Of a stretch of DNA of 64,000 bases, positions 1 through 64,000 are shown piece by piece. Under the pieces are notes generated by a model that was given only the letters and a program-made list of their open reading frames with translations, made no database searches and was not told where the DNA came from. Positions within the stretch are counted from its first letter, which is position 1. Every line of letters starts with the position of its first letter. Both the position numbers and the translations under genes were made by a program. The DNA is from Moniliella sp. 'wahieum' (Eukaryota): positions 310,001 to 374,000 of the forward strand of contig RSEE01000023.1 in the NCBI GenBank assembly GCA_003971905.1. The letters are read 5' to 3'.

Positions 1-1824
1 CCTCCACACCATCACCTTCCTCCTCCTCTAACACCGGTCCATTATCCAACACACTGACCAGCACAGCTCTCAGTTCCTCTCCACTCCGATCTTCGCTCAG
101 CTCCTCCCCTTCCTATGCTAGCAGCAGTTCCAGTGCCAGCAGCAGTGCGTTTCCTGTACCCACCGGGGCCCACCACCGAGGCTTATCCGGCGGGCAGATT
201 GCCGGTATTGTGGTGGGAAGTGTGTTTGGTGCGATCCTCCTCCTCCTCCTCTTCGGATTTGCAATCTGGTTTCTCCGCCGACGAACCAAAGCGCAATCGA
301 AGTACAACAACACGGAGGTGCCTACCTCGAGGTCCGCAGAGGCCGTTTCGCCTAGCACAGCGGCGCAGCCCCCGCCACCACCCCGGGAGCCAGAGCAGCC
401 CCGATAATTATCCCATCCCACTCGACCAATGCTATCGATGACACCACCCAATCACCTTTGTCCCCCCATTCCGTCGAGACGCCATCGAGCAAGAATCATG
501 CAGTTTCTTCCTCGGTCCGCCCTGAAGTTGCGGTTGGGCAGTACGGCGAACATCGAAACGCAAGGCAGTCACCCCACTTTCCTCAGAAGAAAGCTCACGC
601 GCCTTCTCCCGCTGGACGACTGTCGTGGCTTTCCCCCATTCTCCCCGGCCCCTGGGGCACCACTAGAGATGAAAGCCACCCCACCACGACGTCCTCCCCT
701 CAATCGTTTCCCGTGCAGTCTCCTCCTTCAGCCGCACCACAGGAAACTCATGACCCTTCACAAGCGGTCCCTCTGGCTCCCCTCGAATGGAGACGAGCCA
801 GTCAGAAGGCTCCCTTACCGAGCAGGGCGTGTACCTCCCTGCTTCCGACGGAGTCCTGCGCAGAGCAACGGTGGCACGAGGAGAAAGTGGCGGGTCACAT
901 GCCGAACCGATTCCGCAGAGGAGGGAAGGGCGCACATCTGTGTCGGATGATGCCTTATTGGCCCCCACCTCAGCGCTCGGCAGGCTGGCTGCCTCACCCG
1001 TCGAACTCCGACCAGGAATGCAGCAGCCCGTGACCACCGACTTGGACCGTAGTTCCGGGGGGAGCAACGTTCCCCTGGGTCCAGAAGCGGCTCCTGCACG
1101 CAAATCGGCCTATTCCTTTCTTTCGGAAGGGACTAATCTTCTCGGGCCCGGCGCAGATGCCCCTTCTTCTGGATCGGGGAGCAATGAGGACAACACCGAT
1201 GTTTCGGGGCATGCATCGCAAGAATCGCACGCCCCGGCACCCACCCGGGGCCATCTCATTCTGCTCACGATGTGATGTATTCTCGTGAGGATGAAGAGCC
1301 GCGACCCGATATCAGTACACAAGGAGGGGGAGCGCGAGAGGAGCCCTTGACCGTAGGGATGGTTTCGGTGCCTTCGGGATGGGGCTCTAAAGAGAGAAGG
1401 GAGAGCGAGACAACGGCAAGTACGGTGGTGACCCAATCCTACTACCCAAGTGGAGTGGCAAGCACAGCAGCCACATCTCCTTCCCCTCCTGGGTCGCGGC
1501 GACAGAGCCACCTCCTCCGCCCCATCTTGCCCAAGACGAAGAGAAGAGCCCGAACGTCAACCCACCTCTCTCGTTACCCCGAGCCCAGACCAGGGCACCG
1601 ATCAGCGGCGGTTCACATTTGGTCCGCCGGATTCACCGAGTGAGATGCGAGCCAGGTTTGTCAGCGCTGGGGAGGTGCCCATGGGACAGACCCAAGCGCC
1701 CACCTCTTCTGCCCCGAGAAGCGGGGACACCCCCACCACGCCCCTCTCCCCTCTCGGCTCTTCAGACGGAGCCGAGCCGAGTGGGCAGACGAGCGAGCAA
1801 GACTCCCACCCTTCCTCCCACTAG
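1..1824 (+). CDS. 5'-partial single-pass membrane protein: Ser/Thr/Pro-rich ectodomain, one TM, long low-complexity tail (Mid2/Axl2-like architecture); frameshifted
   Basis: Ser/Thr-rich start, then GLSGGQIAGIVVGSVFGAILLLLLFGFAIWFLRRR (TM plus basic stop-transfer, ~180-285). A chain of overlapping Ser/Pro-rich ORFs runs to TAG at 1822-1824. Confidence 0.6.
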
Positions 1825-2715
1825 GGGCACCGCGGTTGAAATGGCCCCTCTCCTCTTCCCTCCTGCCCCTGCCCCTCTTCCCTGCTTCATCCTCTATAAC
1901 CCTGTGTAAACTCCAGGACCAGAATGTCTGTTACCCTCCGTTTTCCTGTGGGTTTTACCACCACTTTGGCTGTCTTTGGCCCGTCCTGTGTCCGTTATGG
2001 GTGCCGCGCGTCTAAGGTGCGCGCCTCTCCGTCTCCTTTTATTACTTTTCTCAAGGTGCATAATTCCTCCCTTTCGTTTCCTGTCGGGTTCGCGAAGCTC
2101 TCGTTGTTTTCGCTCTTTTGCCGTTGTGTGCATGCCCCTCTTCGAGATTGCATTCGCTTTTTGGGCACCACCAAGGTGGTCGCACGCCCCCCTCCTGCTC
2201 TTACTATACTCCCTTCATTTTCCTTTCACCCGTGCAAACCGTAGAAAGTACCAAACGCAACCGTGCAGAAAAGATGTGTGGACGCCACTGTTGATGACAG
2301 ATGACATGTCGATGACATGATGTGATGGACCACCCCCGTACTGAGTGTTGGAGGGTGTACACCTTCCTACTTTTCCTCCCGGTTTTATTTGATGTGCATA
2401 CCAAACACTGTGGCAACCATGCCAGATGGGATGACAGCGATGCCACACCTTCGCCCTTGGTCCCCTTGCTGATGGCAGGGTCTTCCCCGCAGCCGTGCCT
2501 GCGTAGAAAAGCTCGCTCCAAAGAACTGGTCGACGTTTGTCGCCAGGTCTGGTTTGGGGGGCGGTGTGGTGATTGAGAACAACGTTACATTGACGCTCCC
2601 CCGATTTGCTTCCGTAGGTTTGGAATGAAAGTGCGGTACAGTGCAGTCGGCATTCATGACGGCATCGTGGTCTGTAGCCAATTCCCATTCCACCCACCCC
2701 AGCCTCTATACCACG

Positions 2716-2756
2716 TCCATTTCATTGACAGAGCTTAAGGCTGGGACAGGGGGAAC
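2716..2756 (-). mobile_element. Isolated 3' end of the CRE-like non-LTR retrotransposon
   Basis: tccatttcattgacagagcttaaggctgggacagggggaac is almost identical to 7557-7597, the distal end of the endonuclease-encoding fragment. Confidence 0.75.
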
Positions 2757-3276
2757 ATATACTCTCTCGGGAGCTTTCCCTCCCTTTGACAACCGCCATG
2801 TACTACCGATTTCAAAGCACGAGAAGCATGCCACGTTCACCAAAAGGCATATTGCCCAAGACGAACAGCTAGAATCACATGCAAAGGGGAAAACATGGGA
2901 CAAAGACATCAAAACATGCCAAGCCGCGGGGATGAGGACGGCGAGAGGCCACGTGGTGCCGTTCAAGTATGTTTTTGCTCCTGCGTAGCTCGCGGGCCAG
3001 CATGCATACTCTTTTCCAACCGTCTCTTGGTCCCGGGTATCTTACTGGGTGGTGTAGTAGTTCCATCGTGACTATATACTTCAACTTCTTCTGTTCAACT
3101 GTTATCATCCTGACTCCAATTTGATATGGGACACAACCGGCAGAAAAAAGAGTGGTAAAGAGTCTGTCTAATTAAGCATGCAATAGCGAGTCAAGACGAA
3201 GCACTGGTGTAGCAAGGGCACAGAAAACGTGTATGGAGGGGCACTGAGGGTTTAAGGGAACCCTGTTGCGGACCCC

Positions 3277-4448
3277 TTACAGTGTGTCGGTCAAAGTTCC
3301 GACAGGTCGGCCATTGTAGGCCACTTCATACACTTCAGTGAAAAGCGGGTAATCTTGCGTCCGTCCCCTAGCAGCGAGGAAAAGGTGGATCTCCTTTGCG
3401 GTCACTGTACCCTGCAGTTTTTGGCCATTGAGCAGCTCCGCCTCCAACTCATCAAACGACTTGCCCGTCTTGACGAACGCCTCCGCCACCCGTCGGTTCC
3501 TCCCTCCATAGCACGTTGTGATCAAGTCAGCAACTCCGGCGGAGGTCTCGGTAAATGTCTCTGACTTGACAGGAAGAACTCTTGGGCGAAAGTCTTCATC
3601 TCAATCAGCCCAATCCGCATGATGGCGGCCTTGGCATTATCGCCCCAGCCCAGGCCATCCACAAGACCGGCAGCGATGGCCACCACATTTTTCAGCGCAC
3701 CCCCAAGAGAAACACCATACACGTCTTCCACCAGCCCCACCCGGAACTTGGGCGTCTCAAACAGCTTGTGGAACAGCTCTGCCCATGCTCTCTGGCCCTC
3801 TCGGTAGCCAATAGTTGTTTCGGAAAACTTGCCACGCGCCACTTCTGACGCAATGTTGGCCCCCGACAAAGCGGAACACTTGCACCCCAGGTACTCTTCA
3901 ATCACATCGGCAAAAACACGGATGTGGGTCGTCTGCACCTCCACACACCCTTGATCATGGAGATGGCGTGGGAGTGCGGAGCGATATGCCCTTGGAGCTG
4001 CTTGCACAGCCCATCGATAAATTGGTGGGGGTGACAAAGAGAGCAGGTTCGCATCCCGCGCCGTCTCGACGGGGTCGGGGCAGGCATAGATGTTGTTAGG
4101 CAAACGGACACCGGGGAGGTACTTGACATTCTCGTGGTCCGAGTTAATAATCTCGGTGAGCTTGCGGCCGTTGACCTCCTCCTCGTAAACGTACATCCAT
4201 ACCCGCTCTTGGAAGAGGTGCGGGAACCGGCGTACGTTATCTCCCACAATCTTGGCAATGGCGCTGCCCCTACAGAAAGGGGGGGGGGGGACAAGGGTGG
4301 AGTCAGTAGCTATCCTTGGCATGAGCGCAGAGGCTCAGCCTCAGCCACGGTAGAAAGTACACCAGGGACGACGGAGGGAGACGTACCAGTTGCCGGAGCC
4401 AATGATGGCAATCTTGAATTGCGTGTTGGCAGGTGGGACGGCGGACAT
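3277..4448 (-). CDS. GPD1: NAD-dependent glycerol-3-phosphate dehydrogenase
   Basis: [21 protein letters not shown], intron 4270-4386 (GTACGT...TAG), then GSAIAKIVG. Further motifs: [68 protein letters not shown]. Several 1-nt indels. Confidence 0.96.
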
Positions 4449-6304
4449 GGCGGTGGTGGAGGGGAGGTGGAGAAGGCTAGGAAGAGAATGGTTGGGAGAT
4501 GTCTGCAGCTGGTGGGGGGCAAGCTCTTTTCAGCGGGCGCTTCTAGATCCAGGCACCAAGTCGGAGGCACGGGTATTTGCGAGATGGATGACACGGAAAA
4601 TTATTGCCCAGCCCCCCAACGCCCCCCAGAGGATTAATGTCAGTCAGTCGGCTCCGGCTCCGGCTCCGGCTTCTGGAAGAGCCGGCGGCGCCCGAAGCAG
4701 GGGGCGAGGCAGTCGCGTGGCGCGCCGGATGAGCGATGAGCGCGACCAATACTATAGGCGCATTGCGTTGGGATGTGGGCCCCAATTCCTTGGTTCGGGC
4801 GTGTCCCAGCACCGCACTGAGCATGATTATTGAGCAGCCTGAGCTGTGCAAAGGAGTTCAGCAACCCGTCGACTTTTGAGTGTTGAGTGTTGCGTATCGA
4901 GCACACTGAGGGGCCTGAGGGCCTGATGAAGCACGGAGTTCTCAATGAGTCCGTTGCCAATTGCGCCCAGCGGGCACACGAAAGGCACGTGAAAACCGCC
5001 TGGCAGAGGCCAGCCACAGCCGGAAGCCAGTGGCCAAGAGCTTCAAAGCTTCTCAAGCTTCTATCGTCCAAGCTGATCACATGCAGATCACAAGCTTCAA
5101 GCAAGTGTCCAACAGTGCCACAGGTGCCTCAGTTCCACCCGGCCGTGTCCAACCAGGCCCAACTCTGCCCAACCCCGACCACCTAGCGACCCCACCAGCC
5201 AACCTTCAAAGCGTCAACCCACACACCACCTTAACAGTGAGCGGAACCTGCGTCCAGACTAGTAACTAGTAATAGCCGCCGTCTGCTGCTCCGTCAGCCA
5301 ATGCCCCTTCCGCCTAGGCGGTTAGCAGCCACGTGACGTACGGCACGTGATGCGGATATTGCCACTTCATTTGCACCGATGCCCACAACAGCTGCGACAC
5401 GCACCTGTTTCCGCCCTGCACTGCGGATCTCGGTTGGCTCAGCTGAGATCCAGGGCTAGTATACGAACAAGGGACGAACATGTCCAGTGGACGTGTTGAG
5501 CAAGCGTTGAACATTGAGCCGTCACGCCAATAGCATGAGGAGCTTGAAAACCCCTGGCTGGTGCCCACCACCCACCACACGCCCACCATGTCGGATGGGC
5601 TCAAACTCCTTCTTCCCCCCCAAAGCCACAGTGTGTTTAGCACACTCTCGGACAACTGTTGTGGGACAAGCTGCCAGCAGCGTCAAAAAGCTTCAAGTTG
5701 GCTCACGCCGAACGGCTGGTATGCCAGGTGGCCCACAACAGGATGGCAGTGCGGAACTAATCCTGCATGTCCCAACAGCCTCTATGATGATGTTCCCGTT
5801 CCCTTACTGATTCTCAAACCCTTTTCCGGGCCTCTGGGCCACCAGAACAAGTCAAACATCCCACACCGCCCTCCCACAGTGTGATTTCTGCCCTTGGTGC
5901 TCCATCGACGCCGGCACCCCTCATTAATGTCGACCTGGTGACCAAGACGCGGGAGAGTGTCCGGATGCTCTCCACATATACGTGTCCCAGATGTGGATAA
6001 TAGCGTGCTGGTCGCAGACTCTCCGGGAGCGGGACGTTACGGGGCGGGAAACGAACAGGATGTGATTGTGTGCAGAAGCGTCACCTTTTTAGGATGGGCA
6101 TACCTGCTATACGACATCCTTTCCACACCCCAAGGTGATCATGATGGCCGCCTTCCTCGTCTACTATACGCATGCATAGCTTGCCCCACAGGCTTTCTTT
6201 CAACACTACTAAAATGTTCTTTGCGCGCGGAGTTTCGCTCAGCGCTCACTCAGCTGTTCACAACAGCCCCTTCCTGGATCATGCAGATCATGTATCATGC
6301 AAGC

Positions 6305-6332
6305 TCAACGTTCAACGTTCAACGTTCAACCC
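6305..6332. repeat. 7-bp palindrome array (AACGTT-C)n
   Basis: tcaacgttcaacgttcaacgttcaaccc; exact reverse complement of 6793-6820. Confidence 0.95.
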
Positions 6333-6790
6333 TTCAAGCTTCATGGTACCTGAGTTCTGAGAACCTGAGGTCTGGCCCCTGGGGGCAGGATGACGTTGAT
6401 GATGGTACAGAGTGCGGGGGATACGGATTGGGGGATGTGTGATCGATATGCAACGAATTATTGTGGCGTGCAAGCATATAACGAAGTGCTCAAGATCTGA
6501 GACGAGGTACGGTCTGGTACGGCACCGGTACGGCGTTATATATGTACTCTTGAGTACAAGTGGCGCCGCCGGGTTTCACTGCGGCCTGGTCACCGGTCAC
6601 ACACTGGAGACAAAAATGCCGCCAGGGTTAATCGATAATCGATCGATTATAGATTTAATCGATTAGGTCTAGTTTTGAGACGCGTGATGGAATAGAATCA
6701 GAGTTCTGAGATAGATCTCTCATTATAATGATCCTAGTTACCCAGCGATGTCCTAAGTGCAGTTATGCAGTGGTAAAGAGAAGACAGGAG

Positions 6791-6826
6791 CTGGGTTGAA
6801 CGTTGAACGTTGAACGTTGAACCCAG
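6791..6826. repeat. 7-bp palindrome array (AACGTT-G)n inside an inverted flank
   Basis: ctgggtt-g-aacgtt-g-aacgtt-g-aacgtt-g-aacccag. Confidence 0.95.
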
Positions 6827-6839
6827 ACTGAGGATCACA

Positions 6840-6980
6840 GAAGAAGAAGAAGAAGAAAGAGAAGAAGAAGAAGAAGAAGGAGAAGAAGGAGAAGAAGGAG
6901 AAGAAGGAGAAGAAGGAGAAGAAGGAGAAGAAGGAGAAGAAGGAGAAGAAGGAGAAGAAGGAGAAGAAGGAGAAGAAGAA
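6840..6980. repeat. Pure-purine microsatellite: (GAA)n plus about 11 copies of GGAGAAGAA
   Basis: Directly visible; about 140 nt of A/G only. Confidence 0.97.
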
Positions 6981-7306
6981 AGTGGCACAAGACCAGAGAG
7001 GATAGGGATGTCGGCGTGGTGTCTGGATGTTGAGTAAGGTGGTCAGGATGATCGATGACCGGGAGAGGTGGCTGACCCATAGGATCCTGGCTATTGACCA
7101 TCCATGCATCCCATATATCTTGTGCATGCAACGATTCTGTCGAAGATGACAGAAAGGGCTTCAACTTGAACGGGAACATAGTATGGTGGGAACTGAAAGT
7201 AATGAAGAGGGTATACTCAAGAGAAGGCTGGATCTTTTTGAAGTACACCATCACGTATACTATTGGCACACCGGCCACGGCCGTTTGCACCAAAAGCACA
7301 AAAATG

Positions 7307-7340
7307 CACCATACACCATACCCCATACACCATACACCAT
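7307..7340. repeat. (CACCATA)n heptamer tandem repeat
   Basis: caccatacaccataccccatacaccatacaccat. Confidence 0.85.
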
Positions 7341-7556
7341 ACGCACCACATACATCTTTAATTCTTGCAAACCACACGGCCCTATCATGCATCATGCCGC
7401 ATTCTTAAAAACAACTATCAGTGTGGCATGTATAGCGTAGAGTACTAGGGGCAGATATCAACGCACATTCGTTGTGCACGTCTGTTTTTGTATGTAATAT
7501 TTGCTTACACACTGTCGGAATGCTCGAAACTGAGAAGTAGTATCTCCTGTGTTGCT

Positions 7557-8018
7557 TCCATTTCATTGGCAGAGCTTAAGGCTGGGACAGGGGGAACGCT
7601 ACGTCTAAACCTAACCGTTCATCTTGCGGGGGTTACTTGGGGGCGCTACCAGGGTCAAGGAACCAGGGGGATCGCCAGGATATCAGGACCCTCCGGCTCG
7701 CGCCATCCGGTCCCGTACCCTAGGTAGCGCGTGTGGACACGGATGAACGTGGTTGACATCCGAGCGAGGAACCATTTCCACTGAGACTTGGTAGCCAACT
7801 CCTTCCAATGCGCAAACAACTTGCCCGCTGTCTTGGTGCCGTAGTATCCTCGCGTCGTCAAAACCAGGGGGAAAAACCGCTCTTGAGTGCGTCCCTGGTA
7901 CTTGGCGTTCTTGTCGCATTCTGCTTGTTCAAGCATCCGAAGCAGCTCCTTCTCCCGGCGTTCCAAGGGGGTTGCGGTGCTCTCATGCACCACCCTCTGG
8001 AACGCGCTCTGCGCCTCC
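7557..8018 (-). mobile_element. 5'-truncated non-LTR retrotransposon (CRE/Cnl1-like): restriction-like endonuclease C-terminus plus 3' UTR
   Basis: ERREKELLRMLEQAECDKNAKYQGRTQERFFPLVLTTRG fits the RLE E..K..KY...F.P.....G pattern. A second diverged copy lies at 10667-11240; similarity between copies stops near 8018. Confidence 0.8.
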
Positions 8019-8019
8019 A

Positions 8020-10330
8020 GCATACAGATAGAAAAAAGAGAGTCTGATACAAAAAAATATACTGACAAGGTTCAACCGGATACCGCGTCTCTCATATACG
8101 ATTGTCGGAGCTTCCTATAGTTTCCTTCAGAGCACGGGACGCCACTATATATGGCGGTAAGAAATTGTGATAAAGGGGGCAATATACCTCCACACCCGAG
8201 AGACAGCATGAGTGACAAGACGGAGATGGGGGAAAGGGCGCAGATGGATTGCATACATCTATGGACGCAGAGGAGGTTATGTACCTCCTCAGGAAGGGGG
8301 CACAGTCGAGAGGTGGACACAGGATCTCCCAACTGATAAGAATCACGCCATAGTGCCCATACGGGTCTAGTGGCCAAGGGGCCCCTAGCACGGCGTGAGT
8401 CTGACAATGAGTATGGAATGGAGAGACGAGAGCTAGTCAATTGCTCTCGAAGAAGACACGCGAGACGGATGAGACACAGGGAGATCATGAAAATCCAAAA
8501 AGGGAATTTGAGGCAAGAGAAGTATGTGAGGGAGCAGGGGGAATTTTGCCGGTACCGTGGTCAACAGAATGGGGAAAGGGGAGAGGAAGGGAGGGGGGAG
8601 GGGAAGTCCGGCCGGGGGCGAGATACACAAGGGAAAAATTGATGCTTGTGCCACAACCTGGATGAAAGGTCGAAAACTTGCAGAGATGCAAAAAAGGTAT
8701 GAAGGAGGACAGAGAGGATGACCGAACGAAGGTAATGAGGAAAAAGCCGCATCACACGTCAACGGGAAAAGGGGATCTTACATCGTGATTGGGCTAAATG
8801 AAAGAAGAGGGGGTAAGGATGAGCGCACCGATAAGTCAAGGGGGGCAGCGTGTCATGTTCTTCTTCACCTCCAGTTGAAGGGGAAGGATTTTCCGTGTTT
8901 TTTGGTGGGCAGGGGACAGAAGTCAAAGCGGTAGCCAATTCCTCAGATTTAGAAGAGGGAGGACAGGTATGTTCCTGTTTGAGAGACGGTGGCGCGGAGG
9001 GACCCAACTTGGGAAGAAACAGATGCATCACCAACAAGAGCTACTGAGTCTGGGTCAGCTTCACGAGAAGGAAGCATTGGTTCCCACATGCTCTTCGGTT
9101 TGGCAGGTGCACCGTGGGTCGTTTGCTTGAAACTGGGGCTGCGTGTGTGCTGATCTTTGTGTTTCCCATTGGACTCGGTAGGAGCGGCTGCGCCTCCGTC
9201 GGACGTCACGCCCCTTCATCTCTTCAAGAATGATATCCCCTAGGTGGCCAGAAATTGAAATATGTGGGATGCGACCCAGGAAATGTGTTCGTCAGGAGAA
9301 TCCAGCGTTTCAGCCGCAGGAGGAGAGGCTGCTTCAGCTTCCGGAATACCGCTAGACCGAGGGAAAGGTGCGTTTATCTTTGCCGGAGGTGGTTTGGGAG
9401 GAGACGAGATAATCGGTGGGGCGGGGCGAAAGGAAAAGTCGGGTTTCCATTTGCGTCGCCTATATGTTGCATTGTCAAAACGTGAGCGATCGCAGGTTAG
9501 CAATGCGTTGCACAACAGAAGTCTCATCCGGGGGCAAAAACGAACATGTGCAAAAAGTGTTGCAAGTCCTCTTGCGTTCGTTGCGCTTCGACACGCCGCG
9601 CATCCAGTCCCTCGCCATGCAGGTTGAGATCTGCTGGATGATCTGAGCCGAAGCGTGAGACGATGGGGCCTTGCGATGTGGTGGCGTCTCCTCCAGGGGT
9701 GATGGAGATGGGGGTGAATTCAAGAGGGTGTGGTGGTGTCGGTAGAGAACGACGGACAGGTGGCATGGATGTTGAAGATGTGGTATGGATGGAAATGGCA
9801 GAAGGGGCCGATTGACTGCTGCTTGCCACGAGCGGAAGCTGGGGCGGGAGAGAGTTAACATCACTATTACTGTGTGTAGGCTACTGCGAAGGGGAGAGGG
9901 ATGAAGGCTGGGGGAAAGGTGGGGTTCGGGATTCTTTTGGGCTGGTGAAGCTGGTGCAACAAACTCGACAGAAACCGCATCAGGTTCCACCACTGGCGGA
10001 GGAACTTGCACTGATACTGGTTTTCGCTGCACGGCTGTTGGAACAGAAGGTGGTGGGACGGAGGTGATGGAGGGGGCTGGGGGAGAAGGGAGCGATGGAA
10101 TCGAGCCGTGGGGCTTCGAGGGAGGAAGCGGGCAACAAGAGTGTGGGTGCGGAGGTTGTGGCTGTGCCTGCGCATGCTAATGACTTGCTGGTGGTTGCGC
10201 GTCGGATCTTGACTTTGGCCAAGACCATCAATCAAGCCTGCCTCATTGGAGGCAGAGCCTTGGGCGAGGTCAGGCCCCCACTACGATGGAACCAGCGCGA
10301 CAGCAAGCCAATCTTGCCCATGATGATCGT
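8020..10330 (-). pseudogene. Decayed Pro/Ser-rich gene, possibly a Cdc25-type RasGEF relic
   Basis: Chain of broken minus-strand ORFs with in-frame stops (e.g. FQFLAT*GISFLKR*). Fragments LYHNF/LTAIYSGV, SEGNYRKLRQ and SVYFFVSDSLF occur in the order of RasGEF motifs NNF.S..AI..GL, S..NY..YR and G.YL.DL.F. Confidence 0.33.
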
Positions 10331-10464
10331 GGAGAAGATGAACAACAGAATCAGGAGTGCTCCAATATGCAGCCAAAGGGGGGGCGGGTCCAACACGTGA
10401 GGGTGTGTGTGGCTATACGATGAAATTAAGGGCTAAACGTTAAAAGAGGGTGCATATAATGGAA

Positions 10465-10548
10465 CCATATCATTTGACAGAGCTTTTTAAACTGCTTAAG
10501 GCTGTGGGACAAAGAAACGCTCTGTCTAAACCGGCCGGTACATTCATC
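10465..10548 (-). mobile_element. Diverged 3'-end copy of the CRE-like element
   Basis: ccatatcatttgacagagc...gcttaaggctgtgggacaaagaaacgctctgtctaaacc...ttcatc matches 7557-7623 and 10667-10735. Confidence 0.7.
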
Positions 10549-10666
10549 CGATTCAAGCTCTGATGTATATACTTTTTTGCGGGAGCATTTGGGTGGCGGG
10601 TAGCTCGGCAGTGGCGCCCATGGTGGGTGCCACAACCGCTCAAAAACTTTTTATCTCTAGACTTCA

Positions 10667-11240
10667 TCCATATCATTTTGACAGTGAGCTTAAGGCTGGG
10701 ACAGGGAAACGCCACGCCTAAACCGACCCGTTCATCTTGCATGTGCTGCTTGGTAGCGCCAACCCCGCTTAAGGAACCAGGAGAATCGCAAGGTGATCAG
10801 GACCCTCTGGTGCCTGCCATCCGTTCCCGTACCCGAGGCAGCGCGTGTGGACATGGATGAACTCGATGAACGTGGTAAGCATCCGAGCGAGGAACCATTT
10901 CCATTGAAAGTCAGTAGTGAAATCCTTCCAGTGCGCAAGCATCTTTTGCTCGCTGTCTTGGTACCGTAGTATCATCGCGTCGTCAAAACCAGGGGGGAAA
11001 ACAGCTCTTGGATGCGTCCCTGTTACTTGTCGTTCTTATCGCATTCTGCTTGTTCCACAGCAGCTGAAGCAGCCCCTTCTCCCGGCGTTCCAAAGGCGTC
11101 GCGGTGCTCTCATGCACTATCCTCCGGTACGCGCTTTGCGCCTCCTGCGATCTTATGTCGCGCAGCGTGTGGTCCACCTCCATTCCTGATCTCCCGATTG
11201 CTCGGCACGAGCCCCAGCTGACCGACGGGCCGTAGTCCCG
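10667..11240 (-). mobile_element. Second 5'-truncated CRE-like copy (endonuclease domain plus 3' UTR), degenerate
   Basis: EVDHTLRDIRSQEAQSAYRRIVHESTATPLERREKGLL and AHWKD...QWKWFLARMLTTF...HVHTRCLGYGNGWQAPEGPD align with the 7655-8018 peptide. Confidence 0.82.
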
Positions 11241-11589
11241 GTTGTCTCTCCTCGTAATTGTATACCTGCAATGGGTATATTTGTCACGCCCCGCACCCAG
11301 TATGATATAGTCTGCTTTTCTATAAAGGCGCGATATTGCTGGTGTGTTACCGTCTACCACTAAGAATACTATGGGTTCATCCGCCAAAGACAGACGGGCT
11401 ACAATGTGGTTTATGGTGAGATCCCCTATCCTGAGAAGAGATCGCCAAGTCAGTGAAAGATTTTATACGCAAAGCCAAGGAGAGAGTGCCGCCATCACGA
11501 ATTTCGGATAAGAACCAAGTATTACCGGCCGAGCTGCGGAGAATTTGGAAGACGACACATAATGCCTCGCACTCAACCTGCGCTAGTGC

Positions 11590-11990
11590 GTCGAGCAGGA
11601 CCGGACCAACAGATCTGGGGGATGGACTCCAGGTCCTGGGTACTTGCGTGGTGGGAGAGGGGTGGATTTTGTCGCGGATCGCGGCTCCAGGACCAACTGG
11701 CCACAGCCTGAGGCAGGACATCCCCAAGATTGATGGCATTACCTGTCAGGGAGACGCCTCTTGCAGTGGCGGTATACAGTCTCAAACCAATTGTTGTGCC
11801 ACCTGCTCCGCACCATGCTGATGGAGGGTGCAAAGGACGATCATTTTCGACGTGCTCATGAGCTTGCCTCTCCGGATGGGAGGATGCGGCAGCACGCTTT
11901 ACTCGTATGTTGCGCCCCATGCACGTGCTGTGGGCCAACGAGGTCTCAAGGACTATCTTGCTCCAAAGATCAGTCACTTGACTATAGCTA
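11590..11990 (+). mobile_element. Fragment of a CRE-clade reverse transcriptase C-terminal/thumb region
   Basis: DGLQVLGTCVVG, QLLCHLLRT and SLPLRMGGCG occur in the order of the CRE motifs G..vLG..vG, L.HLLR and LP.r.GGlG; frameshifted. Confidence 0.7.
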
Positions 11991-12718
11991 GCTTGACTAG
12001 CTTGACTAGCTTGAAGCTTGCAATGAAGCTTGAACCGTTTGACTTGGTGATGCAGTCTTCTATATGTCACAGATGCCACTTGTCAAGGGCATGTGGGTAC
12101 AAAATATGTGTGCGGGAGGGGTGTGGCGTGGGGTAGCGGCGATATAGGATTTTTACTCGTACGTTGCGCGATCGATAAAGGACACAATAATTGTGCGTTG
12201 CGCGTATCCCCGCAAAATATATGTTCAACGAAGTTAACCCCACAAAAACTCCTCGTTCTCATTATCTTATTGCTGTGAAGCATGCGAAGTTTATGTTGAG
12301 GAGCTCCGATGCTTTGTTGCACTCGTATCTCGGCCAAAATTGCAGGGCTCGCGCTGCGTCATAGAGGCGAATTATTCGAAACAGCTCTCAGAGACCAAAG
12401 GCTGTGGAGCAGCCACAGGGTGGCTGGTGCGTTTGGCCAAGATCCCTTCAGTCCCTCCTTAGGCCTAGGAGTCCCGTGTTGTCTTCCTCCTCGCGCAGCA
12501 AGACGCGGCAGCGAGACCGGCTACTTGATGTTCCTCTGTGTAGGTGTTGTTGGTTGGCTTGACCACAACCAAAACCACACCACCACACACTCTCGCGGAT
12601 TTTGCATCGCTGCACACTCTCTCGATGAGGGCCACCGGAATAACTCCAGGTCTCCATCATCAACTGCGTGGAGGACAGTGGCGTAAGCCCAAGTCTTAAA
12701 AATATGTTTAAAAGGGAA

Positions 12719-12726
12719 GGAGACCA

Positions 12727-12763
<37 letters not shown>

Positions 12764-12776
12764 CTGACAGGAGACA
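12719..12776. repeat. (GGAGACA)n heptamer tandem repeat
   Basis: ggagaccagagaccggagacaggagacaggagacaggagacaggactgacaggagaca. Confidence 0.9.
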
Positions 12777-13039
12777 TCGACTATAGTGACTAGAGCAGTG
12801 AAGGGTGGGTGCGCACACAGTCCACGAACGGGGGACCCCGTTTTCCACCCGACTATAGTAAGTGAGCGGCACGGATCAATATATGATTTGGAGGGCCGTG
12901 CAGGGGAACTCCAACACTCTCACCCGCAGTAGTACACTGGTGCAATGGATATACCCCCGATAGTGCGCGATGGATGTGATCAATGATGCCGATTATGCGG
13001 GGAGTGCGGGGTGGCCGCGGCGATAAAAAAAATGGGCAG

Positions 13040-16000
13040 ATACGCGTCACGCGCCACCGACGAATTGCGATAGCGTCACGCGTGTCACACGCATCACAGT
13101 ACGTCAACACAGTGCGTGTTTTAAAAAAGAACTGGTCACCCGTAAGCGAGGTAACCGGTACCCGGTTACCGAATCGATAATCACATGCATCACATGCACA
13201 ATCGAGATCCATCTCTGCAGCTGCACCTAGAGTAGACGTCGGGTGCAAGGGGGCGGATGGGTGTAGCAGCTCCCTCTGTTCGTGCCTCTTTGTGCGTTAT
13301 GCTTTCCGAAGCACATACACAGTATCAGTAGCTCGAACCAATTGTAGGTGTGGCCTGGGGTGGCAGGTGTAGCACTCTGTAGGGGTGGTGAGGCTGGCGG
13401 CGAGGCCGTGACGCGTGAGGCCTGAGGCCACCGTGAGGCACTGGCCGCCGGCCCCCGAAGGGAAATTTGCCCCCCTAAATTCACCGGCTGAGGGAGCTGG
13501 AGCACGCCTGGGCCGGCACGGAGGCGCTTGCGGGCCTTGCGGAGTTCGCTGAGGTCGGTGCCACCTCTCAGGCCCTGGGGCCTGAGGCCCCTGAGAGTAT
13601 CGATAACCGGTTACTATTAGCCGATAACCCTCAGGCTGAGGGCCTGAGCCTCAAGCCTCACTAGCACTATCAATGATCAATGAGTGACCGGTGACCGGGC
13701 GACCTGTGAACGGGTGACCAGTGATCACGGTCTGATCGATGATCGAATATCGGTAATGAAAACCGGCCGGTAATTCCGGTAATTACCAGGCGGGTTACTA
13801 GGTTACTCCGGCACTGGTTACTCCTCTGGGGTTCTCCGCGGTGATAAAACTTGGTTTCTTGTTTGCTACCCTAGGAAAACACTTGACACCGTGGGGGGGG
13901 GGGGGGCAGCAGAAAGCCTATGGCCCCTAAAAACGATTGCCCAGAGTCCAACAATCGCACCCTTTGTGGATGAGAGGCCACGCCAGCAACACCAGGCAAC
14001 ACCACACACTCCCTCTTTGCCTGTGCAACAGAAGTCTCTTTTGACCTTATTCGATGTAGGGCCTTCTTAGGCCCTATGACTGTCACTGGAATTCGTGTGT
14101 GAAATTGTGAATGAGGACTGGTGGGAATGCGCTTGATCCATGAGCGCACGATCCATAAGCATGGAAGATGAGCATGTTGAATGCCGGTGGTGAGCCGGTG
14201 ACCGGTGAGTGTTGATCGTCACCACAGTGAGTGTACTGAAATGCGCTGGCGAGTATCTGTACGGTGAGTTAGCATTTGACCTAAACACAGTTGATGAGTT
14301 CATTAATCCTCGTACTGAGTACAGTACCCACCGACTGTGACTTCGCACTCAACGCGAGTTGCTGTCCTGAGGTCTGACGGCCTGACCGGCTGAATACTCG
14401 AACTGACCAGTGACTGAGTACGAGTACTCAATACTTACTCAGTACTCAACGTTCAACTGAGTACTCAACTTGGTACTCAAAGGGAGTTGCTGCCCTCAGA
14501 CTGAGGCCTCAGACTCAATCGCACTCGATACTACTCGGTCAACCCGGTCAACGACGTTCAACGTTGAAGGTTCAACCCGACGCGATTAAATGAGTACTCC
14601 GAGCACTGTTAGTTCAACGTTCAACGTTCACTGTATGTTCACTGTTGGACTGGGTCTTTGGACTTCCGAGCTCACTCACTGTGCTCAAGTAGTGTGGTCG
14701 CTCGCCACGTTGTCAGCAGTCAGTTCACTATTCACTAGCAACTAGTCACTAGTCACTAGTCACTAGGTAGTCACTCCAGCAACCCTTCTTGGCGCTCGCA
14801 CGGAATTAATTGAACGTTGATGCATTGAAGGTTGTGGGGAGACGAGCGGGCTAGTCGCGGTGGCCGAAGAGGACTGGGTACTGGGTACTGATGTGGCGCT
14901 GATGCGGCAACATAACGGGTAACCGGCAATGTTAATGAAGACTCGATGACGTATGTTGCCATAGGGGACGTGTGGCACGTCGCGAGGGAACAATACTGTC
15001 CGTGTGCTTCGTCCTATACTACCACCTTGGGCACCAACAGGCACTTATTGACTGTTGCCAGCTCGTAAATGGAAGACACTATGTGACTGGTGCGGATGTG
15101 GGGCGGGGGCAAGAGCTCCGGGTGTGGACTGCTGCGGGCTCGTCTCTAGCTTCAAGCTTTGCCCGTGAGGCCTGAGGCGAGGGGTCGCCTACTGCACCAT
15201 TAGTTGCAGTAGTATGCATCACACGCACATCACAAATGCCGCAGCAGTCGCGAGAAGGGGATCAACACCCGCAATTAGTGGTGCATCTGTGCATTTGTGA
15301 GGGATACCAGGGATACGATCGATCGGATACCGATCCTACGGGGATCGCGCTGCCAAGGCCGGAGATAGTAGTGGGCCAGTTGGTGGCAATGCTGTACTTA
15401 CCAGAGGTGGGGCTTGCTAGGACCTGCGTTCCTGTGCACGTTCCTGCGTTCCTGTGCGTTCCTGCGTTCCTATGCCGGTTCCTTTGCCTTAATAGTTTGG
15501 CAGGAGCTGTTCTACTGCTGCACCTTTTATTTTTGTTCATAGCGCAAGGCCACACGGCCAGTGCAATGGGAAAATGTGGGTGAGAGCAGCGACTGGGGCC
15601 AAGGAAGGCCAAGGAAGGCCAAGGACCAAGTGGCAGAGCGGAGCGGCGGTATGTCCATTTGTAGTAGTAGGAGCTTCCACCTGCTCTCTGCAGCTCGAAG
15701 AATCGCGCTGCTTCAAGCGTCACGCGTGACGCGCCATGCGTCATGCGTCGCTTCTGCCACTTTGGATCAAGGTGGCGATCGGCTGCTACAGCGCAGCGGA
15801 GTGACTAGTGGCCAGTGACCAGTCAGTGAAACCAGTGACTACCATTCGCGCGTGTTCGTTCACGCGTCACGCGTCACGCTCAGCAGGCTCACCGGCCACC
15901 CCGCTCACCGGCAATTATCGGCACCGAGTTCATCTTGTTCACGCGTCACCGCGTCACACGTCACACGTCACCTAGGTCCATCACTTTTTTCTTTTTTTCG

Positions 16001-16160
16001 TTCGTCGACCATTGATCGATCCATGGCCATGCCTTCCAATGCGGGGTGCGCAAGGCACAAGAGTATGAAGTGGAAGCAGCTGGAGGGGTGAGAACTCTGG
16101 AGACTATTTCGGGGAACATTGCACCGTTCCACATTTCTCCACTCATCGATCATCGATCAT
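13040..16160. repeat. Dense field of T-N-A-linked hexamer palindromes
   Basis: Examples: 13411 acgcgt-g-aggcct-g; 13599 atcgat-a-accggt-t; 14441 agtact-c-aacgtt-c; 14741 (actagt-c)x3; 14813 aacgtt-g-atgcat; 15862 (acgcgt-c)x2; 16145 (atcgat-c)x2. Confidence 0.9.
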
Positions 16161-17511
16161 CTGCATCAGTACCAGTACGTGCCCACTACCCACGCACTCA
16201 CGTACTCCCGTAAAGACGAGGCCATGCTGTGCGTGTGATGCACTTGCATGGCATGGTTGCACTGGGTGGCGCAGCCGGGGGGCTGTGTGGGATGGTTCTG
16301 CAATGAGAATGAATAAGCCATGCACTCTTGCGTACTGCGTAGCCCCCCCTTTGGTACGTAAACCATCCAGGTTTTAGATTTCATTGCCTCCTCCCCAAAT
16401 CCACTGCGGGGGTGCGGGGATGTCTCAGGTTGCTGGCCGCACGGGACGGCTGTCGACTTCCCATCCCTGCCCTTGCCGCAGCAGGCGCGTTTTTTCTGCA
16501 CACAATGCCGTGTGTCAGTGATGTCATCGATCGCCGGCATGGTTCCCTCGCTCCCGGGGTCCAGTTGCATTGCTGTGTGTGACAAGCAGACAGCGTGGGG
16601 CTCCACCGGCCTGAACGCTTACACTTGCCGTCCGCCGGAGACACCGGCGCCTCCGTTGTACCGCTCGGGCGCCTCGCGCGGCCCGCATACCGCCGGCAGC
16701 AGCCGCTGGAGGGACTGCGAGAGCATCCCAAACGGAGCATGCAGGTGGGATGCTGCGTAGCGAGTACCCAGTACTACTGGCTCAGTACTCAGTACGTGCG
16801 CACATGCTTTTAGCGCTACGAGCTGTGGGGGCTATTGGGCGATGCTGGCGCCCTGCTCTTCGCGCTCCCGGCCTAGCGCGTGCCACGTTTCACCCGTCTG
16901 ATATCACACGCCGGAAGCCGCACCTGCCGCACCATGCACCATGCACCATGATGCATGCATGATGCACCTCCGTCACCTCCCATCTACAGTCGCGCGTGCG
17001 CTTGATGCGTGACGTCGCCGCGACACCCAAGTGGAAGAGACACGGTGGCGATGTGGATGTTGGGCAGGTGCAGCTGCGTGGCGCCTGGCTGGCAACGAGC
17101 CGGCGCTTCCTCGCATACTTCTCCCAACGCGCCCAGCGCGGCGCGCAGCGCGGCATTAATGGACTCGCTACGTACTGCTTCCTCCCCCCGGATTTCTGGC
17201 ACAAACCAAAGCCGCCTCGAGCCAGACAGTCGCACTGGATCGGTGTCGACGTTGACCGGTGACCCCCCTGCCTGATGCACCCGAAGCTCCCCGCTTCTGG
17301 TGGGGCACTGGCGCCGTCCGCCGATGACCGGTGATGCATGATGATCGATGTGCACCGGCTCTCTGTGCTCGGCTGCGGTTCTGCGGCCCAGGCTCGGCCC
17401 CGCAGAGCAGCAGCCTGCAGCAGCCCTTTCCCCCTGCGTTCCTGCTGTTCCTGCCGTTCCTCCCGGCAGGCTGGCACATTTTCACTCTCCTGCCCCCCCC
17501 CCCAGATTGCA

Positions 17512-17517
17512 TATATA
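17512..17517 (+). promoter_or_regulatory. Possible TATA box of the STL1-like gene
   Basis: TATATA about 75 nt upstream of the ATG at 17588, followed by a pyrimidine-rich leader. Confidence 0.4.
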
Positions 17518-17587
17518 CCCCCGCATTCGCCCCCCGCTCTTTTCCCCACACACCCCCACAACCACAGCTTCCCCTCTCCCTCTACCA

Positions 17588-19332
17588 ATGTGGACCAGCA
17601 CTGCTGGCCTTTCCGGCCGCCAGCTTCAACTGGCCATTACAGTCACCGCCGTCATGGGTTTCTCCCTATTCGGCTACGATCAGGGTCTCATGTCTGGCAT
17701 CGTGAACGGCGACAAGTTCACTCAAGAGTTCCATGCTCTCTACACAGCTTCCGGTCGATCAGAACGCCCCGCCAGACCCTCATGTCACGGCGTACAATAA
17801 GCATGTCTCCGTTCTGCAAGGCGCCGTGACGGCCTCCTACGAAATCGGGTGTATCATTGGGGCAGTTTTCGTCCTTCTCTACGGAGAGAAGTTTGGTCGT
17901 ACCCGCAGTATGGTTTCCGGCGGTCTCATCATCATCATGGGCACTATCATTTCCTGTTCTTCGTTTAGGCACTCCTGGGGCCTCGGTCAATTTGTTACCG
18001 GTCGTGTCATTACCGGTGTGGGCAACGGGATGAACACGGCGACCATTCCCGTCTGGCAATCGGAGTTGTCGGCGGCGCACAACCGTGGCTTCCTGGTCTG
18101 CTTTGAGGGCGCCATCATTGCCGTTGGCACGTTTGTTGCGTACTGGGTCGACTTTGGCATGTCCTACGCCAACAACTCGTCGCAGTGGCGTTTCCCTGTT
18201 TCGCTCCAGATCCTCTTTGCCGGTCTCACCTCGGTCGGTGCCTTGCTCCTGCCCGAGTCGCCGCGTTGGTTTATCAGCAAGGGCCTCGACGATGAGGCTT
18301 TGTATGTCATGGGCCGCCTGCAAGGCTTTGATGCACCTGACGAGAAGGCCATGCACGACTTCGAGATTATGAAGGCCGACCATCGGGCCAAGGACAGCGG
18401 CAAGTCGGCTTGGTCCCAACTGTTCCAGTTTGGAAAGGGCCAGGAATTCCAACGCATGATGGTGGGCGCTTCTGGTCAGTTCTACCAGCAATTCACGGGC
18501 TGCAACGCTGCGATTTACTACTCGACCATTCTCTTCCAGAAAGACCTGAAGCTGAAGGGCAAGCTTCCTCTGATTATCGGTGGCGTGTTTGCGACGGTGT
18601 ACGCACTTGCCACCATTCCCTCGTTTTGGATGGTGGAGCACATCGGCCGTCGCAAGCTCTTCATTATTGGTTACGCTGGGCAGGGTCTGAGCTTTATATC
18701 ACGTTGGGTTGCTTGGCCGGTACTCATGGAAGCAGCGACCGGGAGACACCTAAGGGTGCTGCGGTTGGTCTCTTCCTTTTCATTATCTTCTTTGCCTTTA
18801 CTCTTCTCCCTCTGCCCTGGATCTACCCTCCTGAGATTAACCCGGCCCGTACACGTACTGCCGGTGCCTCGGTCGCGACCTGCACCAACTGGGTTACCAA
18901 CTTCGCAGTCGTTATGTTCACTCCTGTCTTTTCCGATGCCACCACCTGGGGTGGAATCTACCTCTTCTTCGCTCTGATGAACTTTACTGCCATCCCGATT
19001 GCCTACTTCTTCTTCTTCTACCCCGAAACTGCCGGCCGGACCCTGGAGGAGATTGACATTATCTACGCCAAGGCCCACACCGAGGGCAAGTGGGCGTTCC
19101 AAGTGGCTAATGAGATGCCCAAGCTGGACCACGAGGAGATTCTGCGCCTCCAGACCGAGTACGGCCTGGGCAACTCAGGCTCCCCTGCCTACTCGGACAC
19201 CACTCTGACCGCCTTGAACGTGACATGGCCAAGGACACCCCCACTCAACTTGAGGACCGCGACGAGTTGGGCGAGAAGACTGCGCCTACACGTTTGAATG
19301 ACACGGACGCTGACGCGCGCGTCTCTCCTTGA
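17588..19332 (+). CDS. STL1: MFS sugar porter, STL1-like glycerol/H+ symporter
   Basis: GFSLFGYDQGLMSGI, GRVITGVGNGMNTATIPVWQSE, QWRFPVSLQ, LPESPRW, GASGQFYQQFTGCNAAIYYS, PWIYPPEINP..TR, YPETAGRTLEEID. Intronless; about three frameshifts. Substrate is inferred from similarity only. Confidence 0.88.
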
Positions 19333-22185
19333 AGATTCCCCCTCCCTCTTCCCCTAGATATTCCGTGCGGATTTGACGTTCTTGTCAATTGATGATACAC
19401 CTGCTCTTTGCATTTTACACACTGTCTATACACATTCCAGTAGTAATTCCACACGGTATATCGTTCTCGCTGCTCGCCCCATTGCGGTGAACCCATTCCT
19501 TTACGGGGAACTGTGCCCACATTGTACATTGCAAACTCGTGTTGTGTCGCCAATACTGCTTTGCATTCACAGTTGATTGAAGACTATATACCAACTGATG
19601 GTCCAACGTTCAGACTGTCACCGCACCAATGAGCAGCACACCTGTAGTAAGCCCCACATGCTCAGGCGACTCCAAAGATGCTTAGTAGACAATCCAAAAG
19701 GGGTTCCGACTGACGGTTAGGTGCTGAGTATGGCGGCCACCGGTTTTTTGGCCCTCTAGAACAAAACGCTGCAGTGTAGAGTTCGATACGTTTTTGGTCG
19801 CATGTGGTAACATTACCGCAGTAGCGCTAAGCAGGGAGGGGCGAGGACACCCTTGCGTGGAATGCCCGAGGACATGATACCGGATGTGTGCCTTTTTGAA
19901 TAAGTGCATCATTAATTATGCCACTACTGTGTGCCTCCGTCGGTAGTATACTCAGCACTCTCCGACGAGCAAGTCTACAGGAGAGGGTAGCCTGTCACGG
20001 GGCGGGCCGAGACCTTTGGTGGGCCGGCTGCTCATGTGGCAAGGCTGCGTCGGCACCGGCTTGGGCCGTAGTAACGTGTCTGAAGCCTCGGACGGGAGGG
20101 GGCGCAGAGGCGGACAAACACTGTCTCAACTGAGACTGGATAGATGCTGGAAATCGACGCGGCAAGAGGAGGACTCGCGCGACTGGACTGACGGATTTCT
20201 GGAGGACGAGGCCGGAGGAGGAGTCGGACGCTAAAGAGGAGGTTGCCTGTACTGGATCAATTGGCTGGAAAATGGGCAGGAGTCAGACAGGATAGGGTTG
20301 AAAGGACAAGAGGGTTGATGTCACAGTCGGGGCTAAGGCGATGAGGGAGACCAGAATCGGACTACGCCAAGGGGTGTAGCAATCGTTCGTGAGGAAGAAG
20401 CAAGAACAGAGGACATGGTGCGAAGTGGAAGGACCAGGGAACGAGCAAGACGCTCGAGGCGAAGAATTTGGAAATGGGAGCGAGATCAGTCAAACTATGA
20501 CAGTTGACGAGAATGGAGGGTGGGGGAAAGGATCCCCATCGACCAGGGGTACAGGCAAGATCAAAAGGGAAACGGATACAAGGGGGGTGTAGAAAGGAAG
20601 ACACGTCAAAAGCGGAGTTGGTCGCCGCAGGCGCGACCGAGAATGGAAAAGGAAACGGGGACGGGGCGACAGTCGTCGCAACGACACTGGAAGCTCGGTG
20701 GCCTTATTTAGGTCAGCGGACTTGGACTTTTGGCCGGTTGGGGGGGGGGGGGCACTATCGCGCGGATACATGGCCCTTCGGGCCACGGTACCATCCTCAC
20801 ACTTGGTTGGCCTGCGGAGCACGCTCTCCTGTGGTGAGCATGTGAGGAACAGGCGGGCCTTTCCACCGCAGCCTGTAACATAGTCGGTCGATCAGTCACA
20901 CAGAGCGGGAGCGAGGTTACCGGTTACGCAGTTACGAGTGAAGCGAAGAGCGGAGCGATGGTGGTGATACAGCGGACACCAACTGCAGAGACGGAGGACG
21001 GGAAAGGCTGGCGCGCGCACAACGCGCGCTATATGGGATGAACTGGCCTACTATTAGCGCCCCTGAGCCATGGCACCGGCCTTTACTTCGGCAAGCTATC
21101 ATATATCACCCCCACGTCATAACACCAATAGTCGTTAGCCTACTGTAGCTCGTCCCAGGACCGCCCAGCCAGGCCAGGGGCCACAACCGGGATTGCGTTG
21201 GGAAAACCCATTTCCTGTCACTACTACATTAGTTTTCCCGGCCGGCGACAGGTACCCTGCCGGCCGCGACGGGCCAGGGCGCGCCCCCCCACAGCAGTCG
21301 CCCTTTGAACCTTCCCACCAACATGCCTGCCCCCAAACCGATGCCATAGGGACGGCCACCTGCAGAAGCTCGTGCTCAGGTCGCAGGGGTACGTTGATAG
21401 GTGGCGGCAGCGAGTATGCATCACGTGAGAGGGGAGAGGGGACGAAGCTGAGCCTCAGCCTTCAGCTGAAGTCGATGAAGCAGAACAGATTATCCGACAC
21501 GGTCGAATTGTCGATTGGCAGTTACTAGTTACTCGTTATAGTTACTAGTTACTAGTTACTGCCACTAGTCAGTACCACTAATACGTAGTCCACAAAATAA
21601 AAACAGAGCATATCTTGCAGCGCCCTCTTGGCGTTGCTCTGTGGCCAGGGTGTTCTATAGCGGCATAGAATTACGTGCGGAAGAGCGAGGATGGCCATGT
21701 GCTGTGGTATAGGATGCGCCAAGGGCCGCAACATAGAGGCTCCCGTACTGCTAGGCTGCACGCGCACCAGCTCCATGTGCAACCGATGGCCGCCACGCGT
21801 CACACGGCGTCACGCCGAAAGTTGCTGGCGCGATTCGATTGATGGGAGGGCGCGAGCAGCGACGCGGCCAGGCGGGGCGCTCTGGGGCGCTCTGGCTGGA
21901 ATGATGACGATGTGATGCGTGATGCATGATACATGATGCATGATTAAGATTTGCAACAGGCGAGGGGTGACTGATGTCATGGTGTTTCAGTGGGTGACAT
22001 TTTTATCGCTCCTTCAGCGCTCACAGCTGCGCCGCAGACTAGGAGTACGAGGTGGTAGAGTGTCCTACGGTCGATTGCACTGTATTCAAAGCACTACGCC
22101 TCCGCGTAAAACCCAGCCAGACCGAAGCTGGTTGACGTGTTGGCGTTTGCATTTTGTCCTCTCCTCCCCTACCACCTGCTCCCTA

Positions 22186-23560
22186 TGGTCTTCCACCTCC
22201 CGGCCGCTTTCCCCCCCGAGGGCGTTTCGCTCACCGTCCCCAAGTCCGACAGTTACACCACCCAGCTCAATCTCGTTCCCCAGCCGCCAATACGCGCAGC
22301 GGTGGCATCCACACCTTCCGCCTCGACGCCTGGCCAACCTACCCATCCCACGTTAGCTGAGGAGTCTGATGCGCCTCCCGCGTACCACCCCACACACTCG
22401 CCCACCCCTCCTTCGACAGCCACCGAACAACTGGCCAAAGTCAACAATGACAAACAGTCTCCCACGACCAGCCCTCTTGCGTTTTGTCTAGCACCCGCCC
22501 CTTGCCCTCTCACAACCCATCCCCCCCACCACCTCCAAATCGGGTCTCTTGGGTAAATTGACTGGGTCCAGGAAGACGACATCCTCATCTAGCTTGCCAT
22601 GGTGCTTCGAGTTGATCTCCGAGGAGCAGTACGAGCCGTTGGCTACCATCCAAGAGACGGGACCCAAAACGTACACGATTGACGTCACGTCACCTCCGTT
22701 GGGAGAGAAAAAGGTGGCCGAACCAGGGAAGCACGTTGCGCGGATCAGTAGGCATTTTCGTGATCACAAACTGTTGTCTCCACGCCTTGGGCGAATGGGC
22801 GTGGCAAGGATTATTGAACAAGCAACTGTTCCTTGAACCCGTTAATCCAGATGAGAATGGTAATCGGCCTCGCTATGCGTTTGTTAACTTTGGTACGTCT
22901 GCATTTCCGGGTGGATTGGCTTTTCGGTGGTCCCGTAGGCAATCGACGAGGTCGTTACGTTCGGCGCGACTGACCTATATGATGTTATATCCACCGATTC
23001 TCGGTGCTGAACAGCGATGAACGTGGTGCCCCGGTTGGAGGTGATCAGCAAATGTCCGGATGTGGTTCTTGCTTGCGTTGGCCAGTCTCTATCCCCTCCT
23101 CCACATTCGCAGGAGGAATACGATACCAAGTTCACCACGAAATCCAGGAAGCCCAGATCAATAACGTAACCCGTGCTCGCCGTTGGGAAACTACCTTGTC
23201 CGCGCATTTCCCGGGCATCCGTCTAAGGGAAAAGCCCCCTAGAGCATGCTCGCCCGCCCAGCACGACAGAACCCCAAGCGCCCCTCCCATTTCCTCCATC
23301 GGCTTGGATCCTGCCGACCATCAATGCCCGCCCCCTGACTATTCGCCTCACTCGCTTGAGCCGATCACGATCAGTGTGGATTGGATGGGACATACCTTAT
23401 CAAATGTGCAGTGGTTCCTCTTTTTCTCTTTGGGCGAAGAAGCATTCCTTCATTTTCGGACTTTTGCATAGACGTTGTGTGTGGGCTGCGGGTGGACACG
23501 GGCTGGGTCGTTCCACCTGCACAAGCATCGCCCGTGTGCAGCAGCCCTGGGCTCTGTATG
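22186..23560 (+). pseudogene. Degenerate ORF, possibly a retroelement ORF1/gag-like relic
   Basis: Pro-rich N-terminus, RNP1-like RPRYAFVNF near 22870, and a Cys/His cluster near 23400-23520 resembling a broken zinc knuckle; several stops and frameshifts. Confidence 0.25.
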
Positions 23561-23948
23561 ATACACAGCATATACTCCAGCCTCCCTCCAACAATGAACC
23601 ACATGACGCACGTCCAGTATCAATCTACAGGCAAGCGGGCAGAAGGACAGCTAGGAAGAGTAGCTGATTCCATTGTAGGGAAGAGATGTCGGCAAGACCC
23701 ACAACATGTGGTCACCACACGTACGGGGAGAGCATCCAGCAAACACTCTGTCAGTTACACCGGTACGATTTTGGTTGAGGCAACTCCCGTACACCGTCCG
23801 CACCGTCGGCTCGGTATGAGTACCGGGATGAAAGCTACTAACAAACGAACGAAAAACATCTCTACCCCTAACTTCACCGCCTCGTATGCCCATCGTATTC
23901 ATTGTGCATCGCATCGTACTGGTAGACATGGTCGCAGAACGAACGTGC

Positions 23949-26900
23949 CTAGAACTCTTCGAAATGTGGAGGGCAGCGTAGCGTGTCCCATCGCGCCCAG
24001 TACGCCGCCCAGGGGGTGAACCCCACCTCACGCAACAGCGGGACGACGTCAGTCTCGCCACTCCGCAATAAGGCTTGAAGGGCGATGCCTGGGCAGGAGC
24101 GTTTTCGAGCTGCTACGGCTGCTAGAATGCCAAATGTGCGCTCCGACGAGTTGCGAGGGAAAAAAGTGCGGTACTCGTCCCAGATCGCGTCAAACTTGTC
24201 CGTGTCCTGCAAAAGAAGTGCTTTGTGGTACAGGGCTTGCGTCCTAGCCTCCTTCTCAGCCTGTGCACTTTGCTTCTCCAAAGGCGAACCCAGCTTCTGC
24301 CGCAGTGCAACTAAATCCACTCTGTCCAAAATAGCGTTGGCTGCAAGCAGGGTCTCCTTGCGGTCCTTGCATCCCACAGCGGTATCCAGACGAGCCACAA
24401 GCACCGCCAGTTGGTCCGGGAATTCGGCCTTCAGGTATCAAGGAGGGCCAGACGGGCATGCACATCCTCGATTTTTTGAGCAGCATGCAGAAGCACAGTC
24501 AACGGGTCCGAACCACGTTTCTTCCCAGGTACAACGTAGCGGACTGGCACTTGCCATGCCCCAACGAAAGTGTGCCTGCTAGCACGTCCCCGGGTGCCGA
24601 GGCTGCACGCGTATCAAGAAGAAGTACCTTCCGTTCCTGGGGGAGCAAGGTGTATCCCAACCGAGCCGGCCGTCCAGGACCTAGGAGTTGGATATGGTCC
24701 TCGTACAAGTCGATCTGGACTGTTCCCTTGAAGGCACAGCGGGCAGTCAACAGGGCTTGCTTGAGAGTATTGAGTACCGCTACATCCTCATGCAGCATCT
24801 GAGCACGGATGGTGTACACCCCTTTTTCCAACGTAGCAGGACGAGGGTACACATCCCAAAGAAGCAGCGGCGCCTGTGGCTGTCATATACTTGCAGAAGC
24901 AATGGCAGAGGAGCATCGTACATATGCCCGCTGGTGGGGCTGAACCGCATCGTAGACTTCTCCCGGACACGGAGGGTGTAAGTGAGCACAAGCTCGAACA
25001 ATGGATGGCCATTGGGAAGGAGGTCACGCCGAGGAAGCGCACGGAGCGTGCTCCCCTCAGGACGAAGGAATTGCAACCGGGTGTCTAGCTGGATCCTGGG
25101 GTTCAGCGTTTCGGGGCGAAAAGATGATACGCACTCGATCTTACTAACCTCACCCGCGACCAGGGTGAGGTCCGAAGGAAAGACCTGAATCCCGTGAAAC
25201 TCCAGGGTGAGTTCGTAGGAGAAGCTTTGAGGTGATAGGAAGTACTCAGCCAGGGCAAGTTCGAGTGTCATCCCACCGCGGACAGGGAAGGTGCGCGTAG
25301 AGAGCTCTCCTTCGACGGAGGATAGCACAGGTGCCGTTTCCACGTGGTGGAGCCGCTCATGGGGGAGAAGTTGCAAGAGGTGAATCCATACACGCGCGTT
25401 CGTTCCTGCTGAATGGTTGGCTGTGCGTAGGCTAAGCGAGGCCCAGGTGGCCCTCGGGAACCTCCAGGAAGCGGCGCATCACCTTGCCTTGGGACAAGTG
25501 TCCCGTATAGCGCATCGTCGGCTCACATCGCTCGGGCTTGGTAACAGTAACAGGGATGGTGAACAATTTGAGGCCGGTAGTGGAATCATAGGCATCGATC
25601 TGGCAATGATGCAGTCCAACAGGAAGAGAGGTAGGGTCCACACGGACCTCAAACGTGCGTCCGCTGGACCCAAGAAAGACGTGCTCTGGAGCTTGTACCC
25701 ACGTGGCCGAGGGAAGAAAGGTCACGGGAAATGGAAGGAGTAACTTTCCTCTGTCTTGTGGACAGGAAATGCGGGGCGAACAGAAACTTGGAATGCGCTG
25801 AGACGGGATGTCTCCATGGGTTCGCGCAAGTAGATGCCGCGTTTGTTGGTGCTCTTATTCTTGCTGTCCTTGCCTGGCGGGGTGATGGCAAGTTGGAACT
25901 CAACATCTTGGGATGGATGATCCTTCCACTTGATGAGATGATCCCAGGCGTCAGCGATTTGAAGAAAAGGGACAGAGAGGTCATCCTGCACATCCTTCCC
26001 GGTCTGCTGTATTGCACTAAAAACGCGCCAAGGCGAGATAGGAATACCACGCTGCTTCATCCCAAGACTAGGAGCGCAATAGCTCCTGCCACATGTGGGG
26101 CGGACATTGAAGTCCCATTGAGCAACATGCTTTGGGATAGAGTATATTGGCAAACCGATGTGATTGCTGCACCAGGAGCAAGGATGTGGACGCCTGCCGC
26201 TCCATTTGCCGCTGGTCCACGTGAAGACCAAGTGGTAACGTTGCCTGGTGCCGCGTCAAGCGGAGCGTATTCCGCCTTCTGCATTGAGCCTGGGGTGACG
26301 TAGGCACCCACAGAGAGTATGCCCGTTGTGGTTCCCCCCGGCTGCCCGATTGTGGAGAGCGCGGGGCCGTTGTTGCCTGCCGAGGCAATAAAGAGAAGGT
26401 TGTGGTCCCGGATTAGCGGCTGGATCGCAGCCAAAAAGCGCCGGCGTCCTCTACGCCAAACGCCCCATCTTCCCCAAAAGAGAGGTTTGCCACGTCCACT
26501 TGAGCATCAAGGAGAGCGCGTGCAGCGCGTAAAAGCGCTTGACCAGTCTCCATGGTCCCACACGCGGATCACTAATTCGAAGCGAAACAATTTCACAATT
26601 GGGTGCGAGCCCATCTTGCTCGGTGCCAAAACTGGCTCCAACAATACCTGCGACGTGCGTCCCATGGCTGCCGGACACGGTGACGATGCTGAGCGTAGGC
26701 GTGGAACCGGGATGATCAAGAAGGATGTTGACCGAGTAGGAGAGGCGATCCATATGACCAAAGAAGCGCCATTGGTGTTCAATACGGAAATCGGTCAAGC
26801 CGCGGCCGTAGGATAGGTCCACAGTGGCTGCTGCGGCGCCCAGGTCGACCTCAAGGCTGTACGACGGCAAACCCAAGGAAGCGTCATAGGGATCCCCCTC

Positions 26901-27534
26901 GCCACCTCCGACGAGAGCGCGGAAATGCTCACCATCATGATACACCACTGCCTCGATAATCGGGCCAGGGTCGTCGTACTGGGCCCAGAGCGCGTCCAGC
27001 ACCTCCAATCGAGCCTGGAGTTCGTCCTTTGGCCCATTGGCTGCATCGAGCTTCCTGCGGGCGTCGGCTACCAAACGCGCATGCTCGACGCGGAAGGCCT
27101 CTTTGCGTTGAGCAGAAATGCGCTGGACCAGATTCGCTGGCCAAAACTCATATGCACGTTTGGCGCCGGCGTACCACACCCCTGAGGGATTGATGAGCGG
27201 CGCTAGCTGCAGCCTCGACGTGACAGGAGAACATAGGGTGTGGTCACAAATGTGCTGCTCACATCCACAAGATGCACGTCGCCCGCACCTGCTCCAGTTA
27301 GCCGCCGTACACCGAGACGAAGGGGGACATACCAGAACAGTCGATCGCATCCACCACCTTGCCTGGACCATCAAGCCCAGCAGCAGCAACGTCGACCCCC
27401 GTGTCGAGGATGGCGACGCGCACCTTGCGGCCATCAAATGTGGGATTGTCCCTCACAAAAGCCCTGGCCTGGGTAGGTGTAGTAGGCATCAGGCCATCCA
27501 GAGGGAATGGCGGCAGTGCAGGTGGGGTCGCCAT
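23949..27534 (-). CDS. TPP2: Tripeptidyl-peptidase II (subtilisin S8 family)
   Basis: FDGRKVRVAILDTGVD (Asp), GSHGTHVAGIVGA (His), SAGNNGPALSTIG, NGTSMSAPHVAGAIAL (Ser), RGIYLREP. 44-nt intron at 27289-27332 (GTATGT..GCTAAC..CAG). Many indels; 3' end approximate. Confidence 0.93.
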
Positions 27535-27734
27535 GAGAGATGGTGGTGTTGGTGCGCGCTGAACCAGGGAGGGATGCCTAGGCTGATTAATTGATTGGCG
27601 GAGCAGGTGAATCGAGTTATCACGTTAATCGATCAGCTGCCACGGAGTAACTTATCGATTGGGGCTGCTGCTGAAATGTCGAATTCTGACTGATCTTGGT
27701 GAGAGAGAAGTCGACTAATTTTGTCCAAAAATGA

Positions 27735-27821
27735 TGCTTCAAAGGGGAATCGAACCCCTGTCACATCGATACGACACTGGCGTGATGGCAACGATGTAGT
27801 ATACCACTAACCCATTGAAGC
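27735..27821 (-). tRNA. tRNA-Gly(GCC) with a 16-nt intron
   Basis: Acceptor stem GCTTCAA/TTGAAGC-A, anticodon arm CATCG-TTGCCA^T-CGATG, T arm AGGGG-TTCGATT-CCCCT, followed by a TTTTT Pol III terminator. Confidence 0.95.
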
Positions 27822-28102
27822 GTATGAATGTGTGCATTTAAACAGTGCCCTTTGCCTTATCGCTGATGCCAGAGTCTGCCTATGCGTGCAAGTTCATGTG
27901 CAAATTCTTGTCCCAGCACTCGCTCCTATCAACCACATGTCCTTCGGTATTCTCAAGCCCAACATTGCAAGGCGAACGAGTGGATGATAGCACTTTGGCA
28001 TGGCATACCGAACATCTATGTCAGTGGGTGCCCCGATGTCTCTCGTCGTCGTCTGCCTTTTTGATCGACCCACACAGTGGGCCTACAGATGAGGCGTCTG
28101 TT

Positions 28103-29382
28103 CTAGCCACCCGGCAGTCCTCGTAGCTCCTTGATTGGCCCGTCTGGACGAGAGGGATCAATAGGGGTGACACCGGGGCGCCAGCGCCAACGATCAGAGT
28201 AGCCTGGTCCAGGCGACCCAGCAACGCGTCCGCCACATATTGCCCCATAATGGGCAGAACTTGAACGAGTGGCCCGAGTCACCAGTCGCCAGCAAGAGGC
28301 TCTCCCCAAAATCTGGGTGGGGACATAAGAGCCAATTGGCGTCGGGGCTGTCGGTGCACCAGCAGATGAGGGGGTCCAGGATTGGGCGACCACTCAACCG
28401 GGGCATCATCTTGGCGATCAGCTTGTGCATCGCCTCCAGTGCCTCGTCCGGCACGGCGTACTTGATCTCGGAAGGCAGCGAGACGGGGCCCCAGGGCGTA
28501 GGAGTGGTGTTTCGGTACCCAGGAAACTCGTTGCACAACTTGATCCTCCCTTCGGCCGAGGCGGCTCAAAGAAGAATCCCATTTCTGAATGGTCAATGAC
28601 TGGTAGCCCTTGCAGTTGGGCCGCCTCGTCGGGGCTGAGCTGGATGTGACCCACCGTCCAACACTTGGAGTCACACTGCTGTTTTAGGTCGACCAGCCCT
28701 GGGGTCCAGGCGCCTGTGCAAAACTGCGTGCCGTGTGACATGGGTGGTGCCGTCGCGGGTACGCACGCGGTTATGCGTTGGCCTGTTGCGTCCGTTCAGG
28801 GGCCATGTCAACCACCTCACCCTTGTCGCCCGAGAGAAAGTAGCGCCGAGCCGCTGGGCCTCCTGAGCAGCAGAAGCGATCGCATCGCTGGCCATCGCCC
28901 AGCCGTTCACTCCGTTCCACATACCGAACCAATCATCAATGTCACTCCCGAGCCAGCGGAGTGCAGGGACCTGGTCCTTGATCGCTTGTCCATCGTCCAA
29001 CACTTTTGTCTGTCCCGCAAAGTATGGATCGGCTTGCATGCGCCGATGGGGGGCAAAGATGAGCTGCTCAGCAGCAGGAGTGTGACGCGTAGAGGCGTCG
29101 CAGGCAATTACCCAGCCTGTTTGGTGGAAGTGGGGGGAAAAGACGGGGTCCGACTTCCAGGTATCAAGCATCTTTTGCCAAGGCAGTGTAGAACGGGTCC
29201 CGGTATTCAGTGCGGACAATCTTGTTGAGATCGTTGCCTGCCGACACTTGGCTGGGAGGAGGGAACTTGTCAAGAGCAAGAACCTTGTATCCCCGCCGGA
29301 CCAAATGCAGTGCCGTAGAGGATCCGAATGTGCCACCGCCACCGATAATGATGATGGTCTCGTCTTTGGTGGGTGGAGGCAT
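28103..29382 (-). CDS. FAD-dependent amine oxidase, fructosyl-amino-acid / L-saccharopine oxidase family
   Basis: IIIIGGGGTFGSSTALHL, SAGNDLNKIVRTEY.DP.Y, SKCWTVGHIQL, CWCTDSPDANWLLCPHP, LLLATGDSGHSFKF, WRWRP; frameshifted. Confidence 0.92.
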
Positions 29383-31290
29383 GGTGGTGGTGGAGAGGCT
29401 GATGCAGGATAGTGAGAGATGATGGAGGAAAGGGTCGAGAGTTATAGCACTTCGGCAATCCTGTCCTCTCAAAGGTTGAACAATGTGGCACCAGATCAAA
29501 ATATTTGAAAAGACGCTGGACTCAAAGATGGCGGAGAATGAGCGCAACGTCTAGTGGTCGTGTGGTGCAAACTGGCAGGGGTGTGGGTGGTTTGTCTGGT
29601 TGCTTGAAGGTACTCTCGGCTGATAGTGTTTTGACTCAAAGGGTCCCAGTGACACGGCGCTGTGTTCGGAAGCCCACAACGTCCTAGATGGTCGTACCGT
29701 CGTTTGACTTTACACTAGTTGCTAGGCGCTGGTTCTATAATCGCTTTAAGCGTCAACGCGTCAGCGTTCAACTATAACGCCTTCCTTGGACCTATGCACC
29801 GACCCAAGACGACCTAAGACCTGTTCTCTGTTTTTACGCCGAAGCGGGTAAAAGCGGAGCGAGCAATGGTGTGCTTCCAAATTTGCCGGCAGGCACGTGA
29901 AGTTGCACGTAGACCAAGTTTGACTCTTGAGCAGTGAGCTTGAAAGGAGTCGCAAACGGGCCAGGGGCAGTTGATATTTGGAGCAGATAGCGAGCAGGAG
30001 GGCAGATCTCGATCCCTATCGATATCTCCATTAAATTGGTACGAAGATCTAAGATCTAAATGCTCGGCTCAGGAGCCGAAGCCCAAACCGAACCAGCGAC
30101 ACACCGCCCCGAGCCATCCCAAACTTGCGCATGGAGGTGCAGTGGCACCGGAGCAATCGATTGGAAATTGGAGGCAATTAGCAGCAGTGTCGGCCCTGGA
30201 AGGGAGACAGCTGCTGTGCTGGTATTGTGGGGCATAATGATAACGGTGATCCCGGTGATCATCATAACGTCTGCAGCTTTTCTCGCAGTTGATGCATGAT
30301 GAACGATGCATGATGCATTATACAACTTGCCAGGTGTGTCTCATGCATCATGCATACTGGTAGCTGAAGGCGTGAATACTGTGAGTGCGTGAGTGTATAG
30401 TACTGTTGCTCAAGATGAGCCCCAAGCGATTTCTGTCGTGCTTTGCTCACCGCGCTCACGTCCGTGAGCTCATAATCGCTCAGACTGAGGTGCCAGAAAA
30501 CCCCTGCAATTACTCCCCGCCCACCCACTGAGTAATGAGTCAGTGCCACGTACTGAACACGCTGAGCGCCGAATTAAGAGAGAAACAGAACAACACGGCT
30601 CGATTCAAGTCTTACAGTGTGGCTGTTGGCATAACCGGCATAACCACGGAATATCTCACCTTTGAACCCAAGGGCGAATGCGAGCCGATGCGAGCCCCAG
30701 CCGGTACAAGAACATACACTTTTGCCGCAAAGCGCCGCCGTTTGTATGGCGGAGGGGGTGGCAAAATGGTAAACCGCGCCGCACCCGTGCCTTCTCCCGC
30801 ATGTCTAACTGTGGAAACCTCTCACAGTGTACAAGAGGGGTGTGGAGGGAGAGCAACGCGCGCCAACCTAGTCTCCGTGCTTATTTCCTGCACCTCTCCC
30901 TGCTCCCCTGCAATGTGAGAGAGATAGCGGAACTGATCCACAAACTGCCGATTGCTTTTCTCGATCCTTGGCACCAAACCACTGCTTCTCCTCTGCACAA
31001 GGGGGATGTTTTAGGTACAGAGAGATAGCATCTTTTGCGCAACGCGCGTTAGCGGTTCCCGCGTATACGCTTTTCTATACTCTGTTGCGTTACCGGGTTA
31101 CCACTGTCTGTTCCTACTTACCTTTCCACCCCCCTCTCTCCTAGTCTTCCAAGTCGATGACGACAGTTGATACTGCGCGGATAGGTCTTTGAGGTCACCG
31201 TATATAGTGTCCCCAATCTCATTTCTCCTTCTCTGCTTATCTCCTCTATCCCTTCCTTTCGCTTCCACCACATACATTCCGACCAACCCC

Positions 31291-32977
31291 ATGTCAACAA
31301 ACGACAAGCTAACGGACTTCAAGGCTGAGGGCGAGACCAAGCCTGAGGTGGTTGTGGCCACCCCAGAAGGGTACGACGACGGCGGAGTTCCAGCATACAC
31401 AGGCGAGCGTCCAGCCCGCCACTGGTGGTTCGTTGGGTCCCCGAGGCCGTTTGGCGATGGCGCCGAACCTCATTTGCCCAGATGCTCACCCTGTCTGCGT
31501 TAGCCTTTTGCGGCCCAGCGATGGGCGACGCCATCTCCAACTTAGGTGGCGGCGGGCTGGCCACAGCCAATGCGTTTCTTGCCGCATCGGCGTCTGAGTA
31601 TGCCATCATGGCTGTTCTGTGCTTTGTCGGCGGCTTGCTCATCACCCGTTTTGGTGTCGTGCCAGTGGCGATTGTAGGCTCGGCATGTTTCCCCTTGTAC
31701 GTTCATCCCTTTTATTGTATTGTGTCGCATGGGTCTACCATGTATGTGTGCGAGGAGGAGAGGTCACTGACGTGTTGTCTTTATTGATCTCTATAGCGAT
31801 GGTTCTTCCCTCTACGTCAATTCCAAAGGGTCCAACACTGCCTACCTGATCGCGGGTGAAAGCATTGCAGGGTAGGGAATGCGCTCTGGTACGTGTGCGA
31901 GAGCTGTCTCGTGCTTAGTTTGCCCGAGGCCAAGCACCGAGGAAAGTACGTGTCGTCCCGTTTCTAGTATAAGAATTGTGCAGGATCGTTCTTCCCCCTA
32001 TGCGCGTTTCCCTGACCACATGTGCAATAAACAGATACCTGGGCATGTGGATCCTGTCGCGTAATCTGGGCCAGCTGGTGGGCGGCGCGATCAACTTGGC
32101 GCTGAACGTCGACGATTCGGCTGCGGGGTCAGTGACGCCATCAGTGTACATTATCTTTATGGTGATTGAGTGCCTTGGCTTTCCCCTCTCATTTTTCCTC
32201 ACCGACCCCAAGAATGTGATTCGCTCCGACGGCACGACTATCAAGACCACGGCTCACAGCGGATGGAAGAATGAGTTCAAGCTGCTGCTCAAGACGGCAG
32301 TCTGGCCCTTTTTGGTCCTCTTGCTCCCCATGAGTTTCTACTCCTTCTTCTACATTAGCGTGTACAACAAGTACCTTACCGACATCTTCTCTGTGCGTGC
32401 GCGCGCGCTTAGCTCCCTCATCAGCCCCGGGTTCTGCGTCGTGGGTTGCTTTGGCCTGGGCGTGCTGTTGGACTACCAGCGGTGGAACCAGCGGACACGC
32501 GCCTACGCCGGTCTTGCCGTTGTTTTCCTCAGCGCAGCCGGTCTGTCAGTGTGGTCAATTGTGGTGCAGGTGCAGTTTGACCGTCACAGTCCGGGGGTGG
32601 TGGTGGACTGGACGAGTCCGGTATGGGCTAAGGCGTTCCTCAACTTCTTTTTCATCAACACGTTTGGGCCCATTGGGCAGAGTTACGCATATTGGCTTTT
32701 GAGCTGCCGGGCAAGCGACGTACAGTCGAATGCGCGCCTCGGCGGCGTCTTCCGCTCCGCCGAAGCTATTGGTCAGGCCGTCTCGTACGGTCTCATGTCG
32801 CGCAAGAATGTGAGTGCCTTGGCTGGCTTCATTGTCAATGCGGCATTGATGGTGGCGTCGTTTGCACCGACGGCCGTTGCCGCCCACTCGGTGCCACCGG
32901 TCGAGGTCACTTTGACCGCCGAAAACGCGGCTTCTGCCAAACCAGAAACCAAAGAAGCCGACAAAGAAGACGCGTGA
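31291..32977 (+). CDS. UNC-93-like MFS transporter
   Basis: AFCGPAMGDAISNLGGGGL, NLGQLVGGAINLALN, PKNVIRSDG, FSVRARALSSL, QSYAYWLL, GVFRSAEAIGQAVSYG. Introns at ~31697-31796 and ~31947-32033. Confidence 0.88.
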
Positions 32978-33612
32978 ACCGCGTGAACAGAGGCACCACC
33001 GATCCCACCCCTTTTGTCACGACTTGCTTCGGTCCTATAGGGCTGCTCAGTACCTAACTACACCACACAGGGCGCACTAGGGACGCTGCCCGCACGCCGT
33101 TGCGTTGTTTGTATAATCTTTGCTCTGACGGACTGCGTCTTCGAGGGGGAACAAACCACTAATCCCCACCCACCGGTATACATATCACGTTGATACGACT
33201 CAAATGGGGGGAGATGGCGCTGGGGTATCCTAGTGCTGCATCTGTGCTAGTCATAGTAGTGTTGCAGCCAGCATAGCCGATGTTGCGCCGGAAGAGTACG
33301 GGGGCGTCCATAGTCTTCGCTCTTCAGCCCCCCCCACCGGACGGCTTGGCTGACGGTGCGCGGCTGGACTGCTGTACACAAAAGGGTATCTCATCGGTAG
33401 TCCAAGTAGCCGTTTCCTTCATTTGCGATGCCTGCTGGTGCATCCCCATGCGTATGTGGCCGAAACTAGGAACGAGCATGGCAGTCGGCCTAGGGACTAG
33501 AACGAATGCCAGCGGAGAAGACACTGACGACGTATTCGATGGGGCGAAGAGGGCTGGGGATGGACACCCGGGATTGAAATTGCAAACCGACGCCGGCATC
33601 GACCAAAAAGAG

Positions 33613-33711
33613 TGGTCAATATGAGGCTTGAACTCATGACCTTGGCATCACCAACACTCTCCAAGCGGAGACATATTAGTACCACGCTCTGACCAACTGA
33701 GCTAATCGACC
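33613..33711 (-). tRNA. tRNA-Ile(AAT) with a 25-nt intron
   Basis: GGTCGAT/ATTGACC-A acceptor, GCTC-AGTTGGTCA-GAGC D arm, TGGTA-CTAATA^A-TGCCA anticodon arm, ATGAG-TTCAAGC-CTCAT T arm, TTTTT shortly downstream. Confidence 0.95.
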
Positions 33712-33754
33712 ATTTACGATTACATCAGGCCAGGTCCAATGGACTTGTGTCCAC

Positions 33755-36546
33755 TCAGGTCATTTCCTTGCTGCTGGTGCTCTTCAATTGTTGATTGACT
33801 GCCTCCGAACTGAGTCTGGACTGGCTGCTCCTAGCTCTCAACATCTCACGCCAAGCTGCTCGGAATACACGAAGACGGGCAGGGGTACATGGTATCATTC
33901 CAACAACAGGCCAAACAAGCAGGACAGATCGTCTAGGCTGGTCATCAACGGTCCAGGGCAGTGCAGTAAGGTAGGTGGTATACTTCAGCACCTCCCCCAG
34001 CAAGTAAACGCGCCGGCGGTGGAAGTTGGCTTGCGCACGCGCCGCGTCGGTGCGCAGCTTCAGTTCGCGTTCCAACGCCACCTCCAACATTGGCACCGTC
34101 ACATCCCACGTTTTCTGGCTGGGAGTGGTGAGGCTAGCACGCGAACGCGCGTGGGCCGGGCCCATCGGCCACCGCGCATGGAGCGTAGGCAAGAACGCTT
34201 CGTGAGCCAGCAGATCGGTCTGAACCTGCAACAGGCGAGCACGCAGTTGTACCTGTTGCTCCGCCACGCTGCGGACAGCACCCACAAGCGGAGGCATCGG
34301 TGTGACCCAGAGCGCAACGTGCAGCGGCATCTCTTTCTCAGTGCCAACCGTACGGAGGTGGCAAGATGTTCCCGGGATCCTGTGAAGCGTTCGACGAGAG
34401 AAGAGGTAGACTTATTGGAGCGCAAAGAGGCAAGCGAACGGCCACTGCCGCGCCACACCACACTCGAAGTTGGAGTTGTTGAAGGCGTCTCGATACGCTC
34501 CTCCTCATCCGACAGCGCAGAGGCCAAGGAGTACGTCGAGGAAGGCCGGGGCAGCGGACCCCAGCCGTACTCCTCTGACCCCACGGCCGGTGGCAGGGGG
34601 GGGCGCGTGCACCGGGCCGCCCAATAAAGGCAAGCGTTCACCCACTCACGAGCTAACAGCGGAGTCCCCGCCCCAAATACCCATATAGCCCCCGAGGGAA
34701 GATGAAGCGTCCACCCTGTCTTGCCCTGCGGGGGTGGGAAGTCTCCCACGGGCCCAGTCCAGGGATCATTCTTCTCCCCGTGTGCAGGAGCGAGACGAGC
34801 TCGGGAATGGGTGAGGGGAATTTCACCCGTGAGGACCGCATGGGCGCGCCAATTCCCATCACCGACAGGGGAGTTGTTGTGGGGCAGAGAGCCGACGCCC
34901 AGACGGTAAAAGCGTAAACGCCCCTCTTCAACTAGGGCAAAGGTTTCTGCCCACGAACGCAGATCCCGGTCTTTGACTCGCTTGCGCATTTCGCCAAGCG
35001 CCTGCTTACGCAACAGCAGACCCGACATGGGTGCCTCAAGGACCTCCGAGCCGTCCGCCTCTCTTTCGACCGTAGAGCTAGACTGGGAGAGACGGGATGC
35101 TGCAGGCGAACCCGATGGAGCTGGGGAGCGTGACCTGGATCTCCGAGAAGGGGTGTGGTGGGGACTGGAGGGCGGGATAGTCAACTCGATGGGGGGGAAA
35201 GAGCTGGTGCTCGCCCCAGGAACGAAGAAGGATGCTTCCCCTCTTTGGAACATCGCTGCTGCCTCGTTTGGGGACATCGCCGCTACCAGGCGCAGGGAGC
35301 CGGATCTGGTGGGTCTTGACACCCATGTACATGTCCTTCAAGAGAGTTTTCATGTCGGTACCCCACGCTTTTTCGCGTTCTTCCGTTTCCGCCTCCTCGT
35401 CAATTGACAGAGTGGAGAGTCCGGCAACGCCGAACGGCCCTGTCCCCAAAGACATGCTGATCCGATTCAAGGCGCGGGCCGCCCGACCTGGGGCATGTAT
35501 ATGTGCTCCAGTGCTCGGGGCGGGAGGAGGACCGGGGGGGAGATCGAGGGAGGGAGACTCTCGTCCCAGTCCCAGGGAAGATTCGGATCGTACCTCAGGC
35601 TCCTCTTCCAAATCGGCTCCGTGTTGGGTGAGCCAGGTGGCAGCAGGTGCCAGTCCATCCGCTGCAAGGGCATGCATCGTGTTCAGCACATAGAGCGAGT
35701 CATATGCCGTCCGTTAAGATCCGCAATGTGCAAGTCGGTGTTGAGCAAGACCAATGAGTAAGCAAGCGAATGGACAGCAGCAGGAGAGAGGAAAAGGAGG
35801 GTCCGTTGTGGCGAAGGTAGGCATTCCCAGTAACGCTGAGCAAAGCAGCGAGTAGGCGGTCGACCTGCTGGGTTTCAGCCTTGAGGTACAAGTGGTCACA
35901 CAATCGTCGGAAAGCAGCGTCTAGTCGAAGACCATGGAAATCAAGGCGAGAGAAGTATGCAGGCAGAGCTGCTTGGGCTTCTGGAAGATCGGAGCCGAGC
36001 CAGGCAGCGACTTTACTGCGCGGGAGGAAGGAGGCGTCACCTGTCCAAATGCGTCGGGCTAATGACTCGCCAATAGAATCGGCGGCGGAATCCGATACGA
36101 GCTCCTGGGTCGTGGGGGCAGGGGGGAGGCAGAGGTGGTGGTGGTTGGGGCGTGAGGCGAGGCGCGTTTGGAGACCGCGCCATCAGTTGGGGTGGAGATC
36201 GGGAGGGGTGGGGCGGAGAGGGGTGCCTTGGAGGCAGAGGTGGGGTCGAGGAAGGATTGGTCCAGAGCGAGAGCAGGCAATACGGGTGGGGCATCGGATA
36301 TAGGGAGTGGGTCGTGGGTCGTGGGGGGGTGCGGCGAGAGGCAGCGGCCATGTGCATCCAGGTCAAGAGCCGGCCACTCGTCTCCTTCATTCGCCGCCGA
36401 GAATTGCCAGGGGGGGGGTCATGAGTGGTGGTGGAGGAGATGGAGTCGGTGGCCGTGCTGAGGGAGTGGGAGTGGGATAGGGAGGAGCCTCGCTGGCTCC
36501 GCGGGGGCGAGGCGGTGCGCGAGGTTCCACGGCGGGCCATGGGCAT
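33755..36546 (-). CDS. Sec7-domain plus PH-domain ARF guanine-nucleotide exchange factor (Syt1-like)
   Basis: Sec7: AAFRRLCDHLYLKAETQQVDRLL, SLVLLNTDLHIAD. PH: GLLLRKQ...R.W, REWVNACLYWAARCTRPPL..AVGSEEYGW. C-terminal RRVYLLGEVLKYTTY. Start and end approximate. Confidence 0.88.
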
Positions 36547-37475
36547 GGCGGCGCAGCTGGTGCCAGCGCGAGACGTGGCCCGAGTCGGAGGCGGAGGGGA
36601 AGACGATGGCGCGGGGAGCGGCGGACGCGGGGGATGTGGGGGGTGCGGGTCCTGCTTGGCGCGACGGGCGTGGGCGCTGCCGTGGGAAGGATGCGGCACG
36701 CGAGATGGGCGCTGTGGAGGAGGACGTGGGGGGGGTGGGGGGGGGTCGGGGCGGCAGGGGGGGGGTGTGGAGGCTGGGGATCGTCAGGGGCGTGGAGGCC
36801 GTAAGCTGGCGGGGTGCGGTGCCCGGCAGCACGTGGACGGAGCACAGGCAGAAGAGCGCACCCGCGCATCCGCGCCCAGCACACTCAGGCCGTCCCATCC
36901 GCGCCACACACACTGGCGCCGTGCCAAGCGGTGACAACCCTAGGCCATGCGCCGCGCGCGGCCTGCTCGGCTACGACCTGCCAGGGCACCCTCCCCGCCC
37001 CCTGCACCATCCTGCACCCCTTGCAGGGTGTCGAAGCAGGATGGCTTATCGCCTGGCCACTGCCCCCGCGCCCGGTCACATGTCACATGTCATATGCTCA
37101 TCACACATCACGTGACGCCACCCACAGCTTGTCACACCGACACGTCACACGTGTCACAGGGGCCAGCCGCGATCACAGCGATCCACGAGCCACGGGTCCA
37201 AGTGGCACTGGGAAACAACCCCCTGTTTCCTATGTGGGTTGTTTCCTATGCCCATTCACCATCGACATCATCTCATCGGCCATTGAATTTGACATGGGAC
37301 TCCATCAGATACTACTACCCCTTCCGTCCTACAAAAATGGAAATCCCATTTGCCCTATTTAGATCTTAGACCTCAGAGATCTACACCTCACTCAGGCCTT
37401 CTTCACAGGCACATGCAACCAAGTCATATGATTCATCACAGCAGAGCCAGGTGTCATAGTCGCTTTGGTGTATCT

Positions 37476-40400
37476 CTACTCGTCCGCGTCCTCGGAGCCA
37501 AACCCGTCCGACCATTCGGCGATCATGTCGAAGCCCTCTGGTTCCACCATATCCGCCATGTCCAACTCGTAATCCGGATCGTCCCAATCCACCTCTTCGC
37601 CGTAGTCTGTTCCCTCCGGCACAGTTGCCTTCTTGTTTCCCGACCCACCCTTGCCTTGGTGCTCAGAGGTCGAATCAGTTTTGCGGTCGACGTTCGTACT
37701 CCCTGGGATGCCCTTGGATGAGTCATGCACGGTGCCGGAAACATCAGTCTTGCTCTTGACTTGAGATGCAGCTTTCTCACCCTTCAGCCCCTCAGGTACA
37801 GGCGTAACACCATCCGCGGGATCTTCATGTTTAGACGGAGGTTGCGTCTGGGGAGCAGGCTGTTGGGAAGCATTTGTCTTGGAGATCTTGGGCTGCGAGT
37901 GCACGTCCTCAGGCTTGGATTTGGACTCAGACAGCTTCTGCGCCTCTGGAACGGCCACGCCAACGGTTTGGGCCTCTTTCTTCTGCTCTGTTTCCTTCCC
38001 TTCTTCATTTTCTCCGTCATCTTCTTCATACTCTGGTTCCCCGAGGAAATCGCCGTATCCTGCATCGTGGTCCACCCCCTCCACCTCATCCACATCTTCG
38101 TCCACATCCAAATCATGCTCCAAGCCGAGGTCCTCGCTGTCATCCAGGCCGAGACGCGACGTAGAGCCACCCAATCTCTCCGGCCGAGGCTGATCAGCAG
38201 AATCTGAAGACACAGAGGTATGTGGTGCAATAATGCTCATAGGGGGCCTGGAAATTCCGTCAACGCCCAAACCCACCCGAGTCGGCTTTGTTGTGGTGAA
38301 CGTGGCCCCGGTATTGGAAGGAGCAGGAGAACTGGTGGCGCTTTCGCTGGTCTGAGCGGTAGCAGAATTGCAGGTTTGGTCCTTAGTTTGATCCATAGCT
38401 TGGTCATTTGCTTTGCCTTTAGCTTTGCCTTTAGCTTTGCCTTTAGCTTTACCTTTAGCTTTACCCTTAGCTTGGACTTTATCTTGGTCTTGATCTTGAT
38501 CATTGGCTTGATCCTTAGCTTGATCCTTAGCTTGGTCCTTGGCTTGGTCCTTGGCTTGGTCCTTAGCTTGATCATTAGCTTGGTCTTTAGCTTTGCCTTT
38601 AGCCTGGTCCTTAACTTGGCCCAGAGACCCGTTCTCGGCCTGATTCTTAGGCTCATTTAGCCTCGTTTTCAGTCGTCCCCTTAGTTACGCCCTTGACCAC
38701 GTCCTTAGGTTCGTCCTTAGGTTCGTTTTTAGGTTCATCCTTAGGTCCGTTCTTAGGTTCGTCTTTATATTCGACCGTAGGCTGGCCCTTGTGCTCTTTT
38801 GTGGTTCCCTCCTTGAACTTCGCTTGGGAGTCTTCATTTTCCATCTCTCCGGTTTCTCCTGGCTCGTGGGAGCGGTCTTGGCTTCATGGGCCTTGTGAGA
38901 TTCAAACGTGACCTTCTCGGGTTTGTCACCAGATCCGGCCGTAGTCTGCATAAACATTTTTGAGGTGGCTGGCGCATCCAGCGTTCGCTTTTTGTGTGGG
39001 GGTACCAAAACGGGACCAGTGGGAGCCGAGGCGTTCGTCTTGGGTGCGGGCACGGACACATGGGGGGGCAAGGAAGTAGGCTCTACCTTGAGCTCATCCT
39101 TGACTTTAGACTCTCTACTGGGCGTGTTCTGCTCCTCAGAGTCAAGAGCCGCCTCCTTACCCATCTCATTCTCCTTGGGCTTTTGCTTCTCCTGAGAGCT
39201 GGCTTCAGCGTTCGCCTCGGAATTTCAGACTTGGACACCAGCTCCGCTCCCTTCTTTCGCCCATTTTCTGCACCAGTATCCTTGAGTTCTTGTGACTGGG
39301 GTCCTGGAGAGAAGAAAGTGTCTGGTAAAGGCTTGGAAGGCACCTGCTGCCCCGTAGCTGCGGCTGACCCAGCACCCAAAGGAAACGCAAACTTGAAGCC
39401 TGTCATGGCAGGCGCTTTCCTCTCCTCATCAGGGGGAAAGGACTTGGGTCGGATGTTTCCTGGCGCCGAGGGAGTAAAGGAGTGCGCGCCCGCTCCGCTG
39501 GCTGGGGTTAACCCTGCGGCTGCGGCATCACCAACAGCATGTCCAACCAATGACGGCTCGGAAGTCTGTCCGAGCGTGCCAGGCCGTTCACCCAGACTGA
39601 ACCGGTCAGTCGAAGGCAGAACATCTGCTGTAGGGGTCCGCGCGCCAAGGACGACGGGAGGCCCCGCGGAAATGGGGAAATCGGGAAGGGCCTCAGTACG
39701 ATGAGTGAGAATCGGGGTGGACTGGGCGTGGTAAAAAGCAGTAGCTACAGCGGGGCCCGTGCGCATGCGGGTGAGGACCTGTGTAGCCGCCCGGGAGGAT
39801 GGGCGAGATGAGGAAGAGGAGGGCGAGGATGAGCTAGCGAGTAAGGCAGGTGTGTCGGGCGCGGCCATGTGTGCGCTGAGCTCGAGTTGATCCAAAGCGA
39901 GCGACGAGACGAGTGATTGGGAGGCGATGCTGCGCATCGTCCCAAGTATCACGCCAAGAGGTGGCAGCCTCGCTTGCTGTGTACGTCGCGAACGTTGAAC
40001 CGACAAAGAGGCCAAACGGTCTTCCAACTCATCCGTCTGTCGTTGCATCTCATCCATCTTCTTCCTCAATTGGACCTGAGCCGTGGCTTGTTCGGCCCCA
40101 ATTTTCTGACACGCGCTGGGCAGCGTACTCAGGGTCCATCTGTGCCTGCACAAAGCACGCACCCTCGATTCTCTTCGCCTCTAATGCCGCCCCCCCATTG
40201 CGCAAAGCCGTGATCCGACAGTTTTCCTCTGAACAGTTCTTTCCCAGTGATTCGACCTGAGAAGCAAGCTCGTCAATCACAGCTAGCAGTTGCTGTGCAT
40301 CTCCAAGAGCCCATGAGCCAGAGAGGTCCGCAAGCTTCTTTTCTCCCGTTCGACGCCTTATGCCAGCAACTTGCTCCCCCTGGTCTCGGGCGCGATTTCT

Positions 40401-41024
40401 TAACTGGATAAAAAAGTTAGTTCCTGATCAAGCAGTCGACCAAAACGAAACATACTGATGCCAGATCATGCTCGAGAGACTGGTAGACATTGTAAAACGC
40501 AGTTTGAATCTCTTGTGTAACTGCCGCAGGATCTGATCCAGCGACAGTAGGCAGTGAAGAATGATGAGGGGGAATAACGGGTGAAACAAAAGAAGGTGCA
40601 CCAAATGGTGTAGACTTGTCCTTCTCCACCGCCGCCATGTCGACATTCAAGTCTGACTGGTTCTTCTTAGGAATGTCTTCGTTTTGGACAATTTCAGTAG
40701 GAATCCTCGGGCCAGCGAGACTGGCAGAATGCTTCGCACTAGGCGGTGAAGGCGCCGGGGGATCAGCCTTCGGATGCGTAGCCGGATCAGAAGCGGTTAC
40801 AGGAGATGGTGACTTTGGCTCGGTTTAGGTGTTGCCTTACTTGCCTCGCCCAGACCACTGAAAGCAGAAGATGAGGATGCTTCTCCCCCATTTTCCCCCT
40901 TGGCAGTAGAGCGAGATTCCGTTGGCGGCGTCAAGACTGCCTTCGGTGCGTCCGGCCGCTTGTCAAGCCCCTGAGAACGTTGGGTTTTGCCTTTCTTTCC
41001 CTTCGAGTGCTTCCCGCCGGGCAT
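37476..41024 (-). CDS. Protein with a Nup159/Nup214 C-terminal-like coiled coil and a long tetrapeptide-repeat, acidic tail
   Basis: Starts MPGGKHSKGKKGK; 52-nt intron at 40404-40455. The segment LEAKRIEGACFVQAQMDPEYA..R..GPEQATAQVQLRKKMDEMQRQTDELEDRL...RLPPLGVILGTMRSI recalls the basidiomycete Nup159 C-terminus. Frameshifted. Confidence 0.6.
38395..38765 (-). repeat. Coding 12-bp minisatellite encoding KDEP/KDQA/KGKA tetrapeptides
   Basis: Plus-strand units ctttagctttgc, cttagcttgatc, cttggcttggtc, cttaggttcgtc. Confidence 0.9.
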
Positions 41025-41295
41025 AGTCGGGCTTGATGGTGGTTGGGATGGAGAGAGAAGACGATGTTGGATCGTTGATCGTCGATCATTATTGGTGGGT
41101 AGAGCCGTTGTGGACACGCTGTCAATGCTTACGTACACCACCTGGGTAGCCAATTCTTTGATGAAGGGGGAAGTCCGTGCGCACAGAAAATGGGACATCC
41201 ACCCCCGCCCCACACTCATCATGCATCACCACGTTCGTTTATCCTAGTAACCATGGCCAGCACGAGCCTTGACTTCTTTGCGTCTTCTGATGTAT

Positions 41296-41337
41296 TCATG
41301 TCATTTACGGGACTTGAGGCTGGGACCAAGAAACGCT
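41296..41337 (-). mobile_element. Very diverged 3'-end relic of the CRE-like element
   Basis: tcatgtcatttacgggacttgaggctgggaccaagaaacgct resembles 10465-10521. Confidence 0.45.
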
Positions 41338-41812
41338 GCACCTGTCAGTGTCATAGTTTGGCTGATCTCGCTCCTATGTTTCCAATTTCTTCGTCCCGAC
41401 GAGCGTCTCGTTCGTTCCCGGCTGTTCTTCCGCTTCGCCCCACGTCCTCTGCTGTTGCTTCTTCCCCACGAACTATTTCTACAACCCTTGCCTAGTCCCG
41501 ACTCTGGTCACCCTCGCCTTAGCCCCGACTGTGACAGTCAGGCTCGTTCATTGAGTTCATCGGGCGAATAAACCGCAAACAAGACCATCCCTATTGGCCC
41601 TCCCTTCATCGATCCCCAGTCCCTCTCCATCCTCTCAGTAATACTAAGCACAGGGACGCTCAGGACATAAAATGCCCGACCACCACTCATCAACATACAT
41701 TCAAACTTGATTCGCCTCTGCGTATATACGCCCACGCAACCTTGGCACTCACAACCATCCCCCGTTTCAGTGTTCTCCCCTCCTTTTTAATGTCGTTGAT
41801 GATATCCAACCC

Positions 41813-44800
41813 TCAGGGTGTCCAACCCCCCAATCTCAACTGAGCTGTTATCCTCGACAGCCTAGAGAAGATAGGCAAGTCTCCCCTCCATTCCTGCGCG
41901 GCAGGATACAGATTCGTGCTAATCTGGTGTCCAGCGCCCCCCAGAAGCACCTCCTTCTGTATAGGCACTGAAGCCGGTTGTGAATGCTGTCGGCTTTCGA
42001 TACTTGGAGTGACACCAAAATGTGCTTTCTCCATGTCCGAAGGCTGGAGCAGTGCCACTGCCTCCTCATCTTCTTTGGACACGGAAGGGGAAGAGGAAGA
42101 GGAACTGGACGGGTCCTCTGTGTGAGAAGAGAGGGAGGGCAAGGTTGACCCCTCCGATCTTTGGTTTTCCTCAGGATCACTGGCCCTGAGGGATCCCGCC
42201 CCGCCCGTGCTCTCAATGTCCAAGGAAAAAGATGGCGGCGTCTGTCTGGAAAGCCAAGTTGGATGAGGGGGCGTCCTCATCCCCAACACGGAGGCACTTT
42301 GTTCCAGTGGAACTGGAGTTGATGATGCGTTCACTGGAGGAAAGGCATCCAGCGGAAGTAAAGGAGTGATATTTTTCCCCTCCACCTCTTCATCCACGAG
42401 AATCTTCGGTGGGTGTACGTGGCAGGTCGATCCCAGCTTTCCTGGATCAATCCATGGCTATTACCCCCGAGCGCTGTCCGTTCGCCGACGGTAGAATAAG
42501 AGGTAAGCAGCGGGGGTCTTGATCGCATCTGCAACCAAGATGGGGGTGACTGTGTCATCATTAAACTGGTACCACTTTCCCCTTCAGAGGGTCTTGCAAA
42601 AGCAGTATAATGGCCACCCCGTTGCAATCCATAATGGTTAACCACCGCATACAAGTCATACACGCATCCTTCCTTAGTGTCCCGCGCAGACAAAGGGGCG
42701 TGCCCATACGCGCCCAAGTCCAATTCGTAGGGGAAGCACCAAATCGTCCAATTTGCAACTCGGAGAGACAGCTGAAAAGCGTTTAAGGTGAATGACAAGA
42801 ACGTCGGGCAACTTCCACAACTGGATTTGTGGTGGCTTTTCGACGCCGCTCGCAGTTGGTGCAATACCAAAGGTCTCCTTCACCCAGCTGTTCGGGTAAA
42901 CTCATCTAAACAATCCCGAAGCGTCAGGCCCTCCTTCTTTTCTTCCCCTGTGGTAGAAGAGATATCTTCTGTTCCTTCTGGTCCTTTTGAGACATTTTTG
43001 GTTCCCTCATGTGGAAGAGACTCGTCCGACTTGCGCTGTGTTGACTCCTTGTTCTGCAAATTCTCTTTTCCCCCCGTAGGCCGAGAGTTTTGGACCTCGA
43101 ACATTCCTGTGCTTGCCCCCTCGGACCATACACACGCAACCCCTGCCCACGAAGAGATGAATGGAGTGGGAGGCCTTTCCCCTGATGGTTCATCAGGCCT
43201 GTTGGAGTGCTCGTCGCCCTCAGAGAGTAGCCGCTCAACCCGGATTTCAAAGCTCTCGTGGTTTAATCCACCAGCTGAACGAGGGAGTTCTCCCTCGCCC
43301 TCGAAATAGAAATACTCTCTTGTACCGAGGAGACGTGGCGTTGCCTTCTCTGCAGATAGCGAGGCAGTAGTAGACCCGGGGACTTCATCCCGACTTGACG
43401 GATGATCGAGAAGGGAAGAGTACTTCCCACAATAGTATTCCTTGGTGTAACGCATCTCCACCCGACAGCGGACCCGATCCGGTTTATTCCGCAACGCGGC
43501 CGGCACAGTAACGAGAAGAAAGCCTCATATCCATCTCCCTTTCGCTGGAAGCTGAACACAGGTACAACGACACCGCATTGCCCCTTCCTTCTGGGCCCAA
43601 CATGTGCCGATCCACTTTCCAAGGCAGCAAGTACGCGACAAGGACGTCTTGACCTTCTCCCAGTTCGGCGACGGGATCCCAGTCGTTGCACCAATGTTGG
43701 ATAACATGATCGCGGACCAAGGCGAGGACAAGGCGATCAACAACGCGAACGTGACAGGCAGTAGCAACGCGTTCCTTGACATGAACGAGAATGCTATCTC
43801 GGCGCACCTCGATGGGCAGCCACCAGGCTGGGTTGTGGTAGGGGATTACCAACACGTCGGTGCTCCAGGTGCGGTGTGTCGGAACAGGCAGAGTGAGATA
43901 CATAAAGGGATCAAAAGTGAGGGACTCCCTCTTGCACGCAGAGCAAATCAAAGTGGACTGGAACTGGCCCTGGAAAAGGTCCACAATGATACTGTCGTTC
44001 CTACCTTTGTAGAGATCCCAATGGGCCTGGGCAAATGCAGCTCGTGCTTCGTCGTTACCACCTTTCCACTCGGGGAGAGAGGAGGATGGCTTGACCCGCG
44101 CTCGATTTAGGTCCTCGTGTAGTGTATCCAGTAGGAAGGCGAGCAATTCCTGGCTATCTTGCTGCTCAAAACCAGCAAACTGCGATCCCAGCGCGGCAAG
44201 GGAGTTTTTGAACTCCTTTGGGCTGACAGAATTTTTGGAGTATGCAACTCCATCGTTCTTGCTCTTCCGGTTTGGATCCCACATGGCCTTCAGGAGCCGC
44301 TGAAACGCTAGGGCCAGTTTTCCTCCAGATCCCAGCGGATTGTGGCGATTAAGTTCCTGGGACACGATGGGCGCCATAAAGTAGGCTTGCATCTCACGCG
44401 TATGAGAAAGACATTGGATGGCACTGTTCATGTAGCAGGTGTTGCCCAAGTTGTCCAACCCCACCACACCCGGTACAAGGGTGTTGGGGGCTAGCCTGGG
44501 TTTCCCCTCTTGAGAACCTAAACTAGTATCCTTCAGGCGTGGAGGGCAGGCAGGGGTGGGAATAGCCTGCTCTACTGTCTTGACAGTGGCGGAAGGCAAG
44601 GTGAGAGGGCTCGTATGAGGTGCGAAAGAGGGCTTGGGGTTCATTTTCATCTCGTACTTTACTATAGACGAGGAGGACGAAGAACGCCTGGGCTCATCTT
44701 TCCCATTGGTGCTTTTCACTCTTTGTTCCAACTTATTCTCCTTCTTGGCGTTCAACTCCTCCGGCTGGCGCCCCCATTTCGTCCACTTACTGGTAGAATA

Positions 44801-45987
44801 GGTCCGATTTTCAACAGGGAATAACTCTGTCCCAGCCCTAGGATATGGATGAAATCTGGTGCCAGGTAACTTGCTGTAAATGGGATTGCGTTCTTGTCGC
44901 TCCAGTTGCGCGGGTACGGGGTCGGCGAGTTCTTCCACTCCCAACACATGGAGGGGCAGGGAACACTCTCCGATCATTGGATCTACTTTATCCATCTCGA
45001 TGGTCTCCCACAGAGAACCGGTCGACGCAATTAGCGCGAGGCTTATATCCGAAGGGGATGATACCAAATCGGGGACATAAGCTTGGGGGAGACGGGCAAG
45101 GCGAAGAGATTTGGAAGAAAGGTTGAGTCCAGCTTGGGCTTGAACCATTACGACGCTCAATCGGGTGTTATTGGAAGGGTAGAGCGTCACTTTTGTGCGT
45201 GCATTTGGTAGGGGTGGGAAAGATCCGATTCGGACAACCCAAATGTCCACGGGGTAGAGGTCAATGCTTAGATTTCCACGGGGGGGTGCGGCTACTACGA
45301 CGGGCCGGGGGAAAGCAGGTCCGTCGACCTTATAATCTGAGCTAGAATGTGGGAAACAAACCAGGCAGGCAACGGTTAGTCTCGCGTTGTTGGGTATTGT
45401 ATAGAGTGAAGACGGGAGGACTACTCCTAAACGACGAATACGTACCCATTTACTAGAGAGAGCCAGATGTTTTCGGGGACTGTGAAGAATTCCTCTTCAC
45501 GCAAATTCCGGCGGAGATGAGAGAAGCCGTTCTGGTCCGGTGGACCAGCAGCAAGGCGCCATGTTTGGATATGCCCACTTTCAAAGTACTTCGGAAGCAC
45601 GTACCATGTCTCCCCCAGTCCAAACGGAATGTTGTGGCAGAGGGCACATAAGAACTCATCAAAAATGGCGGTAAAGGGAGGCCAGAAACTTTCCCTCCTA
45701 GAGTTAAAAAAAGCAGGAGGCGACGGAGTGCGACAGGTAACGGGCTCCAGCGACGAAGTGGGCCGGACTGTTTCTTCAGGAAGAAGGATTGGGGGCGGGA
45801 GTGGGGACGGCTGCGAAGTCGTTTGGGTGGCATGGTCTCGTGGAAAGAGAACATGTTGCCCATTTTTAGTGTTCAAGTCACACTGCAGCCACTGAAAAGA
45901 AAAGCCGTAAGAAGGTGTGGAGGAACGGGAAATGTGGGAGGTGGCGGTGTCGGAGGTGGAGGTGGGTTAGGTGGAGGTGGCGGGCAT
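41813..45987 (-). CDS. Ubiquitin C-terminal hydrolase, USP4/15/Ubp12-like (DUSP plus C19 peptidase)
   Basis: DUSP-like GETWYVLP...VPENIW; Cys box GLDNLGNTCYMNSAIQCL; QQDSQELLAFLLDTLHEDLNR; TFDPFMYLTLP; LWKLPDVLVIHLKRF; His box YDLYAVVNHYG...GGHYTAFA. Intron at ~45342-45445. Ends approximate. Confidence 0.93.
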
Positions 45988-46567
45988 CTATATCGCCTTT
46001 CTTTGTCTATGCGACGATGCCACATGACGTGGCCACTTGTACGTGAAAGAGAGGTACGGCAGGGTGTGTATGTGGTCAAAACCCGACGCACAAACCCCCA
46101 AGAATTTGTGTCTACCTCACCCCAAACGTGAGTAGACTTCCACATTTGCGTTGTGCTCAGTATGACCCTAACCCCCCGCGGTACCCACAGACCACCTATA
46201 TGCCAGTGATTATATAGTCACGTATATGAGTGCTACTCTATGTAGTAGTCACTACTCCTATATTATGACGCGCTACTACTATACACACCTCTCATTAGTA
46301 CTAGTATCTCTCTAGTTCCCTTCTATACTGTCGAGCAAGATACAAAAATCCACTGTACAGGGAAGACGCGCACAAGGGATGAGTAGGTCGATGAGGTGTA
46401 GAAGCATAGGCAAGAGCAAGAGAAGCAAGTGAAAAAAACAGGAGGGGTAACAATGAGTAGTACGAGAGATTGCGAAAGAAAGCATGGAAAGGCATAGAGT
46501 ATAGGGGAAGAGCACTCGGATCACGCATTCGAGACGATCCCAATGTCGCCTTCATTATAGAAGCCAT

Positions 46568-48507
46568 TCAAGCTTCGACTGAGGCCGAAACATGTACTGT
46601 TGTAACAAAACTGAACATAGTGGCGGAAGAGCGAGAGAGTTGGCACAATCGGCGGCGTTGACAACAAGCTCTCAGCTCAGGCCTGTTGTGTCTCTTCGGG
46701 CCAGGGCCTGCTGCTGCGGGCCTGATGCTGGATCCAAGCTGATACATCGCCCGAGGGGCGGTACCGGCGACCGTACCCACTCCCTTCGCCATCAGGACGG
46801 GAACGGCGCCGGGCAAGTTTGCGTGTCTCGCCTTCTACCACACCTGCCAAGCTCGACCTGGGCGGGTAGGCTGCCCTCGGGGTAAAGGGTGGCGGGAGCG
46901 TAAGGGTCATACTCGTCATGGGAGGGCGCCTTGCGCTTGTTGGAGGGGGAGCGGACCACTTCACCATACAATGGCTCCGTGGCCTCGTATGGATCCAGGT
47001 TCAGGTTGGCCACATGGGACGAGACGGACTCCAGAGCTAGAGCGGTGCTGGCCCGTGCGTGGCTTTGTGCCAGCGGGGTCTGACTCGGAGCAAAGGAGAA
47101 GGGGCGCTGGGTCCCTTGGCCGAAGGCTCACTTGGGGCGGAAGTGACAGTGGCGACATCGGTCGCAATGGAATGCGGGTTTTCCGAGGATGGAACGGAAC
47201 GAAGCGGGTCCGGTTCCTCTTCTTCGCTGCGGAGCTTGCCGTATTGTCCCCACCACCAGAGGCATACGATGTCCCTTGTTCCTTTGTCTGGCGGAGGGTG
47301 GGGAGGCCTGCAGCCGCACCGGTTCCCCCTCCAATGGCACAGCACGGCGAATCGGGCTCCTTGGACGCGGTCCAACGGGTCCTATCCGTGCCTGATTCGA
47401 TCCACGGGACCCTGTCGAGCGGTGTGTCGTAGCTGAGGCAATAGTAGCTCCAGACCTGGTCCGCATCAAATCTCCTCCCCTGGTGGTGGAGGTGGACTTC
47501 ATGCGCACGTGCCCGTTTTGCTTGCGAGAAGAAAACTCCTGCATTGACATCTTTTCTCGTGGGCGGGTAAATGCACCAGGCCGCGGGCGTGGTCCTTGGG
47601 TGCGTCCTTGGCGCACTGGACGCTCAGGGGAAGGCGGGGGTACCGATACATTCCGCCTTTTTCAGGAGAAGCGTTGAGCACCAGCGGCGCATCCTCCTCC
47701 AAGTCAGGACGGTAATCTTCCTCCAGAGGAGCTTGGGGAGTTGAGGTAGAGGGGGAGCGGAGAAGACATATGGTTTACTGTCCAATTTGGAGGGGGGTAG
47801 CGGGGGCAGATCTCCGTACCCTCCCAGCTCAGGCTGGGTGAATTGTGGTGGCGTGGGGTCGCTAAACGGGTTGGAGAATGGGTCATTCTGTGGCACGGGA
47901 GGAAAGTAGGCTGGCTCGGCCAACCCAGAGTGGTGGGCTTGCTGGCGGCGTAGGCCAGTGCCGAGTTGGCATGTTTGGGTGCTTTCTTAATGGTCAAGGG
48001 GACAGTTCCTTCGGAGACCATTTCCACGGGTTGTACTGGCGAGACGGGGCGGCGCGTAGCGATCTCCTGAGACAAAGGGATCAATGGCGGCGCGGTTACT
48101 GAAGGGGTCGTCGGCCCTTTGGGGCCAGGGAGCCAAAGACAGCCGCGGCCGAGGAGGGATAGGTGGGATCGTCGTCGGTGAGCATGGCTCGGTGTGTGGG
48201 GCCCGGGCCCCGATGGCCACGTAAGACGGTATTTTTTCTGCTTGGGAGCGGATGTGTTGAGTTGCGGAAGAGCCTGGGCGGCGGCGACAGAGGTAGATGA
48301 GGCCGGCCATGAGTGCGACCCAGGCAATGGCGCCAAAGAGGAGGAAGAGCGGGGTGGTGAAGAGGATGTGGCCATTGCCGTAGACAATGCCCTCGGGGAA
48401 GTCGCCTGGGTTGGCTGCGCGAGGTCGGTGACGACCTCGGACGCCTTGATGGATCTGGGGGCGAGTGCCTGGGAGGCCGCGTGGGCGAGGGAGCGGGTGG
48501 GGGGCAT
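46568..48507 (-). CDS. Hypothetical single-pass membrane protein with a Pro/Ser-rich cytoplasmic tail
   Basis: TM-like LFTTPLFLLFGAIAWVALMAGLIYLCRRR; overlapping Pro-rich ORFs with DPFS/NPFSD motifs; frameshifted. Confidence 0.55.
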
Positions 48508-49110
48508 TCTGGTGGCGCCCGGGGCGGTGCAGCGTCGAGGCGTGGCAGCGGACGAGGGTGGTGGGGGCGAGAGAGGTGGGCAGGCAGGCGGGGGTGCTGG
48601 CTATAGCGAGGCAGGATTGTGCGCTGAACATCTATCTGCGCAGCCATCCTGCTCGCCCCGCCTCAGCTCGCAGCGCAGGGCCAGTGTGGCTGCTGGCGGC
48701 TCAAACCATGCGAGGTGTGCAGCGGGGCGTCCGGCAGCTAGTATTCACCCAGTCGTTGAATGTTCAAAACGGGCATCCACGATTGAACGTTGAGACGTTG
48801 AGGCCAGAGTGTCAAAGGGTTAGAGTTTCAAGTTTACCCGGTACGAACATCGCACGAGCGCCCAGCGCTGAGTCTGAGCGCTGACTCCGCCCGAGGATGC
48901 TGGTGCGGTCCGTCGGGCACCCACCGCTGTCCCGCAATCTGAGTAGGCTATTGGATCCCTCTCGGCGCCATTCTGCGTGGACTGGGGCTTGAACACTTCT
49001 TTCCGCTACTCATCTCTCTCCTTTGGAGCTACAAGCCCACGTTGCGAAAGAGGCTGATGAAAACATCATGACGGGCTTATGATTCCACAGGTGTCCGTGT
49101 TCTCATTAGT

Positions 49111-52100
49111 TCATCCGTCTAGCCTGGAAAACATAGGAGGTGCAAAAATGCAAAACAGCAGTATATGAGTGGTGGTGAATCCGGTGAAGGGTGGTATGCA
49201 GTGCTTGGGCGACAAAGGAGGGAGACTACGGAGAGTGGGGGAGGGCGTGGGTAGGGGGGTCGCTGTCGCCGAGTGCGGGATGCTCCGTTGGGGCATGGTG
49301 GAAGTGGAGGCGTGTACGGGGCTATGCAGGCGGCTGCGGCTGAGCAGGCTGTGGACTCTGCCCATGTCGTTGGAACGGACGCCAGAAAGCGCACTGCCCG
49401 AGGGAGCGCGCTGCATGCTGCTTGTTGCCCAAGCGCGAGATCTCCATCGAGGTGAATCGGAGCTGGCGGACAAGTACCCGGCCAGCTCTCTATCGGGGGA
49501 TTTGGGCTCGGCAGTTCTCCCGCGCTGAGCCTTGGCCGCCACAGAAGCGGCTTGCTTGCGCACCTTGTCTCGCAGCGCTAGGGCTTGGCGACATTCTGGG
49601 CGGCGATGCCGAAGGAAGCCCTTAAGGATTGTGGTGCGCTGGCTCCAAGCCAGCGAACAACAGCTAGAATCCAATGTCAGCACCAGTGCGTCAGAACAGG
49701 TTTAAGGGCATGAGACAAACCCTTTCTTGAACGCATCCATGACAGCCTCCAGTGTGCCTGTGGTTTTGTCTCAGTTCCAGGGGGGGCGTCTCGACGACCG
49801 AATCTAGAGGTTGACCAGTTTGTGTCCCGCGGGTAGGAGAGGCAAACAAGCGTTTGGGAATGCGAACATACAAAACGTGCGATTCCGTGCTGCCCGCTCC
49901 CGCACACGATGCAATCTGCATCGTGGTCAGGTCCAATCGTCCCATTCGGTCAAAGTCGGGTGCGACTTGCCCGCAGTCTTGTTCTGCCTCGCTCTAAGCT
50001 CAACGATAAAGTGGAGGCATCGCGGTCGTTGCTGCCCGGACGGAGCGGGCTGCCTCTCGCGTAGGGTTGACCCCCTTGTGGGGACTGCTGCCGCGACCAC
50101 CGAAAACTTGAACACTCCGAGCGGTGGGACCACGATCCGCACGAGTCTGAGAATCCGAGTCACGTTGGCTCGCAGAGTTGGGAGAGGGGGTCAATATGTG
50201 TCCGGCCACCCTCAGGCGCTTTTCTCGTCCAACTCATCCCCTTTTTTGTGGCGCGAGGGAAAGACGTATTCAGCAATCTCTTTGCCGATCGAATCTCTAA
50301 TGGACATGAGGGGTGGATATCCACTTCAAATCGATCCACAATGTCGATCCCACCGACGGGAGCTAAGACTGCCAGACGCCTCGATGAACCGTTTGTTCTC
50401 AGCCATGTAGTGGCGTTGGCCTCCTTGTACTTGCTAAAGATGAGGGGGAAGATTGCATCCGGCCGTACGTCCCGTGCCTTCGACGTCACAGATCGACAGG
50501 GCATTGGCGATGGAACTGTCAGTCTTGCTCACACATGTGAAGCTGGTGCCATGGACGTGAAGTTCGGCTAAATGTTCGGCTTCCAGCTCTGTTCGGCGGA
50601 AGGCGAGACGGGACTTGGCGGCGGTACGGAGCATGGTCCAGACAATCTGCTCTGCGTTGGCCTCGAGACGCAACGCGCGCTTTTTGTCGGAGTCCTGGCC
50701 CGCTTGCTGGTCCTGAGCGGTTTTGATAGCGCTCATGAAAAGAGCCAACTCATCAATCAGGTCACGTAAGGTGAGACGTGCACTCCCCCGCGTCAAGCCG
50801 GCCCTGCTCATTCAGAAATGTGTAACTGGCCTCGTAGTCTTCGTGGAGGTGGGAGCTGCCCAAATTTTTTCTTGTAATGACGATACAACGCGGGTCAAGT
50901 TGTGCGAATCGGTAAAGTCAAAGGCCAATAGCAAGGTTTTGAGACGCTCTTGGCGCTGCTTGTAAGCGGGATCACTGTACAAGAGCAATTTGGTTGCACT
51001 GTAGATCGCTCCAAACTGGTCCGCATCGGCAACCACTTTAGCGGGGGCGCGGTTACACGGACCAAATTCGTCTGGTGAATTAGATGTTCTTGTCCTTTGG
51101 GACTTGCATCGGCGTCACAGCCGTATCCTCGTTAGCCAGACGAAGTGGATTGAAATGATCGTACTGCACCATGGGCGCAAAATGGGAGCTAAGCTGGTGA
51201 AAGCCTTCCCAGACGGTTTGATGTTCCTCCTGGTCGAACGGGTCTAGAAGGCCTCGATCGGAAGCACACGGGGTGCATCGGCCTTGGCAACCCATAACTT
51301 GACACTGTCCGCAATGAAGAAGGTTCTGTTGAGAACGTGAGAGTTGATCTCGTGATCTAATGCCATGGGGTCGTGGACGCTGAAGGTGGTAAGACGCAAG
51401 CGCACGGCTGTAAGTACGACGGAAGAGGCCCTGTCCAGATCGCTGCGAAGAATGATCTGCGGACGCAAGATGGCGCAGACAGTACTCTTGCGTATCTCAA
51501 GCTCGGGAAGGATTCCACGATATGGATCGACTATCAACGACGGAGCAAGTGGAGGGGTGCCTTTTCCTCCGTCGTAGTCGCTCCTGCGGAATCGAAGAGA
51601 CGAATCGTGTCATCCAAGAGGGCGCGAAGCATTTCCGCTCCTCCCCCAGGAGCAGCACTGGTATCGGGTTTCTGCCCCAAACGCAAATCTTGGATACTTT
51701 TGAGGGCAGCTGCTCGGAGGAAAATGAGCCTGAGCCCGACGCATACCTCTGGAAACGTAGTACCGGAGGAGGATGTTCCTTGTACTCTCCGTCCAGAACA
51801 AATGGGGCAATGCACCACATAACGATTGGAAAAGCGTTCCCAATGCCCATGAAGCTCGCTCAGCTCTCGTCGACGAGCCACCGTTTCGTCCGGTACATAC
51901 GTCGGAACGGTCCACAACCCATCCGAATGGACTTTGCTCTTCGTGCGGAGAAGATCATCCGGATCTTCCTGGTGTTTCTGGAGTTTATGCTTACGTCGAT
52001 GGGTTTGCACCCCGCAGCCGTCCATTTGGGCGGGAACGAGTTCAGTAAAGTCACGAATAATGTGAATCGATCGTTGGCGGTGAGCCGTCTTCGGCTCCGT

Positions 52101-55100
52101 ACGCAGTTCAGCAATTCGCTCATTTAGCAACTTTTGTTGGACCTGGTCCGGACCTAGAACGAATTACAATGTTAGTACTTTATTATCCGGATCGATCATG
52201 AGATGAGAGAAGACGTACTGTGGCATTGGCCCATCAAGCATCTGTGTGTGCCTTCGTGGCCAAACTTGCTCTCGCCGTAGGCGCCCAAATGAGCATGCTC
52301 TCCTGCCTCTTTGGCAGCGGCGAATTACCCTCCTTCATGGCACGTTCTTGATCTGCTTTGATCTGAAGTTCAATCTCTCCGCGTAGGAGTGCGGCGGAAG
52401 TAATTGGATGCAGGCCACTCCAGAACCTTCTCGCTACGAGCGCGAGACCGCAACTCGGGTACTCGGCCAATGCGTGAGCCCAATTCCACGTAATCCCGCA
52501 TGTCCCACCAACCACTCGAATCGCCTTGCGACTCGTCTGGACCATCTTGCAGGAATACCGCGCCGCCGAGTCGTCATTAAAATCATCGGCTTTGTCCCCC
52601 AACATTGCAGCCCAGTGGGCCGCCCGACCGAGGTCGAGAATCCTGGCCGCACAGACCCGCATCTCTCCCCCTCGGCAATCAACCTCAGCAGCACTAATGG
52701 GCTTGTGGAGTCCAGTCTGGTTTTTCCGGCAGCGTTCTTGAAAAACGTTTCTTGCTGCCGCTGGTGCAAATCAACATTGAACGTCTCCACCCGCGCCTTG
52801 AGTCCGAGGAACAAGTTCGCACCCCGTCGGTGCCGCGCCGCATCGTGCTGGAGGTAAATGTGGGAGAAGAACATTGGTGCCAGGTCGATTCGATACTTGA
52901 TCGTTGCGCAATGTTGCCCAAACTTCGGGGAGGGGGAAGGGAGCGAAGGGAATAATGGGCCCGCACGAATGGGAAGACTGAGGCACTATTGAACAGAGCG
53001 ACCCAGGCAAAAAAGTGAGCAGAAACGAGGGGCGTGACATACAGACTGTTGGTGTCCTCCCTTCTGTCGAGCGAGCGTGAGAGCGAACCGAGAGTGAGAG
53101 ATGGACATGATGGTGTCTCCATCCAATATAGGAGTCACCGCGTGCAGTAGTAGAGAGCGTATCCAGATATTCGGGGGTGCGGGGAAGCACCTTCCAATGG
53201 GATACTGTGTTGAAGAAGCGGCATGAGCGATAAAATGCGTTGGGGCTTGTACACTTGGGATGGCTCACGCAATCTGGCCCACTGCAGGTCCGTTCCAGAA
53301 CAAAGCCCACCCCCATACCACGTTTCCATTGAGCGACCACACCACCTTCTGTAGTGGTATGGGGGGCAAATCGATACGATGTGGTCCATCTTGTGAAGGC
53401 ACACTTCCTTCAGTTGCAATCGAGCCCGGTCCATGCGGACGGGCCCTCAGGGAAACCAGGCCGCAAGCGAGAGGGGTAGCAAAGACGTTCAGATCAGGAA
53501 TAGCCAGTTCATAGCTCCAGAAAAGATCTGGATTACCTCGCGCTCTGAGTTTTGCGGGGGAGCAATTTGGACCCGCACTCCACCAGACCATACCTGGACC
53601 CAGCCAGCCCATGGCCTCGGAGGTTATATGGATCCCGACTTCCTTTCTGTATGACCAAAACAAGTTAGTTCCAAAATCCGACATGTGTGAGAAGACGCGT
53701 ACCAAGAAAAGCTGCACAGCCGAAGGCGCATCCACCAGAAGCTCAAAGCTCCCATGGAGAATGAGTGGGATCTTATCCCAGAACCCGATTTTCGGGCTGG
53801 GATCGAGTGGAGGCGAGCTGAATCCGTCAAATACCTTGGTAACTTCCGCAATGGCGGGGACATGGACTGCCCCCAAGCTAGCTGCAGGGGCGCGGTAGAC
53901 CGGATTTGAACAACGGGGTGGCCAAACATCTTGGTTGGCATAGTGACCTTCGGAATTTGCAGGACATAGTCTGTCCCGCAGGCACCGATACAGTCGGCAT
54001 GAACGAGGCAGGCTTGGAGATGACAAGTAGATCGCTCATCGCCCATCTGCTCAGCAATACACAGATCCGTAACAAGATGGAAAGCCGCAGGTGAGTGGGG
54101 TTCTCCTTTTGGTGGTCGTGCCGGGTCGAACGGTTCGATGGTGTCCGGAAGAACATGCACCAAGGGCAAAGGGTAGTCGCGCAAGGAGCATAGCCACTCA
54201 TCCATCTCCCACTCAAGGTGCATGGGTATAAAAATGGAGAATGTCAGCCCCTCTGGAATGGGATCGCCGAAGGAATCGATATAGTCCCGGGCCGATGGCT
54301 CTGTCGCTGCAAACGTGTAAGGTTGGGACAAACGTAGGTCAACATGCGTCATAGTCGAGCGGAAGAGAGGGGAACAGAGGTGCATATCCCGAAGATGCTG
54401 CCAAGGACGTTGCGAGTTAGTGCTCCCGGCATCCCAGTTGGCCATCACGGTGGGCGCAACGGGATAGAGTCCCCGCAGCTTGGCTCGAACCTGTTCCTCC
54501 TTCTGTCGCACCTCATCCTTCGCGTTATTGGCGACCTTGATCCATTCCTTCGAGTTGTACTCCTTCAGTCTATAGTGACGGCTTCAATCGTCGCGGTGAC
54601 GGAATCAGTGGAGTTTGAGGCGTCATCCTCCGATTCGTAGAGCGACCCAGGCTCCGGGGTCTCCCTCTCTGATATGGAAGAGGTGCTCGACGCAGGGTGT
54701 CCAAAACCTTTTGTTCGGAGCGGTGATACTTTCCGCTGAGCAACGATGGAGCTTCCTGAACGCTGCAGAGAGGAGAGAGTCCGGGAGTGATGCAGTTTGT
54801 GCTTCTCCCAGCCAAAGGAAGGCCTATTTCGAGCCGATCCGGCCGGATTCGCCGAACGATGAGAAGAGAGAAGCGCTTCCATCTCATCCTGGAAAGCCGC
54901 TTCTCGCTCTGCACGGTAATGCGCTTCATCTGACCCAACGCGCTGGTAGATGCGCAGAAAAGAGTCCAATAGACTGTCCTCCATCTCGATCACAAGAGTA
55001 CGAAGGCGCAAACGTATCGGTGGAAGCGGGAGGGGTTTCATCTCGCTGGGCGCAACCTTGTAGTCCAACTGTCCCAATAGGGCTTCATGGGCCAACTGCT

Positions 55101-58100
55101 TGGTGGCCTTGACTCCTACCGACGTGCCCACAACCACTTCGTGGAAAACGAATTGGAACGGAATGCACAGGTGCGCATGTTTGCCCGTCACGAGCAATGA
55201 AGGCCAATGCTTGGTTTCCTCCACCATCTGTTTTGCTGGGCCAAGTGGCTCCGATGGCTCGGTGAATGTAGTGGATGAAGCGGTGATGATATTGCTCGGA
55301 TCTAAGCGCAAGGTGGACCAATCCACCTCAATCGCACCGTCATCCCAGCCAACCAATTCAGCCCACTCTAGCTCATCCAGAGGCTTCCAAAGGCCCATCT
55401 TGTTTTGGTGCACAGCCCCAACCAAATGACGAAACTGGAAGAGAAAGTTAGGTAACTTGAGCGCCCCATTCTCGCCCCTAGGAAGTGGGAAAGACAAGCT
55501 CTGATGCGCCGAGATATCAGCCACTCCAAAGAAGAGATGAAGCCCATTGGGGAGACGAATCGGCATGTCCAGTCTTCCGAAGGTTAAATCGAAGGAAACG
55601 GATCTTGGTTTAGAACTAGTGGATATGCCATCCCTTTCGTCTGATTCGGACTCTGGCTGGACTTGCGAAGAGAATGGAGCTGCCGTCCCAGAAGACGAGT
55701 CCATTGCCTTTTTCGCTGCCACCCATACCCTTCGCACAGCCGCAAGGGCCATAAATAGAACATAGGTGTTGGCCAGCTCCGTCACAACGGTAGTGCAGGC
55801 TGGGAACCGGGAGCGGATGATGATTTCGTTCCCCACGCCCGTGGAAGGCGGAAGGATCACGTCAAAGGTGCTTAAGGGGACGTGCAGGAGCAGGTGGGGG
55901 CGATGCTCAGTCTCAACGTCAGGGACAGAGGGGGGCCCGGAGGCCTTCCTTCCCGACGAGATGGGTCGATCGCCATCACATTCAATTCATACATTGTTGA
56001 ACGTATGAGTAAGGCTTCTCCAGTACTCTGAGACTGAAAAAAGGCGGCATCCAGCGCGTCGGGCTCCAAGTTCAGTTGGCGTCGGCTTTGCTGGGAGGTA
56101 AACCACGCCTCGCTTTCCCGGGGAGACGTACGGACCGCTGCGAGCTCCATTCGCCAGCGGGGAAAGAGTGTGCGGATGCCGGTGACAGAACTGGTTAGAG
56201 GCGGGAGGGGTGGGCAAAAGGGAGGAAGCTGGTATGCCAGTGTAGTGGCGGGGGCGAAACCTGGTATGGGAGTTAGCACAGCCAAAACAAGAGGAAGGAA
56301 GAACAGCGTACCATCCCTGCATGCCGGTGGAGGCGGTGGCGTTGAGGAATTGGTGGGTGTCTGAGGGGAAGTATGCTGACCGGCAAGGTGAGGGCCGCGT
56401 TTCGGATCCAGCGCCGCACACCTCCCATCAAAGTCTAGGAGATTGAGGTTAATATAGAATCGATGGGAGTGAGAGGGAACCTCGTCTGCTGCGGTACCGA
56501 CCGTACGAGCAGGGGTTCGAACTCGCTTGCAATGGGCGGGCGTGGAGGGCGTGGCACGGATGTATGGGCTTGGCGCACCAGCTCCATCATACGTCCTGTG
56601 GCAGGCGAGGTTCTCCAATACTAGCCAAGTGAATGGGGTATCGAGCTTGACCCTATCGCACGAGTGCCAGTAAGGGTACCCTGGGTATGGACGTGGATGG
56701 AAGGCTGCCGACATTGGTCAACAGTAGACCCAGCCGTCATGTTTCCCTCAAGCAATGCCTCGAGAACGTCGAGGATGGTCTCATTTTCCGTCAAGCGAGC
56801 TGCGTCGAAGGAGAGACGAGAGAAGCCAGCAGAAACTATGCTGCGGGATTGAAGGATTCCCTCACGGGGTGGAAGGTGCTGGATGTCCGCATGCAACTCC
56901 CTCGCCCTTGCGATGAGGCAGGTCCGATCTGGTCCACTGACGGTCCCCTTCACCTCTCGTACCGACAGTTCCGCCAGAAGTACAATCCTAAATTTGGAAA
57001 CGAGGCGGTCTACCAGAAGAGCCACAGGGTCGCCACGTGGATTGTTCTTCGAAGACGAGGGGTGCTGCCGCATCATCCGTATCAAAGCAGTGAGGAGGCT
57101 GGTATAGTCGTCCGGCGGGTGATCCAAAGGAAGGGACCAAAACCCATGAATCTTGGAGACTCCCACCTCAGCGTGAAGCAGGGCGGATTACCGTCGTTCG
57201 GAACAAGAAGCTGTTCCCTTAAGAGTCTGCAGGGATCCTAGGGGGTTACCTGCGAGGAGATCGATATCCGTGAAGAGATAAACGCGGGGAAGAGACGGAG
57301 GTGAACGTGGTCTAATGACCAGGTTCCGATCAAATCGATAATCCGCGGTTGCTGTTCGCTCTTGCGCATTGCCTGGTTTAGTTCCACGCCCATCGAAACA
57401 GTCCGCCTTGTTTCTTCTCCAAAAGCGCGGACGGTGTGAGCTGAAAGGATGACGGGCCAACATCGAAGGATAAGAGAGATCCATCGTGAGACCCCCCCTT
57501 GACAGGGTTGGGCGAAGTCACTGCATATAACAGGCGCACGGCACCCAGCCGGACGTCGGACTGATGCACAAGCCGCAGCCAGGCAGGAGCACAGACGTCT
57601 CCTTGAAAAGCTCCGACGCAGGGGGGGTATCATTAGAAGCGGGGGAGGGTACACTTTGCCTCCTCCGTTGCGCTGACGCTTTGGCCAGACGAAGAAGAAC
57701 AAACAGGGCATTGATATCAACCACCACCGGTGGTAGGGTCACATCGGCTCCAATGGCGCGCAGCGAAGCCTCAAACGGCCCCCAAGAGAAGGAAAAACGT
57801 TCCTCCTGTTCTTGACCACCCAAACTTTCCTGTCCCGCCGCTAGAGGCGGATCAAACCCAAAGCTCAACACCGGTTCGCCACGCCGACTTTCGTCTTTTT
57901 CCATGGTCGCAAAGCGATGGTTGTGTAGATGTCGTCTTTATGAAGACGTGGCCTTTATCTGGGCAATGGACGACGGAGCGAGACATCGGCGAGTCCGGGA
58001 GAGAGGTGGAATCTGCCTCATCGATTCCACCCCAAGAGCTGCAAGTGCCCTTCCAAGAAGAACCAGAGGAGAACGACCAAAAGTGAGTGGACTGGGCAGA

Positions 58101-58904
58101 AGGGAACGCTTGCCGTGGGTAAGGTACGGAGGATGGGACCATATAAACTTGTACATCTGCCCACGACACCCGCGCCACCAACTTCATCCGCAATGACACG
58201 GATGCCGCATTCATCAACGATTCGTCCAGCTCATTGGACTTGGAGGTGGGCAGACCCTCCTCGGTGCCAAAGGAGGGCCGACGAAGAGGGTGCCAAGTCC
58301 GCCTTGCCCCGAGCCAGAGCGAGCGGCCCAGCTGAGGTGAATGTGCCGAACACGTAGGTGTACGCTTGATGGTGCGGGCTCCGCATCAGGCACGTCCCAC
58401 TCATGAGAGGGGTCCATTGGACTTGTAGGCGGGAGATCGATGTCGATGAGCGCGGCAAGGAAAGGCAAGACTAAAGTCTGGAAAAGGACTGCGACGACAA
58501 AGCGGCAAAAGAAATAGCTGCAGCAACGAAGCGCGTCATGCCAAAGCGTCCAGCCGCATGTCCACATGTGGTGAGGAAGCGCACGTGGAAGTAGAAGAGG
58601 CGTCGTAACATGAGGGACGAGGCCGGCGAGGGCGCTGCACCTGGGCAGGGATAGAGACGAACGTGAGCTGGGGATCGCTGACGACAAGAGAAATTAGAGC
58701 GTAGCCCGGATCTGCCCGAATGCCGTTCCATCGGAGTGAGAGATACGCGATGGAGGCGCTGACGTCGCGTGTGCTGCGGGCGCTGCGACCCGCCAAACGG
58801 ACAAGGCCACGCTTGGCAAGGGCCCAGAAGAGCATGTAGATGCCCACGGCGACCAGCAGGGCGCCGGCGACAGCCGCCCAGCTGGGTATGTGGTAGGGCT
58901 GCAT
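49111..58904 (-). CDS. FMP27: Bridge-like lipid transfer protein FMP27/Hobbit (BLTP2/KIAA0100 family)
   Basis: N-terminal anchor WAAVAGALLVAVGIYMLFWAL; SLRDYPLPLV; signature DPSPKIGFWDKIPLILHG; Apt1-like LLLYSDPAYKQRQERLKTLLLAFDFTD. About 9.8 kb; intron at 52154-52218; many indels. Confidence 0.9.
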
Positions 58905-59341
58905 GCTGGCCTCAGCAGCGACGAAGGAGGCAGCGCAGCAGGCGGTATGTGGCAGGCGATGCGAGGCAGGCGATGGAAGCGCAGGTGGGGTGGACAGCTA
59001 CGCGCACACGATGTTGGATGGTGGGGGCACACCTCGAGCAACGCCAAGACGGTCTGTAAGCGGCCGCATTACAGCCGAAGCCACGCTGAGCCTCAGCGCT
59101 GCGCTCGGTGAGTGCTCAGTACGCGCAGTTCAGCCTCGCTCACGTTTTCATCACCTCTAGCTGAGCAAGCTGAGTCCCTGCCATGCACTTGCCTGCTCGC
59201 ATGCCGCATATCAATGCCCTTCAAATTGAACTAGGAATCTGCGCATGACGTAATCGGACCCTCTCTTATTCCTCCGACTCCCGCCCCCCCTTGACCGTCT
59301 TCGCGTCGGCCCATCCTTGGTCCGCACAGACCAACACGAAA

Positions 59342-59946
59342 ATGCCCCAAGTCTACCAGCTCTTTGGCGGTGCCATCACGGCAGACTATGTGGCCCCTGA
59401 TTGACGCAAGCGACCTACGCCAGGTGCCCGACACTCAGGAAGTCTATCTTAGCCCGCATGACGGCGCGAGCTATGTCTGGATGTGCTCCAGCCCTCCCTG
59501 CCCGCCACCTCGACGCCCGAACAGGCCATCAAGCAGCACTTTGACAATCTCGCCCACGACAACGATGCCCACTCGGCAGCGGTGCACAAGGTCTCCGCAT
59601 GCTCCCCCGGGCCAGCACAGGAGGAGGGAACACCGACCCCGGTTCTGCTCGAGGGGGTGCAGTACGTCAAGAAGACGGGGCAGGGCAGGCCGGTGGACGA
59701 GGTCGGGATCTACCTTGCTCTCTGGCGTCTCGCCCCGCGCAAGAGTATGATCTCCTCTTGTCACTCAACATTCCTCGGCCTCACCATGCTCAGGGCAGTG
59801 TTCCTGAGCCCGACACCGTTCCCGACCCCACGGCTGCCGACAAGGAGGCCGGCGCGGTGACCGCCGAAACAGAACAGCTGTACGTGGCCCGGTTCAAGCA
59901 AACTGTGGCCTCCCTCGCCATCCGCGACTGGGGCTTGTTCGTATAA
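59342..59946 (+). CDS. MOG1: Ran guanine nucleotide release factor Mog1
   Basis: QLFGGAIT, LIDASDLRQVPDTQEV, HFDNLAHDNDA, IYLALWRL, SLAIRDWGLFV*. Confidence 0.92.
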
Positions 59947-60578
59947 GTACACCCCAACCTGCAATCTCGTGGCACCTCATCCATCAGTCCCGATGCACTT
60001 CATCAATCATCCTGCACCAGCCCCTCTGCCGTTTCCCTTTCTCCAGCCCAAGCTACCTTACCTGTTTGCTTCGGAGCTTCAGTCCTGCATCGGTACTCTA
60101 TACACCGCATCTTGCTCTTCGTCTTCGGGCGTGATGAACAACTATAGCTCCGCGCATCGCGCATCGCGTATCCGCATTCTTGTAGACCCGTACAGACAAG
60201 GGCCCGTATGGTAAGCGTTTCTTTAACGAAGTGGAACAAGGTGGACCGGACCTGGCGCCTCAGAGCCCGGCGCGTAGGCTATACTGTTGTACTTGGAGAG
60301 GAGTGCGGCTAAAACTTAAATGTGTGCGTCTCAGCTTCCGCGCCGCCTGTGTTCGGATATTGGCGGAGGCGGAGAAATGCATGACAGCGGACAAGGCAAC
60401 GGGTCGGAGTGCCCATCTACCGATCAATCTACCTGCCCTGGGCCGGGTTACTCCCTGCTGCGCCTACCCATCTGTAGAGTAGCCTGTCGGTAACCGTTCT
60501 TGACACGTCGGTGCGTGTGAGTACCGAATGATAAACGACGAAAACAGCAGAGACAAGAACGCATCGGAGTTCCTTGGT

Positions 60579-60718
60579 CTGAAGCTGCTTGAAGCTTGAA
60601 GGGCTTGAAGCTCCTGAGTACCTGAAGCTCTGAATCTTTAAGATCTCTCAGATCCCACGCTTCAAGCTTCAAACTGCAACGTTCAAGGTACGTTCAAGCT
60701 TCAAGCTCTTGAAGCTGA
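60579..60718. repeat. AAGCTT/AACGTT/AGATCT T-N-A palindrome cluster
   Basis: ttgaagcttgaag ... cttcaagcttcaa ... aacgttcaag ... acgttcaagcttcaagct. Confidence 0.88.
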
Positions 60719-61289
60719 CAGAAGGGGCCTTGCCCAAAACGGAGTGGGTCAACAAAGCACGTCAGAGAGCCCGCCCCACCCAGAAACGCATCGCCGGTGC
60801 ATCCCCCACCTGCTTGCATTGATATCCCCGCACCTGCCACACCCGCCCGTCAGACCCTCTTGAAAACAGCATCGACGGAAGTACCCCTCAAAAACCCCAC
60901 ATGGCCACTGGGGCAATATGAGCGCTATATTGTGTACTAGTCCGCTGACCCTCAGCCCACACCCGGCCGGCAGCAGCCGGTAGAAGCCGCGGCGAACCCT
61001 AGACCAACCCCTTGGGAACAAGTGAACTGCCGCCAGCGCCTCAGAGCGCGGCTCGGCGCGGCCTAGCACGCGGCTCTCTCGGCCATTTTGCCTCTTGCAG
61101 TACGAAATAGTGACCAATAAATAGGCGGCAGTCCCAGTTGTTTTAGCTCTCGATATGGACTCTCTTTGAGAGATAAAAACCCTCTCTCGGTGGGCACCTT
61201 GGGAGCGAGGGTGAGTATTACCAGCCCCGCCAACTAACCCATCTAATTTTCCGCAACCATCACTCCCGCGGTCTCAATCTCGGACGCTG

Positions 61290-62982
61290 ATGGATGTGGA
61301 ATCCTCTCCTCCAACACAGGAGGAATCCAGCTGTGAGCCTCAATGTCTGTTTGACCGTATGCCCTCGCTGTCCTCACAGGGAAGCAATTCTGGGTCCTCC
61401 TTAAATGTGGCCCAAGCCGCGAGCAAAGACAACGAAAAAGAATCGGACATGGCGCCCGTGGTAGTCCAATGGGATGAGGGGGAGGCGGCCAACCCACTGA
61501 ACTGGAACAAGACGTACCGCTGGTTCCTGTCCTATTGGGGGGGGTGCTTGTTGGGTGCTCCACCTTCATCTCCACTGTGCCAAATGGAACCCTGGATGAA
61601 ATTCTCGCCGAGTTTCACGTCTCGCACGAGGTCGGGGCCTTGATCATCAGCTTGAATGTCTTGGGCTTTGCGCTGGGTCCGTTTTTTTGGACCATTGAGC
61701 GAGCACGTGGGCAGGAAACCCGTCTTTCTTCTTTCCACCCTGGGAACTTGTTTGTTTTCCCTTGGCTGCGCCCTCGCCCCTAACATTGGAGGCCTACTCG
61801 TCTGTCGTTTCCTTGGAGGAGTATTTGCCGCTGCACCGTATGTCTCTTCTACTTCACGGCTCTTGTTCCACCGCAGTAAACAATTAACCAACCCTCTTTC
61901 CTTTCCAGACTCGTTATCTCGGGATCCTTATCGGAGATCTATGGAACCCCATTGGGACTCAGATGATTGGCTATGGGGTCTTCCCATCGCTTGGACCCTC
62001 GCTCGGGCCTCTGGTCAGTGGGGCAATCTCCGTAACAGGCACCAGTTGGAGGTGGTCATTCTGGGTGGCGACGATGTTCAGTGGGAGTATGGGTGTTATC
62101 GCCGTCTTCTGTGTGAGAGAGACGTATGCTCCCATTCTATTAGTTCAGAAGGCGAAACGGTTACGAAAAGAGTCGCAAACAACAGTAAGATATGTAGCAC
62201 CAATGGAGCTGGTGCCACTCAAACCCAGGGAATTGTTGAGCAAGACGCTTCTCAAGCCTTTTATCATGTTGGTCCAAGAGCCTATGCTAGTTGGCTGCAC
62301 ATTTTGTTGAGCTATGCTTTTGGTCTCCTCTACCTCATCTTTGAGTTTTATTCGTCGTACCGGGAAATTTACGGGCTAAACCCATTACAAGAGGCGCTAT
62401 GCTTTCTTCCTTATCTGGTCGGATCCCCCTCTCCTGCGTCGCATTCTACACGATCGTCGCGCGGTACCAACGCGATCTGGATGCCGCCAAGGCCAAGGAC
62501 CCAGACGCCAAGCTTCCTCCCGAAAAGCGATTACCCATCGTACTCGTATGTGGGCCATGCATGGCTATAAGTTTCTTTTGGTTCGGCTGGGCCAGTTACA
62601 AAAAAGCGTACGGCCCTCTCCCCCCACTCTTTCTCTTCAGAACAAAAGTCTAACCAATGGACTGCTGTACAGGACGTTATGGGCGCCACTATTTAGTGGA
62701 CTGCCACTCGGGTTTGGCATTGCAAGTGTCTTTCTGGGCACCATGAACTATCTTGTGGAAACCTACCGTTCCCACAGTGCGATCGCTCTTGCGGCCCAAA
62801 CCACGGTTCGGTGTTTGGTAGGCGGCGGGTTCATTCTGTTTGCAAACCAAATGAAGGCGCGCTTGGGAGTTCATTGGGCGTCCTCCCTGTTGGGCTTTTT
62901 GGCACTGCTTCTAACCCCCATTCCGTTTGTTTTGTGGTTGTATGGAGCCAAGCTCCGGTCTTGGTCCAGATTTGCCTTCTAA
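61290..62982 (+). CDS. MFS drug:H+ antiporter, DHA1 family (Tpo-like)
   Basis: W..GEAANPLNW, GPLSEHVGRKP, CRFLGGVFAAAP, LGPSLGPLVSG, RETYAPILL, PPEKRL, ALAAQTTVRCLVGGGF, PIPFVLWLYGAKLR. Introns at ~61838-61908 and ~62608-62672. Confidence 0.93.
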
Positions 62983-63564
62983 CCTTGCGACCACTCACGC
63001 CCCTGGCCCGCATATTACCCTGCTTTTGGGATTCTATATACCCTGTCGTATTCACCAAATATATGGCAGGAGCTGCCGCTGTCATATTGAGCGGTTTCTT
63101 TATCTCTAATACTCTATCGGAAGAGACAATATATCAACCCACTGCATTGGAAAACAGGGAACCTACCCCCCAAGGGAAAGATGGGCCAAAACCCTCTGGC
63201 GCGCCTGGGGGAAGAAATTTTCGGGGTGAGGGAGGCGGGGAGTGCGCGTAGCACAGCCTCAGACAGGCTCCCCGACCAGTCTTCGCCTCTGAGAGACCTG
63301 AGATGTGAGAATCGCACCGTCGTTGACTCTTTTATTATTGTGGCCATCTTCATGTTTTCGTGTATCGGTGCCACCACTCTGATGCTCGGGTTTTTGTACT
63401 CTAAGTTCTTCATAAGGGGTTTCTACTCAGTACGTACTTTCATTCTCGCCTGTAAGCTTCTGTGTATCGGAGTGGATCTGAGGTCTGTGCCGATAAACTA
63501 GTACTACACAACTATGAGCTCCTGCTGTAGCCCATATCACATCCGATCAGTATGTCCTAGTGGC

Positions 63565-63750
63565 GTGACGCGTGACGTCTGATGAAGCAAGTTGCATGTG
63601 ATGCACATGATGGAACCCGTCCATGTGCAGGACCATCGATCATCGACCCGTCCTCAGGACTGAGTGTACTCAGGGTACTAGCTGTACTCCAGCTGAGGCC
63701 CTGAGGCCTGAGGCTCAGCCGGAGCAGAGATCTCAGACTGAGAGCTACCA
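63565..63750. repeat. T-N-A palindrome cluster downstream of the DHA1 gene
   Basis: gtgacgcgtgacg, catcgatcatcga, tgaggccctgaggcctgaggctca, agagatctcagactgaga. Confidence 0.85.
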
Positions 63751-64000
63751 GCTGTTGCTCCGGCGTGGCAACCATGTGATGTTGTGATATACCGATGATA
63801 TGATGGGTGCGGTATATGTGACACTACGCCATGCGTCTTGCACTTGTGTGACAAAAGCGAATGTGGTTAGTGGGGCCTGGGGGGCACAGATAACATACGG
63901 CACACCCGCCGACGAGAGACGAGGCGGAGCACAAGGGGCAACAGGCATAGCATGTAACATGGTAACATGGGGCAAGAGCACTGTTACCATGTAAGGCCTA

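Follow-up and report, generated by a model that had tools for sequence, protein, structure and literature searches.

A 64-kb stretch of fungal DNA (the window), the best matches of which were in Ustilaginomycotina, was analysed at its full length. The DNA between its genes carried short arrays in which a hexamer palindrome was followed by one base, and the arrays and related joints are listed in Table 1. The cluster at 60588..60705 was flanked by Mog1-like and MFS genes. The arrays at 6303..6330 and 6795..6822 had 28-nt arms and a separation of 460 nt.

Table 1. Arrays, joints and clusters in the window, with their coordinates.
Positions	Sequence	Description	Basis
2293..2317	GATGACA GATGACA tgtc GATGACA	plain 7-mer duplication, then joint with P nucleotides from both sides	
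6277..6292	GATCATG ca GATCATG	7-mer duplication with 2 P nucleotides (spacing 9)	
6303..6330	(TCAACGT) x3.7	array, read as three scars made one after another at a palindromic target that renews itself	
6795..6822	(GTTGAAC) x4	array, exact inverted twin of 6303..6330	
10856..10871	GATGAAC-tc-GATGAAC	before/after event, in copy B of a duplicated segment	alignment 7540-8110 vs 10654-11240
13407..13427	cg-TGA-CGCG-TGA-GGCC-TGA-gg	mixed array	
13683..13744	(GTGACCG)x2, (TGATCGA)x2	cluster with both scars	
13769..13784	GGTAATT cc GGTAATT	spacing-9 scar, 2 P nucleotides	
14437..14457	ac-TCA-GTAC-TCA-ACGT-TCA-ac	mixed array; flanking ac predicts both palindromes	
14537..14552	GGTCAAC cc GGTCAAC	spacing-9 scar, 2 P nucleotides	
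14612..14632	(GTTCAAC) x2.7	array	
14744..14775	(AGTCACT) x3 + aggt + AGTCACT	array, then spacing-11 joint with left P nucleotides intact	
15858..15878	(TCACGCG) x2.9	array	
15952..15971	(CGTCACA) x2.9	plain 7-mer duplication, non-palindromic unit, TCA at positions 3-5	
16141..16161	(TCATCGA) x2.7	array	
16947..16964	CATGATG catg CATGATG	7-mer duplication, both flanks giving P nucleotides (spacing 11)	
21520..21560	(AGTTACT)	arrays; central base T (TTA core)	
30245..30352	GGTGATC cc GGTGATC	cluster: spacing-9 scar and ATGCAT-type scars at 30288 and 30339	
32973..32988	CGTGAAC cg CGTGAAC	spacing-9 scar at the 3' end of ORF 31973-32977	
37074..37094	(GTCACAT) x2.6	array	
60588..60705	GTTCAAG gtac GTTCAAG	cluster: AAGCTT-type scars and one spacing-11 joint	
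63564..63713	(GCGTGAC)x2, (CCTGAGG)x2	scars	

Excess and distribution of the motif

The hexamer palindromes named in a first-pass annotation of this DNA were found in their described context at all 21 positions that it cited. The motif consisting of T-N-A, a self-complementary 4-base core and a second T-N-A occurred 68 times in the whole window, and the value for 200 dinucleotide-preserving shuffles was 8.36 ± 2.62 with a maximum of 18. The excess of this motif, which that annotation had supposed, is real and far above chance. Exact tandem arrays of at least two copies were likewise abundant at period 7 (46 vs a mean of 4.02 and a maximum of 9 in 50 dinucleotide shuffles), and the corresponding values were 35 vs 13.1 for period 6 and 7 vs 0.94 for period 8. 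A hexamer palindrome plus one base made up 26 of the 46 period-7 units; 25 of these palindromes were of the A....T class and one was T....A, and none started with C or G.

The non-coding set of about 19 kb contained 121 occurrences of T.A-N4-T.A, and N4 was self-complementary in 59 of them (49% vs 6.25% expected), with the same N in both triplets in 51 of the 59. Palindromic N4 stayed at expectation in this set when the flanking triplets were A.T, C.G or G.C, and also for T.A pairs with a gap of 2 or 6. No arrays had been noticed inside coding sequences, and this was confirmed in the coding set of 14.3 kb, where none of the 12 T.A-N4-T.A occurrences was palindromic and none of the 50 events outside array interiors was located. 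The supposed preference for A-started palindromes held in the non-coding DNA, where 138 were counted vs 57.9 expected, but not window-wide (258 in the A class vs 248 in the C class and 256 in the G class). All twelve kinds of palindrome that are not all-A/T were in use, as had been reported; the four all-A/T kinds, reported as absent, were rare yet present (tcaTATAtca at 21099 and tcaTTAAtta at 19909). At least 13 distinct cores were in use, with no preference beyond G+C content.

Duplicated 7-mer and origin of the filler bases

The copied unit was the 7-mer NNTNANN, with T.A at positions 3-5, and any bases between the two copies (0, 2 or 4) were reverse-complementary to the repeat end beside them. 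Pairs of identical triplets, TCA or TGA, were enriched at spacing 7 (76 vs 11.9 expected) and also at spacings 9 (36), 11 (27) and 8 (25). The same triplets showed no enrichment at spacing 3 (13), and opposed TCA..TGA pairs showed no excess at any spacing. The duplicated unit is the 7-mer, not TNA. The single TNA-N4-TNA geometry proposed in the first-pass annotation was too narrow, because the same grammar appeared at TNA spacings 9 and 11 and weakly at 8; these further spacings, which it had not mentioned, were the key to the mechanism.

Nine T.A-centred 7-mer repeats had a filler of 2 nt, and in 8 of them it was reverse-complementary to the 2 nt beside it (P-type), the chance being about 1 in 8 per repeat. 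Repeats with a 4-nt filler had at least one P-type side in 5 of 7 cases and two in 2 of 7. The control consisted of maximal 7-mer repeats in which the filler was 2 nt long (n = 16); both of the T.A-centred ones were P-type, whereas none of the 14 with other centres was. When all 16 p.q centres were compared, only T.A showed the pattern. A palindromic N4 that obeyed the flank rule (xy after the motif or y'x' before it) was found 50 times for T.A vs at most 5 times for each other centre, and the shuffles gave a mean of 0.27 and a maximum of 2 (n = 200). The 7-mer duplications with a P-type 2-nt filler numbered 8 vs at most 3 per other centre, and the 4-nt fillers with at least one P side numbered 5 vs at most 1.

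The flank rule was obeyed at 16 of the 25 TNA-palindrome-TNA loci short of full arrays (period-7 run <7), according to a manual tally of the locus listing. All 10 loci with a run of 5 were extended by 2 on one side only, and none showed a 1+1 extension. The rule did not hold at 9 of 49 TNA-palindrome-TNA loci, and these exceptions are attributed, without proof, to decay. The two mirror outcomes were similarly frequent (18 vs 16). The mixed arrays at 13409 and 14439 carried exactly the palindromes that their outer flanks predict, and the one at 17325 fitted in 3 of 4 flank bases. In the array at 13407..13427, the left palindrome came from the preceding cg and the right one from the following gg, as predicted for two visits to one site. 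The filler tgtc at 2293..2317 combined tg, the reverse complement of ca, with tc, the reverse complement of ga.

One duplicated segment shows the states before and after such an event. Copy A had a single GATGAAC near 7740-7750, whereas copy B had two, and the intervening tc, the reverse complement of ga, formed TCGA at the joint. The 7-mer duplication, the T.A centre and the flank origin of the filler are direct observations in this window. A sequencing or assembly artefact is hardly credible, since the pattern was restricted to non-coding DNA, was specific for one triplet, differed between two diverged paralogous copies and followed a multi-part sequence rule beyond any base-caller error model.

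Replication slippage of heptanucleotide microsatellites, in which hairpin-prone, near-self-complementary units would be born or expanded more easily, was also considered. Identical non-palindromic period-7 arrays do exist, such as (CGTCACA)x2.9 and (GGAGACA)x4.4, and at least 121 unrelated stretches of metagenome DNA, many with a bacterial look, contained (TCAACGT)n arrays. However, slippage leaves the obligatory T.A unexplained, the other 15 centres being negative, as well as the mixed arrays with flank-predicted palindromes. It also gives no account of the reverse-complement fillers at spacings 9 and 11 (8/9 vs 0/14 controls) or of the 10-12-mer forms with <2 copies, and most arrays carried just 2-4 copies. 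Furthermore, about 530 kb of control DNA bore the same heptamer without the grammar: in these 529,599 bp of unrelated metagenome loci, 7 T.A events were counted and other centres gave 2-25. Slippage is therefore an improbable source of the pattern as a whole.

A structural or protein-binding code under selection had been offered as one explanation. In a cis-regulatory or structural form of it, arrays of short palindromes in promoters and UTRs would be bound by dimeric factors or would fold into cruciforms or RNA hairpins. The arrays were intergenic and close to gene starts and ends, adjacent arrays tended toward the same N, and some cores, such as the ACGCGT and ACGT cores, coincide with known sites. 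Such a code is nevertheless very unlikely. The variety of cores followed G+C content only, each core was predicted by the adjacent bases, and the unit was missing from paralogous copy A. The triplets were direct copies, not complements as in a dimer-type inverted pair (51 with the same N vs 8 others, and no TCA..TGA excess).

Excision footprints as the probable origin

The structure of the repeats suggests that a mutational process produced them. The arrays of a palindrome plus one base, seven bases per unit, are probably footprints left where members of a cut-and-paste DNA transposon family excised, and not a code, with a probability of about 0.65. By analogy with known systems, which would supply both the hairpin chemistry and the transposon itself, the element would insert with a 7-bp target-site duplication at NNTNANN, the central base being mostly C or G. 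Excision would take the hairpin route, and each flanking end would be sealed as a blunt hairpin just past its 7-mer copy. Host enzymes would nick each hairpin about 2 nt from its tip. Off-centre opening of a hairpin gives even palindromes from arbitrary end sequence, and the opening offset of Artemis is 2-nt. With ab and cd standing for the outer bases of the target, the duplex of each nicked flank would then end in ...TNA and carry a self-complementary overhang of 4 nt, which would be cd d'c' for the left flank and b'a' ab for the right one.

If one overhang were kept and the other clipped, TNA-xyy'x'-TNA would be formed with a net gain of 7 bp, which is the unit of the first-pass annotation. 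A whole overhang kept together with the two target bases of the other flank would give spacing 9, retention of both overhangs would give spacing 11, and loss of both P parts would leave a plain 7-mer duplication. The TNA-xyy'x'-TNA scar would regenerate a perfectly palindromic NNTNANN target, so that repeat visits would add identical units and build homogeneous arrays; where the site is not palindromic, visits from one side or the other would give mixed arrays. Keeping one overhang would hence explain why the period is seven, why the palindromes are arbitrary, why N is the same in both triplets and why mixed arrays occur.

The earlier interpretation is partly supported by these results. Its view that a geometry and not a sequence is shared was right, the palindromes behaving as P nucleotides copied from the flanks of the duplicated NNTNANN, and hairpin-end repair footprints at TNA sites, one of the alternatives it offered, are essentially what the evidence favours. 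A primary role of fold-back or template-switch synthesis found no support, and the selected code runs counter to the same-N copies (51/59) and to the predictability of the palindromes from neighbouring bases. Its statement that no named system applies does not hold, because P-nucleotide excision footprints of Ac/Ds and other hairpin-forming elements are named and well studied (PMC5873905, PMC5499845). The proposed mechanism is already known, and the scale is unusual.

We infer 66 scars at 51 loci, none of them in coding DNA. They look dense enough to rank as the commonest short repeat of this fungus's non-coding DNA. With 66 of them in non-coding DNA of roughly 20-25 kb, their density is to our knowledge far above that of any known transposon. 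Two scans of the window for an element flanked by the predicted duplication returned array artefacts only, and a Pfam search for a transposase domain gave 0 matches among 173 ORF translations. Since the window holds no element or transposase, the agent is put forward only as a candidate, namely hAT7, Kyakuja or another element that duplicates 7 bp of its target site. Arrays with two full copies, seen at 15 loci as period-7 runs of 7-8, were commoner than a random target would give, and this surplus needs an added assumption, either preferential repair or revisiting of palindromic targets or a contribution from slippage. Identical non-palindromic units such as (CGTCACA)x2.9 would be equally producible by slippage.

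Breakage and repair at sites that never held a mobile element would leave an identical sequence signature. In open chromatin, an endogenous or domesticated nuclease would cut NNTNANN sites, leaving breaks with a 7-nt stagger or with hairpin caps, and the duplication and the P nucleotides would be written during end joining. The very high local density of scars would be easier to accept with a resident enzyme, and the window yielded neither element nor transposase, although one window cannot prove that an element is missing from the genome. However, a direct duplication with hairpin-type fillers demands two separate reactions, a staggered strand transfer first and a hairpin-type cleavage of both copies afterwards, which together amount to insertion followed by excision. 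Searches for such a free-standing nuclease found none, and we know of none. This origin is unlikely.

Comparison with known systems

PIF/Harbinger-Tourist elements are similar in their duplicated T-N-A target with a free middle base (PMC4561436). They differ in duplicating 3 bp and excising precisely, whereas 7 bp are duplicated in the window and TNA-TNA at spacing 3 is without excess (13 vs 11.9). Mariner/Stowaway elements leave the duplication in place, its two copies being separated by a short insert that is symmetric (PMC4561436), but their footprint (TA plus element-end bases) comes from fixed element ends, whereas each of the at least 13 cores in the window is set by the local flank.

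The hAT, MULE, Transib and RAG systems all produce hairpins on the flanking DNA, which may be opened by Artemis or other host enzymes, and blunt hairpins opened in this way are the likeness to the P nucleotides of V(D)J coding joints and to Transib and MULE; the Muta1 hairpin contained both flank strands in full, 43+43 nt (PMC5499845). RAG and Transib have 5-bp duplications, vs 7 bp here. MULE elements have duplications of 8-10 bp and mostly precise excision (PMC5499845).

In plants, S. cerevisiae and C. albicans, the footprints of Ac/Ds are described as deletions combined with palindromic P nucleotides that derive from hairpins on the flanks, a process in which Pso2 takes part (PMC5873905). 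As proposed here, the empty site keeps both target-site copies, the joint carries short deletions and hairpin-derived flank palindromes, and end joining repairs it (PMC5873905). The duplication is 7 bp in the window vs 8 for Ac/Ds, a single outcome is dominant (+2 P, with 2 lost from the other copy), the scars are stacked as arrays, and no element was found in the window. The palindromes in the window are even and centred directly after the last duplicated base, whereas the Ac centre is the complement of the element-adjacent base (PMC5873905), so that classical Ac-like cleavage is a misfit.

Elements with 7-bp target-site duplications are described from Basidiomycota, namely hAT7 in Pucciniales and Kyakuja in Laccaria (PMC12730594). 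The window contained no homologue of either, and the portion of that source on these elements gave no Ustilaginomycotina record (PMC12730594). They share with the inferred agent the phylum and the duplication length, and hAT7 belongs to a hairpin-forming superfamily (PMC12730594).

Period-7 palindromes in the non-coding DNA

All 21 palindrome positions cited in the first-pass annotation were correct. Tandem repeats that were exact and at least two copies long were counted by period and compared with dinucleotide shuffles. Period 7 gave 46 repeats against 4.0 expected (maximum of 9 in 50 shuffles), and periods 6 and 8 gave 35 against 13 and 7 against 0.9, respectively. The repeated unit was a hexamer palindrome plus one base in 26 of the 46 period-7 cases, where chance would supply about 1, and 25 of these 26 were of the A....T kind. 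The enrichment suspected for the whole window was borne out, as the palindromic T.A-N4-T.A arrangement (self-complementary N4 between two TNA triplets) was found 68 times against 8.4 ± 2.6 in 200 shuffles. It was also specific, since in the non-coding set outer pairs A.T, C.G and G.C and gaps of 2 or 6 all stayed at the expected 6% or 1.6%. An artefact is scarcely credible.

The coding set consisted of ORFs chosen by codon score together with Pfam, and the non-coding set comprised about 19 kb; an ORF mask of at least 100 aa, which spanned 87% of the window, and a period-3 power map, which was too noisy, were dropped for this split. The N4 was self-complementary in 59 of 121 T.A-N4-T.A sites in the non-coding 19 kb and in 0 of 12 in coding DNA, in agreement with the earlier remark that no arrays were seen inside coding sequences. 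The preference claimed for palindromes beginning with A stood for non-coding DNA only (138 against 58 expected), and totals for the whole window were equal across classes. The all-A/T cores, described as missing, were rare but not absent. The polarity of N relative to gene direction showed weak clustering by a count of runs.

The window, eukaryotic DNA with introns and a G+C content of about 56%, yielded ordinary fungal genes in Pfam searches of its ORFs (see the table). The best matches of the dehydrogenase were from Ustilaginomycotina (Sympodiomycopsis, Jaminaea, Tilletiaria and Exobasidium) at about 64% identity; by this protein comparison, the host locus is assigned to a basidiomycete with no close relative in the database searched with the dehydrogenase. 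The STL1-like transporter had its best named matches in Eurotiales (Ascomycota) at about 60%, and this affinity may reflect gene transfer or mere uneven sampling. No Pfam-recognisable gene lay in the gap of about 12.6 kb between these two genes. A 402-codon ORF with no Pfam match contains a 12/24/36-base periodic repeat and probably encodes a low-complexity repeat protein. Rfam recognised two tRNA genes of 87 and 99 bases, lengths that make introns probable; ARAGORN recovered only the shorter one and did not name its anticodon.

Features of the window (window positions)
Feature	Position	Strand	Remark
GATGACA	2293		plain 7-mer duplication, TNA at positions 3-5
GATGAGC	4728		plain 7-mer duplication, TNA at positions 3-5
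CGTCACA	15952		plain 7-mer duplication, TNA at positions 3-5
GATGACA-tgtc-GATGACA	2300		4-nt filler, P-type on both sides
CATGATG-catg-CATGATG	16947		4-nt filler, P-type on both sides
Mixed arrays	13409, 14439, 17325		single triplet, differing palindromes
AACGTT-type arrays	6305-6332, 6793-6820		exact 28-nt inverted repeat
Purine microsatellite	6839-6978		9-base unit, x15.6
Copies A / B of diverged duplication	7572-8018 / 10686-11145		direct
Second paralogue pair	20316-20502 / 41349-41540		190-bp segment, inverted
41-nt motif	2716-2756, 7557-7597, 10671-10711, 41295-41335
Glycerol-3-phosphate dehydrogenase	3525-4334	-	Pfam
STL1-like sugar/glycerol transporter	17345-19294	+	Pfam
Subtilase			Pfam
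DAO-type oxidoreductase			Pfam
Ubiquitin hydrolase	42334-45496	-	Pfam
Hobbit/FMP27 protein	about 51250-56700	-	Pfam
Mog1			Pfam
MFS transporter			Pfam
402-codon ORF	37476-38684
Periodic repeat in this ORF	38376-38767	-	12/24/36 bases
tRNA gene	27735-27821	-	Rfam, ARAGORN
tRNA gene	33613-33711	-	Rfam

Anatomy of the units and the flank rule

The two triplets of a unit carried the same N in 51 of 59 cases and were thus copies of each other. Identical TCA or TGA pairs were enriched at a spacing (distance between TNA starts) of 7 (76 against 11.9), 9 (36), 11 (27) and 8 (25); no enrichment was seen at spacing 3 (13 against 11.9), and opposed TCA..TGA pairs were enriched at no spacing. At least 13 cores were in use, most arrays held two to four copies, and some arrays combined a single triplet with differing palindromes. 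Many units comprised fewer than two copies, and the runs of period-7 matches clustered at 5; all 10 run-5 cases extended by two bases on a single side, giving [TNAxy][y'x'][TNAxy] or the mirrored form. The run lengths of homogeneous arrays included 12 and 19 (i.e., 5+7k). A 4-base palindrome with one or two extra bases occupied the filler in 13 of 25 pairs at spacing 8 and 20 of 36 at spacing 9. The same-N copies, the mixed arrays, the incomplete units and these fillers all argue against a binding code and against simple slippage. The selected binding or structural code proposed in the first-pass annotation is very improbable, because the triplets face the wrong way and the cores can be predicted from the flanks. 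Binding sites of bZIP or other dimers were rejected for the same orientation.

The flank rule, by which the palindrome is predicted by the neighbouring bases (xy after the TNA-palindrome-TNA motif or y'x' before this motif), was obeyed by 50 of 59 period-7 units. More generally, 7-mer direct repeats with T.A at positions 3-5 occurred with 0, 2 or 4 nt between the copies. The fillers were P-type, i.e., composed of P nucleotides that are reverse-complementary to the adjoining repeat end, in 8 of 9 cases with 2 nt; with 4 nt, at least one side was P-type in 5 of 7 cases and both sides in 2 of 7. In a control set of 16 maximal 7-mer repeats whose copies are 2 nt apart, both T.A-centred repeats were P-type and none of the 14 others was. 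When all 16 centre pairs were parsed into three classes, T.A gave 50, 8 and 5, and any other centre gave at most 5, 3 and 1. The T.A classes were no higher than other centres in 530 kb of control DNA, which consisted of metagenome stretches matching (TCAACGT)3, mostly unrelated and bacterial-looking. Slippage of hairpin-prone heptamers is an improbable origin, as it is contradicted by the obligatory T.A, by the mixed arrays and flank-predicted cores, and by the P-type fillers; it may, however, add copies to arrays already formed. The flank rule was not followed at 9 of 49 TNA-palindrome-TNA loci, and full two-copy arrays were commoner than random targets would give. Both may be due to decay, to palindromic targets being preferentially repaired or revisited, and to some slippage.

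A single event was captured in two diverged direct copies of a segment of about 450 bp, which lie 3.1 kb apart and share 83% identity. In the alignment, ...G-GATGAAC-GTGG in copy A corresponds to ...G-GATGAAC-tc-GATGAAC-GTGG in copy B. The 7-mer has TGA at positions 3-5, and tc is the reverse complement of the ga that opens the right-hand copy, forming TCGA at the joint. The alignment thus indicates that one event duplicated GATGAAC and added tc. The duplication may be an old LTR pair, a segmental duplication or a gene family; its ORFs had no Pfam match. The second paralogue pair, in which a 190-bp segment recurs inverted, differed by indels of 2-3 bp only. This segment and a 41-nt motif present at four places constitute a small dispersed repeat family, and no Rfam match overlapped their copies.

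In total, 66 events at 51 loci covered 855 bp, about 4% of the DNA assigned as non-coding, with most lying within the 19 kb. Outside array interiors, 50 events were counted, of which 42 belonged to the non-coding set, 8 to unclassified stretches and none to the coding set. The lack of events in coding DNA is expected, since an addition of 7 or 9 bp breaks the reading frame. After symmetrising, the target was approximately G-N-T-(C/G)-A-N-C, and the centre base was C in 31 events, G in 25, A in 5 and T in 5.

The two AACGTT-type arrays form an inverted repeat around 460 bp, and no matching duplication was seen flanking them; chance or an inversion may have produced this arrangement, or the arrays may terminate a small foldback-like element. 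A microsatellite of the unit AGAAGGAGA adjoins the heptamer array at 6795. Outside this locus, (TCAACGT)3 turned up in metagenome stretches, at least 121 of them and widely varied in G+C, often on bacterial-looking contigs and sometimes as opposed pairs (e.g., in stretch L079), which indicates that TCAACGT is, in other DNA, also a heptamer repeat of a common and ordinary kind. The scan with (TCAACGT)3 found no relatives or orthologous spacers in the metagenomes.

Proposed excision mechanism and its significance

A symmetric target duplicated directly over 7 bp, with joint bases palindromic to the flank, is the classical mark of an element that inserted and later left through flank hairpins. 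By analogy, the heptamer scars are proposed to be excision footprints with P nucleotides (probability about 0.65), a mechanism of a known kind, and the statement that no named system explains the pattern would then no longer apply. An element would insert into the target ab-TNA-cd and excise, leaving blunt flank hairpins. Artemis-type enzymes open hairpins with a 2-nt offset; a nick 2 nt from each tip would yield duplex TNA ends with the 4-nt self-complementary overhangs cdd'c' and b'a'ab. If one overhang were kept and the other clipped, TNA-cdd'c'-TNA or TNA-b'a'ab-TNA would result, a net gain of 7 bp; these mirror outcomes were equally common (18 and 16). Retention of a whole overhang with the two target bases of the other flank would give spacing 9, retention of both overhangs spacing 11, and loss of the P parts on both sides a plain duplication of a 7-mer whose positions 3-5 are TNA. 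A +7 scar would itself be a perfectly palindromic target, with two identical overhangs that are able to pair. Hence, further visits would add identical units, which would explain the homogeneous arrays, and two visits to a non-palindromic site would produce a mixed array. The two-visit model fits cg-TGA-CGCG-TGA-GGCC-TGA-gg and ac-TCA-GTAC-TCA-ACGT-TCA-ac exactly.

A resident nuclease acting without a mobile element would leave an identical signature. This alternative is improbable, as it requires two separate reactions, and we know of no free-standing nuclease of such a kind. Four other arrangements were rejected. If TNA were a 3-bp duplication and the element ends supplied a 4-bp filler, as many element families as cores, at least 13, would be needed; the lack of a spacing-3 excess and the duplication of 7-mers also oppose this arrangement. 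A 4-bp palindromic target with a mariner-like T(C/G)A footprint leaves the mixed cores and the units of fewer than two copies unexplained. A 5-bp duplication (TNAxy) with 2 P nucleotides implies an asymmetric target and cannot produce the 16 events with both outer dinucleotides duplicated. The left copy of the GATGAAC-tc-GATGAAC event is incompatible with an Ac-like duplication of 8 bp in which the junction base is complemented.

Excision footprints are usually regarded as rare single-locus curiosities. If the excision reading is true, past transposition would be preserved in the repeat "grammar" as in a fossil record. Each unit would then report the duplication length and the target site, the chemistry of the hairpins, and how the host opens and joins them, with no element in view, and footprints could be the chief origin of the short tandem repeats of a compact fungal genome. 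The scars could also go on making new short palindromes in promoters. The sequence test, a duplicated NNTNANN with a reverse-complementary filler, would be usable on any genome for detecting hidden activity of hairpin-forming transposons. The scar density is, to our knowledge, much above any known. A more specific reading, held tentatively and at somewhat less than even odds, is that a very active and undescribed cut-and-paste lineage, with 7-bp NNT(C/G)ANN as its target and with blunt hairpins on the flanks, unlike Ac-type hAT, left about 3 intergenic scars per kb, and that revisited symmetric targets grew into heptamer arrays. If so, microsatellites would have a transposase-driven, slippage-independent origin, and promoters would have been seeded with every kind of short palindrome.

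Comparison with known systems

The scars resemble the footprints of hairpin-forming transposons (hAT, MULE and Transib) in that both target-site copies persist as a direct repeat, of which the paralogue has a single copy, and in that the joint bases are palindromic to the adjoining flank. A matching element or transposase was not found in the 64-kb window: Pfam detected no transposase domain in 173 ORF translations, and inverted-repeat elements with 7-bp duplications were sought in two scans, which returned array artefacts only. Literature searches on fungal heptanucleotide palindromes and on 7-bp, Harbinger/TNA and hAT footprints did not find the pattern described, although it may still have been published. 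Flank hairpins are made by hAT, MULE, Transib and RAG and may be opened by enzymes of the host such as Artemis, and the Muta1 hairpin is 43+43 nt (PMC5499845). The duplicated block is 7 bp here and 8 bp in classical Ac-like hAT elements. Ac-type footprint palindromes have the complement of the element-adjacent base at their centre (PMC5873905), whereas those here are even and lack a central complemented base; the cleavage would therefore be of the blunt-hairpin kind, like that of Muta1. Basidiomycota elements with 7-bp duplications include hAT7 in Pucciniales (rust fungi) and Kyakuja in Laccaria, as named in PMC12730594. PIF/Harbinger elements have a 3-bp TNA duplication and mostly precise excision, whereas the unit here is 7 bp and TNA shows no excess at spacing 3. 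Prokaryotic heptamer arrays are long and belong to a single heptamer family, in contrast to the short arrays and diverse cores of this intron-bearing fungal locus. The unusual points are the 7-bp NNTNANN target with even palindromes, the one dominant repair outcome, the density of the scars and their stacking into arrays, which makes heptamers the top short-repeat class.

Follow-up and report, generated by a model that had tools for sequence, protein, structure and literature searches.

For Artemis, two mirrored bases (P=2) are the mode, and the target duplications of the transposons in question are of different lengths, namely 5 bp in Transib and 8 bp in hAT elements, with 7 bp in hAT7; the footprint of a Tc1/mariner-type element consists of two copies of the target duplication, with a few bases from either of its inverted terminal repeats between them. 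According to one source, hAT, Transib, MULE, and RAG form hairpins on the flanks, for whose opening a host enzyme such as Artemis has been suggested, with end joining thereafter (PMC5499845). P-nucleotide footprints are on record in fungi; the same report gives 28 different footprints among 128 revertants for Ac/Ds in Candida albicans, and describes the palindromes at Ac/Ds joints as centred on the complement of the element-adjacent base (PMC5873905). Basidiomycete transposons with 7-bp duplications named in a further source are hAT7 of rust fungi and Kyakuja of Laccaria (PMC12730594).

In the window, which is the whole 64-kb stretch of DNA analysed from Moniliella sp. 'wahieum' (contig RSEE01000023.1 of assembly GCA_003971905.1, positions 310,001 to 374,000; all coordinates below are counted from its first letter), short palindromes lie between copies of the trinucleotide T-N-A. 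As in V(D)J coding joints and in Transib, the additions are even-centred, start at the intact last flank base, and comprise two mirrored bases per end; unlike the 5-bp duplication of Transib, that found here is of 7 bp and centred on T-N-A, with neither signal ends nor an element in the window, and unlike both systems the outcomes are far more uniform, the scars being fixed at high density in germline non-coding DNA. Footprints of the Tc1/mariner type also carry short palindromes between target copies, and a 3-bp T-N-A plus four bases likewise amounts to +7; there, however, the palindrome comes from the element ends and is identical everywhere, whereas here it varies and is the mirror of the local flank, and for this reason a Tc1-like 3-bp T-N-A duplication with element-end bases was ruled out. 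As in the hAT footprints of plants, budding yeast, and Candida albicans, the target duplication is retained on both sides and the short palindromic insertions derive from the flank. Within hAT, the 7-bp duplication agrees with hAT7 only, the comparison with hAT7 being one of duplication length (PMC12730594). In contrast to Ac/Ds, the 7-mers keep even their last base and the palindromes are even-centred (e.g. GATGACA|TG), and in contrast to the variety of footprints in Candida, a single scar pattern dominates (PMC5873905).

Mirrored bases beside T-N-A

When a T-N-A is followed, after four nucleotides, by the same T-N-A (n=110), the intervening 4-mer is palindromic in 59 cases, against 2.6 ± 1.5 in shuffles; this property is confined to gap 4, gaps of 2, 6, and 8 nucleotides being at chance (7/30, 1/76, and 1/49, respectively). 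In 37 of 46 chains, with about 6 expected, the flank is a half-match, half of the palindrome being an inverted copy of the two bases next to T-N-A, and left and right mirrors are equally frequent (16 vs 18, of the 59 units). Twenty-six of these 37 chains are without a full flanking copy and their periodic stretch is merely 5+2+5 nt, so that a 7-bp slippage duplication cannot yield them; the units are products of mirror copying, not of slippage. The palindromes in use are 12 different ones, each set by the local flank and with no common motif, and the mirrored bases are always those adjoining T-N-A. As for the non-palindromic units with the same N, 31 of 51 differ from a palindrome by one change, and these near-palindromes look like decayed scars. 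A hint of base preference, from few events, is that G/C is favoured at -3 (the mirrored side) and at +4, with 22/27 each.

The non-coding DNA that holds the 46 chains amounts to about 25 kb; between 13300 and 17500, the distances separating T-N-A pairs of the same N peak at 7 (37 pairs), 9 (11), 11 (13), and 14 (13), where the background is about 6 pairs. The T-N-A mirror grammar is absent from 31 unrelated control loci with homologues of the sugar transporter (246 kb), in which 33 palindromes among 278 units and a single half-match were counted, the same counts in the window being 59/110 palindromes and 50 half-matches. These loci are metagenome relatives of the neighbouring sugar transporter, and since the best of the 31 is only 57% identical, they are without orthologous intergenic DNA and serve as a negative control.

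Unlike palindromes in 7-bp register

Unlike palindromes joined in exact 7-bp register had been noticed in the sequence-only reading, and indeed the five pairs within 13411-17340 (at 13411, 13599, 14441, 14813, and 17327) are exact 6-bp palindromes, while the two examples given outside this span (37072 and 60690) match the sequence as quoted; two of these seven examples, 13599 and 37072, fail as paired scars. Exact A-NNNN-T palindromes number 258 in the whole window, and among them 0, 5, 1, 1, 1, 0, 2, 0, and 6 heterologous pairs occur at spacers 0 to 8, respectively; the excess at spacer 1 over spacers 0, 2, 3, and 4, on which the earlier claim had been staked, is thus present in the 64-kb window. 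At the in-register spacers 1, 8, 15, 22, 29, and 36, there are 5, 6, 0, 1, 0, and 4 such pairs, and at the 35 out-of-register spacers in the range 0-40 the mean is 1.17 and the maximum 4. In 200 dinucleotide shuffles, either of the whole window or of 500-bp blocks with the same result for the hexamers, spacer-1 pairs number 0.5 ± 0.7 (maximum 3) versus the five observed, all five of which fall within 13411-17340. Four of the six pairs at spacer 8 are without a lattice in between. A stronger test than that of the hexamers is provided by unlike 4-bp palindromes linked via T-N-A, of which 31 were found, compared with 7-18 in each of 15 other X-N-Y spacer classes (184 in total, mean 12.3) and with 9.5 ± 3.1 (maximum 18-20) in shuffles; absolute counts are small, and the background amounts to about one third to one half of the 31 T-N-A junctions.

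That the arrays are abutting ordinary 7-bp microsatellites, or else a selected regulatory grammar of palindromic binding sites, appears extremely improbable. Exact period-7 runs of at least two copies do occur (n=47, including one G homopolymer and 13 runs without T-N-A), the chains are intergenic and often upstream of genes, and several hexamers resemble known binding sites; nevertheless, 26 of the 46 chains contain fewer than two complete units, which excludes them as slippage products, each of the 12 palindromes follows from its own flank and from no shared motif, units one change away from a palindrome are common, as expected of neutral scars in decay, and heterologous junctions outnumber those at all control spacers. 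The suggestion that the arrays exceed ordinary slippage microsatellites is therefore sustained, those 26 chains being periodic over 12 nt only and unlike units being in phase. The accompanying idea, that units are created or perfected independently next to T-N-A, survives in its first half, the units being mirror copies of the flank; for its second half, the perfecting, no evidence was found, near-palindromes resembling decayed scars.

Strict heterologous chains are three, each with a single switch of palindrome, and two of them (13409 and 14439) exactly fit one ancestral nn-TNA-nn, with ancestral sites obtained by parsimony only, of which each flank was mirrored once (Table 1); a perfect two-flank fit has a chance of about 1/256 per chain, and the wrong-orientation control gave no perfect case. 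The 8-mer CGATAACC of 13597..13613 is found again 21 bp downstream.

Seven-base repeats and the proposed origin of the scars

Heterologous pairs had been put forward as the best evidence, a rank that passes to the more direct scars in which mirrored bases separate two copies of a 7-mer; these nnTNAnn repeats split by 2 or 4 mirrored bases are new, as is the two-flank reading of the heterologous chains. Copies of nnTNAnn are spaced by 0 (2293, 4728, 15952), 2 (eight +9 scars), or 4 bases (2300, 16947). Of the nine 7-mers that recur at distance 9, eight (8 of 9) have a 2-nt filler that is the mirror of a 7-mer end, and both instances of T-N-A / palindrome / palindrome / T-N-A (2302 and 16949) show the predicted order and both flanks. 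The scars thus fall into the classes +7, +9 (both 7-mers retained, one 2-nt mirror), +11 (both mirrors), and plain 7-bp duplication, with a mirror length of 2 nearly always; +7 scars, the common class, retain on one side 5 of the 7 duplicated bases. The array at 2293..2317 shows that the duplicated unit is of 7 bp and TGA-centred. Altogether, the repeats suggest that the target duplication spans 7 bp around a central T-N-A, with exactly 2 P-nucleotides per end, and scars left by the excision of a flank-hairpin transposon are built in this way.

Table 1. Scars, heterologous chains, and lattices, with window coordinates.
Feature	Position	Strand	Reading
+9 scar GGTAATT CC GGTAATT	13769..13784	.	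TAA-centred 7-bp repeat, 2 mirrored bases
+9 scar GGTCAAC CC GGTCAAC	14537..14552	.	
+9 scar GATCATG CA GATCATG	6277..6292	.	
+9 scar	10856..10871		
+9 scar	11992..12007		
+9 scar	30245..30260		
+9 scar	30630..30645		
+9 scar	32973..32988		
+11 scar CATGATG CATG CATGATG	16947..16964	.	2 mirrored bases per side
GATGACA GATGACA TGTC GATGACA	2293..2317	.	Plain 7-bp duplication, then +11 scar; in the filler, TG mirrors CA and TC mirrors GA
Heterologous chain CG-TGA-CGCG-TGA-GGCC-TGA-GGCC	13407..13429	.	0 mismatches to two-flank model; CGCG mirrors left CG, GGCC mirrors right GG; ancestral CG-TGA-GG
TCGA-TAA-CCGG-TTA	13597..13613	.	Scored 'neither', not a two-flank double scar; central base A in the first T-N-A and T in the second, whence a perfect palindrome of 10 bp, TAACCGGTTA; possibly a longer (5-nt) mirror
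Heterologous chain AC-TCA-GTAC-TCA-ACGT-TCA-AC	14437..14457	.	0 mismatches to two-flank model; GTAC mirrors left AC, ACGT mirrors right AC; ancestral AC-TCA-AC
AT-TGA-ACGT-TGA-TGCA-TTG	14809..14827	.	Partial fit to target GT-TGA-TG, because the left needs one substitution and the right a shifted TGA
Heterologous chain GA-TGA-CCGG-TGA-TGCA-TGA-TG	17323..17343	.	2 mismatches in scored positions; right flank agrees, left flank is GA instead of expected GG
CCGG-TCA-CATG-TCA-CATG-TCA-TATG	37069..37096	.	Scored 'right unit only'; CATG chain adjoins pre-existing CCGG, with no T-N-A left of CCGG
Lattice from single 7-mer GT-TCA-AG	60659..60710	.	ACGT and AGCT alternating; solely two mirrors, ACGT (of GT) and AGCT (of AG)
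GTTCAAG GTAC GTTCAAG	60681..60698		+11 scar with one substitution, within the 60659..60710 lattice

Other duplication schemes were considered and discarded. A 7-bp duplication of a target that was already palindromic does not agree with the ancestral flanks, which are mostly non-palindromic (13/27 without a matching pair). A symmetric 5-bp duplication of the Transib/RAG type predicts TNA-TN'-q'p'-TNA in equal frequency, which is missing, with the exception of one ambiguous array (13669), and is unable to give the +9 and +11 scars. Odd-centred joints of the hAT type, with 7- or 8-bp duplications, need flank identities that the chains do not show.

Template switching, in the form of quasi-palindrome or snap-back copying, creates and perfects short palindromes; taking place at T-N-A, it could have made the mirrored bases, with slippage adding units thereafter, and the homologous arrays, which reach 4 copies, are extendable by slippage. 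As the origin of the scars it is nonetheless very improbable: the terminal A must pair back on a T two bases off, with a 1-nt loop, and after exactly 2 nt have been copied, the strand must realign 5 nt back without homology; moreover, it fails to predict the intact 7-mers separated by 2 or 4 mirrored bases, the restriction to T-N-A, and the lack of palindromes at other gaps.

The in-phase unlike palindromes are probably neighbouring excision scars of a putative cut-and-paste element. Such a DNA transposon would insert at a 7-bp T-N-A-centred target (q'p'-TNA-xy), duplicating those 7 bp, and its excision would leave covalently closed hairpins on either flank; opening of the hairpins 2 nt from the tip would produce 4-nt palindromic overhangs, xy-y'x' at the left end and pq-q'p' at the right end. 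Usually, the joint would retain only one overhang, leaving the site 7 bp longer, and would read TNA-pqq'p'-TNA where the left flank is mirrored and TNA-xyy'x'-TNA where the right one is. One ancestral T-N-A struck twice, with one outcome each, would become q'p'-TNA-[pqq'p']-TNA-[xyy'x']-TNA-xy, in which unlike palindromes stand exactly 7 bp apart around a common central base; under the model, in-phase unlike palindromes would thus be an expected by-product. Each scar would add a second T-N-A, and later hits within the chain would repeat an existing palindrome, so that at most two kinds of palindrome, and one switch, are predicted per chain. Two-unit chains are heterologous and homologous in the ratio 3:6, the model predicting 1:3.

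No transposase family was matched among 179 ORF translations of the 64-kb window (Pfam), and no inverted-repeat element with a flanking target duplication was found in the window, where array artefacts alone turned up; the 13 kb from 4.6 to 17.7 kb are without a credible Pfam domain, the single match (E=0.0056) being below the family cut-off. Rfam and ARAGORN returned two tRNA genes only, and a protein atlas fungal-type transporter clusters only, while a literature search did not find T-N-A-centred 7-bp palindromic scars or repeats described in smut-related fungi. Against the transposon reading stand the lack of an element and a transposase in the window, the scar density, which is high for an unseen element, the small number (3) of strict double scars, and the two examples that do not fit (13599 and 37072); the uniformity of the scars and their even-centred palindromes, in both of which they depart from Ac/Ds, likewise speak against it.

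That no mobile element is involved and a host enzyme cuts at T-N-A, be it a domesticated transposase or another nuclease that forms hairpins, with the scars arising in the repair of its programmed or accidental cuts, is improbable. A window devoid of element and transposase is what this explanation would lead one to expect, and the uniform 2-nt mirror in nearly all scars suggests tight enzymatic control; a 7-bp direct duplication flanking mirrored bases is, however, what strand transfer of inserted DNA yields, a single-cut nuclease cannot give the same 7-mer plus hairpins on both ends, and there is no candidate gene for the enzyme in the window.

Implications for the fungal genome

More specifically, the scars might be the work of an undescribed and highly active cut-and-paste element, or of a domesticated relative of one, with a 7-bp T-N-A target, flush hairpins of the RAG/Transib kind, and self-extending lattices of varied palindromic hexamers in the promoters of this fungal lineage, a picture that is tentative and, in our estimate, rather unlikely; the scars of such an element would double its own target, and heterologous junctions would be a direct read-out of that target. 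If the excision-scar reading is correct, this would be a rare case in which the target length, the motif, and the hairpin chemistry (flush, with opening 2 nt from the tip) of an unseen transposon are deduced purely from its scars, and the uniform joints would reveal in what way hairpins are opened and incompatible ends joined in this lineage. One stereotyped repair event would then account for a few per cent of the fungus's non-coding DNA; upstream of genes, the scars bring in new 6-bp palindromes as well as short repeats, on which regulatory change could draw.

Unlike palindromes in 7-bp register

The five pairs of unlike palindromes which the sequence-only reading had reported as joined in exact 7-bp register between positions 13411 and 17340 are indeed exact palindromes at the positions listed in the table. 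Among the 258 A-NNNN-T hexamers of the window, unlike pairs number 0, 5, 1, 1, 1, 0, 2, 0, and 6 at spacers of 0 to 8 bp; over spacers 0–40, the in-register ones yield 5, 6, 0, 1, 0, and 4 unlike pairs, against a mean of 1.17 and a maximum of 4 for the 35 out-of-register ones. The five pairs at spacer 1 compare with 0.5 ± 0.7 in dinucleotide shuffles (200 of the whole window and 200 within 500-bp blocks), and four of the six at spacer 8 have no lattice between them. A stronger test than that on exact hexamers is provided by 4-bp palindromes: unlike ones are joined through T-N-A (T, any base, A) in 31 cases, versus 7–18 in the 15 other X-N-Y spacer classes (184 in total) and 9.5 ± 3.1 in the shuffles (maximum 18–20). 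The excess of in-phase unlike pairs is real, its absolute numbers being small, and all five exact spacer-1 pairs lie within the region of the window densest in units (T-N-A, four bases, T-N-A), 15 of the 46 chains of consecutive units falling at 13.4–17.4 kb. When 30 of the 31 T-N-A junctions are classed, leaving aside one at the end of the window, an outer T-N-A is found on both sides in 3, as in none of the 184 control junctions, on one side in 6, and on neither in 21; several of these 21 belong to scars with a net gain of 9 or 11 bp (+9 and +11), the remainder being background.

Mirror copying and the 7-bp duplication

Units having the same central base on both sides (same-N) number 110, and their four inner bases are palindromic in 59, compared to 2.6 ± 1.5 in the shuffles; palindromic fillers are specific to a spacing of exactly 4 bases, whereas spacings of 2, 6, and 8 give chance values, and out of 68 palindromic cases the central bases are equal in 59 and complementary in 6. 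In 37 of the 46 chains formed by these 59 units (35 single, 9 double, and 2 triple), against about 6 by chance, the palindrome's second half recurs as the two bases preceding the first T-N-A, or its first half as the two bases following the last one. No second full copy is present in 26 of these 37, where the periodic stretch covers 5+2+5 nt only; since slippage by 7 bp invariably produces a periodic tract of 14 bases or more, it is ruled out as their source, and these 26 units must have been made by copying five bases directly and two in mirror image. The proposal that units arise independently beside a T-N-A, and that the arrays are more than ordinary microsatellites, is thereby supported. 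The same cannot be said of the suggested perfecting of palindromes; of the 51 same-N units whose inner bases are not palindromic, 31 would become so by a single change and 20 by two, against about 2:3 by chance. Mutation thus seems to have altered about one scar in four after its formation, in a pattern that fits neutral decay rather than maintenance.

Evidence for the length of the duplication comes from nine nnTNAnn 7-mers repeated at distance 9, in eight of which the 2-base filler mirrors one end of the 7-mer, and from the arrangement of two palindromes between identical T-N-A, both instances of which read, as predicted, 7-mer, right-end mirror, left-end mirror, 7-mer. At 13300–17500, same-N T-N-A pairs lie most often at distances of 7 (37 pairs), 9 (11), 11 (13), and 14 (13) bp, the background being about 6. 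A single scheme, namely a 7-bp T-N-A-centred duplication with a 2-nt mirror kept or lost at each end, yields all four forms (+7, +9, +11, and plain duplication). With a symmetric 5-bp duplication, which was rejected, the +9 and +11 forms are impossible, and the alternative product it should yield is all but missing (one ambiguous array).

DNA of this sort does not carry the grammar in general: a set of 31 unrelated loci with genes for sugar-transporter homologues (246 kb) has 278 same-N units, of which 33, mostly on A+T-rich contigs, are palindromic and only one shows the flank half-match. Period-7 repeats without T-N-A are also found, two of which (CAC+CATG and CAT+CGCG) resemble the lattice with CAY replacing T-N-A. 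In 27 one-sided scars, set with the mirrored flank at left, G/C occupies −3 and +4 in 22 each, versus 13 at +3; the events are few, and the bias may reflect target preference or which overhang survives.

Heterologous chains as proposed double scars

Suppose that every event mirrors one flank of a T-N-A, left or right. One event of each kind would then convert q'p'-TNA-xy into q'p'-TNA-pqq'p'-TNA-xyy'x'-TNA-xy, in which two palindromes of different sequence stand at a distance of exactly 7 bp and the central bases are equal. There are three strict heterologous chains, each with a single switch, and a scan for the 16-position two-flank pattern gives two perfect and three two-mismatch matches (0 and 1 in the reversed-mirror control). 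A second hit after a first scar would have four outcomes, one of them heterologous, so that heterologous and homologous chains are predicted at 1:3; two-unit chains are observed at 3:6. With ancestral states assigned by parsimony, 3 heterologous and 8 homologous re-hits are seen among the 46 chains, against about 1 and 3 in a rough estimate under uniform targeting; re-hits are thus somewhat commoner than uniform targeting gives, the counts being too small to press.

Genomic setting and possible origin by excision

The window (56% G+C) carries fungal-type genes, and all chains lie outside ORFs with domain support. The span 13411–17340 sits inside a 13-kb stretch (4600–17700) and ends about 400 bp short of the sugar transporter, on its upstream side. 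A scan of the stop-to-stop ORFs in this stretch, down to a length of 75 aa, gave no credible Pfam domain, its one match (E=0.0056) being sub-threshold. A stretch of such length is unusual for a compact fungal genome, and its scar density is the window's highest. Of two tRNA genes detected by Rfam, ARAGORN recovers only the first, with unclear anticodon, so that both are probably intron-bearing.

Features of the window, in window coordinates
Feature	Position	Strand	Remark
Glycerol-3-phosphate dehydrogenase	3522-4334	-	
Sugar transporter	17706-19297	+	
Tripeptidyl peptidase II	about 24.8-27.5 kb	-	
Sec7/PH protein, ubiquitin hydrolase, Hobbit-family protein, Mog1, MFS transporter	in window		
tRNA genes	27735-27821; 33613-33711	-; -	
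(AGAAGGAGA) x15.6	6839-6978		non-coding DNA
12/24/36-bp repeat array	38376-38619; 38700-38767		within 402-aa ORF (37476-38684, -) without Pfam match
14-G run	13893-13906		within the span
CAC+CATG; CAT+CGCG; GGAGACA x4.4; CACCATA	16929-16950; 60151-60168; 12733-12763; 7307-7342		period 7, no T-N-A
(TCA-ACGT)x3; (TGA-ACGT)x3	6305-6330; 6795-6822		opposite orientation, 490 bp apart; second within perfect interrupted palindrome GGGT-TGA-ACCC
Heterologous chain	13409		gcCG TGA CGCG TGA GGCC TGA GGcc; fits both flanks, 0 mismatches
Heterologous chain	14439		ttAC TCA GTAC TCA ACGT TCA ACtg; fits both flanks, 0 mismatches
Heterologous chain	17325		right flank fits, left one base off
Reported pairs	13411, 14441, 60690		fit two-flank model
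Reported pair	17327		fits with one change
Reported pair	14813		fits only with one change and 1-nt shift
Reported pair	37072		CATG chain adjoining pre-existing CCGG
Reported pair	13599		10-bp perfect palindrome, complementary central bases; different, rarer form
+9 scars, mirror filler	6277, 10856, 11992, 13769, 14537, 30245, 30630, 32973		
Distance-9 repeat, no mirror filler	60595		exception
Double palindrome	2300		GATGACA TGTC GATGACA
Double palindrome	16947		CATGATG CATG CATGATG
Double palindrome	60681		one base different
Plain tandem 7-mer duplications	2293, 4728, 15952		T-N-A-centred

The anatomy of the scars, a 7-bp duplication with 2-nt mirrors, is the demonstrated part of the mechanism. 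As described for hAT, Transib, MULE, and RAG, cutting leaves a hairpin on the flanking DNA, whose opening has been tentatively attributed to host enzymes such as Artemis; end joining then produces footprints (PMC5499845); excision footprints in yeasts are reported to carry P-nucleotides (mirrored flank bases), the Artemis-related Pso2 being of importance (PMC5873905). In the window, an element would have entered nnTNAnn and later excised, both hairpins being opened 2 nt from the tip to leave two 4-nt palindromic overhangs unable to pair with each other. In the dominant +7 form, these might be laid over one another, each ligated to the opposite recessed end, and replication or mismatch repair would settle the 4-bp mismatch to either palindrome; equal use of the two flanks would follow, and the left one is mirrored in 16 cases and the right one in 18. 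Every scar creates a second T-N-A.

Against a transposon, neither element nor transposase was found in the 64-kb window by Pfam scan of ORF translations and by a search for inverted repeats with duplications. In uniformity the joints far exceed those described for Ac/Ds, for which 28 different footprints were recorded among 128 revertants, and they are even-centred, whereas Ac/Ds joints are described as centred on the complement of the base beside the element (PMC5873905); because of this even centring, the chemistry resembles that of RAG and Transib. Among basidiomycetes, 7-bp duplications are reported for transposons of rust fungi (hAT7) and of Laccaria (Kyakuja; PMC12730594). The 7-bp duplication of the scars matches neither ordinary hAT (8 bp) nor Transib, whose target duplication is 5 bp.

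A literature search found no description of a T-N-A-centred 7-bp palindromic scar pattern. The present analysis adds an explanation of the heterologous junctions and evidence of a 7-bp duplication; an excision scar with P-nucleotides is a well-known kind of event, unlike the proposed 7-bp T-N-A-centred target with flush hairpins and the uniformity and density of the scars.
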